In this document: piece after piece, positions 1 through 64,000 of the stretch
How positions within the stretch are numbered: position 1 is the stretch's first letter
Layout of the letters: the number at the start of each line of letters is the position of its first letter
Made by a program: the position numbers and the translations under genes
Notes under the pieces: generated by a model
What the model was told of the DNA's origin: nothing
The model's input: only the letters and a program-made list of their open reading frames with translations
Databases searched by the model: none
From: Candidatus Nomurabacteria bacterium RIFCSPHIGHO2_01_FULL_37_25
GTDB taxonomy: Bacteria; Patescibacteriota; Minisyncoccia; Phycocordibacterales; UBA9973
Direction: 5' to 3'
Assembly (NCBI GenBank): GCA_001786765.1
Contig: MFTH01000013.1
Location: 19,974 to 83,973, forward strand
Length of the DNA: 64,000 nt

Positions 1-294
1 ATTTTATTATTTAAAGATATGGAAAACAATAATAGGGAAAAGGAGGGTTCTTTTGAAGAAAATATTCTAGATGAGGACACACTTCCTGATGAAGCTCTAG
101 AGAAGTTGCAAGACAGAGAATTCTTAAATGCTGCGCTGAAAAAACTATCTCCGAATGAAAATGAAATCTTAGTACTATACTATCAGGAAGAAATGACATT
201 TAACCAAATAAGTAAGATTTTAAATAAAAGTTTAAATACGGTAAAAAGCCAGCGCCACAGGGCGCTTATTAAATTAAGAAAAATACTAAATTAG
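1..294 (+). CDS. ECF-type RNA polymerase sigma factor, C-terminal part (probably starts upstream of window)
   Basis: Region 4 HTH pattern ALKKLSPNENEILVLYYQEEMTFNQISKILNKSLNTVKSQRHRALIKLRK. Confidence 0.85.
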   Translation: MLLFKDMENNNREKEGSFEENILDEDTLPDEALEKLQDREFLNAALKKLSPNENEILVLYYQEEMTFNQISKILNKSLNTVKSQRHRALIKLRKILN

Positions 295-297
295 TTT

Positions 298-324
298 TGC
301 ACCAAAATTAACAAAACTATCGTA
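298..324 (+). promoter_or_regulatory. Candidate ECF promoter 1 (TGCACC-N17-CGTA)
   Basis: Motif repeated at 385-411 with identical spacing; CGTA -10 resembles SigW-type ECF promoters. Confidence 0.5.
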
Positions 325-375
325 TATATCTGTGAGCTGAATTTTTTGTTATTCGACCTTAATTCCAGCTCTTAA

Positions 376-411
376 ATAAGAAGATGCGCCAAAATGCATC
401 TTCTTATCGTA
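376..411 (+). promoter_or_regulatory. Candidate ECF promoter 2 (TGCGCC-N17-CGTA) overlapping a 12-bp inverted repeat
   Basis: ATAAGAAGATGC (376-387) / GCATCTTCTTAT (396-407); ends 12 nt before ATG 424. Confidence 0.5.
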
Positions 412-423
412 TATAATACGAGC

Positions 424-837
424 ATGAAAGATATCAAGGAAAATCTCAAGAATGCTTTTTTAAAAGGGAGCTTGCTTCCAGAAGCTAATTTGGCTGACGA
501 CATATGGAAGGCAGTAATCAAGCGCAATCAGCGAATTGTTTATTCCAAACTAATAACTTTATCTCTGACAGGATTTGTGTCTCTCTATAGCTTGGCGCCC
601 GCTTTCAGAATGTTAGCTTTGGATTTTTCTCAATCTGGGTTTTATGAATATTTATCTCTCACATTTTCAAGTGGTGGATCGATAGTTGCTTATTGGAAAG
701 ATTTCCTTTTATTGCTAGCTGAATCATTGCCTGTCATGAGTATTCTTTTATTCTTAATGTTAGTTTTTGTTTTCTTCTTATCACTCAAATACGCAATAAA
801 GCAAATTGTTAAAGGTCAATTGTCATTATCATTATAA
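424..837 (+). CDS. Membrane protein, possible anti-sigma factor
   Basis: Directly after ECF sigma; two hydrophobic segments; start moved to ATG 424. Confidence 0.5.
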   Translation: MKDIKENLKNAFLKGSLLPEANLADDIWKAVIKRNQRIVYSKLITLSLTGFVSLYSLAPAFRMLALDFSQSGFYEYLSLTFSSGGSIVAYWKDFLLLLAESLPVMSILLFLMLVFVFFLSLKYAIKQIVKGQLSLSL

Positions 838-848
838 AAAATAAAAAT

Positions 849-1346
849 ATGAAAAAAATATACGAGAATATAAAAAAGGTTTTTGAAGGAAAAATTTCAT
901 TTAGAATTTTGTGCGGACTTGGGATTATCATCGTTGCCTTGTTGATTTTTTCTGCCGGAATTAGAATTGGTTTTCAAAAAGCGTCTTTTGGACGCGCTTG
1001 GGGAGAACATTATAATGAAAATTTTGGCATGGGAAAGCGCAAAACAAATGAACGTATGGGTGATATGAGAAGAATCGGAGTGATGGACTATTTTCCGAAT
1101 GCTCATGGAGCGACGGGTAAAATCATAAAAATTGAATTGCCAAATGTAATAGTACAAGATAAAGATAACATAGAAAAAATACTAATAATAAACACTGACA
1201 CAAAAATACAAAAAGGAAGAGAAGTAATGTTAACAGCCGATTTAAAAATGGATGATTTCGTTGTTGTGATAGGAACACCTAATGATAAGGGTGTCATAGA
1301 AGCCAAATTTATTCGTGTAATACCATATCCAGAATTCTTAAAATAA
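849..1346 (+). CDS. Membrane-anchored hypothetical protein (DUF5666/OB-fold-like C-terminus)
   Basis: One TM helix; GKIIKI...DLKMDDFVVVIGTPN...IEAKFIRV pattern. Confidence 0.55.
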   Translation: MKKIYENIKKVFEGKISFRILCGLGIIIVALLIFSAGIRIGFQKASFGRAWGEHYNENFGMGKRKTNERMGDMRRIGVMDYFPNAHGATGKIIKIELPNVIVQDKDNIEKILIINTDTKIQKGREVMLTADLKMDDFVVVIGTPNDKGVIEAKFIRVIPYPEFLK

Positions 1347-1354
1347 TAAAACTG

Positions 1355-3055
1355 ATGAAAAAAATTACAAAAAAAATAAAGTCATATTTTCTCGCCCATA
1401 AAATAATCAGCGTTGTTGTTTTATTTGCTGTTTTGGGTGGCGGATATTGGGGATATAATAAATTTACAAGCGCCGCTCTCGACACTCGTTACATAACAGC
1501 CAAGGTGGAAAGGGGTACGATTATAGCTTCCATATCAGGTAGTGGTCAGGTTTCTAGTTTAAATCAAATAGATATTAAATCTGCGGTTTCTGGGAATGTT
1601 GTTTACATAACAGCGCAAAATGGTCAGAAAATAAGCGCTGGAGGGTTAATCGCGAAGCTTGATGACAGTGATGTTCAAAAATCCATACGTGATGCGGAAA
1701 TAAATTTAGAATCTTCCCAAATTTCTCTAGAGAAATTTAAAATTCAAAACTCAAAAGAAAACATCGACGCAGATTTAGCAAAAAGTTATGATGATGGTTT
1801 TAATGCTGTTTCAAATGTATTTCTGGACTTGCCGGGAATTATGACAGGTCTTAACGATATGTTTTTTAAAGATAATATAACAATAAGCCAATGGAATGTG
1901 GACTGGTATGAGGGACAAGTTACAAGCGAAGATCGTGAAAAAACAACATACCTAAAAAAAAGTTTTATAGATTCTTATCATAAAGCGAAAAATGCGTATG
2001 ATAAAAACTTTGATGATTATAAAATCATTTCCCGAAACTCAAATAGCGCAACCATTGAAAACTTAATAACACAGTCTTATGAGACGACTAAACTCATCTC
2101 TGATGTCACAAAAAACGCAAACAATTATATTGATTTTGTTAACAGTTCAATACAAAAAAATAATTCTGATACTCCAGCCATAATAAATACACACAAAACA
2201 AGCTTGAGTAACTATACTTCTAAAACCAATTCTCACTTGGTTAGCCTTCTGTCTATTAAAACAAACATCAAAGACAATAAAGATGCTTTTCCTAATGCTG
2301 ACCTCGACCTACGTTCTGCTGAACTATCTTTGAAACAAAAAGAAATTGCATTGCAGGATATAAAAGACAAATTAGCAGATTACTTTATTCGCGCGCCATT
2401 TGAAGGCACCATAGCAAAAGTTGATATTAAAAAATCAGATATAGTGAACTCTGGCGCAGTAGTAGCCACCCTTATCACAAAAAAGCAATTAGCTGAAATT
2501 TCACTTAATGAAGTTGATGTGGCAAAAGTAAAAATCGGGCAGAAAGCCACGCTTACTTTTGATGCTGTTCCAGACCTCGCTATTTCTGGAATTGTGGCAG
2601 ATATTGACGCTATCGGTACTGTCTCTCAAGGAGTTGTAACTTACATTGTAAAAATAAGTTTTGACACACAAGACGAAAAAATAAAACCGGGAATGAGCGT
2701 AAGTGGAAATATTATAACAGATACGAAACAAGACGTGCTTATTGCGCCAAATAGCGCTATAAAATCTCAAGCTGGAAAGAGTTATGTTGAAAACTTTGAT
2801 ATGCCATTAGCGCCATTTGCCACTGAAACAATAGGCTTCACTACTAAAATTACACCAAATAAAATTCCAGTGGAAATTGGTTTGTCAAATGACTCGCGAA
2901 GTGAAATTATTTCAGGTGTTAATGAGGGTGATGAAATAATCATAAGAACAATACTGCCTACAACTACCACAACAACAGCGCCGAGTATTTTTGGCGCGGG
3001 AGCGGGAGGAAACAGAGGAACTGGTGGCGGAGGGGTGAGAATACAAGCGCGTTAA
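1355..3055 (+). CDS. MacA/HlyD-family efflux adaptor subunit
   Basis: N-terminal TM, lipoyl-like halves (IKSAVSG; IRAPFEG), EVDVAKVKIGQKA, IKPGMS, VEIGLSND. Confidence 0.9.
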   Translation: MKKITKKIKSYFLAHKIISVVVLFAVLGGGYWGYNKFTSAALDTRYITAKVERGTIIASISGSGQVSSLNQIDIKSAVSGNVVYITAQNGQKISAGGLIAKLDDSDVQKSIRDAEINLESSQISLEKFKIQNSKENIDADLAKSYDDGFNAVSNVFLDLPGIMTGLNDMFFKDNITISQWNVDWYEGQVTSEDREKTTYLKKSFIDSYHKAKNAYDKNFDDYKIISRNSNSATIENLITQSYETTKLISDVTKNANNYIDFVNSSIQKNNSDTPAIINTHKTSLSNYTSKTNSHLVSLLSIKTNIKDNKDAFPNADLDLRSAELSLKQKEIALQDIKDKLADYFIRAPFEGTIAKVDIKKSDIVNSGAVVATLITKKQLAEISLNEVDVAKVKIGQKATLTFDAVPDLAISGIVADIDAIGTVSQGVVTYIVKISFDTQDEKIKPGMSVSGNIITDTKQDVLIAPNSAIKSQAGKSYVENFDMPLAPFATETIGFTTKITPNKIPVEIGLSNDSRSEIISGVNEGDEIIIRTILPTTTTTTAPSIFGAGAGGNRGTGGGGVRIQAR

Positions 3056-3067
3056 TTTTAATAACAG

Positions 3068-3769
3068 ATGATTGAAATAAAAAACATTACAAAAACGTAC
3101 AAAACGGGAGATGTTGAGTTTAACGCTTTAGACAATATTTCTTTTACCATCAATGATGGAGAATTTGTGGCTATTATGGGACCTTCGGGATCCGGCAAAT
3201 CAACCTTAATGCATATTTTAGGAGCGTTAGATAATCCAACTTCCGGAACATACTTGCTAGACGAAAAAGATGTGTCAACTTTATCAGATGACGCGCTCGC
3301 AGACATTCGTAAAGATAAAATCGGCTTCGTTTTCCAAGCTTTTAATTTATTGCCGAGAACAACTGTCTTGCGCAATGTGATGTTGCCTTTGGTCTATGCC
3401 GGTGTGCATGGCGCCGAGCGAATTGCGCGAGCTAGAACTGCTCTTTTGTCCGCGGGTCTTGATGAAAATCATTTTCAGCACATGTCTAATCAAATTTCAG
3501 GGGGTCAAATCCAGCGTGTAGCAATAGCTCGAGCTCTGGTAAACAATCCATCACTTATCTTGGCTGATGAACCGACAGGAAATTTGGATTCAAAAACGGG
3601 AGAAATTGTTATGGGAACTTTCCAAAAGTTAAATAAAGAATTAGGCCGCACCATAATTCTGATAACCCACGAACAAGAAATTGCAGAACATGCTGATAGG
3701 ATTCTTTTTATCAAAGATGGAATGCTTCTTGAAGACAGAACTATTAGAAAATCAACTCCCAGATTCTAG
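3068..3769 (+). CDS. MacB/LolD-like ABC transporter ATP-binding protein
   Basis: Walker A GPSGSGKST, ISGGQIQRVAIARAL, ILADEPTGNLD. Confidence 0.95.
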   Translation: MIEIKNITKTYKTGDVEFNALDNISFTINDGEFVAIMGPSGSGKSTLMHILGALDNPTSGTYLLDEKDVSTLSDDALADIRKDKIGFVFQAFNLLPRTTVLRNVMLPLVYAGVHGAERIARARTALLSAGLDENHFQHMSNQISGGQIQRVAIARALVNNPSLILADEPTGNLDSKTGEIVMGTFQKLNKELGRTIILITHEQEIAEHADRILFIKDGMLLEDRTIRKSTPRF

Positions 3770-3794
3770 AAAAAATTATTAGAAAATAAATTCA

Positions 3795-5012
3795 ATGAAA
3801 ATACAAGACATACTTAGTGAAACATATGGAGCTCTCTCTGCCAACAAAGCGCGTTCTGGTCTTACTATGCTAGGTATCGTTATAGGTATCGCTTCTGTTA
3901 TTGCCATGATTTCTATAGGCAACGGGGCTAAAGCGTCTATCCAATCAAGTATTGAAGGGCTCGGCTCAAATCTTTTGACTATTCTTCCGGGGATAGTCCA
4001 GCCCGGGAGAGGCATAGTTTCTTCTGGGCGTGGAGCGGCCCAAACATTGAAAAATGAAGACATTGACATTGTCAAAGCTATAGATGGAGTCGTAGCTGTT
4101 TCGCCAGAAGTCTCAAGCAGGTTTCAAATAATAGCATCAGGCAATAACACAAATACGACTATCACTGGAGTTATGCCGGATTACTTAATCGTGCGTAATA
4201 TAACTCTCTCAAATGGGAACTTCATCTCTGATGGAAATCAGAGAAACATCGGCAGGCAAGCAGTCTTAGGAGCGACCGTGGCGACTGACTTATTTCCTGA
4301 CCAAGATTCTGAAAATCTCTTGGGCAAAACCATCCGCATCAATAAAGTTAATTTTACTGTAATTGGAATATTGGTCGCAAAGGGCGGAACTGGATTTTCC
4401 AGTCCTGATAATATGGTTTTTGTTCCCCTCTCCACAATGCAAAAAATTCTCTCGGGAATGGATTATCTTTCTATGATGGCAGTATCTGTATCTGATAAAA
4501 ATAAAATGGCAGAAGTTAAAGATATGATAACTAATGCATTGCTGGAAAAACATAATGTAGCTGAAGCGGATTTTTCAATAATTTCACAAGAAGATATTTT
4601 AGGAACCCTAACTACCGTGATAGACACTTTTACTCTTTTCCTCGCGGCTATCGCTTCAATCTCACTTTTGGTTGGCGGAATAGGCATCATGAATATGATG
4701 CTGACAACTGTAACCGAACGCACTAAAGAAATCGGACTGCGAAAAGCAATCGGGGCAAAAAGAAAAGATATAAATCTGCAATTTCTTTCGGAAGCGGTAA
4801 TGCTAACATTTATCGGTGGATTTTTGGGAATTATTTTGGGATGGCTTATATCTTTTATAGTGACCTCGACCGGAATTCTCGCCACACAAGTCTCTCTCTC
4901 CTCTGTTCTCTTAGCCTTTGGTGTATCAGCAGGTATAGGTATTATATTTGGATACTACCCTGCCCGCCGAGCGGGTATGTTAAATCCAATTGACGCACTC
5001 CGCTATGAGTAA
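3795..5012 (+). CDS. MacB/FtsX-like ABC transporter permease
   Basis: RSGLTMLGIVIGIASVI, GGIGIMNMML..VTERTKEIGLRKAIGA, PIDALRYE. Confidence 0.95.
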   Translation: MKIQDILSETYGALSANKARSGLTMLGIVIGIASVIAMISIGNGAKASIQSSIEGLGSNLLTILPGIVQPGRGIVSSGRGAAQTLKNEDIDIVKAIDGVVAVSPEVSSRFQIIASGNNTNTTITGVMPDYLIVRNITLSNGNFISDGNQRNIGRQAVLGATVATDLFPDQDSENLLGKTIRINKVNFTVIGILVAKGGTGFSSPDNMVFVPLSTMQKILSGMDYLSMMAVSVSDKNKMAEVKDMITNALLEKHNVAEADFSIISQEDILGTLTTVIDTFTLFLAAIASISLLVGGIGIMNMMLTTVTERTKEIGLRKAIGAKRKDINLQFLSEAVMLTFIGGFLGIILGWLISFIVTSTGILATQVSLSSVLLAFGVSAGIGIIFGYYPARRAGMLNPIDALRYE

Positions 5013-5017
5013 ACAAT

Positions 5018-5041
5018 AATCCGCCTTGACCAGGTCAAGGC
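5018..5041. repeat. AATCC + 19-bp palindrome GCCTTGACC-A-GGTCAAGGC, copy 1
   Basis: Second copy at 18457-18480. Confidence 0.85.
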
Positions 5042-5119
5042 AAGATTAGCAAGCAAAATTAAAATTCTGTTGAATCAGCGGTGTGACTATTTTAGTATAA
5101 CTCTTTGACTTTTCCTACG

Positions 5120-5194
5120 TGGTGCTCTCGCCAAGAATCGAACTTGGATCGCCAGCTTCGCAGGCCAGCATTCTATCCGTTGAACTACGAGAGC
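5120..5194 (-). tRNA. tRNA-Arg(GCG), CCA encoded
   Basis: Cloverleaf GCTCTCG...CGAGAGC-A-CCA; anticodon loop CT-GCG-AA; T-loop TTCGATT. Confidence 0.93.
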
Positions 5195-5295
5195 AATATT
5201 TTACATTAGCAGTTTTTGGGTAAAAATCAAAATTGGATATTGAATGCAGGTAAGAAAAATTTGACATTTGAGGCATCAAGTGTTATAATGGGGGA

Positions 5296-6312
5296 GTGTT
5301 TAATAAGATAATTAAATTTTCAAAAATGATCCTGACGGGGGCTATTATATTTAGCATCTTCCCTACTTTTGTCTATGCGCAGTATTATTATCAAAATGGA
5401 TATCCATACTATTATAGTCAACCAATCATAAGAACAATTAATGCAACTAATATAACCAGCTCCAGCGCTACTTTGAATGGTTCAGTTACTGGATATAATA
5501 TCTCTAATACTTATAACTTTAGCATGTGGTTTGAATACGGAAGGAATGCCAATTTTGGATATTCTACATTCCGTAATTCTTTTAATTCTGGGTATCCTAA
5601 TTATAGTTCAAATATTGCATCGCTTGATGCAAATACCGTATATTATTTCCGCGCCGTGGCGCAAGGTCCGCAAGGAATTATTTATGGAAATACAACTTCG
5701 TTTATAACTAGTTTCCCAACTATAACAAACATAAACACGGAAAATAATAATCTTTCAAATCCTAGTGTTACCACAAACCCCGCAACCTCAATATCAAACA
5801 GAAGTGTAAAGCTAAACTCTTTTATAATAAATTCTATAAACAATCCGTTTACCACTTGGTTCGAATGGGGAACAACTCCAGCCTTGGGAAATATAAGCCC
5901 AATGACAGCCCTTGGAGCGCTACCTTCCGCAAAGCACATAAATACCATCACAGAACTCGCTCCAGGAACTACTTATTATTTCCGCGCAGTGGCGCAAAAT
6001 CCATTTTCAAGAATCAATGGCGCTACTTTTAGCTTTACAACAAGTAATGCTATAAGCCAAATTAATGCTGTGGAAAAAACAGAAGAAAACACTACTGAGA
6101 TAAATACTAGCAAAGAAAATAAAGTTAACACAAATATCTTAGAATCTGCGGAATCTGCGTTTGGGGCAAATTTGATTGGAGCTGGCTCTTTTCTTCCAGT
6201 TAATATTTTTGGCTGGCTTCTTTTAACTATTCTTATACTCGCGCTAGTACTTCTGGCCGAATATCTTTATCATGATTTATTCGGGAAAAAATCAAAACAA
6301 AAACACTCCTAA
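5296..6312 (+). CDS. Surface protein with two fibronectin type III-like repeats and C-terminal TM anchor
   Basis: Repeats WFEYG..LDANTVYYFRAVAQ / WFEWG..LAPGTTYYFRAVAQ; signal peptide; GTG start. Confidence 0.8.
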   Translation: MFNKIIKFSKMILTGAIIFSIFPTFVYAQYYYQNGYPYYYSQPIIRTINATNITSSSATLNGSVTGYNISNTYNFSMWFEYGRNANFGYSTFRNSFNSGYPNYSSNIASLDANTVYYFRAVAQGPQGIIYGNTTSFITSFPTITNINTENNNLSNPSVTTNPATSISNRSVKLNSFIINSINNPFTTWFEWGTTPALGNISPMTALGALPSAKHINTITELAPGTTYYFRAVAQNPFSRINGATFSFTTSNAISQINAVEKTEENTTEINTSKENKVNTNILESAESAFGANLIGAGSFLPVNIFGWLLLTILILALVLLAEYLYHDLFGKKSKQKHS

Positions 6313-6336
6313 AAATCTGTGTTATATTTATACCCA

Positions 6337-7008
6337 ATGCGAATAAATAAATATCTTGCTCTTAAAAAAATCTCTACCAGACGAGGGGCGGACGAGCTAA
6401 TAAAAGGAAAAAAGGTCTTTATTAATGGCAAGCTAGCGTTACTTGGCAGTAAAGTGAATGAAAAAGATAAAATAGAAGTAAAAGGAGCGAAGCAAAAAGA
6501 ATATAAATATTTTATTTACAATAAACCAATTGGAGTAGAAACAAGCTCGCCAAAAGATGATTTATTCCCGTTAGGCAGATTAGACAAAAATTCACACGGG
6601 CTTTTGATACTCACAAATGACGGACGCATCACCGACGCTCTTTTGAATCCTAAATATTTTCACGAAAAAGAATACGTCGTTAAAACTTCTAATAAACTGC
6701 GTTCTAGTTTTAAACAAAAAATGGAAACTGGAGTAAATATTGAGGGCTTGCCCGCCTTGCATACGCAAGCAGGATATATGACCAAGCCTTGCAAGGTTAA
6801 AATTATAAATGATTTTACTTTTAGAATAACTTTGACTGAAGGAAAGAAACATCAAATCAGACGCATGTGCTCCGCGCTTTTTCAAGAAGTCGCTGACCTA
6901 AAACGTGAAAGAATTATGAATATAAAATTGGGCGATCTAAAATTGAATGCCCTTCGAGAAATAAAAGGTGAAGAATTGACTGTTTTCCTAGATCAAGTGC
7001 TTCATTAA
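6337..7008 (+). CDS. RluB/RluF/RsuA-family pseudouridine synthase with S4 domain
   Basis: MRINKYLA..STRRGAD, GRLDKNSHGLLILTNDG, LTEGKKHQIRRM; extra LPALHTQAG insert. Confidence 0.93.
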   Translation: MRINKYLALKKISTRRGADELIKGKKVFINGKLALLGSKVNEKDKIEVKGAKQKEYKYFIYNKPIGVETSSPKDDLFPLGRLDKNSHGLLILTNDGRITDALLNPKYFHEKEYVVKTSNKLRSSFKQKMETGVNIEGLPALHTQAGYMTKPCKVKIINDFTFRITLTEGKKHQIRRMCSALFQEVADLKRERIMNIKLGDLKLNALREIKGEELTVFLDQVLH

Positions 7009-7176
7009 TCCTGTTATAGAAAAATAAAATTATGCTTGATAAAACGAATTCTTCTATGATATACTCCCCCACACACAAAGTAGGTCGCAGATCCTGAAGG
7101 CTTGGCCTGAACGGATAAAGAAAAGAGTCGATTTCGTAGAACACTTTTGTATTTAACAATTTAATTAAAAAAATCA

Positions 7177-7377
7177 ATGACTGGCACAATAAAAAGACTT
7201 GTAACTGATAAAGGTTTCGGCTTTATTGCTGGAGAAGAACTTCCAAAAGATCTATTTTTTCACCGCAATTCTCTTGTGGACGTAAATTTTGACGAACTCA
7301 GAGAAGGTGATGCTGTTTCTTTTGAAACAGAAGAATCACCAAAGGGATTGAACGCTACAAACGTGAAGCGCGCATAA
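7177..7377 (+). CDS. Cold-shock protein
   Basis: KGFGFI, DLFFH, KGLNATNV; ~115-nt 5' leader after TGn-TATACT promoter. Confidence 0.95.
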   Translation: MTGTIKRLVTDKGFGFIAGEELPKDLFFHRNSLVDVNFDELREGDAVSFETEESPKGLNATNVKRA

Positions 7378-7435
7378 TTTTAGAGGTAAAATCAGAATTA
7401 TCGCTTAAAAACATCAGAGCATTCTTTCAAATAAG

Positions 7436-7460
7436 AACCATCCTTAGGGGTGGTTTTTAT
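7436..7460 (+). terminator. Intrinsic terminator after csp gene
   Basis: AACCATCC-TTAG-GGGTGGTT followed by T-rich tail. Confidence 0.75.
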
Positions 7461-7496
7461 TTTATTTTCGTAATTTCAACGTTTAACAGGGGTGAC

Positions 7497-7536
7497 TTAT
7501 ACACATTTGCTTTAATCTTCTGTACCATGTTAAAAT
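7497..7536 (+). promoter_or_regulatory. DnaA box (TTATACACA) abutting a sigma70 promoter of nrdAB
   Basis: Box 7497-7505; TTGCTT 7507-7512, 18 nt, TGn-TAAAAT 7531-7536. Confidence 0.6.
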
Positions 7537-7577
7537 TGTGTTTGTCGCAAACAATTAAATTAACAAATGTTTATGAG

Positions 7578-7626
7578 TTAGGTGGGTGGAGCTTCGGTGT
7601 GAATCCAGCCCTGTCGCGCAAAGGTT
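7578..7626 (+). promoter_or_regulatory. Truncated cobalamin-riboswitch-like core in nrdA leader
   Basis: GGAGCT-TC-GGTGTGAATCC-AGC-CCTGTCGCGCAAAGGT resembles the cobalamin riboswitch core; 3' B12-box not visible. Confidence 0.55.
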
Positions 7627-7654
7627 TATTTTTATTATTTTTAAGATATATGCT

Positions 7655-10450
7655 ATGCCAATGCTCGAAATAAAAAAAAGAAATGGGAATATTGTTCCTT
7701 TTGATGTAGAAAAAATTACTGCCGCAATGGGTAAAGCATTTATCGCATCAAATCAACCTCTCCCTAAGGATACACTGCTAGATATAACCAAAGATATTGT
7801 TCGAACTTTGGAAGACCAATTCCCTGAACAAGTTCCTTCTGTAGAACACGTGCAAGATCTTGTTGAACTCGCTCTTATGAAAGCTGGGTTTCTTGATGTC
7901 GCAAAGAATTACATTGTTTATCGTTATGAACACACTAAAATACGCGCCGAGAAGAAACAGGAATTCTTAGAAAAAGTAGAAACCAAAGGATTTGTCGTAC
8001 ATACCCGAGACGGAAGCAAAGAACTCTTTTCTGAAAAAAAAGTTCGCGAAACACTTGCGGTGTTTATAAAGGGATATGAATCTATAATAGATATTGATCT
8101 AGTCCTCACCCAACTTAAACATGATCTTTACGAAGGTATCACAACGGACGAAATATCACGATCGCTGACGCTTGTCATGCGCTCGATGATTGAACGCGAT
8201 CCAGCATATTCAAAAATTGCGGCGCGAATGCTTATGGACAGAATATATGCAGATGTCTTTGGTCATGGATACAATACTGCTCAACTTAAAGAAGAGCATT
8301 CAAAAATATTCGCGCGCAATATCAAAGATGCAGTTGCGCGCAATCTGCTTGATGCTCGGATGCTTGATTTTGATCTTATAAAACTTGGCAGTGCGTTACA
8401 ATTAGAAAATGATGATCTTTTTGAATACATGGGGCTTGAGATTCTCGCTTCTCGCTACTGTTTAGAAGATCTGGACGCAAAAAAACCGTTTGAAACTCCA
8501 CAGATGTTTTGGATGCGTATTGCTATGGGACTTTCACTCAATGAGCCTGAGAAAACAAAGATAAAAACAACCCTTGAGTTCTATGATGTGTTGTCGAATT
8601 TCTACTACACCCCTGGCGGTCGCACGCTCTTTCAATCAGGCGCGGTAAAAGCTCAACTCTCTAACTGCTTTTTGAATGTTGTGCCGGACTCGCTTGACTC
8701 TATATTCAAATCTTTTTCTGATAACGCGCAATACCTAAAATGGTCAGGCGGTACAGGAACAGCCTGGAGCAAAGTTCGAGCAACAGGGTCTTTCATTAAA
8801 GGTACAGGTGTGGGAAGCCAAGGGGTAGTTCCATTTCTCAAAATCGCAAATGACATCAATACCGCAATTAATCGTTCCGGCAAGCGACGTGGCGCTGGTT
8901 GCGTGTACCTAGAAACGTGGCATCTTGATATTGAAGATTTTCTTGAGCTTCGTAAAAATACAGGAGACGAGCGACGTCGAACTCACGACATAAACACCGC
9001 TAATTGGGTTCCGGACCTCTTTATGAAGCGTGTGCGCGAAGGGGGCGAATGGACGCTTTTCTCGCCTTCAGATACTCCCGATTTACCAGAACTTTATGGT
9101 AAAGCGTTTGAAGAACAATATAAAAAATATGAAGCAATGGTTGAGCGCGGAGAAATCAAACTCTACAAACGCATCTCTGCGGCTGACCTTTGGAAAAAAA
9201 TGCTAGCCATGTTGTTTGAAACTGGACATCCTTGGATTACCTGGAAAGACCCAAGCAATATCCGAAGTCCACAAGACCACGCAGGAGTAATTCATAATTC
9301 AAATCTCTGTACGGAAATAACCCTCAATACGAGCGAAGATGAAACCGCTGTTTGCACTATTGGATCATTGAACTTTGCAAAATTTGTTAACAACGGGAAA
9401 TTTGATACACATCTCATAAGTCGAGTGACAGAGACGGCAATGCGAATGCTCGATAATGTTATTGACCTAAACTATTATCCAACCGAAGATGCAAAACGCG
9501 GAAATATGCGCCATCGTCCGGTGGCTTTGGGTATCCGCGGTTATCATGATGCATTATACCTTCTCGGCATTCATTTTGATTCAGGAGAAGCGCTTGATTT
9601 TGCGGACGAAAGCATGGAAATCGTCGCATATAATGCCATACTTGCCTCAAGTAAACTCGCCAAAGAAAAAGGAACTTATGAAACATATAAAGGTTCTAAA
9701 TGGGATCGAAACATCTTTCCCCAAGACACCATTGCATTACTTGCGGAAGAACGCGGAGAAGAAGTGCCTCTTCCGAAGAGCGGAAAACTAGATTGGACTC
9801 CCGTGCGTGAACACGTTAAGAAATACGGCATGCGCAATTCAAATACAATGGCAATAGCTCCGACTGCTTCAACAGCGAATTTGGTCGGATGCATTCCATG
9901 TGTAGAACCAATCTACAAAAACATCTATGTGAAATCTAATAAAGAGGGCGATTTTGTGGTCGTAAATAAATATCTAGTTCAAGATTTGAAAACGCTAAAT
10001 CTTTGGAATGACGACATCTTAAATAAAATTAAATATGCTGATGGTAGTATTCAGGAAATTGCGGAGATTCCAACCGACTTGAAAAGAAAATACAAGGAAG
10101 TTTTTGAAATTGAGGGACGTTGGCTAATTGAAGCGGCCGCCAGAAGAGGCCGTTGGATGGATCAATCACAATCCCTTAATATTTTTTATTCTGGCAATTC
10201 AGGTCGTGAACTATCAGAGTTATATTTCCTTGCTTGGAAGTTGGGACTAAAAACAACATATTACCTGCGTACTCTAGGCGCTTCACAAGTCGAAAAAGCA
10301 AGTATCTCGACTGCAGAGTTCGGCGCAACCCATACAAGACAAAAAGTGGTTATCCCAACAGAATCTCCTAAATCAAAAATTGATCCAGCTTTTCTTGCTA
10401 AAGTCGCTATGGGAGAAACAGTCGGTATATGTGAATCGTGCGAAGGATAA
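7655..10450 (+). CDS. nrdA: Ribonucleotide reductase class Ia alpha subunit, two ATP-cones
   Basis: IKKRNG and VHTRDG cones, SNCF, SNLCTEI, APTAS, KTTYY, C-terminal CESCEG. Confidence 0.96.
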   Translation: MPMLEIKKRNGNIVPFDVEKITAAMGKAFIASNQPLPKDTLLDITKDIVRTLEDQFPEQVPSVEHVQDLVELALMKAGFLDVAKNYIVYRYEHTKIRAEKKQEFLEKVETKGFVVHTRDGSKELFSEKKVRETLAVFIKGYESIIDIDLVLTQLKHDLYEGITTDEISRSLTLVMRSMIERDPAYSKIAARMLMDRIYADVFGHGYNTAQLKEEHSKIFARNIKDAVARNLLDARMLDFDLIKLGSALQLENDDLFEYMGLEILASRYCLEDLDAKKPFETPQMFWMRIAMGLSLNEPEKTKIKTTLEFYDVLSNFYYTPGGRTLFQSGAVKAQLSNCFLNVVPDSLDSIFKSFSDNAQYLKWSGGTGTAWSKVRATGSFIKGTGVGSQGVVPFLKIANDINTAINRSGKRRGAGCVYLETWHLDIEDFLELRKNTGDERRRTHDINTANWVPDLFMKRVREGGEWTLFSPSDTPDLPELYGKAFEEQYKKYEAMVERGEIKLYKRISAADLWKKMLAMLFETGHPWITWKDPSNIRSPQDHAGVIHNSNLCTEITLNTSEDETAVCTIGSLNFAKFVNNGKFDTHLISRVTETAMRMLDNVIDLNYYPTEDAKRGNMRHRPVALGIRGYHDALYLLGIHFDSGEALDFADESMEIVAYNAILASSKLAKEKGTYETYKGSKWDRNIFPQDTIALLAEERGEEVPLPKSGKLDWTPVREHVKKYGMRNSNTMAIAPTASTANLVGCIPCVEPIYKNIYVKSNKEGDFVVVNKYLVQDLKTLNLWNDDILNKIKYADGSIQEIAEIPTDLKRKYKEVFEIEGRWLIEAAARRGRWMDQSQSLNIFYSGNSGRELSELYFLAWKLGLKTTYYLRTLGASQVEKASISTAEFGATHTRQKVVIPTESPKSKIDPAFLAKVAMGETVGICESCEG

Positions 10451-10461
10451 CAACAATAAAT

Positions 10462-11496
10462 ATGCCTATTACTAAAGGAGCAAAAGCAGTTGATATAAAC
10501 AAGCGCAAGATAATAAATGGCGACGATGCGGATGTCGTCCAGCTTTATCCTATGCGCCATACATTTGCCTGGGACGCTTATATGGTAGGAAATTCAAATC
10601 ATTGGCTCCCGACCGAAATTTCAATGCAACGCGATATCGAACAATGGAAGAGTCGTGATGTTTTAACAGACGACGAACGCAAAGCTTTTGAAACTGTTCT
10701 CGGTTTCTTTACAACTGCTGACTCTATCGCCGCAAATAATGTGGTGTTAGCTCTCTATAAACACATAACAAGTCCCGAGTGTCGCATGTATCTTTTACGC
10801 CAAGGATACGAAGAAGCAATCCATACGCATGCCTATCAATATATCGTTGAATCTTTGGGTATGGACGAAGCTCGTATCTTCAATATGTATCGTAATGTTG
10901 AAGCCATTTACAACAAAGATAACCTTGTGCTGAATCTCAATGAGGGTATATTTGACCCTATGTTCAAAACAGGCACCTTTGAAAATGATCAGAAATTTCT
11001 TGAGAACCTTTGTGTTTTCTCTCTCATCCTTGAAGGAATTTTCTTCTATTCTTCTTTTGCTGTTATGTTCGGTTTTCAACGTCAAAATAAACTGACAGGA
11101 AGCGCTGAACAAATTCAGTACATTATGCGCGACGAATCACAGCACCTTAATTTTGGCATCAATATGATTAATACCATTAAAAAAGAACAACCAGAATTAT
11201 GGACAAAAGAATTCGAACGTCGCATCATTGAACTTGTAAAGCGAGCTGTGGTGCTTGAATACACCTTTGCAACCGAAGTTTTTCCTAGAGGCATTTTTGG
11301 TATGAACGCAGAAGGCTTCAAAAAATACATAGAGCACATCGCTGACCGTCGTCTTGAAAGAGTGGGGCTTCCCCCTCAGTATAATGTTGAGAATCCTTTC
11401 CCATGGATGAGCGAAATGATAGACCTTAATAAAGAGAAAAATTTCTTTGAGACGCGCGTGACGGAATATAAAACAGGAGGAACTTTAGATTGGTAG
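10462..11496 (+). CDS. nrdB: Ribonucleotide reductase class Ia beta subunit
   Basis: FTTADS (Asp ligand), EEAIHTHAY (radical Tyr), EGIFFY, RDESQH, NFFETRVTEY. Confidence 0.96.
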   Translation: MPITKGAKAVDINKRKIINGDDADVVQLYPMRHTFAWDAYMVGNSNHWLPTEISMQRDIEQWKSRDVLTDDERKAFETVLGFFTTADSIAANNVVLALYKHITSPECRMYLLRQGYEEAIHTHAYQYIVESLGMDEARIFNMYRNVEAIYNKDNLVLNLNEGIFDPMFKTGTFENDQKFLENLCVFSLILEGIFFYSSFAVMFGFQRQNKLTGSAEQIQYIMRDESQHLNFGINMINTIKKEQPELWTKEFERRIIELVKRAVVLEYTFATEVFPRGIFGMNAEGFKKYIEHIADRRLERVGLPPQYNVENPFPWMSEMIDLNKEKNFFETRVTEYKTGGTLDW

Positions 11497-11500
11497 CGGA

Positions 11501-12154
11501 ATGAACATAAAAATTCTATACGAAGATCCTAATATTTTAGCCATAGATAAACTTTCAGGTATTTTGGCGCATCCTGATAAAAGGAGCGAGGAAAAAACTA
11601 TTTTTGATTTGTTTGTAAAAAAATATCCTAAATTAGAAATAGTACATCGTTTAGACAGAGACACATCCGGCGTAATGCTTCTGGCCAAAAATAAAAAAGC
11701 TCACGAGTTTTTAAAAAAACAATTCTCTAGCAGAGAAATAAAAAAAATCTATCATGCTATAGTTTCCGGGTCTATAAAAAATGACCACGGAATAATAAAC
11801 AAACCGATTGGACGCAGTCCAACGGATTTTCGTCGCAGACTAGCTGGCAGAGGGGCAAGAGGAGAATTACGCGAAGCAATTACTGAATATAAAGTTTTGA
11901 AACATTTTAAAAATTTTAGTTATCTGGAGATAAAACCTAAAACAGGCCGAACTCACCAAATCCGTGTGCATATGAAGTACATAAATCATCCCATTATCTG
12001 CGACTTACTATATAATCCCAGCGGTCTTTGTCCAAAAGATATTTCGCGTATGGCGCTTCACGCCAAGTCCATAGAGTTTAAAAACTTAAAAAACAAAACC
12101 ACAAAAGTAGAATCGCCGCTACCTAAAGAATTCAAAAAGATGCTAAAATCATAG
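11501..12154 (+). CDS. RluA/RluD-family pseudouridine synthase
   Basis: HRLDRDTSG, TGRTHQIRVH, LHA. Confidence 0.95.
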   Translation: MNIKILYEDPNILAIDKLSGILAHPDKRSEEKTIFDLFVKKYPKLEIVHRLDRDTSGVMLLAKNKKAHEFLKKQFSSREIKKIYHAIVSGSIKNDHGIINKPIGRSPTDFRRRLAGRGARGELREAITEYKVLKHFKNFSYLEIKPKTGRTHQIRVHMKYINHPIICDLLYNPSGLCPKDISRMALHAKSIEFKNLKNKTTKVESPLPKEFKKMLKS

Positions 12155-12155
12155 A

Positions 12156-13859
12156 ATGAAGCCAGAGACTAAAAATTGCCAAAACTGTAAAAAGGATTTT
12201 ACTATTGAGCCAGAAGATTTTAATTTTTATGAAAAAATAAAAGTTCCCCCACCCTCTTGGTGTCCAGAGTGTAGAATGATTCGACGGTTTGCAGCAGTGA
12301 ACACTCTTTGTCTATTTTATCGAAATTGTGATAAGTGCAACAAACGCACCCTTTCAATGATTTCTCCGGAAGAAAAAATAAAAGTATTTTGTCAGCCATG
12401 CTGGTGGGCGGATGATTGGGATGGTAGTGAATATGAAATGGAATATGATCCGACGCGTACATTTCTTTCTCAATTAAAAGAACTCTCACTCAAAACTCCT
12501 TATCCGGCTTTGGAATCATCGTATTTAACCCTAAAAAATTGTGATTATTGCAATGCTCTGGCTTACTCCAAAGATTGTTCTTTGATTTTCTGGGCAGATT
12601 ATTGCGAATCAGTTTTTTATTCTTCTATTTTGAATGGATTAAAATGGAGCGCTGACTGTCTAAGAGGATGGAAATCTGAATTATGTTACGAATCGACAGG
12701 ATTTATCCGTAGTTATCGGACTTTCTTTTCTGAGGATTTTGATGATTGTGTAGATGTATGGTTTTCTCGTAATTGTTACGGTTGTATAAATTGTGTGGGG
12801 TGTGTTAATCTAAGAGGCGCTAAATATCAGATTTTTAATGTTCAGTATTCTAAAGAAGAATATGCAAAAAAACTTAAAGAATTTGGTTTTGACTCATGGA
12901 AAAAACTTAAAGAATTTGATAAAAAGGCGCGTGAATTTTGGTTGACTAAGCCGTATCGTGAATTTCACGGCAATGCGTTTAACTTGAATGTTACGGGCGA
13001 GCATATCTATGTTTCTAAAAATTCTAAAGAATGTTTTATTTTAAATGGCGCTGAAAATTGTAAATGGTGTCAGTTAGTAACCGTGGATGGTTCCAAGGAT
13101 TGTATGGATTATTCTGGCTGGGGGCACAATGCTGAACTTATCTATGAATCTGCCAGTGTTGGGGAAGGAGTCAGTAATGTAAAATTCTCCGCGCTTTGTT
13201 TTCCAGACGTAGCTAATTCTGAATACTGTATATTTAGTATCGCCGGAAAATATAATTTTGGTTGCGCAAATTTAAAACGCAAAAAATATTCTATTTTAAA
13301 CAAACAATATAGCAAAGAAGACTATGAAATTTTGCGGGAAAAAATAATTATGGATATGAAAAAGAACCCATATGTAGATAACCTTGGCCGAGTTTGGTCT
13401 TATGGAGAATTTCCGCAAATAATTTTTGGAATATTTCCTTATAATAAGTCCAATGCTATGCGATTTTTCCCTAAAACAAAAGAACAAGCCTTGAGTGAGG
13501 GTTACAGATGGGATGATGCGGAAAATCCTATTTATCCAATCACGATAAAATCCACAAATTTACCTGACACAATACAGGAAACCAATGATTTAATTTTAAA
13601 TGAAGTAATAGAATGTATGACTTGTGCTAGGTCCTTTAGAATAATCAAGGGTGAATTAGAAGTACTGCGCAAGATGGGTTTGCCAGTACCACATGAATGC
13701 CCAAAATGCAGAGAAAATAGAAGATTTGAGCGGATGAATGGGCCGGGTATGTATCATCGCCAGTGCGCTAAATGTAATTTATCTATTTATACCCCATATG
13801 ATTCCAAGCGACCTGAAATTGTGTATTGCGTAAAATGCTATCAGCAAGAATTTATCTAA
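12156..13859 (+). CDS. Large cysteine-rich zinc-ribbon protein of the type common in CPR genomes
   Basis: CQNC, CPEC, CDKC, CQPC...CMTC, CPKC, CAKC, CVKC plus central short Cys-rich repeats. Confidence 0.75.
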   Translation: MKPETKNCQNCKKDFTIEPEDFNFYEKIKVPPPSWCPECRMIRRFAAVNTLCLFYRNCDKCNKRTLSMISPEEKIKVFCQPCWWADDWDGSEYEMEYDPTRTFLSQLKELSLKTPYPALESSYLTLKNCDYCNALAYSKDCSLIFWADYCESVFYSSILNGLKWSADCLRGWKSELCYESTGFIRSYRTFFSEDFDDCVDVWFSRNCYGCINCVGCVNLRGAKYQIFNVQYSKEEYAKKLKEFGFDSWKKLKEFDKKAREFWLTKPYREFHGNAFNLNVTGEHIYVSKNSKECFILNGAENCKWCQLVTVDGSKDCMDYSGWGHNAELIYESASVGEGVSNVKFSALCFPDVANSEYCIFSIAGKYNFGCANLKRKKYSILNKQYSKEDYEILREKIIMDMKKNPYVDNLGRVWSYGEFPQIIFGIFPYNKSNAMRFFPKTKEQALSEGYRWDDAENPIYPITIKSTNLPDTIQETNDLILNEVIECMTCARSFRIIKGELEVLRKMGLPVPHECPKCRENRRFERMNGPGMYHRQCAKCNLSIYTPYDSKRPEIVYCVKCYQQEFI

Positions 13860-13901
13860 TTGCCTTTATGGGGCTTTTATGTTAAAGTACTTTTTACTAA
13901 C

Positions 13902-14354
13902 ATGAATATAAAAACAACTAATATAAAATTTAGTCCAGTAGATATGGAGGCTCGTAAAAAACTTGATTTCAAATCTGGAGATACAGTCTTCGTTTGGTCA
14001 AAAATTTTAGAAGAAAAAAATGAACAAAAGGGCAAAAAGAAAAATGATTCTAAAAAAAATGAAGCTGGTAAATTCAGACTGCAGGCTTTTGAGGGTATCG
14101 TACTTGCGAGAAAGCATGGGAGAGAGATAGGAGCCACTTTTACTGTAAGGAAAATAGCTTCTGGTGTTGGAGTTGAAAGAATTTTTCCGCTTTATTCTCC
14201 AATGATAGATAAAATTGAAATAACTAAAAGGTCTCGCGCTCGCAGATCAAAACTTTATTATATTCGCGCAAAAGCAGTCAAAGATGTTCGCAATAAAATG
14301 CGTTCTTTCACTAACCAAGAAGAGAAGGTGGACGAAAACTCTCCTCAAGCGTAA
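13902..14354 (+). CDS. rplS: 50S ribosomal protein L19
   Basis: FKSGDTV, RLQAFEGIV, FTVRKIASGVGVERIFPLYSP, RRSKLYYIR. Confidence 0.97.
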   Translation: MNIKTTNIKFSPVDMEARKKLDFKSGDTVFVWSKILEEKNEQKGKKKNDSKKNEAGKFRLQAFEGIVLARKHGREIGATFTVRKIASGVGVERIFPLYSPMIDKIEITKRSRARRSKLYYIRAKAVKDVRNKMRSFTNQEEKVDENSPQA

Positions 14355-14404
14355 TTTTGCGAAAAGTTATGCTTACAAAGAACTTTAATATATAATTTTA
14401 GTAT

Positions 14405-14488
14405 GCGCGGGTGGCGAAACTGGTAGACGCACTACCTTGAGGTGGTAACGCTCGCAAGGGCATGGAGGTTCAAATCCTCTCCCGCGCA
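14405..14488 (+). tRNA. tRNA-Leu(GAG)
   Basis: GCGCGGG...CCCGCGC-A; loop TT-GAG-GT; long variable arm; followed by CCT. Confidence 0.93.
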
Positions 14489-14650
14489 CCTATTTTCAAA
14501 ATTGCTGATGTCGCGCGTAGCGTGGCAAAACTGAAATTTAACCGCCAATCCTATTAAGAGTTGTCCCTGCCCTCCCAGCGCGCGGACAACATCTTGCGTT
14601 GGACAAGACTTTAGGTTGACACTTTTTTTTATTAATATACACTTGCTTTT

Positions 14651-14977
14651 ATGAAGCTCGGCATCATCTTACAATCCAACAAACCCGAACACGCGTGGAA
14701 TACGTTCCGCCTCGGAATTACCGCGCTCAAAGCTAATCACCAAGTCGAAATCTTTTTGATGAGCGAAGGGTCAGAACTGGATACCGTTCCGGACACTAAA
14801 GATTTTGATATCGCGGCAAAAGTCGCCGAGTTCAAGACCTTGAAAGGCGCGATATACGCGTGTGGCTCTTGTCTTAAAGTTCGTGGTAAAGAAGAAAGCA
14901 AAATTTGTCCCATTTCCACAATGTCCGACTTGCTCAAAATGGTCGAGAATTCGGATAAGGTTTTAGTATTTGGCTAA
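14651..14977 (+). CDS. DsrE/DsrF-like family protein
   Basis: WNTFRLG, VEIFLMSEG, ACGSCLKVRG, CPISTMSDL..SDKVLVF. Confidence 0.85.
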   Translation: MKLGIILQSNKPEHAWNTFRLGITALKANHQVEIFLMSEGSELDTVPDTKDFDIAAKVAEFKTLKGAIYACGSCLKVRGKEESKICPISTMSDLLKMVENSDKVLVFG

Positions 14978-14989
14978 ATAAAAAACACT

Positions 14990-15730
14990 ATGAAAAAACT
15001 TATTTTCACAATTCTTGCGACAATCATAATCGGTTCGTTTGCCACAACCGCAAACGCGCAAATGATGGGCGCCCGCCTGCCGGACGGGCAGGGATTTTCT
15101 AATTCTTCGGCGGATTGGGACGCAGTCGTTGAACACACGCTCCGCGAAGAACAAGAAGGCAAAGAGCTTTGGAGTAAACTGCAATCCAAAGAAGTCGTCT
15201 GTGCCGATTTAAATGATGAGCAATATGGAGTGCTTGGCGAGTATTTTATGGGTCAGATGTCGGGCGATTCTCACGCCGCCATGAACGCCATGATGATTCA
15301 AACACACGGTGAAGATGGCGAGGAACAAATCCATATCGTTATGGGCAAGCGACTCTCCGGATGTGAAACCTCGGCGACATTCCCTGCCGGAAGTGACGGC
15401 TGGATGCCGATGATGAACATGATGTGGGGAGGATGGTCTGCCTCGGCTACGCCTTGGCAAGACGGGTCGTCTCCTCTTGATAGCAATAACTCAATAAACA
15501 ATATGATGAATTTTGGATTCGGGCCATTTGGCTCTTTCGGCTGGATTTTTATGATTTTCTGGTGGGTCTTGATTATCGCGGGCATTGTCGCGCTTATCAA
15601 ATGGCTCACGAGCCAATCACACGACACGCACAATCACGAAAAATCCGCGCTTGATGTTCTAAAAGAACGATACGCCAAAGGCGAGATAGACAAGAAGGAA
15701 TTTGAGGATAAGAAAAAGGATTTGAGTTAA
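14990..15730 (+). CDS. Met/His-rich exported membrane protein with C-terminal SHOCT domain
   Basis: Signal peptide, HAAMNAMM, TM helix, ALDVLKERYAKGEIDKKEFEDKKKDL. Confidence 0.8.
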   Translation: MKKLIFTILATIIIGSFATTANAQMMGARLPDGQGFSNSSADWDAVVEHTLREEQEGKELWSKLQSKEVVCADLNDEQYGVLGEYFMGQMSGDSHAAMNAMMIQTHGEDGEEQIHIVMGKRLSGCETSATFPAGSDGWMPMMNMMWGGWSASATPWQDGSSPLDSNNSINNMMNFGFGPFGSFGWIFMIFWWVLIIAGIVALIKWLTSQSHDTHNHEKSALDVLKERYAKGEIDKKEFEDKKKDLS

Positions 15731-16035
15731 GGAATAATGCCGCCGCAAAAAATCCCGTCCGTCCTTTTAATTTTGATTGCTGAATTTTTGTGGTTTGTGA
15801 TTTTCCTTGTCATTTACTTCGCGCTCTTTCAATCGGGATTGACTTCCAACTTTTTTGGTGGTGAGGTAGTGTATTAAATTTTTCGGTGTGCTAACTTTGT
15901 TGAGTGAATTTCGGCAATTTTAAAAATAGGTTGTGAGCTTAGTAAAATATAGGCCTCTAGAGCTAACTTTATTTAAAAAAAATAATTGCGAAAATACATA
16001 TTTTCAGCTATGATTTAGGGCACATACCGAGAATT

Positions 16036-16110
16036 GCCCTTGTAGTTCAATGGATAGAACGAAGCTCTTCTAAGGCTTTGATGTAGGTCCGATTCCTACC
16101 AGGGGCACCA
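16036..16110 (+). tRNA. tRNA-Arg(TCT), CCA encoded, atypical T-loop TCCGATT
   Basis: GCCCTTG...CAGGGGC-A-CCA; loop CT-TCT-AA. Confidence 0.9.
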
Positions 16111-16201
16111 AAATCTGACTTTCGGAAAATTGTAAATTACGTGTATTACACTACTCAAGCGAAGTCAAGCGAAAGTTAACTGGGAAATAACTAATAGCCT
16201 T

Positions 16202-16873
16202 CTACGGACTATAGTAAACTCGTATTTCTGCAATTTTTGCATTAGCATTGAAGTCTGATACTTTAATTTCTTTATTATGAAAATTTTTCTTAGAATCTAA
16301 AAGATCTTCTCTTTTCAAGAAAAATTGCGGGGTTGGTGCATTTATTGCTGTGTTAAGTATGAACTTTTCACCTTCTTCAGCCGTATACCAAAGCCTATAT
16401 TGAGGATATGCTTTTATAAAATCGGAGATAGTAGAGCCAACAGCAATACTTTTGTCAGTCCTAAATTCTGATGATTGTACTTTGATATCACCAATTTTAC
16501 CCAAACCCCAAACATTGAAAGTTAATAACTGTTTATCATTTTTGGAAACTACATAAATTTTTTGTGGGTGACCCTCAGGGTATATAGTTTTCTCTGTCAA
16601 TAAATATCCCTCTATTGAAAACGAATCCTGACTGGGTATTGGAGCATCGATTTTAAATACCCCTACCTGATCACGAGAGATATATCTCAAGATTTGAGCC
16701 GTTTCCTGTTTTGTAGTCACAGCTTGATCTTGTAAATCCTGAATTTGAATCTCTAATTTTTTCTGTTGTTGTTTATCTTGATAAACAACATACCCTCCGC
16801 CAACTACCCCTATACCTAAAACTACTAAAAGAATAATGACTAAAGGGGTGAAACCTTGATGTTGATATTTCAT
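16202..16873 (-). CDS. Hypothetical protein with prepilin-like N-terminus
   Basis: QG|FTPLVIILLVVLGIGVVGGGY, then coiled coil and globular domain. Confidence 0.6.
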   Translation of the reverse strand: MKYQHQGFTPLVIILLVVLGIGVVGGGYVVYQDKQQQKKLEIQIQDLQDQAVTTKQETAQILRYISRDQVGVFKIDAPIPSQDSFSIEGYLLTEKTIYPEGHPQKIYVVSKNDKQLLTFNVWGLGKIGDIKVQSSEFRTDKSIAVGSTISDFIKAYPQYRLWYTAEEGEKFILNTAINAPTPQFFLKREDLLDSKKNFHNKEIKVSDFNANAKIAEIRVYYSP

Positions 16874-16955
16874 ATGTTAATAACTATACAACAAAAGAAA
16901 AAAGTTATCTACTCCTTTTTTAAACTTCGCGCAAATGCTATAATAACACCAACAA

Positions 16956-17969
16956 ATGAAAAAGAATTTTCTGATTCCAATAATAATTCTTATTAATCTA
17001 ACTGGGTTATTAGTGTTGGCAGTATTTAAAAGTCCAGATCTACTATCCTCCCTGTTCGTTTACTACGCTCATCGATTGTCCGGAAGCGAATTAGTAGGCA
17101 TTAACTGGTATTTTCTAGCCCAATGGTACTACATACGTTTAACTTTTTTCGTGTCAACCACTGTTTCAGTTTTAATTTTTCTTAATGCTTCTCGTAGGAT
17201 ATCAATTACTCCTCCCATATCGTCTTTATTTGTGGCGGTATTTCTTTTTGTTGCCGTCATAGGAAGTTTTTTTATTCCAGCATTGTGTTCAGAAGGCGGA
17301 TGTGTAGATTTGGGTGGGATATTTATGCTTATTTTTTATGCAGCCTTTCAAATCTCCTTAGCTTTTCTCATTGCCAAGTCAATGCAAACTAATGTTGGAT
17401 TCTTCATGAACGCCACATTGCTGATTGTAAGTTTATTGCTTTTTACATTTTCTTTTTACACGACTACAAACTGTGGATATTCTGCGTCTACACAAGATAA
17501 TTGTCACGCCATGATCGCTTATCAATTTATTCAGATGGATGAGTGCAACAAGATTCTTGATTCTTCAGCGAAGCAATCTTGTATTAATCATGTGAACGAT
17601 CGAACCGAACTCATGAACAAATCTATTGCTTGGAAAGATCATCCTTTAGAGACTATCAACAATCGTATTAATGAATGTCAGACCCTCCCTTGGGAAAGAA
17701 GAATCACAAGTGCATTTCATGGTGGGATTATGGACGGGTGCTACGAAAGTATTACTTCAGATATAGGCTCATACCTTGGGACACCACATTATATTCCTTG
17801 TACCACAAAATCTCTTCGTCCCCAAGAAGAGAACGACTTTTTGCAGTGTCTCCGGGTATTTGGGAAAAAAGATTTTATGAACGAAACAAATGGAGAAGAT
17901 TTATATCGTCGTACTTGTCAAGAACTGAAAGGTGCTCAGAAAGAAAACTGTTTGAGGATTGCCATGTAA
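16956..17969 (+). CDS. Hypothetical multi-TM protein with Cys-rich external domain
   Basis: About 5 hydrophobic segments; paired Cys (ECNKI..KQSC; TCQEL..KENC). Confidence 0.6.
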   Translation: MKKNFLIPIIILINLTGLLVLAVFKSPDLLSSLFVYYAHRLSGSELVGINWYFLAQWYYIRLTFFVSTTVSVLIFLNASRRISITPPISSLFVAVFLFVAVIGSFFIPALCSEGGCVDLGGIFMLIFYAAFQISLAFLIAKSMQTNVGFFMNATLLIVSLLLFTFSFYTTTNCGYSASTQDNCHAMIAYQFIQMDECNKILDSSAKQSCINHVNDRTELMNKSIAWKDHPLETINNRINECQTLPWERRITSAFHGGIMDGCYESITSDIGSYLGTPHYIPCTTKSLRPQEENDFLQCLRVFGKKDFMNETNGEDLYRRTCQELKGAQKENCLRIAM

Positions 17970-18197
17970 ACAAGTAAGCGACCATAGAGGCTCACGTTTT
18001 CAGGAATATCAGAATCAAATTACAGCAACAATACTTTCGAAGCGACCATTCAGAACTAGTTTCTAGCAGGTTGGTTCCAAATTCGTGTTATAATGTCCAC
18101 CAAATTTGATTGCTGAAATTATTTTGTGGGAGGAATGCGGAACAGGCATTTTTGGAATTTTAGCAGAGGGAGCTTTAAACTTCGTTTTTAAAAAGTT

Positions 18198-18428
18198 ATG
18201 ATGGAAAAATTAAAATATATAAATAAAAACCGTCCCTATAAAATGCCCGCGGATTTGCAAAGAGCTGTTTTTTCTACCCCAAAAGCTAAAGCAGTATGGC
18301 AAGATATCACCTCACTCGCGCGCAATGAATGGATTTGCTGGGTAATTTCTGGCAAGAAAGCTGGGGCGCGATATATCCGGATCAAAAAGGCGCTCTCAAA
18401 ACTTACAGGCGGAATGCGCCGACCGTGA
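18198..18428 (+). CDS. YdeI/OmpD-associated family protein, probably C-terminally truncated
   Basis: PADL..WQDITSLARNEWICWVISGKK..GMRRP then stop at repeat. Confidence 0.7.
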   Translation: MMEKLKYINKNRPYKMPADLQRAVFSTPKAKAVWQDITSLARNEWICWVISGKKAGARYIRIKKALSKLTGGMRRP

Positions 18429-18480
18429 TCGCCTTGACCAGTCGCCTTGACCAGTCGCCTTGACCAGGTCAAGGCGGATT
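18429..18480. repeat. 3 x 13-bp tandem TCGCCTTGACCAG ending in the 19-bp palindrome + GGATT, copy 2
   Basis: Direct reading; same palindrome as 5023-5041. Confidence 0.9.
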
Positions 18481-18500
18481 GAAGAAAAATTTTTAATCAT

Positions 18501-19088
18501 ATGATCTTAAAAAAGTTTTTAATAATTTTATTAAGTGTGTTCATTGTTGTAGGTGTTGTTGTAAGCGCATTTTTTATTTCTAGAAAACACACTTCTTCTG
18601 AAAACAACACGACTGTATCTCCACCCACAAGTAGCACCACCCAAGAACCGACTATCGAATCTTCTACAAACAAAAATCCTGAAAAAATTACTGATCCGCA
18701 TCACCACCTTGTTGACGTCGAAGATGTTATGAAGGAAATCCGCGCAACATTCAAATTGGTGCTGGTAGATCCTGATATAGTAGTGCAAAAAGAAAATCCT
18801 TGTCCTGCTTGCTATAGTGTAGTAAGCCCAGACAAGACTCTACGTGCTTTCACTACTTATGAGTCTGGCACAGGCGATAGAATATTTATTGAAGAAACGC
18901 AGACTAAAAAGATTTTTGAAATACAGGGGTTACCACTCCCATACCGTCCTTTTTCTGGTCTTGTTTGGATTAATAATCATATTTTGGTTTTTGATCGCTG
19001 GTCTCAACCACATTATGGAATTCATTATGCAGTTGATTTTTCAATAAAGACTTTACTTATAGCCGCGCCTTATGCCGTTTTTTCTTAA
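18501..19088 (+). CDS. Hypothetical membrane-anchored protein with S/T/P-rich linker
   Basis: N-terminal TM; C-terminal blade-like SPDKT..RPFSGLVW. Confidence 0.65.
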   Translation: MILKKFLIILLSVFIVVGVVVSAFFISRKHTSSENNTTVSPPTSSTTQEPTIESSTNKNPEKITDPHHHLVDVEDVMKEIRATFKLVLVDPDIVVQKENPCPACYSVVSPDKTLRAFTTYESGTGDRIFIEETQTKKIFEIQGLPLPYRPFSGLVWINNHILVFDRWSQPHYGIHYAVDFSIKTLLIAAPYAVFS

Positions 19089-19173
19089 TCAGTAAAACCG
19101 AAATAATCACAAATTGCCGCCAAAGAAAACCTTAGTTGTCCACCGCGACTAAAAAGTATTAGCTTTAGAGTAT

Positions 19174-19392
19174 TTATAAAATTCCAAAATTCTCTCTTAC
19201 TAAAGCTGACTGCCGAATTATTGAATGAAGAGTCCCCATTGGAATTTCCTTTCTATTCGCTGGCACAATAGCAGTTATGTTTTTAAGACCTTGTTTTCGG
19301 AACTTTAAATGACTCCCTTTTTGAGATATAAAAACAAAATCATTATTTTCCAAAATTTTTACCACTTGCTTAGAAGATAAAAGCTTAGGCAT
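19174..19392 (-). CDS. hicA: HicA-family toxin
   Basis: SSKQVVKILE..QKGSH..VP..KEIPMGTLHSIIRQ. Confidence 0.9.
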   Translation of the reverse strand: MPKLLSSKQVVKILENNDFVFISQKGSHLKFRKQGLKNITAIVPANRKEIPMGTLHSIIRQSALVRENFGIL

Positions 19393-19603
19393 AGTTAAAA
19401 GCCAAAGGGATAAGTTCAGCACTTTTCACTTCTTGTATTTTAGGAATTTTTACATCTTCAAAATATAGATCTAAAGCTTCACTTAGATTTTTTAGAGATT
19501 CTTTTTTGGTTTTACCAAAACTGGAAATATCAACGTTTAAACACTGAGAAATGTAGTATCTCCCTTCCTTCCAAACTATATTTTGTAAATTAAATTTCTT
19601 CAT
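19385..19603 (-). CDS. hicB: Short HicB-family antitoxin (no DNA-binding domain)
   Basis: WKEGRYYISQC..ISSFGKTKKESLKNLSEALDLYFE; overlaps hicA start. Confidence 0.85.
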   Translation of the reverse strand: MKKFNLQNIVWKEGRYYISQCLNVDISSFGKTKKESLKNLSEALDLYFEDVKIPKIQEVKSAELIPLAFNYA

Positions 19604-19659
19604 AAATACATTGTACCATACAACTGGACGTAAACTTTGGAAAGAAAATAATTAAAGAG

Positions 19660-19911
19660 CTATCTTGTTAAACGGGATAGACGAGATTTTTTGCGAGCGG
19701 CGTTGTTTTTTTTGATGACATTCTTTTTAGCCGCTTTGTCTATTATCGCAAAAGCTGAACTTAACATTTTGAAAGCTTCTTTTTTGTCTGTTTTAGAAAC
19801 TTTCTCAATTTTCTTTATTATCTCCTTCATCGCGCGCTTGCGACTATTATTGGAAGCCTGTCTGCGGAGAGAACCTCGAATTGCTTTTTTAGCTGATTGT
19901 GTTATTGGCAT
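19660..19911 (-). CDS. rpsT: 30S ribosomal protein S20
   Basis: MPITQSAKK, IDKAAKK..KNNAARKKSRL. Confidence 0.97.
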   Translation of the reverse strand: MPITQSAKKAIRGSLRRQASNNSRKRAMKEIIKKIEKVSKTDKKEAFKMLSSAFAIIDKAAKKNVIKKNNAARKKSRLSRLTR

Positions 19912-20025
19912 CCCGTACGAAATAGGACGCGTACGCTTACGCTATATTTGTCCTTTTGGTTAATTGTAATAAATTTTATCATTCTCATAATCTTTTTATT
20001 TTATGCGTCCGCGATTTCGTTCGGG
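19912..20025. mobile_element. CCCG..GAAAT/ATTTC..CGGG hairpin insertion at rpsT start, flanked by ATTGGCAT direct repeat
   Basis: Ends CCCGTACGAAAT / ATTTCGTTCGGG; duplication 19904-19911 and 20026-20033. Confidence 0.8.
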
Positions 20026-20080
20026 ATTGGCATAGATGTAATCTAGCAGAAAATCCAAAAAAATGCAATTACAATACTTT

Positions 20081-20210
20081 GAATCACAAAACTTTAAAAA
20101 TATAACTTTCTGCAAGGGTTTCGAGGCTGGCGAGCCGAGAACTTCAGAATTTTTTAAGCTTCGAAAAATTCGTACCGGAAGAAAGTTGATATTTTAGAGT
20201 TTTGTGATTA
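20081..20210. mobile_element. Y-shaped MITE/REP-like element, arm type A, copy 1
   Basis: ~29-bp imperfect terminal inverted arms; core shared with 32903, 46026, 57311 copies. Confidence 0.88.
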
Positions 20211-20231
20211 ACGATATGCTATGATTAATTA

Positions 20232-20828
20232 ATGATCGGAAGCTTAAAAGGAAAAGTAATACTAAAAACAGAGAAATTTTTGATATTAGAAACTGCTGGG
20301 GTTGGATACAAAATCAGCGTCTCCCCGGATACAATGTCTAAAGTAAGTACCCTTCTTCGTTCGGAGAAAAATGATATTATCGTATCATTTTGGATTCATA
20401 CTCATGTGCGTGAAGACATGTTGGATTTGTATGGATTTTTAGAAAGACAAGAGTTAGAATTTTTTGAAATGCTTATCAATGTATCCGGTATTGGACCAAA
20501 AGGAGCATTGGCTATTTTGGGAATTACTTCAATTGAAACATTGCGTAAAGCCATAAGCACAGGTGACACATCGTATCTCACAAAAATATCTGGCATCGGT
20601 AAAAAAACTGCTGAAAAAATTGTGATAGAACTAAGGGATAAGATAAGCGAAGAAAAGAATGACGTTTCCCTGAAAGAAGAATTGGACGCGCTTGAAGCAT
20701 TAAAATCTCTGGGCTACTCACAAAATGAAGCCCGTGAAGCGTTAAAAAAAGTTCCTGTTAACGCGGATACAAATACAAAAATTCGTGAAGCGTTAAAAAT
20801 TTTAGGTAGCCATGCCAAAGGCAGGTAA
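20232..20828 (+). CDS. ruvA: Holliday junction branch migration protein RuvA
   Basis: GVGY, LYGF, VSGIGPK, GIGKKTAEKIVIELRDK, ALKSLGYS. Confidence 0.97.
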   Translation: MIGSLKGKVILKTEKFLILETAGVGYKISVSPDTMSKVSTLLRSEKNDIIVSFWIHTHVREDMLDLYGFLERQELEFFEMLINVSGIGPKGALAILGITSIETLRKAISTGDTSYLTKISGIGKKTAEKIVIELRDKISEEKNDVSLKEELDALEALKSLGYSQNEAREALKKVPVNADTNTKIREALKILGSHAKGR

Positions 20829-20836
20829 AAAATGGA

Positions 20837-21736
20837 ATGCCTGAACTTCCAGAAGTAGAAAATTTACGCCTTGGACTAACTCGTCATATTATAGGGCAAA
20901 AAATTCTCGGGGTGAAAATCTTTAAACCAAAGCTTGTTTCTGGGAATGGAACAAAAAGAATTGCCTCCTCTAAAAAAGTAAAAGAGTTTATCAAAGGAAT
21001 CGTGGGGGAAAGATTCATAGACATAGATCGACGAGCTAAAAACCTCATCTTTAAACTAAGTAATGGAAAGAGGCTAATATCACATTTAAAAATGTCTGGG
21101 CAATTTGTTTATAAAAATGCAAACAAAAAAGAAACAATTATTGGCGGTCATCCTATAAAACTCTCGGAAACAAAACTCCCAAACAAACATAGTCATATAA
21201 TTTTCAAACTAACTCATGGCGCTCTTTATTATAATGACATTCGCATGTTCGGATACATGCTCTACTACAAAGATATTAAAGATTTTGAAAAAGAAAATCA
21301 TTTTCAATTTTATGGCATTGAACCATTATCGAAAGAATTTACCTTAGAATATTTTAAGGATTCTTTAAAAAACAAAAGGGGTAAAATTAAAATTATTCTC
21401 ATGAACCAAAAGATAGTTACAGGTTTGGGTAATATTTACGCTGATGAGAGCCTTTTTGAAGCCGGCATAAAACCACTTAGATCTCCTAATTCTCTAAACA
21501 AAAAAGAAGTTGAAAAATTATATAAATCTATAATTAGAATATTAAAACGCGCAGTTAAGGTCGGAGGATCATCAGTCGCCACTTATCGCCTAATCGACAA
21601 CACTAAAGGCAACTACGCCAGAGAGCATAAAGTCTATAATAAATATGGAAAACCTTGTGTAAATTGCAAAACTCAACTCAAAAAAATAATAGTTGGAGGG
21701 CGTACGACGATTTTTTGTCCTAAATGTCAAAAATAA
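20837..21736 (+). CDS. mutM: Formamidopyrimidine-DNA glycosylase
   Basis: MPELPEVE, HLKMSG, GLGNIYADE, C-terminal zinc finger. Confidence 0.97.
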   Translation: MPELPEVENLRLGLTRHIIGQKILGVKIFKPKLVSGNGTKRIASSKKVKEFIKGIVGERFIDIDRRAKNLIFKLSNGKRLISHLKMSGQFVYKNANKKETIIGGHPIKLSETKLPNKHSHIIFKLTHGALYYNDIRMFGYMLYYKDIKDFEKENHFQFYGIEPLSKEFTLEYFKDSLKNKRGKIKIILMNQKIVTGLGNIYADESLFEAGIKPLRSPNSLNKKEVEKLYKSIIRILKRAVKVGGSSVATYRLIDNTKGNYAREHKVYNKYGKPCVNCKTQLKKIIVGGRTTIFCPKCQK

Positions 21737-21742
21737 AAAATT

Positions 21743-22207
21743 TCAAATTTTTATCATCCTAAAAAGCGCTACTCCCAACGCCACAGAAACATTTAGAGAT
21801 TCTTTTTTACCACGCATTGGGATTTCAGCTATTACGTCGCATTTTTTTAATACATTTTTTGGTATCCCTGTTACTTCCGCGCCGACAATAAAAACATTTT
21901 TATCTTTTAATTTCACTTTCTTATAGTCAATTGATTTTTCATCTTGCTCTACGCCAATAATCAGATATTTTTCTAGCTTTAGTTTTGCAAGAAGTGGAAA
22001 AATATCCTTCTTCTCTTCCCAAAGCACAAACTCTTCTGCTCCTAAAGCAGACTTCGCTAAATCTTTTCTTTTCCTGCCGAATCTATCAAGTGGCGCTGGC
22101 GTGTACCCTGTTAAATAAATTTTATCTATATCCACAGCATCGGCCGTGCGAAACATAGCGCCGACATTTTCTACGCTTCGAATGTTATGCAGTATCAAAA
22201 TATTCAT
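21743..22207 (-). CDS. TrmH/SpoU-family RNA methyltransferase
   Basis: NVGAMFRTADA, GAEVTG, IPMRGKKESLNVSVA. Confidence 0.93.
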   Translation of the reverse strand: MNILILHNIRSVENVGAMFRTADAVDIDKIYLTGYTPAPLDRFGRKRKDLAKSALGAEEFVLWEEKKDIFPLLAKLKLEKYLIIGVEQDEKSIDYKKVKLKDKNVFIVGAEVTGIPKNVLKKCDVIAEIPMRGKKESLNVSVALGVALFRMIKI

Positions 22208-23550
22208 AAATTTAAGAAATTCTTATTACGCATTTTTTTATGATAAGCAATAGCAAATCTATGCGCCTCGCTATTTGCAAATAAAATTTCTCTTTTGTAT
22301 TTTACAGCGAATTCCTCATTACCCATAATGGCTTTGGGCTTATGTCTTTCATCTTTTACCACAGAAACTACAGGAATGCCAAGCTTTAACCTAGATAAAA
22401 TGACCTGCGCGCTGTTTATCTGCGCTGTGCTCCCATCTACGACTATAAGGCTCGGGAAGGGCCATTCTCTATGAGCCAAACGCCTCTCTAGAACTTCACT
22501 AAGCGCTCCTGTGTCATTGGCATTATTTTGTGTTCTTATTTTAAATTTCTTATATTCACTTTTAATTAATTCCCCATCTTCTACCACCGTCATAACCCCC
22601 ACCATATTTTTGCCACCCATATGAGCAATATCATAGGCTTCTATTCTAGAAACAGCGGGCAATATGTTCTCGGAGTCACCACTCCAAAATTCTCCCGAAA
22701 AATTTCTCTGTCCGTCGTCGCCACTCCTACCAAGGGTTCCCTCGAGAACATATTGCCCGCTGTTTTTTATTAATGCAATATCGTTGATGTGTTGCAAAGC
22801 AAAAATTTGTCTTTTTATCTCTCCAGCTTTTTCAAACTCATATTTTTTCACATATTCTTTCATGTCTTTTTTTAGATTTAAAAGAATTTGCTTCTTCTTG
22901 CCAGAAAAGAATAATTTTATATTTCTAATATTTTGCAAATACATTTTTCTATCATTCAAGTCGGGGACTAAATTTATTTGCTTATAAAATTCCATATAAT
23001 TTTTACTTTTTTCGTCTAGAAATGGGAAAATTCTACGAATTATTTTTATTGCCTCGCGAAGTTGTGAACTGCTCGTAAAAGGCCCGAAAACACTATCACC
23101 AGAAACAACAAAATTTCCAGCACTGCGCCCTTCCCCTTCGGGGTGGGACCCTCGCGCATGTAAATTTTGTTGTTTCTGGTTCAGATTCTTCCCTCGAATA
23201 ACAATAACTTTTGGTAACTTTTCCCTAGTGACACAAACATAATTAAAACTTTTATCAGATTTTTCTTTTGTATTATATTTTGGCTGATGTTTTTTTATAA
23301 GATTAGCTTCAAGTATTATAGCCTCCAACACACTGTCAGTAACCTGCCAATCTATTTTATTTGCATAAAAAACCATATCTACGAGAATAGGCCCGCGTGT
23401 TTCTATCAAATCTTTTCCAAGATAACTTTTTACTCTATCCGTAAGTGATGTGGCTTTGCCGATATATAAAATTTCTTTGCCTTTTTTAAAAAAATACACT
23501 CCGGGCTTGTCAGGTAAATTTAATTTTTTTAAATATTTTATATTTATCAT
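22204..23550 (-). CDS. uvrC: Excinuclease ABC subunit C (lacks HhH tail; two in-frame hairpin inserts)
   Basis: GIY-YIG (PGVY..YIGKA), [23 protein letters not shown]. Confidence 0.92.
22650..22765. repeat. Hairpin element with perfect 23-bp inverted arms, inside uvrC
   Basis: AAACAGCGGGCAATATGTTCTCG / CGAGAACATATTGCCCGCTGTTT. Confidence 0.9.
23098..23180. repeat. Hairpin element with perfect 19-bp inverted arms, inside uvrC
   Basis: ACCAGAAACAACAAAATTT / AAATTTTGTTGTTTCTGGT; inner CCC-TTCG-GGG hairpin. Confidence 0.9.
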
Positions 23551-26162
23551 CTTCGTAAAACTTTTTTTAAATACTTCCCAGTATAACTTTTTGTATTATT
23601 GGCCACTTCTTCTGGAGTGCCTTTAGCCACCAAATTACCGCCATTTACTCCCCCTTCAGGACCAATGTCTATAATGTAATCCGAACTTTTCACAATATCA
23701 AGATTGTGTTCTATGAGAACTACAGTGTTGCCTTTATTAACCAATTTATTTAAAACTTCTAAAAGTTTTTGCACATCATCATAATGCAACCCCACTGTCG
23801 GCTCATCTAAAAGATAAATAGTTTTTTCTAAATGTGGACGATAAAGCTCGCTTGATATTTTCACCCGTTGCGCCTCTCCGCCGGAGAGCGTAGTGGCGGA
23901 TTGACCAAGCTCTAAATAACCCAACCCCACATCCATCAAAGTTTGCAATCTATCAGAAATTGCGGGAATATCTTTGAAGAAAATCAGTCCATTTTCCACA
24001 GTCAAATGAAGCACCTCGTAAATATTTTTTTTCTTATATTTTATCGTGAGTGTTTCTTTGTCAAAACGTTTACCATTACAAACATCACAAGTGACATACA
24101 CCGTCGGTAGAAAATGCATTTCTACCGCTATTTCACCATTTCCCTCGCAAGCTTCACAACGACCGCCTTTCACATTAAATGAAAAACGGTTCGCCTTCCA
24201 GCCGCGAAGTCGCGCTTCTTCTGTTAAAGCAAAAAGGTCGCGAATATGAGTGAAAGCTCCAGTATACGTAGCCAGATTTGAACGCGGAGTTCGACCTATC
24301 GGAGACTGGTCGATTAAGATTGCCCGAGAAAGATATTCAGCGCCAGAAAATGAAGAACAATTAAAAACCTGCGCAGAACGATATTTTCTTTCATAACGAG
24401 CCTGTAAGTTTTTGTAAAGAATTTCATACATAAAAGAGCTTTTACCACTTCCAGAAACTCCGGTAATAGAAGTCATCACGCCGAGAGGAATTTCAACATT
24501 TAAATTGTTTATGTTAAAAATTTTTCCACCAGCGATTCTGAGCGCGCCTTTCTCTTTGCGACGTTTTTCAGGAATTTCTATTTTTGTTTCACCGCGCAGA
24601 TAAGAAAGCGTTCTAGAGTTGCTATTATTTCTCTTGGCAGTTAATAAATCTTCCAGATAATCAGAAACGACCACTTGTCCACCATGCACACCGGCTTTTG
24701 GACCGATATCAACAATATAGTCGGAAGCATAAATGGTGTCTTCGTCGTGTTCAACAATCAAAATCGTATTGCCCAAATCTCGAAGATTTTGCAATGTTTT
24801 TATTAAACGATCATTGTCTCGCTGGTGCAATCCTATAGTCGGCTCGTCGAGAACATATAATGCCCCGACTAATCTTGAGCCCAGTTGAGAAGCCAGACGA
24901 ATACGCTGCGCTTCTCCGCCAGAGAGCGTATTGGCTTTGCGAGAAAGCTGTAAATAATCCAAGCCAACATCCAGCATAAATTGGAGTCGCGCTTCTATTT
25001 CCCTAACCACCGGAATTGATATTTCCTTTTCTTGTTCGGAGAGTTTTAAGTTTTTAAAAAATTCATGCGCGTCAGCGATAGATAGTGTTGCTAATTCTAA
25101 AATATTTATTTTTTTATTATGATCTGTTAAAAATACGTTCAGCGCCTCCGGACGCAATCTTGCTCCATGACAAGCGTCGCAAGGTTCTTCCCCCATAAAA
25201 TATTTTGAGCCGAGACCGTTACAAGCTGGACACGCGCCGTAAGGAGAATTAAAAGAAAATAAACGAGGCTCAATTTCTGGAAAAGAAGAGCCGTCATTTT
25301 TGCAGGCAAATTTTGAAGACATTATAAATTCACTCCCACCCACCTTGATAGTCACTAATCCATCAGACTCAATCAGCGCCCTCTCAAGGGCTTCAGATAA
25401 TCTCATCCGACTTGTATCTTTATTATCAAAAAATTCATGCGCGGTAAAATGGTCAACCAATATGTCAATATTGTGAGCTTTGTTTTTTGAAAGAGTTATC
25501 TGTTCGCGAAGTTTTTTCATCACGCCATCCAAGCGAATTTCAGAGAATCCTTTTCCCAGTAAATCGTATAATAATTGATAGTATTCACCTTTTCTACCGC
25601 GAACTATGGGAGAGAAAATATTTATTTGATTTTCATCCCATTCTACGCCCATAACTTTCCGTTTATCCTTATTGGAATTTGAAGACGAAGAATTCTTCTT
25701 CCCCAGATTCCCTATCTTTTCTAAAACAAAATTCAAAATTTCTTCGTTTGAGAGTTTTTTGATTTCTTCTCCGCATTTTGGACAATATGGATGCCCGATG
25801 CGCGCATACATTACTCGCAAATAATCATAAATTTCTGTAATCGTAGCCACTGTGGAACGCGGATTGTTAGAACGAGATTTCTGATCAATGGAAATTGCTG
25901 GAGAAAGTCCCGTAATCTCGTCCACATCTGGTTTTGGCATTTGATTCAAGAATTGTCGCGCATAAGAAGAGAGAGATTCCACATACCTGCGCTGACCTTC
26001 GGCAAAGATAGTGTCAAAAGCAAGCGACGACTTGCCAGAACCGGAAACTCCAGTGATAACTACCATTTTATTGCGTGGCATTTCAACGCTAATATTCTTC
26101 AGATTGTGCGTCCGCGCTCCTTTTACCCTTATGATATCTATATTTTTTTCATTTTTAGCCAT
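23547..26162 (-). CDS. uvrA: Excinuclease ABC subunit A
   Basis: GARTHNLKN, two GVSGSGKSS Walker A, two LSGGEAQR; start at MAKNEK. Confidence 0.97.
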
Positions 26163-26223
26163 ATAACACAACGACACCCCACCGTATTCATAGGGGGTGT
26201 ATATTATTTTACAATTTATCACA

Positions 26224-28353
26224 TTATAATTTCTTTTCCAAACGTAACTTCAATACCCCTATCTCATCCCGTAAAATAGCCGCGGTTTCAAAGTCTAATT
26301 CTTTGACTGCTTTATTCATTTCTTTTTCTTTCAGTTTTATTATTTTTTCGTAAACCACGATATTTCTTTCTTCATCAGAAAGCATTGTGTTTTTTATTGA
26401 ATCCGATTCATTTTTTCCTTTATTATTTTTCTCCTTTGCAAAAACTTTTTTGAATAATTCAAAATCAAGTTTTAATTCCGCATTAACTACCTTGCTATGT
26501 TCGCTTTCTATTTCCTCTGTGATATCTTTTATTTTTTTACTAATTGTCTTTGGTATTATGCCATGCTTTTTATTGTACGCTAGTTGAATATTTCGGCGAC
26601 GAGTAGTTTCTTTGAGCGCGTGATCCATCGCATTCGTTAAAATGTCTGCGTATAAAATCACTTTACCTTCACTGTTGCGCGCGGCGCGACCAATAGTCTG
26701 GATGAGCGCGGTTTCCGAACGCAAAAATCCAGTCTTGTCGGCATCTAAAATCCCAATCAACGCAACTTCTGGCAGATCAAGACCTTCTCGTAAAAGATTT
26801 ACTCCTACTAAAACATCAAACTCACCTTTACGAAATTGTGTAAGAATTTTTATTCTTTCCATAGTTTTTATATCGCTATGTAAATATTCTGCTTTTACCT
26901 GCCTGCCGGCAGGCAGGTTTTTTAAGTACGTGACTAAGTCTTCAGCCATCTTTTTTGTGAGTGTCGTAGCCAGTACGCGAAAACCTTTTTTAATAGTTTT
27001 TCCTGTTTCCATTATAAAGTCTTGAATCTGACCCTTGTATGCATTTTTTTCGCTGACTGGTTTAATTATTGTCTCTGGATCCACCAAACCAGTGGGACGA
27101 ATTATTTGCTCCACAATCTGTTCGCTTTCTTTTCTCTCTTGTTCGCCTGGAGTAGCAGAAGTATAAATCACCGGGCCAATACGCTCTTTAAATTCTTCAT
27201 ATTTTAAAGGCCTATTATCTTTAGCTGAAGGAAGACGAAAGCCATATTCCACAAGGGTATTTTTACGTGAAGCGTCTCCAGCATACATACCTTGAAGCTG
27301 GGGCAAGGTGACATGAGATTCATCAATAATTGTAAGGAATCCTGTCTTGGGAAAATAAGATAAAAGAGTTTCTGGCGGCTCACCTTCAGCTTTGCCAGAC
27401 AAATGTCGCGAATAGTTTTCAATACCGCTACAATAACCGACCTCGCGAATCATCGCGAGGTCATAACTTGTTCTTCTTTTTATTCTTTCCGCCTCTAAAA
27501 GCTTTCCTTCTTTCTTGAACTTTTTTAACTGCGCTTCTAATTCTTGCTTGATATTAGATAGAGCTTTTTTTGTTTTATTATCTTCAGTGATAAAATGTTT
27601 CGCTGGAAAAACAAAAATGTTTTCTTCTTCCTTGATGATATGCAAAGAAATAGGATTAATTTTTGTTATTTTTGAAATTGTATCATTTAAGATTTCAACT
27701 TGATACATTATAGACTCTGATACTGGCATAAATTCGACTCGTGAACCGATAGAACGAAAAGTCCCCGGAGTAAGGTCGGCATTTGTCCTCTCAAAATGTA
27801 TCTTAATGAGGGATTTCATTAAGGTCATCCTGGTAATTTTCTGCCCAATTTCTAATTTGAGATTGACTTTCTCGTATTCTTCGGGAGACCCTAAACCATA
27901 AATGCAGGAAACAGAAGCAACTATGATAACATCAGAACGAGTGAGTAACGCCTGCGTGGAGGCATGACGAAGCATATCTATTTCTTTATTGATAGAAGCG
28001 TCTTTTTCAATATAAGTGTCAGAAGCGGGCATATAAGCCTCTGGCTGATAATAATCATAATAAGAAACAAAATAATGCACAGCGGAGTCTGGAAAAAATA
28101 ATTTAAACTCTTGCGCGAGTTGCGCGGCAAGAGTTTTATTGTGCGCTATTACCAACGTGGGTTTATTATATTTTTCTATTACATTCGCTATCGTAAAAGT
28201 CTTGCCTGTGCCTGTAGCCCCTAATAATGTTTGTTTCTTCATGCCACTAGACAATCCTCCCACCAATTTTGAAATCGCCAACGGCTGATCGCCCGCTGGT
28301 TTCCAAGGATTATTTAGCTTAAAAATATCTTTTCTCGTCTTGTTTTTCAACAT
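26224..28353 (-). CDS. uvrB: Excinuclease ABC subunit B
   Basis: [40 protein letters not shown]. Confidence 0.97.
26897..26918. repeat. Perfect 22-bp palindrome ACCTGCCTGCCGGCAGGCAGGT inside uvrB (LPAGRQ)
   Basis: Direct reading. Confidence 0.9.
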
Positions 28354-28639
28354 CAATATCTTACTAGAAATTATTGACTTGCGTAAGTTAAATCAAAAAT
28401 ATTATCATACGCTTTTATTATAATACGATAAGCTAAAGCAGAACTAACTATCGTGAATATTAAAAAATACACTAAAGTCATATTTATTCTATGCATATAA
28501 ATATATTAACATTTTTTAAAAAACAGAAAAAGCCCAAATCTATTTAGCAAATAACTTTACATTAATTTATTTACCTCTTATACTTCTTTATATTACTAAC
28601 TTACCTCTGTCTTTAATGGGAGGTTTAACAAAAAATAAT

Positions 28640-29146
28640 ATGAACAAAAATATAGGAATAGTTATTGGAATTATCGTACTTGTTGTGGCAGGAGGAGTTT
28701 ATATATCAATGAATAGTGAAAGTGACACAGCAATGATGCAAAAAAATAATGAAAATGCTGTTGAGTTATCTGCGCAAGATAAAGTAATGGCGGAAAAGAA
28801 GGAAGAGTTGCAAGACAAGGAAGTAATGATGAAAGCGGGTTCCTACGAAGCTTATGCGCCGGAAAAAGTGGCTTTAGCTTCTTCTACTCATGCTGTCGTT
28901 TTATTTTTCCGAGCAAGTTGGTGTCCGACTTGTAGAGCGGCAGACGCAGACATCAAAGCTAATCTCTCTAAAATTCCAGAAAGCCTCACAATCCTTGATG
29001 TAAATTATGATGATTCCGCCGCGCTCAAACAAAAGTATGGCGTTACTTATCAGCATACATTTACGCAAGTTGATAAAGATGGAAACCTAATCAAAAAGTG
29101 GAGCGGTAGTCCAACACTATCGGCACTTGTCGCAGAAGTAAAATAA
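28640..29146 (+). CDS. Membrane-anchored thioredoxin-like protein
   Basis: N-terminal TM; FRASWCPTC; KYGVTYQHT. Confidence 0.9.
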   Translation: MNKNIGIVIGIIVLVVAGGVYISMNSESDTAMMQKNNENAVELSAQDKVMAEKKEELQDKEVMMKAGSYEAYAPEKVALASSTHAVVLFFRASWCPTCRAADADIKANLSKIPESLTILDVNYDDSAALKQKYGVTYQHTFTQVDKDGNLIKKWSGSPTLSALVAEVK

Positions 29147-29147
29147 T

Positions 29148-30938
29148 ATGTTGCTTTTATTCATTTCATTTATTGCGGGAGTTTTAACAATACTGGCTCC
29201 ATGTATATTACCCCTTCTTCCGGTGATTGTCGGGCATTCTATCACGGATACTACTCCAAGCAGAAGAAGACTTTTTGTGGTTGTGGCATCTCTCTCAATT
29301 TCAATTGTGCTTTTCACCCTTCTTCTCAAAGCAAGCTCTTTACTCATTAATATCCCGGAAGATTTTTGGAAATGGATTTCTGGCGGGATTATTTTTTTAT
29401 TCGGCCTAACTATGGTTTTTCCAAGTCTGTGGGAAAAGTTTTCCTTTGCAAATACTTTAAGTTTGAAATCAAATAAAGTTTTAACAAAAGGATATCAAAA
29501 GAATAGTATTTTTGGAGATATAATCATCGGCGCATCGCTCGGACCTATTTTTTCCGCTTGCAGTCCGACATATTTTGTTATCTTAGCAACGGTCTTACCC
29601 GTCTCACCTTTATTAGGAATTGTCTATCTCTTTGCTTATGTTTTAGGCTTGTCGCTTGCTCTTATTGTCATTGCTCTTTTAGGTGAACATATTATGGCAA
29701 AAGTCGGTAAAGTTTCAGATCCGAGAGGATGGTTCAAAAAGATATTTGGAATTATTTTCATTTTAGTCGCCATAGCTATCATTTCGGGATACGACAAAAA
29801 ACTTCAGATCAGTCTGCTTGACGCAGGATTTTTAGATGTAACCAAAATTGAACAAAAGCTGTTAGAAAAAAATGATAAAAAAAATGCAAGTATAAATATA
29901 AATGATACTTCAAACGCAAAAGAGAATGCTGAAATTCCTGACAAAATCAAGTCAAACAAAGAGTCATTCTTAAGCATTAAAGAAAAAAATAAAAAATATG
30001 TCCTTGCTCCTGAAATAAGCACTCCCGACGATTTCATAAACACCTCTCGACTAAACTCGGGGCAAGCAAGCCCCATAACCATAAGCGAATTTAAGGGTAA
30101 AAAGGTTGTGTTATTAGATATTTGGACATATAGCTGTATAAATTGCCAACGCACTATTCCATATCTAAACAAGTGGTATAAAGAATATGAAGACGAAGGG
30201 CTTGTTATCATCGGTCTCCACACCCCAGAATTTTCTTTTGAAAAAATCCAAAAGAATGTTGAGAAAGCTGTAAAAGATTTCGGTATAAAATATCCTGTGG
30301 TGTTGGATAATGATTTTTCTACTTGGCAAGCTTACAAGAATCAATACTGGCCTAGGAAATACCTGATAGACATAGATGGATATATCGTCTATGACCATGC
30401 TGGAGAAGGTCAATACGAAGAAACAGAAATTGCGATACAAAAAACTCTGAGAGAACGAGCAGATAGACTAGATATGAATGTAGAATTATCTTCAAATATA
30501 TCAAGTCCAGAAAATGTCGTATCTGTGGAATCTGGCAAGGTAAGAAGTCCAGAAATATATTTTGGGTCAGCGAGAAATGAATATTTTGCAAATGGAGTTA
30601 AGGGCCAAACGGGCGAACAAAATCTTTTGATTCCTTCCTCAATATCTCCAAATAAACTCTATCTTAATGGCACGTGGAACATAACTTCCGAATACGCTGA
30701 AAGCAAAAATGCGGGAAGTATTATTTTTAATTATGAAGCCAAAAATGTCTATATGGCAGCCGGATCACCTGAAGGGGTGGAAATAGAAATTTATAAAGAT
30801 GATGTGTTTGTAAAAAAGATAACTATTAAAGACGAAACGCTTTACACACTCATACAAGATACAGATTATGGAAAGCATGTTTTGCGTATAGTGATACCTA
30901 AAGCAGGCTTACAAGCTTTTACATTTACTTTCGGGTGA
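29148..30938 (+). CDS. DipZ-like CcdA + thioredoxin fusion
   Basis: APCILP and SACSP TM cysteines; WTYSCINC, HTPEFSFE, YWP, FTFG. Confidence 0.9.
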   Translation: MLLLFISFIAGVLTILAPCILPLLPVIVGHSITDTTPSRRRLFVVVASLSISIVLFTLLLKASSLLINIPEDFWKWISGGIIFLFGLTMVFPSLWEKFSFANTLSLKSNKVLTKGYQKNSIFGDIIIGASLGPIFSACSPTYFVILATVLPVSPLLGIVYLFAYVLGLSLALIVIALLGEHIMAKVGKVSDPRGWFKKIFGIIFILVAIAIISGYDKKLQISLLDAGFLDVTKIEQKLLEKNDKKNASININDTSNAKENAEIPDKIKSNKESFLSIKEKNKKYVLAPEISTPDDFINTSRLNSGQASPITISEFKGKKVVLLDIWTYSCINCQRTIPYLNKWYKEYEDEGLVIIGLHTPEFSFEKIQKNVEKAVKDFGIKYPVVLDNDFSTWQAYKNQYWPRKYLIDIDGYIVYDHAGEGQYEETEIAIQKTLRERADRLDMNVELSSNISSPENVVSVESGKVRSPEIYFGSARNEYFANGVKGQTGEQNLLIPSSISPNKLYLNGTWNITSEYAESKNAGSIIFNYEAKNVYMAAGSPEGVEIEIYKDDVFVKKITIKDETLYTLIQDTDYGKHVLRIVIPKAGLQAFTFTFG

Positions 30939-30943
30939 ATTCC

Positions 30944-30976
30944 CCCTCTTTCGTTTTTAGTTACGAAAAAAAGAGG
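30944..30976. terminator. Hairpin between convergent genes, possible bidirectional terminator
   Basis: CCTCTTT...AAAGAGG imperfect stem. Confidence 0.4.
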
Positions 30977-31019
30977 CTACGAGATTTCTCCCGCAACCCC
31001 TATTATGCCGTCTCGCCTA

Positions 31020-31307
31020 CTAGAAGTACGAGTCGGCAGTGAAATGGTAGCCACAGCAAAGGCAGAGTGCAAGGTGGTAGTTCGTAACATGATCTTCCAC
31101 TCTCCCGCATTTTTTGCAGTATTTAGTCTGCACTTCTTTACTCCTCGCCATCGGCTTTCCACAACACCTAGTAATCCAGTATGTCTTCTTACCGAAGATC
31201 CCTGGGTTTGGCTCCATACGCTTCTCGCCCAGGACATCCCACTCGGGCCCATGGTCAAGACACTGACCGTGTAGACACTTCTGATATACAGAATTGTTAT
31301 AGTCCAT
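31020..31307 (-). CDS. Small Cys-rich (zinc-ribbon-like) hypothetical protein
   Basis: Strong SD GAAAGGAGG before ATG; CCGKPM, CKKC, CLCCG. Confidence 0.7.
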   Translation of the reverse strand: MDYNNSVYQKCLHGQCLDHGPEWDVLGEKRMEPNPGIFGKKTYWITRCCGKPMARSKEVQTKYCKKCGRVEDHVTNYHLALCLCCGYHFTADSYF

Positions 31308-31556
31308 AACAATCCTCCTTTCTGGCCACCTGTTTTCTTAGGTGCCAATTACTATAATACACAAAAATAAGTAAATGTTAAGGTCCCGAATGAAAACAAA
31401 AATCAGCATCTCTGCTGTTTCTTATTTCAACTTTTGCGGACTCAGAGATTAAAAAATTTTCTTTTCGCAATTATACCTGAATAATTAAAAAACTTTGTGG
31501 TTTCGACTGTTTATAGCTTTAAATTTGAATTCAAACTTATGGTAGACTCGTATCTT

Positions 31557-31588
31557 GTTTACACTGAGCGAGTGTAACGAGTCGAAGT
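31557..31588 (-). repeat. REP-like hairpin CTTCGACTCGTTACACTCGCTCAGTGTAAAC at tRNA-Lys 3' end
   Basis: TTACACT/AGTGTAA stem; CTTCGA...CTCAG motif related to 47141-47164 and 30043-30068. Confidence 0.6.
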
Positions 31589-31589
31589 G

Positions 31590-31662
31590 TGCGCCCGGTT
31601 GGGATCGAACCAACGACCTTATCCTTAAAAGGGATCTGCTCTACCGACTGAGCTACGGGCGC
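31590..31662 (-). tRNA. tRNA-Lys(TTT), CCA not encoded
   Basis: GCGCCCG...CGGGCGC-A; loop CT-TTT-AA; T-loop TTCGATC. Confidence 0.93.
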
Positions 31663-31733
31663 GTATTATTTATTCGTAAAAAATAACTTATGAATATAAA
31701 ATATATATGAAATAAGCCTAAAAATCAAGGTAT

Positions 31734-32420
31734 TTAAAAAGCTTTTAGTAAAAATTGCTCAAAGAGGCTCTCAGCATCACGACCTTCCTTGCGAGCTTTT
31801 GGTAAAAGATAAGAAAGACGAGAAGCGAAATCCTTAAGTTCAGGCTCGGAAAATTTACTAAAATTTTTTGTTATCAACATATTCTTAATTTTCCAAAAAA
31901 GAACCCCAATAAGCTCTTCCATTCCGACTCCCCTGTCCATCGCTTCTCGAAAACAAATCCACGTATTCAACTTGTCTTTTCTGCTAAAAGCATTGGCTAC
32001 TAAAAAATTATCATATTTTTCTTTCTTTTCTTTTGGTAATTCAAAAATATTTATAGCAGATACGCTCTCTGTTCTAACAGACAGAACTTTCTTGAAAGCA
32101 TCCAATATAGGTTTATTTAATTTACCTTCCAGAAATATAAAAGAATTAGTCGATTCTTCCATTAACTTTAACTTGTCTAAAATAAAATTTCTTATTTCTT
32201 CGTACTCAAAAACGTTTTGAAAAATCACTGCGGATTTTGTGGAAAAAAGACTAGAACCAGAATAAAAACTCTCTATAATAATAGGGTCAAAATCATTTCG
32301 ATTTATAAAAAAAAGTCCTGTGTCTTTCGAAATCCCAGTCCGCGCAGACAAGGATTTTATGAATTTTTCATAAGAGAGAAGTTTGTTTTTTGTGTCATCC
32401 CCCGAAAAAAGATATATCAT
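31734..32420 (-). CDS. Short DNA polymerase III delta (HolA)-like protein
   Basis: MIYLFSGDD start, SLFSTKSAV, helical C-terminus ending EQFLL. Confidence 0.65.
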   Translation of the reverse strand: MIYLFSGDDTKNKLLSYEKFIKSLSARTGISKDTGLFFINRNDFDPIIIESFYSGSSLFSTKSAVIFQNVFEYEEIRNFILDKLKLMEESTNSFIFLEGKLNKPILDAFKKVLSVRTESVSAINIFELPKEKKEKYDNFLVANAFSRKDKLNTWICFREAMDRGVGMEELIGVLFWKIKNMLITKNFSKFSEPELKDFASRLSYLLPKARKEGRDAESLFEQFLLKAF

Positions 32421-32426
32421 ATTTAA

Positions 32427-32885
32427 TTAAAACTTGAATAATTTTTTATATTCCATATAAGCTATGCCGTATTTATTTATCAGAATTCTGTCGTGCTTAT
32501 CGATAAATATAAATTTAGAAATGAAAAAAGAAATAATAGTAAACAAAATTACAAAAAAAGAATTAGTTATAATGCCGAAACCAAGAATCAAGAAAAAGAG
32601 CCCCCATTGGGTAGGAATCCGGGTGTAATAATATGGTCCACGACGAAAATGTTCTGCTTTTACTTCTCCTATTTTCCTTAATTCTCGGCCAGTTTTTTGC
32701 GCCCATAATATAATAATAGTAGCTAATATTAAAAAAAGGAAACCGACTGGTATCATGGTAGAATTTGAAAAAACAGTATAATCAAAAAAAAGGTCCAGAC
32801 AAATACCAACTAAAAGTAAAACAAAGTAAATAGTATATGAATGCGCCAAAACCTTATGCACATTATGTTTATTATTGGTTTCCAC
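32427..32885 (-). CDS. ICMT/PEMT-like membrane methyltransferase family protein
   Basis: GPYYYTRIP motif, 4 TMs, KYG.AY.EYKK; GTG start 6 nt after TATAAT. Confidence 0.7.
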   Translation of the reverse strand: METNNKHNVHKVLAHSYTIYFVLLLVGICLDLFFDYTVFSNSTMIPVGFLFLILATIIILWAQKTGRELRKIGEVKAEHFRRGPYYYTRIPTQWGLFFLILGFGIITNSFFVILFTIISFFISKFIFIDKHDRILINKYGIAYMEYKKLFKF

Positions 32886-32902
32886 TTTTTTATTATACCA
32901 CA

Positions 32903-33033
32903 AATCACAAAACTCATAAAAATATCAACTTTCTTCCGGTACGGATTTTTTGAAGCTTAAAAAATCCTGAAGTTCTCGGCTCGACAGCCTCGAAACCCCT
33001 GCAGAAAGTTATATTTTTAGGGTTTTGTGATTC
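32903..33033. mobile_element. Y-shaped MITE/REP-like element, arm type A, copy 2 (core reversed)
   Basis: Reverse-complement match to 20081-20210; 4 bp from polA stop. Confidence 0.88.
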
Positions 33034-33037
33034 ACGA

Positions 33038-35470
33038 TTATTTAACTTCTCCGAAATTGTTACCAAAACCAGAATGCACTTCGAGAGGAATGTCGGTTTT
33101 ATAATGTAAATATGATCTCTCTAGCACACCGTTCATAGCGTTTTTTATTATTTTATCAGCTTTTGACAATACACTTTCTTCTATTTCATAAACTAATTCA
33201 TCATGAATTTGAAGCACAAGATGAACTTTATCTAAAATTCCCGCCTTTTTAATATCCTCTTCTATATACCTTATGGCAAGCTTGATAATGTCAGCCGTGG
33301 CAGTACCTTGAATCGGCGCATTAGTGGCAGTACGTTCTGCCATATTTTTCAAAAATGGAATTTTAGAATTTATATTTGGGAAATATCTGCGTCTGCCAAA
33401 TAAAGTCTCAGTAAAAGATTTTTCTCTCGCAAATTTCTTTACTTCTTCTAAGTAATTTCGCACTCCCGAGAATTGATTGAAATAATTATCATAAAACTTT
33501 TGCGCTTCCTCGCGTGTATTTTCCCGTCCTCCAGCGTGGCCTCCGAGGTTTTTCCGCAGGGCTGTTACCCCCATACCATAAATTATGCCGAAGTTTATCA
33601 CTTTCGCTTTACGACGCATTTCGCTGTCTACTTTTTCTATCGGCACACCGAAAACGAAAGACGCTACGCCAGCATGCGGGTCTTTTTTCTCACGAAAAAT
33701 CTGCGTCATTTTTTTATCATTAGAGAGCATCGCCGCCACCCGGAGCTCGATCTGGCTGTAATCAAAAGCGCAAAGCTTGTAACCTTTTTGCGCCACAAAA
33801 CCATTTCGAATTCTTTTACCCAATTCTGTCTTTATTGGTAAATTTTGCAAATTTGGATCTTGAGAAGAAAATCTTCCTGTTGTTGAACCATTTTGTAAGA
33901 ATTTTGCATGTAATCTATTGTCAACACCAACCATTTTTGGAATCACATCAATATAAGTAGAGAGTAATTTTTGTAATTCCCTATAAGCAAGTATTTCTTT
34001 TACTATCGGGTTTGTTTCTTCTAATTCTTCTAAAACTGAAACCTTAGTGGAAAAAGAACCGGTAGCATTTTTCTTTTTACCAGACTTCATGCCCATCTTG
34101 CCAAAAAGCACTTCGCTCATTTGTTTGGGTGAGTTGATGTTAAACTCAGTACCTGCCATTTTATAAATTTTATATGTTAATTTATCTAATTCTTTATGAT
34201 ACTCTTGTGAGAGTTTCTCAAAATATTTTTTGTCTATTAAAATTCCATAATCCTCCATCTCTTTTACTATATGCATTATTGGACGTTCTATTTCTTCAAA
34301 AACTTTATCTAGTTTGTCATCCTTTAACTTTTTGAAAATATAAGTGTAAGCAACATCAAATGAATCAGTATTGGCAAACATTAAAATATCTTCTAGTTTT
34401 GGATTTGAAATATCAGAATTTATAAGCCAAAGAGCAATGCTGGCTTCTTGAAGCTTTTGAAGCGAAATTGATTCCTTATTTCCCTCCTGCACCTCACCCG
34501 GCCTTTCGGCCACCCTCTCCTTAGTAAGGAGAGGGGCTGGGGGTGAGGTCTTCTTTTCTCCAAAAAAGCTTTTCAGCCTTGCAAACAAAGAGCGGAATTC
34601 AAAAAGCTGAAAAATTTGTTCTATTTTTTTTAAATCCGCATTTTCCCAAAAAGTTTTTGCAGGCAGAATAAAATTTATCGTTGCGTCTGTCCGAATAGTC
34701 GCCAAAGTTTTAGAAAAAAGCGCTTCTTCTTCATTATTTTTCAAAAGTTCTATTACCCTAGGACTAAAACCAGCTTTTATAAAAGACTCCTCGTCTTTCT
34801 TAATTTTTTTATAAATTTCTTCAACCGCGCCGAAATTTAAAATTAAACTCGCCGCTGTTTTTTCGCCAATTCCTTTGATGCCAATAATATTATCCGACGG
34901 GTCGCCCCGGAGTCCTTTGTAGTCCGGCAAAAATTTCGGCCCGAAACCAAACCGCTCCACAACTTTATTTTCGTCATATAAAATAGTGTCATTGATTCCC
35001 TTCTTCAGGGTGTACACTTGAACTTTTTTGTCATTTATCAATTGCATAGTATCCATATCACCCGAAGCAATGATGATTTTTAAATCATTATTCTGTTTGT
35101 ATTTAGAAACAATTGTTCCGAGCACATCATCTGCCTCAAAGCCTAGAGCGTCATAAATAGGCACATTGAAAGCTTCAAAAATCTGGCGAGATTTTTTTAA
35201 TTGCATAACCAAAGCTTCATCAGTCTTGGCTCGACCAGCCTTGTAAGCGTCATACGCTTCGTGCCGAAAAGTCTTGCCGGGCAAATCATAACAAGCAACA
35301 ATATAATCCGGCTTCAAGTCATCTATAATCTTCATTAGCATTGTGGAAAGACCATACAATGCTCCAGTAGGTTCACCTTTAGATGATAAAAATTCCGGCA
35401 AGGCATGATAAGCGCGATGTATTATTGCATGAGCATCTAGTAATACGAGAGTTTTAGTATCTTTGGACAT
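33038..35470 (-). CDS. polA: DNA polymerase I (5'-3' exonuclease + polymerase; little 3'-5' exo region)
   Basis: FEADD, GDPSDNI, DYSQIELR, NFGIIYG, QGTATAD, QIHDEL. Confidence 0.97.
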   Translation of the reverse strand: MSKDTKTLVLLDAHAIIHRAYHALPEFLSSKGEPTGALYGLSTMLMKIIDDLKPDYIVACYDLPGKTFRHEAYDAYKAGRAKTDEALVMQLKKSRQIFEAFNVPIYDALGFEADDVLGTIVSKYKQNNDLKIIIASGDMDTMQLINDKKVQVYTLKKGINDTILYDENKVVERFGFGPKFLPDYKGLRGDPSDNIIGIKGIGEKTAASLILNFGAVEEIYKKIKKDEESFIKAGFSPRVIELLKNNEEEALFSKTLATIRTDATINFILPAKTFWENADLKKIEQIFQLFEFRSLFARLKSFFGEKKTSPPAPLLTKERVAERPGEVQEGNKESISLQKLQEASIALWLINSDISNPKLEDILMFANTDSFDVAYTYIFKKLKDDKLDKVFEEIERPIMHIVKEMEDYGILIDKKYFEKLSQEYHKELDKLTYKIYKMAGTEFNINSPKQMSEVLFGKMGMKSGKKKNATGSFSTKVSVLEELEETNPIVKEILAYRELQKLLSTYIDVIPKMVGVDNRLHAKFLQNGSTTGRFSSQDPNLQNLPIKTELGKRIRNGFVAQKGYKLCAFDYSQIELRVAAMLSNDKKMTQIFREKKDPHAGVASFVFGVPIEKVDSEMRRKAKVINFGIIYGMGVTALRKNLGGHAGGRENTREEAQKFYDNYFNQFSGVRNYLEEVKKFAREKSFTETLFGRRRYFPNINSKIPFLKNMAERTATNAPIQGTATADIIKLAIRYIEEDIKKAGILDKVHLVLQIHDELVYEIEESVLSKADKIIKNAMNGVLERSYLHYKTDIPLEVHSGFGNNFGEVK
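34491..34549. repeat. Y-shaped CCCTCTCC/GGAGAGGG element inserted in frame in polA
   Basis: ACCTCACCC/GGGTGAGGT outer stem, two inner hairpins; sibling at 59676-59733. Confidence 0.9.
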
Positions 35471-35589
35471 TACGAAATTATAACAATAAACGAGGAGTAT
35501 AAACAAATTTGTTTATTTACTGTTTGAGAGTTTCGTAATTTACGATTATGTGGTAATCCATATAACTTTAATATATACTTTATACATAA

Positions 35590-37287
35590 ATGGCAACTTT
35601 TGATGAAGAAAAACAAAATAAACAACTGGATGATTTGTATAAAAAAGAAGAAGAACAGCTTGTGGCAAGCTTGGCAGAATCAAAATACAATCTTCCTTAT
35701 ATTGATTTATATCGTCTAGGCATAGACAATGAAGCTTTAAGAAGCATACCGGAAGCCGAGGCTAGAGAAATGAAAGTCGCGCCTTTTAAGCTTTTTGGAG
35801 AAAATATTTTCATCGCTGTTCGTTCGCCTTCGGATAATTTATTTAAAAAGTTAAAAGATGAAATGGAAAGACATAGCTTGAAACCTACTTTTTATATGGT
35901 ATCTAACGCAAGCTTAAATAAAGTCTGGGATAGATATAAAGAAATCTCACTGGCTGAAAGTTCCCAAGTTGGCGGACTGGACATATCTTCTGAAGTTTTA
36001 AGAGAGACAGCAAAAAAAATTGAATACTTACAAGATATTTCAAAGCTAATAACAGAAGCGTTGGAAGGAAATAAAATTCATAAAATTTCTCACCTCCTTG
36101 AAATAATTCTGGCTGGCGCCATAGCTATTAAAGCTTCAGATATACACATAGAACCAGAAAAAGACAGAGGACGATTGCGCTTGCGTCTGGACGGTGTGCT
36201 CCAAGATACAAATTTCTTTGGACTGGATATATATCGTCTGCTTAATTCACGCATCAAGCTTCTCTCTGGAATGAAGTTAATTTCAAAAATTGCGCAAGAT
36301 GGACGTTTTAGCATTATGGAAGGAAAAGAAGAAATAAACGTTCGTACTTCTCTGATTCCCGGAGCATATGGTGAATCAATTGTTATGCGTATCTTGGACA
36401 CAAAATCCATTCAAGTGCAACTGGGGGAATTAGGAATAGAATCCTATCTTTTTTCTGTGATACAACAAGAAATTACCAAACCAAATGGTTTAATTTTAGT
36501 CACCGGTCCAACCGGATCAGGAAAAACAACCACTCTTTACGCTTTCTTGCGAAAAATTTATTCTCCAGATATAAAAATAATAACCATTGAGGACCCAATA
36601 GAATATCATTTACCCGGTATAACTCAAACTCAAGTAAACGACGCAAAAGGTTATACTTTTTTGGAAGGGTTAAGTTCAGCCTTGCGTCAAGACCCAGATG
36701 TGATAATGGTGGGTGAAATACGTGATGCAGAAACAGCTGAAGTTGCCGTGCAAGCGTCACTCACTGGTCATATAGTTTTTTCAACTCTTCATACTAACAA
36801 TGCCGCCGGTGTTATACCGCGTCTGATTGATCTTAAAGTAAATCCAAAGATTTTGGTATCAGCTTTAACGCTTTCTTTAGCCCAGCGTTTAGTGCGCAAA
36901 CTCTGCTTAATTTGTAAAAAAGAATACATTCCTACAGAAAAAGAAAATCAAACAATAAAATTAATTATGGATGGTATCAAAGAAGAGGGCAAAAACTTTG
37001 CAGATTATAAAATAAATCCGGATATGCCTATAAAAATCTTCTCAGCGACAGGTTGCGAAAAATGCAACTCGACCGGATATAAAGGGCAAATTGGTATTTT
37101 TGAAGCAATAAAAACTGACGAAAGTATAGAAAAAATAATTCCAGAAAATCCAAGCGAACGAGAAATTAAAAAATTAGCAAGCAAGCAAGGGATACTTTCT
37201 ATGCGACAAGATGGCATTGTAAAAATCTTAAACGGCATCACCTCATTAGAAGAAGTGCAGAGTGTAGTTAATTTGAATGAGGAATAA
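35590..37287 (+). CDS. PilB/GspE-family type IV pilus assembly ATPase
   Basis: ASDIHIEP, GPTGSGKTT, EDPIE, LRQDPD, STLHTN, CxxC pairs. Confidence 0.93.
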   Translation: MATFDEEKQNKQLDDLYKKEEEQLVASLAESKYNLPYIDLYRLGIDNEALRSIPEAEAREMKVAPFKLFGENIFIAVRSPSDNLFKKLKDEMERHSLKPTFYMVSNASLNKVWDRYKEISLAESSQVGGLDISSEVLRETAKKIEYLQDISKLITEALEGNKIHKISHLLEIILAGAIAIKASDIHIEPEKDRGRLRLRLDGVLQDTNFFGLDIYRLLNSRIKLLSGMKLISKIAQDGRFSIMEGKEEINVRTSLIPGAYGESIVMRILDTKSIQVQLGELGIESYLFSVIQQEITKPNGLILVTGPTGSGKTTTLYAFLRKIYSPDIKIITIEDPIEYHLPGITQTQVNDAKGYTFLEGLSSALRQDPDVIMVGEIRDAETAEVAVQASLTGHIVFSTLHTNNAAGVIPRLIDLKVNPKILVSALTLSLAQRLVRKLCLICKKEYIPTEKENQTIKLIMDGIKEEGKNFADYKINPDMPIKIFSATGCEKCNSTGYKGQIGIFEAIKTDESIEKIIPENPSEREIKKLASKQGILSMRQDGIVKILNGITSLEEVQSVVNLNEE

Positions 37288-37385
37288 AAATTGTAAAACT
37301 TCACGCTATAGCGTATTTATAGACAATAATTTTTCATTCTAAAATTCCCTTAAAAACAAATACGGCTGTTGCTTTGTTTTGTTGT

Positions 37386-37853
37386 TCATGTTTTAGGTAG
37401 ATACAATGATTCCAGAATATCGTAACGGCTCACCACGCCAACTACTTCTCTTTTCTTATTAATAACAGGAATAGGGTTTACTCTATGATGATCTCGAAAG
37501 GCAATAACCGCTTCTTCAAAAGTGGCGTCCTCATCAAGGGTAAGGGGTTCAGAATTCATGACATCGCTCACTCGCAGAGAGGCTATTTCTTCAAATGTCT
37601 CTTTGAATGTTGCTTTGTCTTTGTTGTATACTTTCACATCTTGTAGAACAATTTGCAAAGTCGGCAGATGCACGGCTGATCCTTTGCTAATTAAATCATA
37701 TTCAGTAAGAATTCCTACCAACTTATTATTCTTATCTACAACCGGCATACCATCAAAACTATGCTCGGCAAGTATCCGCGCGACTTCAATGAGTGGTGTA
37801 TCAAGAGAAACCGATACTACTTCTTCGATCATTATATTTTTTACAGAATTCAT
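37386..37853 (-). CDS. CBS-domain pair protein
   Basis: PVVD..LVGILTEYDL; PVIN..VVGVVSRYDIL. Confidence 0.9.
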   Translation of the reverse strand: MNSVKNIMIEEVVSVSLDTPLIEVARILAEHSFDGMPVVDKNNKLVGILTEYDLISKGSAVHLPTLQIVLQDVKVYNKDKATFKETFEEIASLRVSDVMNSEPLTLDEDATFEEAVIAFRDHHRVNPIPVINKKREVVGVVSRYDILESLYLPKT

Positions 37854-37949
37854 ATCATTTTTTTATTTTAATCTACTCCGGACAAGTATGCAGCGTAGTA
37901 AGAATCAAACAAAAGCAATCGCGGATGATTTTTGGAGCGGGGAAGATTT

Positions 37950-40172
37950 TTACTCCTGCACGCTGTAAATAATTCGCGTGGTAGTGAGGCTTTTGCTCTT
38001 CAGATTCTTCACTCGCACCTCAACCGGATACTTTTTAGAAGCGCTATCCACAGGAACACGAATCAGCATAGCCCCCCAAAACGTGCCGCCATCAGAATTT
38101 ACACTGACAGGATTCGTAAAATAAGATTCATACGACCAGCCCCTCGGAACTTTTGCGCTGATCTCAAAATCAGAAGAACCACAAAGTACACTATCGATAT
38201 TTTGTAAAATAATATAAAAATAAGAATAGCCCCCCGGGGAAACATCTACTGGTTTAGGATCTCCTGGAGCGCCTCCTCCAGCTATTTGCGGGTACAATAA
38301 TACAACCGCTGGTTTTTGGCGGACACATTTAGGTGAAAGAATCTTTACTTTAAAAGTAATACTAGAATCATCTTGGGCAAGAACGGGGCCGATAACTATA
38401 CCTTGTCCCGGGTCAAACAAACTCTTGCCTCCTTTGAGAAGGGCTACATCTGCCCAGTCTTTGTAGTCCGATGATTTCGGCGTCATATCGAGCAGTCTAG
38501 AAAATGGATATGAGAAAGGCGATAAAGCGCTGTTTATCAGAAGCCCGTTTTGATTGCTGGCCGCCTGGGGAGCATTGCTGACTATACCCGCATCAAACCC
38601 TTTTGGTCGCCGATATTCAACGTAGTAAGGCGCGCTTGGAAAAGACGGCGGAAAAATCTTTGCCGCGCGAACTCCCGATCCAGATTCTAAGGCATCGATG
38701 GTGTATGTTCCTGAAGTGGTAATGGCAAGTGGAGAATCCAACCAGCCCAAGACATCCTTAAAAAAGGCGTTGAAATGAAGCGCGATTGACCCATTACCCA
38801 TAACATCAAACAAATTTCCGTATTCAATATGTTGGCAATTGGAACCCGAGAGAACTTTTTTTGCCCCACATTCCCATGAGTTAGCGTGATACACCCCTAA
38901 ATTGTGTCCAAGCTCATGGCTAAGAATAAAATCTAAGACCGTAAACTCAAAGGGGCGAGTGCCAATAAATGTTGACCACTGGTACGAAAAATTTTGGAGA
39001 CTCCCGATCCACGCAAAAGAAAGGCGATGAATTTCCTCCCCAAGCGATATATCCAACTTTCCGATGCTAGCGAACCCACCACCCATGCTGTCATGGTTAG
39101 CGAAAAAGACGAGTCGCCCGTAGTTTTTTAGATTAATGCCCTCTGATTGAATAAATGAATATATGCCATCGTAATCACTCTCACCCTGGGACATAGGGAC
39201 CTGTGGCCATCGCCTATTTCCAGAAGCATCAATTCCATTACGCGGGGCTGTATACCATCCCACAACATCTCCGCTCCAAGATGTTTTGCCATACGAAACC
39301 TCGTGATAAAACTCCTGCATATTGCTTTCAAAAACTAATCTTTCTGCTTCGTCTCTTGTAAAGGGAACGGGCGGAGAATCAAGGAAATTTATGAGCACAA
39401 TAAGCGTTTTTTGCTCTCCAATACTATCCTGTTGCTCGGTTGCTTGAAGCACCTCAAAAGTATTGTCCGCCGCGACCGCGACTATATTCTCTCCGATCTG
39501 ATATCCTTTTACACGTACGCGAGAGCTCGGCATAAGAGGTTGGCTTGATCCAACAGGATAAAAACTATAACGCTTATTCTCTTGGCGAAGAAAATATTGA
39601 AACTCATCTGTTCTTTTCTCAAAGTCATCTTTGTGAATAACCTCCAAAGTAGCCTCTAAAACCACCGGTTGCTCTGCCTCTCTTTTTACTTCTTCTGGTA
39701 GATCAGCAAGTACAGTTTCTGGGAAAAGTTCCATAAATGCGGTGGCTGGGTCATTTTTAAGGAGCGTGGAAAGTAAATTGCTTCGTTCCCGCAAAAGCTT
39801 GCGCATGGCAGTAATGCTTGTGGTACGGGTTGCTCCGACTTCATTTTTTACTTTTTTGGCAAGTTTTATGGCTTTACCAGAAACCTCTCGTATCTTTTTA
39901 CTTTCTGTGGTCTCCTGGGCACGGATGGAAAAAGTGGGGAACACATCTTCTGACTCTATATACGCAGTATCTTCCTCCATAGCCAGTGTTTTCTCAAATG
40001 TACCCGAGCGGGACGCAAGTAGAGCAAAAGCCACTACCATTCCTACTACAAACATGCCTATCAAAGTCAAAGTGAACAGCGACACACGCTTTTTACCTAT
40101 CACGACAAAATTTCCTTTAAGGAGGTCGAGTGAATGTTTTACCAGTTTGTCTGCGGGGCGGAGAGGGTCCAT
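37950..40172 (-). CDS. Membrane-anchored metzincin protease (M11 gametolysin/M6-like) with C-terminal Ig-like domain
   Basis: HELGHNLGVYHAN, EYGN.FDVMG Met-turn, YYVEYR; start likely ATG 40172. Confidence 0.8.
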   Translation of the reverse strand: MDPLRPADKLVKHSLDLLKGNFVVIGKKRVSLFTLTLIGMFVVGMVVAFALLASRSGTFEKTLAMEEDTAYIESEDVFPTFSIRAQETTESKKIREVSGKAIKLAKKVKNEVGATRTTSITAMRKLLRERSNLLSTLLKNDPATAFMELFPETVLADLPEEVKREAEQPVVLEATLEVIHKDDFEKRTDEFQYFLRQENKRYSFYPVGSSQPLMPSSRVRVKGYQIGENIVAVAADNTFEVLQATEQQDSIGEQKTLIVLINFLDSPPVPFTRDEAERLVFESNMQEFYHEVSYGKTSWSGDVVGWYTAPRNGIDASGNRRWPQVPMSQGESDYDGIYSFIQSEGINLKNYGRLVFFANHDSMGGGFASIGKLDISLGEEIHRLSFAWIGSLQNFSYQWSTFIGTRPFEFTVLDFILSHELGHNLGVYHANSWECGAKKVLSGSNCQHIEYGNLFDVMGNGSIALHFNAFFKDVLGWLDSPLAITTSGTYTIDALESGSGVRAAKIFPPSFPSAPYYVEYRRPKGFDAGIVSNAPQAASNQNGLLINSALSPFSYPFSRLLDMTPKSSDYKDWADVALLKGGKSLFDPGQGIVIGPVLAQDDSSITFKVKILSPKCVRQKPAVVLLYPQIAGGGAPGDPKPVDVSPGGYSYFYIILQNIDSVLCGSSDFEISAKVPRGWSYESYFTNPVSVNSDGGTFWGAMLIRVPVDSASKKYPVEVRVKNLKSKSLTTTRIIYSVQE

Positions 40173-40308
40173 AGCTTTCATTATAACATGGATGTAATAA
40201 ACACATGCAAAATTATGTAGTTCAATTTTATGGCATGATGTCTAAAAACGCATATTCGGGCATCAGGTTTTATTATTTTTAGTTTTTCGTGCTGTTTTTT
40301 TACGTATC

Positions 40309-41088
40309 TTATTCCATCTTCCCCTTAAACACAAACATCGCTTCACCACGAAGAATGATTTCATCTTTTTCATTTTCTGATAGATGTAAATTCCCACCGG
40401 GAAATTCTAGAGTTATTTCGTCTTTATTTTTAAGGTTTTTTTGAAGAATTGCATAAACAGCGCAAGCGCCAGTACCACAAGCGAGGGTCGCCCCAGATCC
40501 GCGTTCCCAGACTTTCACTTTAAAATAATCCTCTGAAACTTTTTCTATAAACTCTACATTTATTTTATTTGGGAAATGAGAATCAGTCTCTATTTTAGGA
40601 CCAATTTCTGATATGTTAATTAAGGAAAGATCTTTTACTATACCCACAGCGTGGGGGTTACCCATGGAAACAAAATTGAATTCAATATTTTCTAATTTAA
40701 GAGATTTTTCGGGAAAATCAAGATGTGAAAATACAGGAATTCCCATATTTACAGAAAAGCTTCCATCGTCGTTGCATACTACTTTCTTCACTCCAGCCCT
40801 CGTATCAATCGATAACTCTCTCTTATGAGATTTTATCTGTTCTATAAAAAATTTAGCTATGCATCTCACTCCATTGCCACACATTTCTGCCACGCTACCA
40901 TCAGCATTGTAATAATTCATAAAACAATCTGCCTTGTCGGACGACTCAAGAAGTATTAAACCATCTGCGCCTATACCAAAATGCCTGTCGCACAAAAGTT
41001 TGATGTTTTTAATATCAAAACTCTTATCACGATTATCAATTATGATAAAATCATTCCCCGCGCCATGATATTTATAAAATTCTTTCAT
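40309..41088 (-). CDS. dapF: Diaminopimelate epimerase
   Basis: GAGNDF, MCGNG, MGNPH, ERG.G.TLACGTG. Confidence 0.97.
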   Translation of the reverse strand: MKEFYKYHGAGNDFIIIDNRDKSFDIKNIKLLCDRHFGIGADGLILLESSDKADCFMNYYNADGSVAEMCGNGVRCIAKFFIEQIKSHKRELSIDTRAGVKKVVCNDDGSFSVNMGIPVFSHLDFPEKSLKLENIEFNFVSMGNPHAVGIVKDLSLINISEIGPKIETDSHFPNKINVEFIEKVSEDYFKVKVWERGSGATLACGTGACAVYAILQKNLKNKDEITLEFPGGNLHLSENEKDEIILRGEAMFVFKGKME

Positions 41089-41097
41089 AATTTTATT

Positions 41098-42198
41098 TTA
41101 CTTTATGTAACCCTTTTTTACCAATAATTCAGCAGTCAATACGCTTCCACCGGCTGCGCCCCTTATGGTATTGTGTGATAACGCGACGCATTTCCAACCT
41201 AAAACAGGATCTACCCTAATACGACCGACGCTAATTCCCATACCATTATATAAATCTCGGTCAAGCTTTGTCTGCGGTCGGTCCGGCTCCTTGAAATATG
41301 TCAGGAATGCTTTCGGGGCGGAAGGTAATTTAAAGATATCTAAGGGGTTGTTGAAATTTTTTAAAGATTTTATAAGTTTTTCTTTTGAAACCTTTTTTTT
41401 AAATTTAATATTTATTGTTGCCATATGACCATCAGCAACAGGAACTCGGACACAATTAGCTGATATTTTTGGTATGTTTTTAAAAACAAATCCGCCTTTT
41501 TTAATCTTATTTATTTTGCCAAAAATTTTTTTTGGTTCTCTTTCAGATTTTTCTTCTTCCCCGCCTATGTAAGGGATAACATTATCAACCATTTCCGGCC
41601 AAGAGTTAAAAGTTTTGCTTGCCCCAGAAATTGCTTGATAAGTTGAAACAATTACTTTTTGTGGTTGAAAATTTCTCCAGGCAAACAAAAGTGGCGCATA
41701 AGATTGAATAGAACAATTTGGTTTGGTAACAATAAACCCGGTCGTCCAGCCACGATTCTTTTTCTGTATAGGAATAATATCCAAATGATGAGGATTAATC
41801 TCGGGCATAATCATAGGTATATCGGATGTCCATCGATGCGCCGAATTATTAGAAATAACTGGGAGCCCGGCTTTCGCATAAGCTTCCTCAATTTTTTTGA
41901 TAAAATCCTTATCAGCATCAATAGCCGAAAAAACAAAACTGCATTTTTGAGAAATAGTATCTAAATCATCTTCTATAGAGCCCACAATAAACTCTCCCAC
42001 GTCTTTTGGGATTGATTCTTTTTGCGACCATCGCCCTTTTACGGCTTGTTCATACGTTTTACCAGAAGACTTTCTAGAAGCCGCAACATATGTGACAGTA
42101 AACCATGGATGGTCTTTTAATAAACAAACAAACCTTTGACCAACCATGCCGGTCGCTCCTAATATACCAACTGAAATTTTTTTATTTAATTTTTTCAT
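41098..42198 (-). CDS. asd: Aspartate-semialdehyde dehydrogenase
   Basis: GATGMVGQ, KPNCS, QAISGA, HNTIRGAAG. Confidence 0.96.
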   Translation of the reverse strand: MKKLNKKISVGILGATGMVGQRFVCLLKDHPWFTVTYVAASRKSSGKTYEQAVKGRWSQKESIPKDVGEFIVGSIEDDLDTISQKCSFVFSAIDADKDFIKKIEEAYAKAGLPVISNNSAHRWTSDIPMIMPEINPHHLDIIPIQKKNRGWTTGFIVTKPNCSIQSYAPLLFAWRNFQPQKVIVSTYQAISGASKTFNSWPEMVDNVIPYIGGEEEKSEREPKKIFGKINKIKKGGFVFKNIPKISANCVRVPVADGHMATINIKFKKKVSKEKLIKSLKNFNNPLDIFKLPSAPKAFLTYFKEPDRPQTKLDRDLYNGMGISVGRIRVDPVLGWKCVALSHNTIRGAAGGSVLTAELLVKKGYIK

Positions 42199-43096
42199 TT
42201 TTATTGCTTATTAAAGTCCCTGTACTTGTCGGATTAAAAGTGTTTTTGATGTAAATAGGTATATTTTTAAAAACTGCTGGTTTGATAGCTTTAGGATGAA
42301 TAACTTTCGCGCCATTATATGCCATCTCTTCCGCTTTTTCATAAGATATATCTCTGATAAGAAATGTGTTTTTTATTTTTCTGGGATCGGCTGTCATGAT
42401 ACCGTCAACATCAGTCCATATCTCAATTGCTGATGCGTCAAGCGCCGCGCCTACTAAAGAAGCAGTATAATCAGACCCCCCGCGACCAAGAGTCGTAGTT
42501 GTTCCGTTTTTTGTAGAAGCAATAAATCCACCCATAATAACTATGTTATGTTTGTTTTTTAAGCATTCTGAAATAAGTTTATAGGAAGTTTCTATATCCA
42601 CATTTGCATTGCCAAAGTTATCATCTGTCTTGATAATATTTCTTGAATCAACAAATTCACATAAAACACCCCTGCTTTTTATTATTTCACTTATTATGTA
42701 CGATGATAACTGCTCGCCAAAACTCATCACGACATCTAAAGAAGACAAAGGAATTTCTTGCGTTGAAAAAATATTTTTTATTATTTCTTCTAGTTCTTTA
42801 TATTTTTTATCTATTTCTTTTAATATATTTTTGTTCTTTTTTGAATCAATTAATTCCTCAACAATTTGGTCATGTTTTTCGCAAATATTTTTAAAAATTA
42901 TCTTATATGCAAGGTCTCTTTTGGAAGCAAAATTTGCAAGTTTTATAAGATCGTCAGTAATGCCGCTTAAAGCAGAAACAACTATAAATATGTCATCTTT
43001 TTTAGCTTGCGACTCTAACACAATATCAATAACTTTGTTGATATTAGAAGCGTGAGCTACTGACGTGCCGCCAAATTTCATAATTTTAATGCTCAT
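42182..43096 (-). CDS. lysC: Aspartokinase, catalytic domain only (no ACT domains)
   Basis: KFGGTSV, TTLGRGGSD, WTDVDGIMTADPR; ends just after NTFNP..GTLI. Confidence 0.93.
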   Translation of the reverse strand: MSIKIMKFGGTSVAHASNINKVIDIVLESQAKKDDIFIVVSALSGITDDLIKLANFASKRDLAYKIIFKNICEKHDQIVEELIDSKKNKNILKEIDKKYKELEEIIKNIFSTQEIPLSSLDVVMSFGEQLSSYIISEIIKSRGVLCEFVDSRNIIKTDDNFGNANVDIETSYKLISECLKNKHNIVIMGGFIASTKNGTTTTLGRGGSDYTASLVGAALDASAIEIWTDVDGIMTADPRKIKNTFLIRDISYEKAEEMAYNGAKVIHPKAIKPAVFKNIPIYIKNTFNPTSTGTLISNKNEKIK

Positions 43097-43132
43097 TCTG
43101 TTGAAAAATTAATTTTTTTTTATAATCTTTCA

Positions 43133-44356
43133 TTATAACTTTAAGCTCTCTTGAATACTTTCAATAGCTTTTTTTATGTCTTGTTTATTTCCGAATGCAG
43201 TCAAACGAACATAACCTTCTCCTTGCGTCCCAAAACCAGAACCCGGAGTGACGACAACATGCGCTTCTTTTAACAATTTATTGAAAAATTCCCAAGAACT
43301 CAAATTGTCAGGATTTTTTAACCAAATATAAGGCGCGTGTTCCCCTCCAAAAACTTTCAGGCCAAGTTTCAAAAGGTTCTTTTTTATCAAGGTTGCGTTG
43401 CTCATATAATAAGCAATTATTTTTTTACTTTCTTTTTGACCGGCAACCGATAGCGCCGCCAAGGCGCCTTCCTGCGCGATGTTAGATGCTCCGTTAAACA
43501 TGCTGCCCTGACGCCTAGCCCAAACATTATTAATCTTGCCTTCTTTCACCTCTTCCGCAATCAAATCCATAGGCACAACAGTCCAGCCCAGTCGGACGCC
43601 AGTAAAACCCGCCCATTTAGAAAAACTATTTATTTCTATGGCGCACTTTTTAGCCCCCTCTATTTCATATATGCTTTTAGGAAAAGATTCATCAGAAATA
43701 TATTCAACATAGGCTGCGTCAAAAATTATAACTGCTTTGTTTTTTAACGCATAATCAACAAAATCTTTTAATTGTTTTTTTGTGGCAACAGCCCCAGTGG
43801 GATTATTTGGATTACAGAGATAAATTATATCTACTTTTTGCTTTGGCGGAGAAGGTATGAAATTATTTTTTTCATTACATTCCATATATACTAAATTTTC
43901 ATATTTTCCATTAGCAAATTTTCCTGTCCTACCGGCAATAACAGCGCTGTCTAAATACACCGGATAGACAGGGTCCGCAATAGCCACAACATTATCTAAC
44001 CCAAAAATTGATTGGATATTGGCTGAATCCGATTTCGCTCCATCGCTGATGAAAATTTCTTGCTGGTCTAAATCAATTTTTCTTTTTTTATAAAAATCAA
44101 CCAAAGCATTTCGCAATCTGATGTCGCCTTGCGTATCTCCATAGCCAGTGTATGTTTTGATTTTGGCAAGCTTTTCCACCCCTTTCTTTAGTCCTTTGAT
44201 AACAGTCGGAGTTAAAGGCAAGATGGTGTCGCCAATGCCCAGCCGCATAATTTCTATCCCCGGATTTTTTTCCATAAAATCTTTGGCGCGTTTGGCTATT
44301 TCAGAAAACAGATATGCGCCTTGCAGTTTATTGTAATTTTTATTAACACTAGCCAT
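43133..44356 (-). CDS. dapL: LL-diaminopimelate aminotransferase
   Basis: YLFSEI, LGIGD, SDGAKSD, PNNPTG, SFSKWAGFTGVRLG, FNGASNIAQ. Confidence 0.96.
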   Translation of the reverse strand: MASVNKNYNKLQGAYLFSEIAKRAKDFMEKNPGIEIMRLGIGDTILPLTPTVIKGLKKGVEKLAKIKTYTGYGDTQGDIRLRNALVDFYKKRKIDLDQQEIFISDGAKSDSANIQSIFGLDNVVAIADPVYPVYLDSAVIAGRTGKFANGKYENLVYMECNEKNNFIPSPPKQKVDIIYLCNPNNPTGAVATKKQLKDFVDYALKNKAVIIFDAAYVEYISDESFPKSIYEIEGAKKCAIEINSFSKWAGFTGVRLGWTVVPMDLIAEEVKEGKINNVWARRQGSMFNGASNIAQEGALAALSVAGQKESKKIIAYYMSNATLIKKNLLKLGLKVFGGEHAPYIWLKNPDNLSSWEFFNKLLKEAHVVVTPGSGFGTQGEGYVRLTAFGNKQDIKKAIESIQESLKL

Positions 44357-44370
44357 CCTTATTATAAAAT

Positions 44371-45291
44371 TTAAATTAATTTTAATTCTTGCAAAACCTT
44401 TTTTACCAGAATTTTATTTCTATCTTCAATGAGAGTCAGTGGCAACCTCAAACTCTCCGTAATTATTCCCATTAAAGACAACGCTGTCTTAACCGGAATC
44501 GGATTAGATTCAACAAAATTAACATCCATCAAAGGAAGTATCTTAAAATGCAATTTTCTTGCTTCCTTAAAATCACCTTTCAAAGCAAAATGAATCATCT
44601 CAGAAAACAATTTAGGAACCTCGTTGCAAACAACTGAAATACAACCCTTGCCTCCGATGGACACAAGAGGCAAAGCTAGAGCATCATCTCCAGATAAAAC
44701 AAAAAAGTCTTTGGGACCATTTTTCTCCACTTCATTAATAATTTCCATCATCTGATTTAAAGAACCAGAAGCTTCCTTGACTGCCACAACTTCCGGCACT
44801 TCTCGGGCAATTCTTACTATGGTTTGAGGAGAAACATTAGATCCAGTCCGCCCCGGAACATTGTAAATAATAATGGGCATATTTAAAGCTTTGGCAATTT
44901 CTTTGAAATGAAGAACTAGCCCATTAGGAGTTGGCTTGTTGTAATAAGGGGTTACATGAAGCAAACCATCCGCTCCGGCGGACTTTGCAAGTTTTGAAAA
45001 ATGAATTGCTTTTTTAGTGTCATTTGAACCAGCTCCGGCAATCACTGGAACTCTAATCTTTCTTGTAGGAAATTTTTTAACGACCGCAACTACCGTCTGT
45101 ATAACCGCCACATATTCCTCATCATTTAATGTAGCCGCTTCTCCGGTAGAACCAGCCACTACGATCGCATCCACTCCGCCTTCTATTTGATATTTAACTA
45201 ATTTCTCTAAAGCTAACAAATCCAGCTCTCCATTTTTTTTAAACGGAGTAACTATTGCCGGTATAGAACCAAAAAATTTTATCTTATTCAT
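44371..45291 (-). CDS. dapA: 4-hydroxy-tetrahydrodipicolinate synthase
   Basis: GSTGE, PYYNKP, YNVPGRTG, KEASG, SGDD, ESNPIPVK. Confidence 0.97.
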   Translation of the reverse strand: MNKIKFFGSIPAIVTPFKKNGELDLLALEKLVKYQIEGGVDAIVVAGSTGEAATLNDEEYVAVIQTVVAVVKKFPTRKIRVPVIAGAGSNDTKKAIHFSKLAKSAGADGLLHVTPYYNKPTPNGLVLHFKEIAKALNMPIIIYNVPGRTGSNVSPQTIVRIAREVPEVVAVKEASGSLNQMMEIINEVEKNGPKDFFVLSGDDALALPLVSIGGKGCISVVCNEVPKLFSEMIHFALKGDFKEARKLHFKILPLMDVNFVESNPIPVKTALSLMGIITESLRLPLTLIEDRNKILVKKVLQELKLI

Positions 45292-45299
45292 ATTTTTTT

Positions 45300-45995
45300 T
45301 TATATTTTAAATAAGTCTTCAAATGCGTGTATTCCTTTTTTGTTTTTAATAAATTCAGCCGCGACTAATGCCCCTTTGGCAAACCCGACTCTATTATATG
45401 CTTGATGAGACAAGGTTATGCCGTCAGCGTTACTATCAAACACAACCTCATGGAAACCCGGATTCCTGCCGGCTCTAACAGAAGTAAAGTTAAGTCCCTT
45501 AATTTTATCTGCTATTTTTAAAGCTGTGCCAGAAGGACTATCCAATTTTGTTTTATGATGAATTTCCAATCCATACACATCATAATCTGGAAATCTGGAA
45601 AGAAGTTTCGCAGAAAAATCTATTATTTTAAAAAAAATATTAACTCCAACGGAAAAATTCGGGCTATACACCAAACCTATTTTATATTTTTTAATTATTT
45701 TCCTAACTATTTCTAAATCACCAGACCATCCAGTCGTGCCAACAACTAAGTTCACACCGAGTTTTGCAACCTCTTCGATATTTTTCAACACTACATCTTT
45801 TGATGTAAAATCAATAGCCACGTCTGCTTTGGCAATACTTTTAAGATCCAACTTGTCATTTATATTTTTATAATTAATAGAAACAATTTCAAAATCTCTA
45901 GAATCTCGACACAATGCGTCGATTTCCTGACCCATTTTACCATAACCTATCAAGGCGATTTTTACTCTATTTGTTTTGCTTATTTTATTTAACAT
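45300..45995 (-). CDS. dapB: 4-hydroxy-tetrahydrodipicolinate reductase
   Basis: GYGKMG, GTTGW, NFSVG, EIHHKTKLDSPSGTA, FAKGA. Confidence 0.95.
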   Translation of the reverse strand: MLNKISKTNRVKIALIGYGKMGQEIDALCRDSRDFEIVSINYKNINDKLDLKSIAKADVAIDFTSKDVVLKNIEEVAKLGVNLVVGTTGWSGDLEIVRKIIKKYKIGLVYSPNFSVGVNIFFKIIDFSAKLLSRFPDYDVYGLEIHHKTKLDSPSGTALKIADKIKGLNFTSVRAGRNPGFHEVVFDSNADGITLSHQAYNRVGFAKGALVAAEFIKNKKGIHAFEDLFKI

Positions 45996-46025
45996 ACCAT
46001 TTTTATTATACTACACCCTTTATCA

Positions 46026-46162
46026 TGAATTACGAAACTCGTCGAAGGCATGTCTTTTTTAGGGGGTTTCGAGGCTGTCGAGCCGAGAACTTCAGGATTT
46101 TTTAAACTTAAAAAAATCCGTACCCTAGAAAAAGACATGCCTAGAAAGAGTTTCGTAATTCA
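46026..46162. mobile_element. Y-shaped MITE/REP-like element, arm type B, copy 1; overlaps 3' end of the IMPase gene
   Basis: TGAATTACGAAACTC..GGCATGTCTTTT / AAAAGACATGCC..GAGTTTCGTAATTCA; shared core. Confidence 0.9.
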
Positions 46163-46905
46163 AAGTTTATCAGCTTTTTAATCTGGTCATAAATCATGGC
46201 ATTGCTAGCAATAATTCCCTCTGTGGTAGAGGTTAAAGCCTCACCATTGAAATCAGTAAACTTTCCACCAGCCTCTTCTACTAAAAGCTTCCCGGCAAAT
46301 TCTGGAAATGTATCATAATTAAAAGAAATAGCAAAATCCGCCCTACCACAAGCCACATAAGCGTAATGCACTCCCAGAGAACCGAGGTTCCTCATCACGC
46401 TACTATTTTGCGATAAAATGGAAATGGTTTTTAAAAATTTTTCTCTGTGCGGAGGAACTGCGTATGGACCAATCATAAAAATCATGTCTTGATTGCGCTT
46501 AGAAACATAAACTCTTTTATTATTTAAAAATGTTCCTTTGCCTTTTTCTGCGGTAAATAATTCTTTATTGGAGGGATCATAAACTACCGCAAACTGCGTT
46601 TCTCCTTTATAAAGATGACTTAACACCACCGAATAGTGAGGCATGCCTTGAATAAAATTTATTGTATTACTAATAGGATCAATGATCCAGACATTTTCAT
46701 CTTCAATAAAAATATTGTGCATCTCTTCAGCATAGACTGAATGAGCGCCCGGAAAAGTATTTATCAGATTAGCAAGTTCTGTTTCTATTTCTATATCTTT
46801 CTGCGTCAACCATTGTTTGCTTTTCCCTACATCAAGGGTATGTCCCGCAATAGCCGGAAGTGAGTCCCCAAGCTCAACTATTTTTTTAATTATTTCTTGA
46901 TACAT
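46141..46905 (-). CDS. Inositol monophosphatase (SuhB-like)
   Basis: AEE, WIIDPISNTINF, ACGRAD, EEAGG; some catalytic positions diverged. Confidence 0.85.
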   Translation of the reverse strand: MYQEIIKKIVELGDSLPAIAGHTLDVGKSKQWLTQKDIEIETELANLINTFPGAHSVYAEEMHNIFIEDENVWIIDPISNTINFIQGMPHYSVVLSHLYKGETQFAVVYDPSNKELFTAEKGKGTFLNNKRVYVSKRNQDMIFMIGPYAVPPHREKFLKTISILSQNSSVMRNLGSLGVHYAYVACGRADFAISFNYDTFPEFAGKLLVEEAGGKFTDFNGEALTSTTEGIIASNAMIYDQIKKLINFELRNSF

Positions 46906-46970
46906 TATATTAGAGAGTAACAGAAGAAGCCCTGTTTATCAATAAAGATAAACTGTTTTTTGCCAAATAA

Positions 46971-47122
46971 AAAAGCATTAATCTCTAAACAATCCTTTTG
47001 AAGCTAAGCTCCAAGAGTAACAAATTATTAGAGGATAGCGCCAGTCACGCCAGAGGCGAACCAGAACGTCCTGCGCAAACTCGTATAACCGATGGCTGAT
47101 TGCTTAGAGATTAATGCCTTCT
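46971..47122 (-). ncRNA. ssrS: Probable 6S RNA
   Basis: ~27-bp closing stem whose mismatches resolve to G-U only on the minus strand, central bubble with 3' hairpin, irregular apical stem. Confidence 0.6.
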
Positions 47123-47140
47123 AATTTTTATTTATAAAAA

Positions 47141-47164
47141 TTACCCTGAGTAAAATCGAAGGGT
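47141..47164 (-). repeat. REP-like CCCTTCGATTTTACTCAGGGTAA
   Basis: Similar to in-frame CCTCTCGACTAAACTCGGGGCAA at 30043-30065. Confidence 0.55.
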
Positions 47165-47284
47165 CAACCTCTGCTGATATATTCTACTACATTGAAATCA
47201 CTACAAATGCTATAATGTGCATAGCTATGTTGATACTGTGTTAATAACTATACCACTTCCGCAGTGTAGCATAATGTTAAGCTA

Positions 47285-48328
47285 ATGTCAAGTCCTAAAA
47301 CAAAAGACCCACGCGAGGGCGGGGCAAAAAAAACTGAAGACGTGATTTTAGATCAAACCCTGCGTCCCGCTCGCTGGGATGAATATATTGGCCAAAAACA
47401 CATCAAAGACAACGTTAAAATCTTGTTAAGAGCGGCAGAAGAACGCGGACATATTCCCGAACATATTCTCTTTTATGGACCCCCGGGGTTAGGCAAAACT
47501 ACCTTGGCGCATCTCATCGCCAAGGAGACTGGACGACAAATGAAGATAACTTCAGGACCAGCGATTGAAAAAGTGGGTGATTTGGCTTCTATTCTTACCA
47601 ATCTTGCCCCGGGTGATATTCTTTTTATAGATGAAATTCATAGATTAAACAAAATGGTTGAAGAAATACTTTATCCCGCTATGGAGTCCGGTGTTTTAGA
47701 TATTATCATCGGCAAAGGTCCGTCTGCTCGCACTATTCAGCTAGACCTTCCATCTTTTACGCTAATCGCGGCAACTACTCGTGTCGCTTTAATTTCCTCG
47801 CCTCTGCGTTCACGATTCTCTGGTGGAGTTTTTAGATTGGAGTTTTATTCAAATGAAGAAATTGTAAAAATAATAGAGAGGTCAAGTAAAATTCTGGATA
47901 TTATTCTAGAAAAAGAGGCTTTGGAAGAAATTGCCAAAAGAAGCAGGTTCACTCCCCGCGCGGCAAATTATTTCTTGAAACGCTGTCGTGACTTTGCTCA
48001 AGTAAATAAAAAAGGCGATAAAAAGAATTTAGATCAGAAAATAACTAAAGAGGCGCTAGATATGTTGGCAGTTGATGCTATTGGACTCAATTCTTCTGAT
48101 AGAAAATTCTTAGAAATATTAATTGAAAAATTCAACGGTGGGCCGGTGGGATTAAAAACTATGGCTGCGGCTTTATCAGAGGAAGAAGCTACAATAGAGG
48201 AAGTAATGGAGCCATATTTAATCCAGCTCGGTCTCTTGGAACGCACTGCCCGCGGCCGAGTCGCCACTAAAAAAGCCTATGAACATTTGGATTTTGAATT
48301 TACAGGAAAACAAGATAAGTTGCTATAA
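47285..48328 (+). CDS. ruvB: Holliday junction helicase RuvB
   Basis: LRP..W..YIGQ, GPPGLGKTT, FIDEIHR, EPYLIQ.G...RT.RGR. Confidence 0.97.
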   Translation: MSSPKTKDPREGGAKKTEDVILDQTLRPARWDEYIGQKHIKDNVKILLRAAEERGHIPEHILFYGPPGLGKTTLAHLIAKETGRQMKITSGPAIEKVGDLASILTNLAPGDILFIDEIHRLNKMVEEILYPAMESGVLDIIIGKGPSARTIQLDLPSFTLIAATTRVALISSPLRSRFSGGVFRLEFYSNEEIVKIIERSSKILDIILEKEALEEIAKRSRFTPRAANYFLKRCRDFAQVNKKGDKKNLDQKITKEALDMLAVDAIGLNSSDRKFLEILIEKFNGGPVGLKTMAAALSEEEATIEEVMEPYLIQLGLLERTARGRVATKKAYEHLDFEFTGKQDKLL

Positions 48329-48363
48329 AATAAAACTGGGTTAAAGTGTTAAAATTATAGATT

Positions 48364-48846
48364 ATGACAAGAATATTAGGCATAGATCCTGGATTTGAGA
48401 GATTGGGAATCGCTGTTTTAGAAAAATCCCAAAAAGACAGAAAAGAAAAAATAATTTTTTCTGAATGTTTCAAAACTTCTAGTAAATTAGACTTTTCGGA
48501 GCGACTGTGTTTAATAGGCGAAGAGATAAAAAAAATAATCCAAGAATACAAGCCAGAAGTTTTGGCTATTGAAACTTTATTTTTAAACACAAACCAAAAA
48601 ACAGTCATGCATGTCGCTGAAGCGCGCGGAGTTGTGATTTACGAAGCCATACAAGCAAAACTTAAAATTTTTGAAGCGACTCCCCTGCAAGTAAAAGTGG
48701 CAACTACAGGCTACGGCAGAGCAACTAAGGAACAAATAATGAAAATGGTAAAAATATTGATTGACTTAGACAAAATAAAAAAATCGGACGACGAATTGGA
48801 CGCTATAGCTATCGCTCTGACTATCTTCGCGCATAAAAAATTTTAG
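48364..48846 (+). CDS. ruvC: Holliday junction resolvase RuvC
   Basis: ILGIDPG, AIE.LF, ARGV, GYGRATKEQ, DDELDAIAIA. Confidence 0.97.
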   Translation: MTRILGIDPGFERLGIAVLEKSQKDRKEKIIFSECFKTSSKLDFSERLCLIGEEIKKIIQEYKPEVLAIETLFLNTNQKTVMHVAEARGVVIYEAIQAKLKIFEATPLQVKVATTGYGRATKEQIMKMVKILIDLDKIKKSDDELDAIAIALTIFAHKKF

Positions 48847-48855
48847 TTATCCACA
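48847..48855 (+). promoter_or_regulatory. Perfect DnaA box TTATCCACA
   Basis: Consensus match immediately after ruvC stop. Confidence 0.55.
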
Positions 48856-48934
48856 CATTGAGTCTTTTTGCTATTGCCAACTATTTTAGATTTTGATACA
48901 AAATAGGAGTTATTAATAATAATTTATAAATTAT

Positions 48935-49069
48935 ATGAATTATGAAGATGACGAAGTAGTAAATGGTTTAAAAATAAATTTTGAAGGTGAAGATGATGAA
49001 CCTTTAGATCCGCCGGAAGAAATAAATGACTTTGGTCTAGACGAAGAAGACCCTGATAGAGATAGCTAG
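48935..49069 (+). CDS. 44-aa highly acidic microprotein (not in ORF track)
   Basis: MNYEDDEVVNGLKINFEGEDDEPLDPPEEINDFGLDEEDPDRDS; 19/44 D/E; stop overlaps tyrS stop. Confidence 0.65.
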   Translation: MNYEDDEVVNGLKINFEGEDDEPLDPPEEINDFGLDEEDPDRDS

Positions 49070-50238
49070 CTGGAGTTATTAAAAAATCTTCCAAATCTGC
49101 GTTTGCCTATTTTTAATCTAGTTCCAGAGTTTGGAATAATGTTTGAGTCTGACACAGACTCTCCTGAGTCTAGATTTGTGATTGCTTTCTCTTTTACTAA
49201 TCTTCTAAAATCAGCCCTTGATGAGACAACACCGCTTGAAACAACAGCATCCATAAGAGTATTCCCTCTCATTTCTATCATCTCTTCCGGGGTTTCTTTT
49301 TTCTGAAACGTGTTTTCCCATATCTCTTGCGTTTTTTTAGCTTGATTAGCATCATTCAAATCCTTAACAATCTCAAAGGCAAGCCTCTTTTTGTCCTCAA
49401 GCGGGTTTTGCTTCGGAATTTCTTCCATTGGTATTGTAGTTAACGTCTCAAAACATACAGTGACTACTTCGTCTGGAAAAGCCATTATTTTGCCAAATAA
49501 ATCTTCTGGTTTATCATCTAGAGCAATAGAATTACCTTCAGTTTTACCTATTTTCACGCCTTGTTTGTCTTCTAAAAGTTTTGTGGTCATAACAAACTTT
49601 TCTTTTTTTAACATCTGTCTCATGAGTTTCCGGCCCATCATCATGTTAAACATTTGGTCCCTCCCTCCTACTTCTAAATCAACAGCCATAGCGACTGAGT
49701 CATAAGCTTGCATGACCGGGTATAGAAATTCGCTGGTGTTTATCTCTTGACCCAATTTTAGTCTTTCTTGAAACATATCTCTCTCAATGACTTGACTATA
49801 AGTTAAATTCCCTGCGATTTGTAAAAACTCCACTGCGCTTAACTTTCCCAACCAGTCACCATTAAAAAGTACTTCGGCTGGGTTCTCTCCTTCAAATCTA
49901 AGAATTTTACCTGCTTGTTTTTTATAATTTTTAGCGTTGGTTATGGTCTCTTCATGGGTTAATACTTTTCTAGATGAAAGTTTCCCGGACGGATCACCAA
50001 TCATTGCAGTATAATCTCCAATCAAAAAGATAACCTGATGGCCCAATGCCTGCCACTGGGCAAGTTTTCGCAAACCAACCATATGACCAATATGGAGTTT
50101 ATCCCCTGTTGGGTCAAATCCTTGATATAGACGGAGTTTTTTACCAGACATTAAAACTTTTTCAAGCGTGGACTTGTCGGGATATATTTTTTCTACCCCG
50201 CGAGTTAACAATTCGTCTATTTTGTGTTTATCTATCAT
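49066..50238 (-). CDS. tyrS: Tyrosyl-tRNA synthetase
   Basis: GFDPTG..LHIGH, YPVMQAYD, GGRDQ, KIGKT, S4-like tail. Confidence 0.97.
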   Translation of the reverse strand: MIDKHKIDELLTRGVEKIYPDKSTLEKVLMSGKKLRLYQGFDPTGDKLHIGHMVGLRKLAQWQALGHQVIFLIGDYTAMIGDPSGKLSSRKVLTHEETITNAKNYKKQAGKILRFEGENPAEVLFNGDWLGKLSAVEFLQIAGNLTYSQVIERDMFQERLKLGQEINTSEFLYPVMQAYDSVAMAVDLEVGGRDQMFNMMMGRKLMRQMLKKEKFVMTTKLLEDKQGVKIGKTEGNSIALDDKPEDLFGKIMAFPDEVVTVCFETLTTIPMEEIPKQNPLEDKKRLAFEIVKDLNDANQAKKTQEIWENTFQKKETPEEMIEMRGNTLMDAVVSSGVVSSRADFRRLVKEKAITNLDSGESVSDSNIIPNSGTRLKIGKRRFGRFFNNSS

Positions 50239-50304
50239 AGACAAACATTATCATAATAAAGAGAAAATCTCAAAAACCTGTTACGAAGTAAACAATTTTC
50301 TGTT

Positions 50305-52842
50305 ATGATTAAAGAAATGAAAAAATTAGTTAAAAATAAAAGATTTTGGAAAAATATACTGTTGTTTTCCTCCAGTATTTTTCTTTTAATAATCGTAATA
50401 ATAATTATTTGGCTTTCTTCTCTTAAGATACCGGATTTTAGTTCTTTTCAGGACAGAAAGGTTGTTAATTCAACAAAAATATACGATCGGACTGGAGAAA
50501 TCTTGCTCTATAATATACACCAAGACACAAAAAGGACCGACATAGCTTCGGAAGCCATGGGAATAAATATCAGGAATGCTACGGTAGCGATTGAAGATTC
50601 TGAGTTTTATAATCATAGCGGAGTGCGCATTACTTCTACAATTCGCGCGGTTTTTTCAAATATATTCGGTCTTGGAATAGGTGGTGGTGGGTCAACCATA
50701 ACTCAACAATTGGTAAAAAATACATTGCTAACTCAAAGTAGTGGTTTTGGCAAGTATGTAAGGAAAATAAAAGAATGGGTGCTAGCAATAAAAATAGATG
50801 GGTCAATGTCAAAAGAAAAAATTCTGGAATACTATCTAAATGAAAATCCTTATGGTGGAAATATCTATGGAATAGATCAAGCCAGCAAAACTTACTTTGA
50901 TAAAAATCCAATTGACCTGACGCTTGCCGAAGCCGCTTATTTGGCGGCCATACCGCAATCTCCAACAATACTGTCGCCTTATGGGAAAAATAAAATCAAA
51001 CTAGAGGCTAGAAAAAATTTAGTGCTTTCCAGAATGCTCGAACTTAATTTTATAAAAAAAGAAGAATATGATGAGGCAAAAAAAGAAGTGGTGGTTTTTG
51101 TTCCGCAAGCAACCTTGGGAATAAAGGCGGCGCATTTTGTTTTTTTTATTAAAGATTATCTTGAACAAAAATATGGCAGTGAAATGATAGAAAAAGGCGG
51201 GCTTAAAGTCACAACAACATTGGATTACAATTTGCAAGAGAAAGGAGAGCAAATCGTCAAAGAAGGCGCATTGCAAAATGAGAAAACTTGGAATGGAGAA
51301 AATGCCAGCCTAGTAGCGATAGATCCCAAGACAGGTCAGATTCTGACAATGATAGGTTCTCGAGATTATTTTGACAAAGAAATAGATGGAAATTTTAATG
51401 TAGCCGTCGCTTCTAGACAACCGGGTTCCTCTTTTAAGCCTTTTATATACGCCACAGCTTTTCAGAAAGGCTTTACGCCTGAAACAGTGCTCTTTGATCT
51501 GCCTACAGAATTCCAAACTACTTGTAATGCTTATGGCAAAGCTCTGCCTGGACACAATCAAAAAGATTGTTATATGCCTGATAATTATGATGGAAAATTC
51601 CGTGGGCCGATGAGCCTTCGAGATGCTTTGGCGCAATCAATCAATGTCGTCGCGGTAAAACTTTTCTATTTAGCCGGAACTTCTGATTCATTAAAAACAG
51701 CGGAGGATCTGGGTATCAGCACTTTAAGTGATGTCGGACGATATGGACTTACCTTGGTTATCGGAGGCGGAGAAGTATCGCTTCTTGACATGACGTCTGC
51801 TTACGGAGTTTTTGCAAATGATGGTGTTCGCAATCCTTATACTGGAATCCTAAAAATTGAAGATAGAAACGGAAAAATTTTAGAAGAGTACATACCAAAG
51901 ACACAAGAAGTTTTACCTAAAAATACTGCATTGACTATTTCAGATGTTCTATCAGACGAAAAAGCGCGTGTGCCGACTTTTGGAGCGCATTCAGCCCTTT
52001 TTATACCCGAGAGAGATGTGGCTGTAAAAACTGGAACAACAAACAACAATAGAGATGCTTGGACTATTGGCTATACACCATCTATCGTTGTTGGAGTATG
52101 GGCTGGTAATAATGATAATAAGGTTATGAAAAAAGGAGGAGTCGCCGTAGCTGGACCCATTTGGAATAAATTTATAAATGAAGCGTTAAAAACTTTGCCT
52201 AATGAAAAATTAGAAAAACCAAACTTGGATATTGACCCAACTGCAATAAAACCAATACTGCGCGGATTTTGGCAAGGAAATGAAAGCTTTTTTATAGATA
52301 AAATTTCCGGGAAATTGGCAACCGCTAATACCCCAAAAGAAACCACACTAGAGAAAGTCCTCACCAATGTACGCTCAATTCTTTACTGGATAGATAAAAA
52401 TAATATAACGGGAACCTCGCTTACAAATCTATCCAATGATCCGCAGTTTAACCACTGGGATATACCTATACAAAATTGGTGGGCGCAAAATCGCGGACGA
52501 TATGCAATAACAACTCTAAACAACAAACCAAACGCAAAAGATGACGTGCATACTAATTCATCAAAACCGATCATTACAATCATTGAACCAAACATAAATA
52601 CCACCTATTCACCTGACCAAAAAATAAATCTAAAAATTTCAAGTTCTGGAATTTATCCTCTTCTTAAAATAGATGCTTTTATAAACGATACATATTTAGA
52701 AACCCTGCGAGCTCCTTTTGTTTTTTCTTTCACTCCTTCTAAATTAGAAAACCTGCAAATAGAAAATGAATTAAAAATAATCGCCTACGACAATGTTTAT
52801 AACAGCAGTGAAACAACTTTAATATTCAAAGTTCAAGAATAA
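50305..52842 (+). CDS. Class A penicillin-binding protein (PBP1A family)
   Basis: AIEDSEFY, GGSTITQQL, RKIKE; SSFK, SIN, KTGT. Confidence 0.96.
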   Translation: MIKEMKKLVKNKRFWKNILLFSSSIFLLIIVIIIIWLSSLKIPDFSSFQDRKVVNSTKIYDRTGEILLYNIHQDTKRTDIASEAMGINIRNATVAIEDSEFYNHSGVRITSTIRAVFSNIFGLGIGGGGSTITQQLVKNTLLTQSSGFGKYVRKIKEWVLAIKIDGSMSKEKILEYYLNENPYGGNIYGIDQASKTYFDKNPIDLTLAEAAYLAAIPQSPTILSPYGKNKIKLEARKNLVLSRMLELNFIKKEEYDEAKKEVVVFVPQATLGIKAAHFVFFIKDYLEQKYGSEMIEKGGLKVTTTLDYNLQEKGEQIVKEGALQNEKTWNGENASLVAIDPKTGQILTMIGSRDYFDKEIDGNFNVAVASRQPGSSFKPFIYATAFQKGFTPETVLFDLPTEFQTTCNAYGKALPGHNQKDCYMPDNYDGKFRGPMSLRDALAQSINVVAVKLFYLAGTSDSLKTAEDLGISTLSDVGRYGLTLVIGGGEVSLLDMTSAYGVFANDGVRNPYTGILKIEDRNGKILEEYIPKTQEVLPKNTALTISDVLSDEKARVPTFGAHSALFIPERDVAVKTGTTNNNRDAWTIGYTPSIVVGVWAGNNDNKVMKKGGVAVAGPIWNKFINEALKTLPNEKLEKPNLDIDPTAIKPILRGFWQGNESFFIDKISGKLATANTPKETTLEKVLTNVRSILYWIDKNNITGTSLTNLSNDPQFNHWDIPIQNWWAQNRGRYAITTLNNKPNAKDDVHTNSSKPIITIIEPNINTTYSPDQKINLKISSSGIYPLLKIDAFINDTYLETLRAPFVFSFTPSKLENLQIENELKIIAYDNVYNSSETTLIFKVQE

Positions 52843-52860
52843 AACTTCTGTTTTATCGTG

Positions 52861-53640
52861 TTATTGTCTCAAACCGAGACCACTGCGAAGAAAATACAAA
52901 TTGACCAAAAGGAGAATACTAGCGAGACTAAATAAAACGAGTATGCAAATGAAAAGTGAGACGTCGGCTGTGCCGAGAAAACCATAACGGAATCCATTGA
53001 TAAGATAGAAAATCGGGTTTATAAGCGAAACATTTTGCCATAAAGGTGGAAGCGAATGAATAGAGTAGAAAACACCGCCTAGATAGACAAGCGGTGTGAG
53101 CACAAAGGTTGGAATAATAGAAATACCGTCAAAACTTTTAGCATATATGCCATTGACGAGTCCCAGAAGGGCAAAAACGAGCGAGGAGAGAAAGAGAAAG
53201 AGAAAAACAACGAATGGATGCGCGATCGCTGGAAGCGCGAAAAAGAGAGAAACAATAAGCACAAGAACACCGACTAGCATTCCTCGCGCCACGCCACTTG
53301 CAACAAAACCAGCGATGATGATCCACGGTGGTGTGGGTGATACAAGAATTTCATCTATATTGCGCGAAAAGAATTTAGATATAAAAAAAGTGGTTGCGAC
53401 ATCTGTAAAAGAGTTCGTGATAACAGCGAGCATAACGAGTCCCGGAACAACAAAAAGAATATAGGGAACGCCATTTAATTCTCCAATACGTGAGCCGAGG
53501 ATGTTTCCGAATACAGCGAAATAAAGCACTGAAGTAACGACGGAGGGCAGAAGAGTCTGCGACCAAATACGCATAATGCGCACGATGCCTTTACGTAAAA
53601 TAGTATAGAAAGAGATAAATTGTTTTTTCTTGAGAGACAT
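52861..53640 (-). CDS. ABC-2 permease (YadH-like)
   Basis: RIWSQTLLP, PGLVM, TPLVYLGGVFYS, NPIFYLINGFRYGFLG. Confidence 0.92.
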   Translation of the reverse strand: MSLKKKQFISFYTILRKGIVRIMRIWSQTLLPSVVTSVLYFAVFGNILGSRIGELNGVPYILFVVPGLVMLAVITNSFTDVATTFFISKFFSRNIDEILVSPTPPWIIIAGFVASGVARGMLVGVLVLIVSLFFALPAIAHPFVVFLFLFLSSLVFALLGLVNGIYAKSFDGISIIPTFVLTPLVYLGGVFYSIHSLPPLWQNVSLINPIFYLINGFRYGFLGTADVSLFICILVLFSLASILLLVNLYFLRSGLGLRQ

Positions 53641-53641
53641 A

Positions 53642-54403
53642 TTAAGAACCGCTACTAGTTAGTTTTATAAATACATCCTCCAGCTTGCCACCACTATATC
53701 CATTTTGTGGCATAGAAGTGTCGTGCATAGCTAGTATCTCGTCCATAGTGCCACTCGCAATTATTTTACCCTTATTAATAATAGCGACATGCTTGGCAAG
53801 TTGTTCGGCTTCTTCAAGATAGTGTGTCGTGAGAAGAATTGTGATGCCTTGTTTGGTGAGAGTTGTAAGGTAATCCCACATACTCCGACGAAGTTCCACA
53901 TCCACACCCGCTGTTGGTTCGTCAAGAATTAGAAATTTTGGTTCGTGGATAAGCGCGCGCGCTATCATGAGACGGCGCTTCATACCACCCGAGAGTTTGA
54001 AGCCTATCTGGTCGCCCTTGTCAGCAAGACCGAGGTCTTCGAGCAGTTTTTTCGCGCGTGGGATAGCGACCGAACGTGGAATGCCATAATACCCAGCCTG
54101 ATTCACCACAATGTCTAGTGGTTTCATAAAAGGGTCAAAATTCACTTCTTGCCCGCAAAGTCCAATCATTTCTCTAGCGCGCTCTGCTTCCTTATCAATA
54201 TCTACGCCAAACACTTCTACTTTTCCAGCTGTTTTTGTGACAAGACCAGTGACAATGCCAATGAGAGTTGTCTTACCAGCGCCATTGGGACCGAGAAGAG
54301 CAAAAAAATCTCCTGCTGGTATTGTGAGGGAGACATCTTTTAGCGCTTCGGGGCCGTGAGCATACTTTTTTTGTAGATTGGTAACGATAAGAGCGTTTTG
54401 CAT
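53642..54403 (-). CDS. ABC transporter ATP-binding protein (YadG-like)
   Basis: GPNGAGKTT, LSGGMKRR, LDEPTAGVD. Confidence 0.94.
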   Translation of the reverse strand: MQNALIVTNLQKKYAHGPEALKDVSLTIPAGDFFALLGPNGAGKTTLIGIVTGLVTKTAGKVEVFGVDIDKEAERAREMIGLCGQEVNFDPFMKPLDIVVNQAGYYGIPRSVAIPRAKKLLEDLGLADKGDQIGFKLSGGMKRRLMIARALIHEPKFLILDEPTAGVDVELRRSMWDYLTTLTKQGITILLTTHYLEEAEQLAKHVAIINKGKIIASGTMDEILAMHDTSMPQNGYSGGKLEDVFIKLTSSGS

Positions 54404-54439
54404 ATTTATATATTTATATAATAGATATTGCTATATAGA

Positions 54440-55537
54440 TTATCTATTCATCGGCATTATAAGATAAAGAAATGATGTATCCCCCACTGAAGACACCACT
54501 ATGGGGTTGCTAGGACCAAAGAATTTTATAGATATGCTATCGGTAATGATTGACTGGAAACAATCTAAAAAATATTTGTAATTAAAACCAAGCTCAACAT
54601 TTTCTCCTGTTATGGCGGCATCCAAATATGTTTTATTTTCTCCGATATCATTATTGGAAGACGAAAGCTCAAAAATTTTTTCTTTTGGTTTAATAACCAG
54701 ATTTACTTGATTAAATTTACCTGAAAAGATATTGGAAAGTTTAAGCGCGTTTAACAGGTCTTGTTTTAGCACTATGGCATTAGTTCCTGAAGTTTTGGGG
54801 ATGATTTGACGATAATCTGGAAAAACTCCATCAATTACCCGCGAAGTTAGATAAAAATCATCGGACGAAAAAGAAATTTGGTTTTTGTTAAAACATACTT
54901 TTATAATCGAAGTGGATTCCCCAAAAACTCGGAGTATTTCAGAAATATTTTTAAACGGAATAAGAATACCTGCTATTTCAGGAAGTCCTTTTATTTTTAT
55001 TTTTTTCTCAGACAGCCTAAAAGAGTCTGTGGAAACAAAAACCAAGTTGTCCTCATTTGTATATATAAAAACGCTTGAAATTTCAGGTTTTATATCAGAA
55101 ACAGAAGAGCTGTAATAAACTGATTTTATTCCCTCTATTAATTTTTTTGATTCTATTTCAAAACTTGTTCCCACCACCTTCGGTATTGTTGGGAAGTCTT
55201 CGTGCGGTTGCCCTTTTAGTTTTATCTTGCTTTTTTTGGTTTGGATGAGTAAATTACCATCAACACTTTCCAGATAAATATTTTCATTTTGAAAAACATT
55301 GGAAAAAATGCCATTTAATACCGACCCAGAAACCGCGACAATGCCTTCTTTTTCTATTTTTGCTGGAATTTCAACCTCAATACCAAGACTCAAGTTTGTA
55401 GATCTAAGTTTTAAAGATTTTAGAGAGGCAATAAGTAAAATTGAATTTAAAATCGGTAAAGTTAAATTTTTACCTGTAATTTTTTCCACTTGTAAAATTT
55501 TATTTTTTATTTCTTCAATTTTGCATTCTAGTTTCAT
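54440..55537 (-). CDS. dnaN: DNA polymerase III beta sliding clamp
   Basis: LPILNSI, STDSFRL, FPDYRQIIP, GFNYKYFLD, LIMPM; next to dnaA. Confidence 0.97.
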   Translation of the reverse strand: MKLECKIEEIKNKILQVEKITGKNLTLPILNSILLIASLKSLKLRSTNLSLGIEVEIPAKIEKEGIVAVSGSVLNGIFSNVFQNENIYLESVDGNLLIQTKKSKIKLKGQPHEDFPTIPKVVGTSFEIESKKLIEGIKSVYYSSSVSDIKPEISSVFIYTNEDNLVFVSTDSFRLSEKKIKIKGLPEIAGILIPFKNISEILRVFGESTSIIKVCFNKNQISFSSDDFYLTSRVIDGVFPDYRQIIPKTSGTNAIVLKQDLLNALKLSNIFSGKFNQVNLVIKPKEKIFELSSSNNDIGENKTYLDAAITGENVELGFNYKYFLDCFQSIITDSISIKFFGPSNPIVVSSVGDTSFLYLIMPMNR

Positions 55538-55643
55538 CCCGTTTAGAAGTTTTCCTGATTTTACTTAATTTTATTAAATAATATCAGATAACTTGAATTA
55601 TTTTTTTTTATAATCTTTCCCCGAAAGGTATCTTCTAACGGGA
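55538..55643. mobile_element. CCCGTTAGAA-type hairpin insertion at dnaN start with TTCAT (ATGAA) duplication
   Basis: CCCGTTTAGAAG / CTTCTAACGGG; TTCAT at 55533-55537 and 55644-55648. Confidence 0.85.
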
Positions 55644-55649
55644 TTCATG

Positions 55650-55786
55650 TTTATATTTTATATATTTAATTTATTAATACTATTAGATACCTTGATAAGT
55701 GGATAACTCGTTTTGTTTTTAATTTATAAAGCTATTTTTTAATTTTTGTTTTTAATTTAAGTCTAATAACTTATAATAACTTTTAT
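55650..55786. other. Probable oriC unwinding region (dnaA-dnaN intergenic)
   Basis: Minus strand TTATCCACT + degenerate box, then CTA ATA GTA TTA ATA trio-like run (55672-55686) and very AT-rich DNA. Confidence 0.7.
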
Positions 55787-57130
55787 TTACTTAAACATAA
55801 TTCGTATTTGCTCCAGTTCTTGTAAAAGTTGTGAGTCGTTTTTGAGATCGTTTTTAATTTTTATACAGGAATGTATTACTGTTGTGTGGTCTTTCCCGCC
55901 CAGCTTTTCCCCAATCAACGGATATGATATATTAAAGTCTTCTCGAAGTAAATACATAACCACTTGTCTTGCTTTGACGATATCTTTTTTTCTGGTTTTT
56001 TCATAAACTGAAGCTTCTTCTAATTTATAATATTCACTCACTATTTTCACAACATCTTTTATTGCTATATTTTTTTTAGGCTTCATGTTGTTTTTTAGCA
56101 AGTTTTTTACTTCAATGAGAGTTAAAGGCTTGTTTTTCAAGCGATAATGGCAAACTATAATATTCAAACTCCCCTCAAGCTCTCGAATATTGCCATCTAC
56201 CGACAGAGCCACATACTCTAGTATTTCTTGGTCTAGGTCAATATCAAGTTCTTTTAATTTTACTTTTAAAATCGCAAGACGAGCCTCATACTCTGGCGGA
56301 GAGATATCTACTATCATTCCGGCCGCAAAACGAGACTTTAAACGGTCAGCCAATTCCGGAATGTAATTTGGATGTTTATCAGAAGAAAAAATAATTTGCT
56401 TGTTATTTTCGTGAAAAGTGTTGAATGTGTGGAAAAGTTCTTCCTGAATTTTTTCCATTTTGCCGATGAATTGAATGTCGTCTATGATTAAGAGGTCGTA
56501 TTTGCGATATTTTTCTTTAAAAGAATTTGCTTTATTGCTTTGAAGCGAGCTGATAAAATCAGTAGCGAATTTCTCCAAAGTCATATAGTGGACCTTTTTG
56601 TTTGGGTATTTATCTTTTATTGAATTTCCTACCGCTTGAATTAAATGAGTTTTACCGAGACCGGTGCCTCCATAGATAAAAAAAGGGTTGTATTTCGTGC
56701 CGGGATTATCTATTATGGCGAGACTCGCGGCGTACGCGAGCTCGTTGAAAGTTCCCACAATAAAAGAATTAAAATGATAGCGCGGATTCAAATTATTTTC
56801 TGGATTTATGTAAAGATCTCGCAAGGGCAGTTCTTTGTTTACGCTTGTTTCTATTATTGTTGTCGTTTTTTCTTTATTGTTTTCTATTTTAGTGATGGTG
56901 TATTCCACTGCGCGCATATTTTCATACGCATCGGCTATGGTTTTTGTGATAAGTTTGTGGTATTTATTTATGAGCCAATCGCGAACAAACTCATTTGGCA
57001 CACCAATATAGATGATGCCTGTGTCTTCTTTAACAATGGATGTATTTTTAAACCACGTGCTGAAATTTGCCTTTGACATGCCCGCCTCTATTTCTACCAG
57101 ACAATTTTTCCAAAGCTGTGTTGTGTTCAT
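55787..57130 (-). CDS. dnaA: Chromosomal replication initiator DnaA
   Basis: YNPFFIYGGTGLGKTHL, IIDDIQF, RLKSRF, NIRELEG, GGKDHTTVIH. Confidence 0.98.
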   Translation of the reverse strand: MNTTQLWKNCLVEIEAGMSKANFSTWFKNTSIVKEDTGIIYIGVPNEFVRDWLINKYHKLITKTIADAYENMRAVEYTITKIENNKEKTTTIIETSVNKELPLRDLYINPENNLNPRYHFNSFIVGTFNELAYAASLAIIDNPGTKYNPFFIYGGTGLGKTHLIQAVGNSIKDKYPNKKVHYMTLEKFATDFISSLQSNKANSFKEKYRKYDLLIIDDIQFIGKMEKIQEELFHTFNTFHENNKQIIFSSDKHPNYIPELADRLKSRFAAGMIVDISPPEYEARLAILKVKLKELDIDLDQEILEYVALSVDGNIRELEGSLNIIVCHYRLKNKPLTLIEVKNLLKNNMKPKKNIAIKDVVKIVSEYYKLEEASVYEKTRKKDIVKARQVVMYLLREDFNISYPLIGEKLGGKDHTTVIHSCIKIKNDLKNDSQLLQELEQIRIMFK

Positions 57131-57194
57131 CCTATTAGAAAGCGACTAAATAATAATTTTACTATTGACCATGCCCCGTAAATTTCTAACGGGA
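57131..57194. mobile_element. CCCGTTAGAA-type hairpin insertion at dnaA start with TTCAT duplication
   Basis: CCTATTAGAAA / TTTCTAACGGG; TTCAT at 57126-57130 and 57195-57199. Confidence 0.85.
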
Positions 57195-57267
57195 TTCATT
57201 AGTCTCATATTATACTATTTTTGTTTAACAAAAAAACTCTTGTAAATAGATGAAAACTTATTAACTC

Positions 57268-57287
57268 TGTTGATAAGCTGTGGATAA
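57268..57287 (-). promoter_or_regulatory. Tandem DnaA boxes upstream of dnaA
   Basis: TGTTGATAA (1 mismatch) and TGTGGATAA (perfect). Confidence 0.8.
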
Positions 57288-57310
57288 AAATTTTAGATTC
57301 TAAGTCACTT

Positions 57311-57447
57311 TGAATTACAAAACTCGTCGAAGGCATGTCTTTTTTAGGGGGTTTCGAGGCTGACGAGCCGAGAACTTCAGGATTTTTCAAGCTTCGAAAA
57401 ATCCGTACCCTAGAAAAAGACATGCCTAGAAAGAGTTTCGTAATTCA
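57311..57447. mobile_element. Y-shaped MITE/REP-like element, arm type B, copy 2
   Basis: Near-identical to 46026-46162. Confidence 0.9.
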
Positions 57448-57463
57448 CGACTTAAGTCAGTAT

Positions 57464-57593
57464 AAAAAAAGTAGGCATATCTCACGGTGGAGACACGCCT
57501 GATTGATTGGACGCCGCGAATTCTAATTTCGAATCGGTTAAGTAGAATTCGCGGCGTTTTTTAGATAAAAAATCACCCCCTTTCATTCCCAAC
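57464..57593 (-). ncRNA. Candidate ~130-nt sRNA with its own promoter and terminator
   Basis: TTGACA-17-TATATT (57628-57600); 15-bp hairpin; 11-bp terminator stem with G-U pairs + T7. Confidence 0.5.
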
Positions 57594-57665
57594 TCAACAA
57601 ATATATTCTCGTACAGGTATTATGTCAAGTTGCTGAATGTTTATTTTTGTTGTAATATCAAATAT

Positions 57666-57800
57666 ATGTCATTTACATACAAACCTAAAAAAAGGAAAAG
57701 AGCCAGAAGCCACGGCTTTTTGGTCAGATCTAGGAGCAAGACCGGAAAGAAAGTCCTTAAAAAAAGACGTCAAAAAGGCAGAAAAAAGCTCAGTGTTTAA
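57666..57800 (+). CDS. rpmH: 50S ribosomal protein L34 (not in ORF track)
   Basis: MSFTYKPKKRKRARSHGFLVRSRSKTGKKVLKKRRQKGRKKLSV. Confidence 0.97.
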   Translation: MSFTYKPKKRKRARSHGFLVRSRSKTGKKVLKKRRQKGRKKLSV

Positions 57801-57802
57801 TA

Positions 57803-58126
57803 ATGCTATCTAAAAAAAACAGAGTAAACACAAAAGAGGTTAAGAAAATCTTTACAAAAAGTAGCTTTTTAAATTCTCCCAGTTTTACCTTTAGATATTT
57901 TAAAAACAACAATAAAGAAATAAAAATTTCTTTTATTGCCTCTAAAAATATAGCCAAGCTGGCTGTTAAGAGGAATCTGCTTAGAAGACGAGGATATTCT
58001 GTGTTGAAAAAGTATATTCATGAGTTCCCTCTTGGAATTATAGGTGTCTTTATATTTAAAAAATATCAAGATGATATTTTGACAATTGAAAATGAAATTA
58101 AAAACATACTTAATAAAATCAATTGA
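57803..58126 (+). CDS. rnpA: Ribonuclease P protein component
   Basis: AVKRNLLRRR motif; position after rpmH. Confidence 0.93.
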   Translation: MLSKKNRVNTKEVKKIFTKSSFLNSPSFTFRYFKNNNKEIKISFIASKNIAKLAVKRNLLRRRGYSVLKKYIHEFPLGIIGVFIFKKYQDDILTIENEIKNILNKIN

Positions 58127-58322
58127 TTTTTACCAAAAGTATTTTCCATTTTTCAAAAAACCAAGTTGTGTTTTTTATCCTACTTGTTCGGAATATACTA
58201 AAGAAGCGATAAATAAATATGGAATTATTAAAGGACTTCGCCTTTCTTTGCTTCGTATTTTGCGTTGTCATCCGTGGCAGAAGAATCATATTGATCCCGT
58301 TAGAAATCGCGAGGGCTCGTAG
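58092..58322 (+). CDS. yidD: Membrane protein insertion efficiency factor
   Basis: CVFYPTCSEY..AI.KYG..RILRCHPW..DPV. Confidence 0.93.
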   Translation: MKLKTYLIKSIDFYQKYFPFFKKPSCVFYPTCSEYTKEAINKYGIIKGLRLSLLRILRCHPWQKNHIDPVRNREGS

Positions 58323-58343
58323 CGACCCTCTATCTCTAACGGG
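58295..58343. mobile_element. CCCGTTAGAA-type hairpin insertion in yidD 3' end with ATTGA(TCC) duplication
   Basis: CCCGTTAGAAAT / ATCTCTAACGGG; inner GAGGG..CCCTC hairpin; original DPVQ-stop left downstream. Confidence 0.85.
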
Positions 58344-58414
58344 ATTGATCCTGTACAATAAATAATATTCAATTTCTTATTGAACTTTCTCCCGTTTTAA
58401 TATAAGATAAGAAA

Positions 58415-59173
58415 ATGCTCTCAAATATCTGGAATACTGTTTTATATGAGCCATTATTAAACGCGCTGGCTTTTTTAGTTTCAATTACCCCCGGCGAGGA
58501 TGTCGGTATTGCTGTTGTTATTCTTACTATTTTGGTTAAAATTATACTTTTCCCATTGTCTCAAAAATCCATTGAGAGTCAGGCAGAAATGAATATCCTT
58601 AGTCCGGAGCTTAAGAAGATAAAAGAAAGTGGAGCGAGTAAAGAAGAGCAAGCTAAACAAACTTTTGAGCTTTATAAAAAACACAAGGTAAATCCTTTTT
58701 CTGGATGTTTTTTGGTCTTGATTCAGATTCCTATTATTTTTGCTTTATACTTTGTTTTTTTAAAAGGAGTAAATTTTGAAGCCGGGGCGCTCTATTCTTT
58801 TATTCATATCCCAGAGCATGTGAATATGATTTTCTTTGGGGTTTTTGATATAAGCAAGGAAAATTTTGCCTTGGCGATTTTAGCAGGAGTGTCCCAGTTT
58901 TTACAAGCGCATTTTATGCCAAAACCCATTCTTTCTTCAAACACAAATGGTTCTATCGGTTCTTTTTCTGAGAGTTTTGCTAAAAGTATGCATATGCAGA
59001 TGAAATATGTTTTTCCAGTTTTTATTTTTGTTCTCTTATATACAGGAATTCCCGGGGTTGTTCCACCTCTTTCTGGAGCAGTTGCGTTGTATTGGATTAC
59101 AAGCAATTTATTTATGGTAGGTCAGCAGATTTATGTTAAAAAGGAGAAAAATTTTAAGATGGTAATTAAATAA
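58415..59173 (+). CDS. yidC: Membrane protein insertase YidC (short form)
   Basis: LYKKHKVNPFSGC..IQIPI, ALYW.TSN. Confidence 0.94.
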   Translation: MLSNIWNTVLYEPLLNALAFLVSITPGEDVGIAVVILTILVKIILFPLSQKSIESQAEMNILSPELKKIKESGASKEEQAKQTFELYKKHKVNPFSGCFLVLIQIPIIFALYFVFLKGVNFEAGALYSFIHIPEHVNMIFFGVFDISKENFALAILAGVSQFLQAHFMPKPILSSNTNGSIGSFSESFAKSMHMQMKYVFPVFIFVLLYTGIPGVVPPLSGAVALYWITSNLFMVGQQIYVKKEKNFKMVIK

Positions 59174-59189
59174 AATAATTTTAAACGAA

Positions 59190-59669
59190 ATGAATAAAGA
59201 TGAAATCCAAAATTTAATAAAAGAATTGATAGAAAAAACCACCATTAAACTCCATAAAATTTCTATTTCTGAGGAAAGTCCTACGAATACTTGGGTTTCT
59301 CTTGAGGTTAGCGAACCGCACTTTTTTATGGGTAATGATGGCGAGGCGCTTTATTCATTGAATCATCTTGTTCGCAGGATAATCGAAACTAAAACATTTC
59401 CAAGAAAAAAAGATGAAAACATAAACAACAATATCTTGATTGATATAAACGGTTTTCAAAAAAAGCGTGTGGAAAATATTCGCGCGGTAGCGCATATGAT
59501 GGCAGAGAGAGCAAGGTATTTTAAATCAAGCATAGAAGTTGACCCTATGTCAGCTTTTGAACGCAGGGTTGTGCATGAATTTTTATCTGATGCGACCGAC
59601 CTAAAGACAGAATCAATGGGTTTCGGACCCTCTCGTCGAGTGGTAATAAAATATATTGGCGCAATATAA
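59190..59669 (+). CDS. Jag/KhpB-like KH + R3H RNA-binding protein
   Basis: G.DGEALYSL, PMSAFERRVVH, TES.G.G..RRVVI. Confidence 0.88.
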   Translation: MNKDEIQNLIKELIEKTTIKLHKISISEESPTNTWVSLEVSEPHFFMGNDGEALYSLNHLVRRIIETKTFPRKKDENINNNILIDINGFQKKRVENIRAVAHMMAERARYFKSSIEVDPMSAFERRVVHEFLSDATDLKTESMGFGPSRRVVIKYIGAI

Positions 59670-59675
59670 TTAAGA

Positions 59676-59733
59676 ACCTCACTCCGCCTTTGGCACCCCT
59701 CTCCTTATTAAGGAGAGGGGTCGGGGGTGAGGT
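59676..59733. repeat. Y-shaped CCCTCTCC/GGAGAGGG element, intergenic copy between convergent genes
   Basis: Homologous to polA insert 34491-34549. Confidence 0.9.
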
Positions 59734-59737
59734 GTAG

Positions 59738-61111
59738 TTATTTCAATTCCAGTTTCCACAAAAAAGAATCTTTTTTATTTACAAAAAATAAATAATCTTC
59801 AGCTTCACTCAAGGCCATTTTTATACCATCAATTTCTTCAAATACAATTGCAAAAGGATCTAAAATTATTGTTGCGTTCCCGGTTTTTACATCTATTTTC
59901 CAAAGTTGGTCGCTGAAAGACACTTCCCCTTGATACCAGCTATCTGGATATTCGCCCGGGCTAACAAATTTTGGCACAGCGCAGTAGATAACATCATTTG
60001 CTTTACCCCAAACACATTTCTCTGGCAGAGTTCTTACTCCAAGCAGGTTAAAACTTCTACTGTTTATGTCATATATATACAAAGACAAATTATTGTTGCC
60101 GTAAAGAATCAGCTTTCCATCTGGACTTCCAAGTGTAGTCAATCCATTTATATCGCCTAAAATTTTACTAAAGTTTTTGCCTAAAGAATTTATCGTGTAC
60201 ATATATCCGGGAATATTTGCGGAAGGTTTTGTCGTCAGAGTAATTAAATTATTATTTGGCCAAAATGACAGCCATTCTGTAAAAGGAGAATCAAACACTT
60301 GTATTTTTTTATTGTTTAATAAATTCATAGTTATGCCTATCATATTGCTTCCTGAGTCACTATTACTCTCAAATAAATAGAAAATTTTTAAACCGTCGGG
60401 AGACATACTAATATCTCTGACATTATTAGGTAAGAAAGAGCCCTTAGCTTCATTATTTCCCGTTGTGTCTCCTCCTAATAATTCTTTTGGCAGGTTTCCG
60501 ACAAAAGTTTCTATGGTTTCCTCATCTGCTTTTAGATATCGCATAATAACAGATTCTCCCTTATTTCCAAAATAGGCTTCATACACTCTAGGTATTATCG
60601 TTACTGAAAACTTTCTTTCCTCTATTTTATCCACAAAAGTTTGAAAAATATTTCCAGTTGCTCTGTCCACATATCTTAAAGCAGGCGCGAATTCGGTTTC
60701 TGGCGGGGCTGGTTTAACTGACGCTTTTTTATTTTTTGTTTCCTTTTCTGGTTCTAGAGTATTTTCAATTAGCGGACCTGTTTCTGGCGCCACTATTGGC
60801 ACATCTTTCAACCTTTCTTTATTAAAAACGGTAAATCCCGCAATAGGCATACTTGAAACTCTGACAAGTTTTGCTTCCAGTGTTTCTGTTGTGACAGAAG
60901 GCTCATCTTCTGATATATCAAATGGAGGGGGTACAGGAGGAGGATTTGGTTTGCTTTCTCCAAATGGATTAAATTGTGAAATAAAGTTTGTGCCTGGATT
61001 ATCGTACTTCGGTATATTTGTTATATATCCTTTGAAATATAAAAACCAAAAAACTGCAACCACAATTATTAGCAAGATTATTATTAAAAGTGTAAAATTT
61101 CTTTTTGACAT
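59738..61111 (-). CDS. Membrane-anchored protein with predicted beta-propeller
   Basis: N-terminal TM, SPDG repeats, TLPEKCVW, PDSWYQG. Confidence 0.65.
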   Translation of the reverse strand: MSKRNFTLLIIILLIIVVAVFWFLYFKGYITNIPKYDNPGTNFISQFNPFGESKPNPPPVPPPFDISEDEPSVTTETLEAKLVRVSSMPIAGFTVFNKERLKDVPIVAPETGPLIENTLEPEKETKNKKASVKPAPPETEFAPALRYVDRATGNIFQTFVDKIEERKFSVTIIPRVYEAYFGNKGESVIMRYLKADEETIETFVGNLPKELLGGDTTGNNEAKGSFLPNNVRDISMSPDGLKIFYLFESNSDSGSNMIGITMNLLNNKKIQVFDSPFTEWLSFWPNNNLITLTTKPSANIPGYMYTINSLGKNFSKILGDINGLTTLGSPDGKLILYGNNNLSLYIYDINSRSFNLLGVRTLPEKCVWGKANDVIYCAVPKFVSPGEYPDSWYQGEVSFSDQLWKIDVKTGNATIILDPFAIVFEEIDGIKMALSEAEDYLFFVNKKDSFLWKLELK

Positions 61112-61113
61112 AG

Positions 61114-62286
61114 TTAATGATTCCATCTGTCAATGCACTTTTTTTGCTTGGCATTTTTAGAATCTGCTGTCCATGCGCTAAAGCCTTGTTTTCTGTACAC
61201 ACACACAGCCGCGCCGGTGCTACAGGTAAAGTTATCAGCTGCTTTCTTGCATTGTTGTATAATTGCTTCAAATCCTGGCTTAGGATTTCCATCTTTGAAA
61301 GCAGTAGAACAATTAAGAGGTCCGGATATTCCAGCAGCAGAGTAGCAAGCTGGAGTTTCAAAACATTCACTATGAGATTGTAAAAGTATTTGATAAGGTC
61401 CATATGCAGATGAGCCTCCACCCCAATTATAATTTTCGACTGATTTACAACCACTCTCTGGAGTTATTAGACATGAAAAAGTAGCTGCTTGTCCTCCTGT
61501 GATAGGCGTGCCAGCTGCCTGGGCTGCTTCTAAAATAGTTCTTGAGTCACAACTTGTGCCGACACTATTTTGGTTAATCGGACCTCCGTCACCAGCAGTT
61601 ACTTCTCCATCACTATTAGTAACAATAAAATCTTTGTCGGTTATTTTAATAACTAACGGTTTCAAACTTTTTAAATCAGTTTTCAGTAAATCCGGATTTA
61701 TTGTATTTAAAAGCGCGTAAGCACCGAGGGCTATGAGAAGCCCCAAAAGCGCTTGCCATATTTTTTCCTTGCCTGCTTCTTTGGTGTGAGCAAGTTCGCT
61801 TGTCATGTATTCCATTCCCCCTATGACAATCATCACTACGGAAAAAACTGCGCAAAGACCTATAAATATTTTTATCATTGTGTTTAGATATGCGCTTAGG
61901 GCATCATTATTATCCTGCGCAGGAGTAAAAGTTACAAGTTTTCCGTCAACACAACCAGGACTTGTACCAGTGCAAGGCAGCGGGGCTAAAAGTGTATATT
62001 CTGTTGGCCCCCCTCCTTGTGTTTCTGGTGTACCCGGACAGGCAGTAGTTGTGCAGTGGCCTCCACCGCATCCACTCTGGCACAGGGCGGTATTTTCAAA
62101 AGGGACGCAAGTTGCCGGGGTTAATCCGCTATCCTGTGCGTCTCTATTACAAAACCTTCCGGCTTCCACAGCATTCACATGCGCCATCGGGCTAAATATT
62201 CCAACTAGCGTTATCAGTATTAATCCCAGTACTAAAATTTTACTTTTAGCTTCTAGTCTTAATTTATTTTTATCTTTTTTAATCAT
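61114..62286 (-). CDS. VirB2/TrbC-like pilin fused to lysozyme/transglycosylase-like domain
   Basis: Pilin-like AVFSVVMIVIGGMEYMTS..AGKEKIWQALLGLLIAL..INP; C-terminal PESG..AYGPYQI..GFSAW. Confidence 0.7.
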   Translation of the reverse strand: MIKKDKNKLRLEAKSKILVLGLILITLVGIFSPMAHVNAVEAGRFCNRDAQDSGLTPATCVPFENTALCQSGCGGGHCTTTACPGTPETQGGGPTEYTLLAPLPCTGTSPGCVDGKLVTFTPAQDNNDALSAYLNTMIKIFIGLCAVFSVVMIVIGGMEYMTSELAHTKEAGKEKIWQALLGLLIALGAYALLNTINPDLLKTDLKSLKPLVIKITDKDFIVTNSDGEVTAGDGGPINQNSVGTSCDSRTILEAAQAAGTPITGGQAATFSCLITPESGCKSVENYNWGGGSSAYGPYQILLQSHSECFETPACYSAAGISGPLNCSTAFKDGNPKPGFEAIIQQCKKAADNFTCSTGAAVCVYRKQGFSAWTADSKNAKQKKCIDRWNH

Positions 62287-62291
62287 TTTTA

Positions 62292-63269
62292 TTAAAATTC
62301 TATATTTATTTCTTTATTGGTTGTCTGGAAAATTTTATTTCTATTTTCAACTTCCAGCCTTAATTTTGATGTTCCAGAAACCCCGATCATTGCTTGAATT
62401 GGCATTAAATTCTTTTTAGGCCCGCTCAAACTCACCAAACTATCGTTTATAAACCAGCGCCATATCAATGTTGGACTTTGTAAATATTTTGGTGAAATAA
62501 AATAAGGCGCCGCTTCCACTATCTCTGGCCCTTGTATTCTGTGCGAATTCATAAGTATTTTTTCCCAAACTGTCCCCACATTATTATCTCTTTTATAAAA
62601 TAATATTTTAGGTTCGGTCGTTCCTATGTTTATATAGGCTTGATTTGAATATTTCTGGTCTAAAGTGGAAGCTGTCACCGAGATATTGTTTGAATTTTCT
62701 AAATAATCATTAGTAAAAAGAAAAAAGTTTTTACCGTAACCCGAACCATCCACATTATTAGTATAGTCCTTTTTCCAAGCGTAAGTCATATTTTTTGAGT
62801 CGATTAAACCAGAGCCAGTTCGTATTTCTGGCATAGCCACTACTTTTACTTCACTATCAGGTGTAGGCAAGGCCTTGCCTTTATAAAAAGGTGGCGTGTA
62901 CGAATCGTCGTTGCTTTGCCAGAGCAAAATCATTACAGAAGGTTTTATCACTGTTTTTATTTCCATTGTTATGCCGTCTGGGAGAGTTATCGTTGCTGAC
63001 ACAGTTGCCTCTTTTCCAGCATCAGGCGCGGTGGTGAAAAATGACTTCTTGCCAATTCCTGATGTAATGATTTTGCCATTTACAGACCAAGATATAGAAA
63101 CACTGTCGAGGTTATAAAGGTAACTGTTCAAACTGACACTTATGTTTTCATTTGGATCTGGATAGGGGGGTACAACACTAATAAAAATATTGCTAGATGA
63201 TTGGGCATTTGCCACTGTTCCAGACAATAAGAATGTTGCAAATAATAATAATAAAAATTTTAACTTCAT
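62292..63269 (-). CDS. Secreted protein with Ig/PKD-like repeats
   Basis: Signal peptide; repeated ISWSVNG / YAWKKD / WRWFIND strands. Confidence 0.6.
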   Translation of the reverse strand: MKLKFLLLLFATFLLSGTVANAQSSSNIFISVVPPYPDPNENISVSLNSYLYNLDSVSISWSVNGKIITSGIGKKSFFTTAPDAGKEATVSATITLPDGITMEIKTVIKPSVMILLWQSNDDSYTPPFYKGKALPTPDSEVKVVAMPEIRTGSGLIDSKNMTYAWKKDYTNNVDGSGYGKNFFLFTNDYLENSNNISVTASTLDQKYSNQAYINIGTTEPKILFYKRDNNVGTVWEKILMNSHRIQGPEIVEAAPYFISPKYLQSPTLIWRWFINDSLVSLSGPKKNLMPIQAMIGVSGTSKLRLEVENRNKIFQTTNKEINIEF

Positions 63270-63343
63270 AACCTGATTATATCATTTATTTATTAATAAT
63301 TTACTTTCTAACTTTTAGAATACACTGCTTAACCAACAAGCCA

Positions 63344-64000
63344 TTAGCTAGGTGTCTGTCCTCTCTCCTGCTCTTCTTTGGCTTTTCTGTTTGATAATAT
63401 TTGCGAGGGATCAGAAGTGATAATCTGGTCTTCGGTGTAAGAAGCAATGACTTTTATGGCAACATGTTTTAAGCCTGCGAAAAATATGCCTTCCCCTACG
63501 CTAGACTCCAGAAGAAGATATTTCTCTTCGTCGGTAAGATTAAAAGTTTTCTGCAAAATATCAATGGTAGTGGGTGATTGTTCTAAGAGAAGCTGAATAG
63601 AAGAATTGGTAATTATTGGCACACCATAAGACGATTTCATAAAGTCAGACGCGTCTTGGGTGATAGTGGAAAGACCTAAATAATATTTTCTGCCTCTTTT
63701 TGCCATAGAATATAAAAATGACGCAGTGTCTTCGGACTTCATCATCCACCAAGCTTCATCAATAACCAGCAAGCGTTTTTTAAGATTTCTGCGGATAGCG
63801 TTCCAGATATAATGCATAATTATATACATCGCCACCGGTTTCAATTCGTCTTCCATATCACGCACAGAAAAAACAATAAAATTTTTATTAATATCCACAT
63901 TACTTGGTCTATTCAAAAATGTTGACCAAGAACCTTTTGTGTATTTCGCTAATCGCTGTAGCACGGAATCGCTTCCAGTCATCCCTCCTAGCACCATTTC
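63344..64000 (-). CDS. VirB4/TraC-like ATPase, C-terminal part
   Basis: VIDEAW Walker B, AKRGRKY, ITQD, GEG; runs off window end. Confidence 0.88.
   Translation of the reverse strand, partial: EMVLGGMTGSDSVLQRLAKYTKGSWSTFLNRPSNVDINKNFIVFSVRDMEDELKPVAMYIIMHYIWNAIRRNLKKRLLVIDEAWWMMKSEDTASFLYSMAKRGRKYYLGLSTITQDASDFMKSSYGVPIITNSSIQLLLEQSPTTIDILQKTFNLTDEEKYLLLESSVGEGIFFAGLKHVAIKVIASYTEDQIITSDPSQILSNRKAKEEQERGQTPS

Follow-up and report, generated by a model that had tools for sequence, protein, structure and literature searches.

What are the Y-shaped palindromic repeats scattered through this stretch of DNA, and how did they come to lie in both orientations? A first-pass annotation of the window, the whole 64,000-nt stretch analysed, saw three repeat families in both orientations relative to shared asymmetric flanks, remarked that no transposase lies near them, and proposed that they were spread by an HUH-type enzyme encoded elsewhere. 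We likewise find no transposase gene in the window. Only family 1 bears out the claim of two orientations; families 2 and 3 do not. We argue that family 1 is probably a non-autonomous miniature element of the IS982 family, and that its flip and flop forms likely arise when the entire palindrome inverts in place between the terminal repeats, with no HUH enzyme involved.

Family 1 is a 137-base Y-shaped palindromic repeat. The 726-kb genome assembly, which is 98% complete, holds 40 loci with its core; at 25 of these, terminal inverted repeats (TIR, TGAATTACGAAACTC) are present as a pair. Such an element is laid out as X7, 3-nt tip, TGAATTACGAAACTC, arm, 68-nt core, arm, GAGTTTCGTAATTCA, 3-nt tip, X7. 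Its tips differ, one being CTT-type and the other CGA-type, and both lie within the duplication. Type I copies have the CTT-type tip at core-left and the CGA-type tip at core-right; type II is the mirror image. The long stem with two inner hairpins that had been described is reproduced by folding (-63 kcal/mol; z = -8.4 and -9.4 for the two strands). The arms vary among copies and the core is conserved. Subfamilies A and B have TIR, tips and core in common and differ in their arms, which shows modular exchange between elements.

All four window copies reported earlier are where they had been placed. The subfamily A copy at 20077..20214 (+) is type I, with tip CTT, a TIR-to-TIR block at 20080-20211 and tip CGA; its core is forward on the plus strand and its duplication is degraded (4 of 7). 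The other subfamily A copy (32903..33037, -) has its core on the minus strand and is type II-like; its right TIR (33020-33034) is followed by CGA, and its left TIR is degenerate (AAATCAC..). The subfamily B copy at 46023..46165 (+) is type II, with TIR-to-TIR at 46026-46162, left tip TCA and right tip AAG. TTTATCA occurs at both 46019-46025 and 46166-46172, so the left tip may belong to the duplication. An inositol-monophosphatase-family ORF (46141-46905, minus) has its last 22 nt inside this element. The second subfamily B copy, at 57308..57450 (+), is type I (tip CTT, TIR-to-TIR 57311-57447, tip CGA), with TAAGTCA at both 57301-57307 and 57453-57459 (a 2-nt offset). Its 68-nt core, with hairpins A and B, is at 57346..57413 (+). 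There is also a solo right end, GAGTTTCGTAATTTA plus CGA, at 35528..35545 (-) in the divergent intergenic region adjoining polA.

A sister species has an IS982-family insertion sequence of 978 bp with the same TIR (G060:C39, L017:1517-2494). This element begins with CTT followed by TGAATTACGAAACCC and ends with GAGTTTCGTAATTCA followed by AAG, so the autonomous IS has CTT at both ends. Its 267-aa protein matches NF033520 (IS982 family; cut-off 130 bits) at 139.1 bits and PF13612 at 2.9e-31. With at most one mismatch the TIR occurs in 23/120 other genomes of the genus, where the reversed pattern, used as a control, gave 3 hits in all, and in G096 and G111 it is often at contig ends. A search of the 98%-complete assembly for an intact IS982 transposase (NF033520) gave no match; a 72-aa remnant with 49% identity lies at C13:6761-6973. 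Because the assembly has no intact IS982 transposase, the subfamily B copies, at 95-100% identity, are without a matching visible enzyme. The IS copies may be unassembled.

Identical 7-mers (7/7) lie directly outside the 3-nt tips in 12 of the 25 TIR-paired copies, and at least 6/7 positions match in 13. The controls give 10/600 for non-cognate pairs and 0/25 in the tip-less register. From these duplications outside CTT and CGA it follows that the asymmetric flanks described earlier are element tips and not a target. The flank ACTTT..ACGA has four parts: an A that reflects a target preference at the end of the duplication, the 3-nt tip CTT, one terminal base of the TIR (first or last), and the 3-nt tip CGA. 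Relatives' elements have many other tips, and only this genome's burst has the pair CTT/TCG. A comparison with relatives at locus 46026, of the kind that had been suggested, gives intergenic gaps of 45 nt in G050 and 19 nt in G062 versus about 200 nt here; we read these as probable empty sites, with no recognisable tips and with flanks too diverged for base-by-base alignment. We read family 1 as an IS982-derived MITE, which an IS982 DDE transposase would mobilise in trans. The original proposal is supported in treating family 1 as mobile and non-autonomous, with its enzyme encoded elsewhere, and also in its flip/flop.

The genome-wide count makes the flip/flop isomers of family 1 genuine. By core orientation relative to the tips there are 11 type I copies, 10 type II copies and 4 with one odd tip among the 25 that are TIR-paired; within subfamily B (n=20) the figures are 8 and 10. 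Both types are represented in every interior haplotype (AA loop, C loop, 147-bp variant). In the 20 subfamily B copies the arm mismatch block always moves together with the core, and the TIR-to-TIR block, arm mismatches included, occurs in both orientations versus the tips in about equal numbers. There are also copies with symmetric tips (CTT/AAG at C16:66779, TCG/CGA in G105), which would be the expected product of a single strand switch. No breakpoint falls in the inner 14-nt identity block (0/20 subfamily B copies), where about half of flips would have their breakpoint if any part of the arms could recombine. As 3-4 flips are involved, this is no more than suggestive against such simple recombination. 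The evidence favours inversion between the arms, which had been offered as a fallback. The inversion could proceed at the base of an extruded hairpin or cruciform, through strand exchange or template switching; an alternative route would be recombination within the 15-bp perfect TIR. In-place inversion is also seen at an orthologous TIR-less locus (G000:C16:30545-30642, G000 being the present genome): the core is forward in five species (G000, G085, G280, G007, G124) and reversed in three (G058, G062, G072). G124 and G072 have homologous arms and boundaries there with the core opposite, though this could be a single event within a single clade. At locus 46026 the public contigs of two runs have a single orientation instead of the two orientations at one locus that had been thought worth looking for, so flipping is not rapid within the populations of those runs.

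The core folds into a three-helix junction whose pairs covary strongly. It is conserved, with this covariation, across an order of small-genome bacteria, where a covariance model places it in 34/150 other genomes. Hairpin A has tandem G.A mismatches within CGAG..CGAG and a GNCG loop, hairpin B has a T/A stem and an AAGCTT-type loop, and the conserved junction bases are GGGG..ACTTCAG..CGTACC. Both sides have changed in 18/26 pairs. The covariation score is 0.426 versus 0.151 in shuffles (0/500 reach 0.426) and at most 0.127 with the partners slid. The tandem G.A is retained in 36/39 sequences, and G.T/T.G combinations outnumber A.C/C.A by 25 to 8. Selection on the single-stranded fold of the forward strand would keep the core, and arm complementarity would be kept by arm-to-arm templated correction or by selection. 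We can guess that the core serves as a site for a structure-specific protein, or else as an insulating, terminator-like module rendering insertions harmless.

One can imagine a scenario where the core hairpins are primarily host-functional (a structured RNA, terminator or insulator) and vertically inherited, and the IS982-TIR copies are a secondary capture. Orientation differences would be tolerated with the function residing in the long stem. We consider this unlikely. In its favour, the core is widespread in the order, and it also exists there without the TIR. TIR-less copies lie at three orthologous loci in 5-8 species, and these copies are vertically inherited and not recently mobile; such orthologous copies had been named as a result that would count against mobility, and it is the TIR-less copies that show it. 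At locus 1, the cores of G062 and the present genome (G000) share 97.5% identity, compared with about 72% in the flanks. At locus 3, the element occupies the place of the short GC hairpins present in 10 other species, with a conserved leader-like motif on one side and the start codon on the other. However, an Rfam search with the core gave no match, and presence is patchy, with empty orthologous sites in 12/15 cases at locus 2 and 10/15 at locus 3. In tandem gene contexts 15 cores are anti and 8 the same relative to their neighbours. This bias is not significant, so a read-through RNA function fits poorly. Both orientations occur at one locus (G000:C16:30545-30642) despite the strand-specific sequence constraint. 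The young bursts, high in copy number and bearing duplications, also act as selfish DNA.

A single ancient inversion is another scenario, and we find it rather improbable. Founder lineages of types I and II would both have amplified, and gene conversion between dispersed copies could have given the two types their common haplotypes afterwards. The modular exchange between subfamilies A and B is in line with this, as are the presence of both types in G024 and the lack of within-population orientation polymorphism at locus 46026. But three or four interior haplotypes, including the complex 147-bp variant, are each found in both types, the orthologous TIR-less locus has an independent inversion, and the tip pair belongs to this genome's burst, not to its relatives.

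The HUH proposal fares much worse, and we hold it to be very improbable. It would make these non-autonomous ssDNA elements (PATE/REPIN-like), mobilised by a Y1 enzyme (RAYT or IS200-type TnpA) elsewhere, and would explain flip/flop by hairpin nicking and copying in the style of a parvoviral terminus. This small genome does have three Y1_Tnp/REP-associated tyrosine transposase-like ORFs (C10:97347-97973, C12:15866-16531, C7:13184-13942), the strand-specific constraint on the core is expected of an ssDNA-recognising enzyme, and inversion of the whole palindrome resembles hairpin transfer. Y1 HUH transposition (IS200/IS605, REPIN/RAYT) is not known to make target-site duplications. HUH mobilisation is unsupported because the copies have 7-bp duplications and the TIR of an IS982-family DDE element. 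There is no conserved tetra- or pentanucleotide target beside one fixed end, the tips being within the duplication. RAYT genes bordered by the same repeats had been anticipated, but no family 1 or family 2 repeat lies beside any of the three ORFs. Y1_Tnp is no commoner where the core occurs: it is in 24/34 core-positive and 66/116 core-negative genomes of the order, tallied by hand on the assumption that both searches drew the same 150 genomes. Searches of G251 (17 cores), G139, G208, G219 and G240 for Y1_Tnp gave no match. We reject orientation-free insertion into an oriented target ACTT^CGA, which is almost certainly wrong: the ACTT and CGA flanks recur in most copies, but the exact 7-bp repeats put the tips inside the duplications, the autonomous IS and the relatives have other tip combinations, and the shorter 46026 sites, insofar as their diverged flanks can be compared, have no such tips.

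Family 2 is a real Y-shaped repeat, small and GC-rich, with about 5 full and several partial copies in the genome. The copy at 34491..34549, with outer stem ACCTCACCC/GGGTGAGGT and two inner hairpins, lies in frame inside the polA ORF 33038-35506 (minus) and encodes ..TSPPAPLLTKERVAERPGEV.. in the inter-domain linker; this insertion is in G000 and G018. The copy at 59676..59733 lies between the convergent R3H-domain ORF 59190-59669 (+) and ORF 59738-61126 (-). Both have the same internal order on the plus strand, and the case for opposite orientation, argued from a 4-nt flank, is no better than chance. Family 3 (GCCTTGACCAGGTCAAGGC, 5 genome copies) has a centre that must read A or T depending on the strand, because it is an odd-length palindrome. 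One copy (5018..5041, AATCC-GCCTTGACC-A-GGTCAAGGC) has the end of an FtsX/MacB-type permease ORF on one side and a tRNA-Arg on the other. The region 18430..18480 has two extra tandem 13-nt units CGCCTTGACCAGT ahead of the palindrome at 18457-18480, upstream of ORF 18501-19088. The supposed flip is trivial, since A in one copy against T in another amounts to a single bit of information, which is no evidence for flipping.

How does this compare with known systems? Rickettsia palindromic elements (RPE) were reportedly found inserted in frame in genes by Ogata et al. in 2000. Only family 2 resembles them, as a short palindromic repeat translated in frame in an essential gene, but it is another sequence family in another phylum, with a single in-frame copy seen (coding overlap was examined for the polA copy). 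REPINs have conserved stems, a free loop, a repeat-flanked RAYT gene and no target duplications. Family 1 shares with them and with IS200/IS605 PATEs palindromic multi-copy intergenic repeats in a genome with Y1 HUH genes, but its loop (the core) is conserved, its stems are variable, it has duplications, and no repeats flank the RAYT-like genes. The T-shaped terminal repeats of parvoviruses (AAV) exist in flip and flop forms at about equal frequency, produced at the end of a linear genome, where Rep (HUH) nicks and the hairpin is transferred in each round of replication. The likeness is in the stem with two inner hairpins and in two equally frequent forms that are inverted complements relative to the outside sequence. 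However, family 1 is chromosome-internal, has DDE-type duplications and no link to an HUH gene, and is fixed in one orientation at locus 46026 in two public runs. In the non-coding DNA of plastids, Kelchner and Wendel are said to have described, in 1996, minute inversions in which hairpin loops flanked by short inverted repeats are turned round; PMC12371153 also concerns such inversions. The plastid cases resemble family 1 in being recurrent and homoplasious, in happening in place between short inverted repeats able to form a hairpin, and in showing as orientation differences at orthologous loci. There the loops are anonymous, whereas the segment inverted in family 1 is a conserved, covarying structured module, which also flips within a transposable shell, as unlike tips reveal in one genome. 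The IS982-family MITE of about 240 bp derived from ISCca4 in Cardinium (PMC9769881) is similarly short, non-coding and multi-copy in a reduced genome, with IS982-family inverted-repeat ends and presumed mobilisation in trans. By contrast, family 1 is 137 bp, has no intact partner in the assembly, is almost wholly palindromic with two unlike 3-nt tips, has a TIR-to-TIR block that lies both ways relative to them, and has as its interior a conserved three-helix module instead of what a deletion would leave of the IS.

Family 1 is best read as an IS982-derived MITE that has a built-in orientation marker and carries a conserved, undescribed structured cargo. The first-pass annotation reported four copies in the window and all of them are real. 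Those at 20081 and 32903 belong to subfamily A, those at 46026 and 57311 to subfamily B, and each has a long stem with two inner hairpins on each strand. The copy at 57307-57451 has an MFE of -63 kcal/mol on either strand (z = -8.4 and -9.4 against dinucleotide shuffles). When the 68-nt core is used as a query it finds 40 loci across the genome under study (G000; 726,250 bp in 17 contigs, ~36% GC, completeness rated 98%). The window is C13:19974-83973 of this assembly, whose size is that expected for candidate-phyla bacteria. The core is common to three groups: subfamily B (20 copies, identity mostly 95-100%), subfamily A, which has the same core and different arms, and about 11 others that have yet other arms or degenerate ends. 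Allowing 3 mismatches at most, both TIRs (TGAATTACGAAACTC and its complement) are present at 25 of the 40 core loci. The elements are 131-157 bp long, noncoding and multi-copy, as is expected of a MITE in size and copy number. An integron attC or VCR-like array is ruled out by copies that are dispersed, lie on both strands and have duplications.

Directly outside each TIR there is a 3-nt tip, and direct repeats lie beyond the tips. Left and right 7-mers just beyond the tips are identical in 12 of the 25 TIR-paired copies and match at 6 or more of 7 positions in 13. That level of matching is reached by 10 of 600 non-cognate left/right pairs, and by none of the 25 copies in a register without the tips. 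A few other copies have repeats of 6 or 8 bp, with the register shifted. Since the direct repeats lie outside the tips, the tips are part of the element. The shared flank ACTTT..ACGA that had been proposed as an oriented target is indeed recurrent, but it is not a target. One side is made up of a duplication, often with A as its last base, the tip CTT and the T of the TIR, and the other side of the A of the TIR and the tip CGA. At the locus of the 46026 copy the intergenic spacing is 45 nt in G050 and 19 nt in G062 versus ~200 nt in G000. These short gaps are consistent with an empty site and are too diverged for a base-by-base alignment. We also considered whether the tips are flaps of donor flank carried along at each transposition. 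Worked through by hand, such models predict either products with a single tip or a 10-bp offset duplication, and neither fits the observed order of 7-bp repeat, tip, element, tip and 7-bp repeat. The 46026 copy is the sole one that could be a single-tip product.

Tips in the relatives are varied (CTT, CTC, TTT, TTG, CTG, CCT, TCG, TCA and TCC) and some pairs are symmetric, such as TCG/CGA in G105. This implies that the CTT/TCG pair marks a burst of G000's own. Outside the window, C10:588-751 holds a full subfamily-A copy followed by a 22-bp mini-copy at 729-751 (CTC-TGAATTACGAAAATCA-CGA), and the 7-mer TTTATTA occurs three times there: ahead of, between and behind the two. It looks as if a second element inserted into the duplicated target and the interior of its palindrome was then deleted.

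The tips make it possible to ask how each palindrome lies. When the 25 TIR-paired copies are oriented by their cores, 11 have a CTT-type tip (CTT, CTC or TTT) at the left and a CGA-type tip (CGA or TGA) at the right. Another 10 are mirrored, with TCG, TCA or TTG at the left and AAG at the right. The last 4 have one odd tip, and one of these has CTT on both ends. Subfamily B splits 8 CTT-left, 10 mirrored and 2 odd. Every interior haplotype is seen in both arrangements, namely the two hairpin B loop variants and the 147-bp variant, in which a hairpin is changed. In every case the arms' 5-nt mismatch block travels with the core. This means the entire block from TIR to TIR has been inverted relative to the tips. 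There have been at least 3-4 such block inversions, unless the variants spread by gene conversion between copies. The suggestion that these elements occur as flip/flop isomers therefore holds for family 1, whose inner hairpins are found both ways round.

The switch is probably not fast in the populations sequenced, since the public contigs of two sequencing runs have a single orientation at 46026. The Logan contigs of X2 and X3 have the reference orientation there; they reach 46051 and restart at 46138 without differences, and such contigs drop minor variants. There is no significant bias in how the 40 cores of G000 are oriented relative to neighboring genes (10 convergent, 7 divergent, 15 tandem-anti and 8 tandem-same, by crude ORF-based gene calls).

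Orthologous loci offer another line of reasoning. The first, G000:C16:30545-30642, has a stop codon on one side and a TATAAT..ATG start region on the other, and was read in nine relatives. The core lies one way in G000, G085, G280, G007 and G124 and the opposite way in G058, G062 and G072, a split of 5 versus 3 that counts species and not independent inversions. G113 has no core there and G107 has an element with a different core instead. Outside the nine relatives read, the match table gives gaps of just 5-44 nt in G096, G288, G278, G277 and G276. Between G124 and G072 the arms are homologous and the boundaries identical, with the cores opposed, and we read this difference as an in-place inversion. 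The same inversion between species at an orthologous locus argues that inversion comes from the palindrome itself rather than from transposition.

The second locus is upstream of an rsmH-like gene (judged by eye from its N-terminal sequence). G000 and G046 both have the element, and its arms are homologous between them and altered in concert on either side. G007 keeps a remnant and G054 a variant, and the element is absent from 12 of the 15 loci read. The third locus lies between a conserved leader-like motif and a start codon. The element is there in G000 and 5 of 15 relatives, in a single orientation throughout, and the remaining 10 have short GC hairpins or nothing. On the same contig as the window, C13:119200-119320 (L063) and the orthologous loci L146-L160 have a conserved hairpin-bearing motif of ~90 nt in the 16 species read. 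It has the form GTTAATC.GTTCGCGTCTAGACA.AAAGTAGTGTT..loop..AACAACACTGTAGTCTGGATACGAAC and sits upstream of a gene starting ATGCAAAAAAAAGAATAT. A search of Rfam with this motif gave no match, and it may be an undescribed leader.

A probable autonomous partner with the same TIR was found in a relative. Of 120 other genomes of the genus, 23 contain the family 1 TIR, compared with 3 matches overall for a reversed control pattern. Two such TIRs, 978 bp apart in G060 and with CTT tips on both sides, bound an ORF of 267 aa. Its protein scores 139.1 bits on NF033520 (the NCBIfam model for IS982, cut-off 130) and 2.9e-31 on PF13612. G096 and G111 have the TIR at numerous contig ends with IS-like sequence next to it. 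NF033520 has matches in 6 of the 120 other genomes and exceeds its cut-off in G060 only. Family 1 thus shares with IS982 MITEs a matching TIR, short duplications and a small, noncoding, multi-copy body. The 17-contig assembly of G000 itself has no intact cognate transposase. NF033520 and PF00665 have no match in it, and PF01609 has one 16.5-bit match that is riddled with stops. All that is left of an IS982 transposase in G000 is a 72-aa remnant at C13:6761-6973 (49% identity) that adjoins a degenerate TIR. Since the assembly is in 17 contigs, an IS copy could have gone unassembled. Nor is the interior an internal-deletion product of the parent IS, as it might be in a MITE: past the TIR the ends of the G060 IS are unlike the family 1 arms or core (by eye), and the core also occurs without the TIR. 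A search of the literature on MITEs in candidate-phyla bacteria found no paper bearing on family 1.

It is worth considering the cargo in its own right. An alignment of 39 distinct core sequences, of which the window supplied 3 and relatives 36, was tested against a structure of P1, hairpin A and hairpin B. Both sides are altered in 18 of 26 pairs, and 88.7% of cells are paired across the 39 sequences. The covariation score is 0.426, versus 0.151 in shuffles (0 of 500 reach 0.426) and at most 0.127 with slid partners. RNAalifold independently finds compensatory change in 14 of 27 core pairs. In 36 of the 39 the CGAG..CGAG of hairpin A, which lies under a GNCG loop, includes a tandem G.A/A.G mismatch in either of two registers. 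In paired columns G.T/T.G outnumber A.C/C.A by 25 to 8, counts that overstate independence since the sequences are related. The excess suggests that the constraint acts on one of the strands. In the window Rfam 15 finds only 4 tRNAs, with a best E of 0.5 for the family 1 element and nothing at three further loci. A hammerhead or other self-cleaving ribozyme was rejected: by eye the CUGANGA..GAAA core is not there (A6 varies between A, G and T), and Rfam finds nothing.

Two kinds of variation in what the palindromes carry must be noted. Copies at C10:70245-70401 and C15:36490-36650 have a GC-rich palindromic insert (..CCTGCCTGCCGGCAGGCAGG..) in the hairpin B loop, which apparently accepts, or attracts, another small palindrome. 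A second type of cargo sits inside the same TIR shell at C14:13640-13765 and C13:115440-115555 and in the relatives' loci L024-L029, L036, L040 and L042. Its core contains GCAGGCTG.CGAGCCGAG and, after it, an AAAAATC..GATTTTT hairpin; the sole part it has in common with the family 1 core is the GGCTGNCGAGCCGAG hairpin. This implies the shell carries exchangeable modules.

A covariance model built from the 39-sequence core alignment was run on 150 other genomes of the order. The core is in 34 of them, representing 30 of 130 other genera, and scores as high as 106 bits in other families. Five strong matches were read and are clearly the same core, while the weak ones (~27-40 bits) may in part be generic AT-rich hairpins. 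None of the conclusions draws on G076, G271 and G279, which are unpublished genomes. G251 has 17 cores. Most of the 16 that were read have arms of their own, ~20-34 bp long and perfectly or near-perfectly complementary by eye; the TIR is absent from most of these copies and recognizable in one. Nothing arm-like is present at the empty site in its congener, G040, so the arms arrive with the element and diverge later. This rules out that the arms are inverted duplications of the target.

Any mechanism must start from what is established: the TIR, the duplications, the partner IS, the two orientations, the covariation, the orthology and one in-place inversion. We propose that an IS982 transposase mobilizes family 1 in trans. 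The whole palindrome would invert by strand exchange or template switching, either at the base of the hairpin or in the outer 15-bp TIR. The rare copies with symmetric tips would follow from one such switch, and slippage across the hairpin would leave the 22-bp footprint that lies at C10:729-751, beside the full copy. One can imagine a different scenario, which we consider unlikely, where the core is a new module that functions as a single strand (ssDNA or RNA), is selected across the order, and rides in palindromes with an enzyme-driven flip/flop like that of parvoviruses. This would call for a structure-specific enzyme at the base of the cruciform, such as a resolvase, a hairpin-forming DDE transposase or an abundant RAYT-like HUH protein. 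If it were true, orientation would be a heritable, switchable state.

Mobilization by an HUH enzyme encoded elsewhere, which the first-pass annotation favored, is not supported. G000 does have three Y1_Tnp or RAYT-like ORFs. However, an HUH element would be expected to make no duplication and to sit beside a short fixed target at one of its ends, and family 1 has 7-bp duplications with the tips inside them. The core and a Y1 gene do not track each other across the order either. Y1_Tnp is found in 90 of the 150 other genomes: 24 of 34 that have the core and 66 of 116 that do not (a hand count that assumes both scans drew the same 150 genomes). Cores without a Y1_Tnp match are present in G251 (all 17), G139, G208, G219 and G240. 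It had also been suggested to look for RAYT genes bordered by the same repeats, and the 300 nt on either side of the three Y1_Tnp ORFs contain no family 1 or 2 sequence. The RAYT-like ORF at C12:15866-16531 has direct copies of TAGCTAGGCAAGAC on both sides. The one on C10 has the hairpin ATGTCAAAG-AGACA-CTTTGACAT upstream and CTTTGACAT once more downstream. These adjacent repeats may be the actual substrates of G000's HUH proteins.

The other two families do not extend the flip/flop pattern. Family 2 is a GC-rich repeat of ~59 nt with about 5 full copies in the genome, and the window copies at 34491 and 59676, once taken to be in opposite orientations, have the same internal order. The copy at 34491-34549 is inside the polA ORF (33038-35506, minus strand; 5'-nuclease and polymerase domains), which stays open across it. 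Read in frame it gives ~20 residues of the linker between the domains (TSPPAPLLTKERVAERPGEV). This segment is homologous in G018, and the linkers of G017, G008, G042 and G009 are unrelated to it and similar in length. In this copy family 2 is RPE-like, in that it is read through in frame in a conserved gene that is without the repeat in those four relatives.

Family 3 has five copies in the genome. Its reported flip of the central base is uninformative, because the palindrome is of odd length. The Pfam matches of its flanking ORFs are unrelated, and no shared regulon was found among its neighbors. At 18430-18480 two extra tandem 13-nt units (CGCCTTGACCAGT) lie ahead of the palindrome, just upstream of an ORF at 18501-19088 that has no Pfam match. 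The arrangement looks like an operator with half-site repeats. Also in the window, ARAGORN calls a tRNA at 14405-14490 with an undetermined anticodon ('tg' at position 34). Its Rfam tRNA score is 48 bits, and it may have an intron or an anticodon loop of an unusual kind.

Family 1 serves as a caution: HUH mobilization does not follow from a flip/flop pattern in a genome that has HUH genes. It is also a concrete, testable case of how palindromic repeats stay complementary between their arms while diverging. Its cargo, a three-way junction that covaries and conserves tandem G.A mismatches, is without an Rfam family and is present in about one fifth of the sampled genomes of the order. The core is thus a new structured motif for which a partner protein or a role can be sought. 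The mobile shell is ordinary by comparison, since IS982-derived MITEs have already been published for Cardinium (PMC9769881). What sets family 1 apart is its pair of unlike 3-nt tips. Perfect inverted repeats conceal inversion, so the inversion of a whole palindrome is usually invisible, and here the tips are a built-in marker that exposes it in a bacterial repeat.
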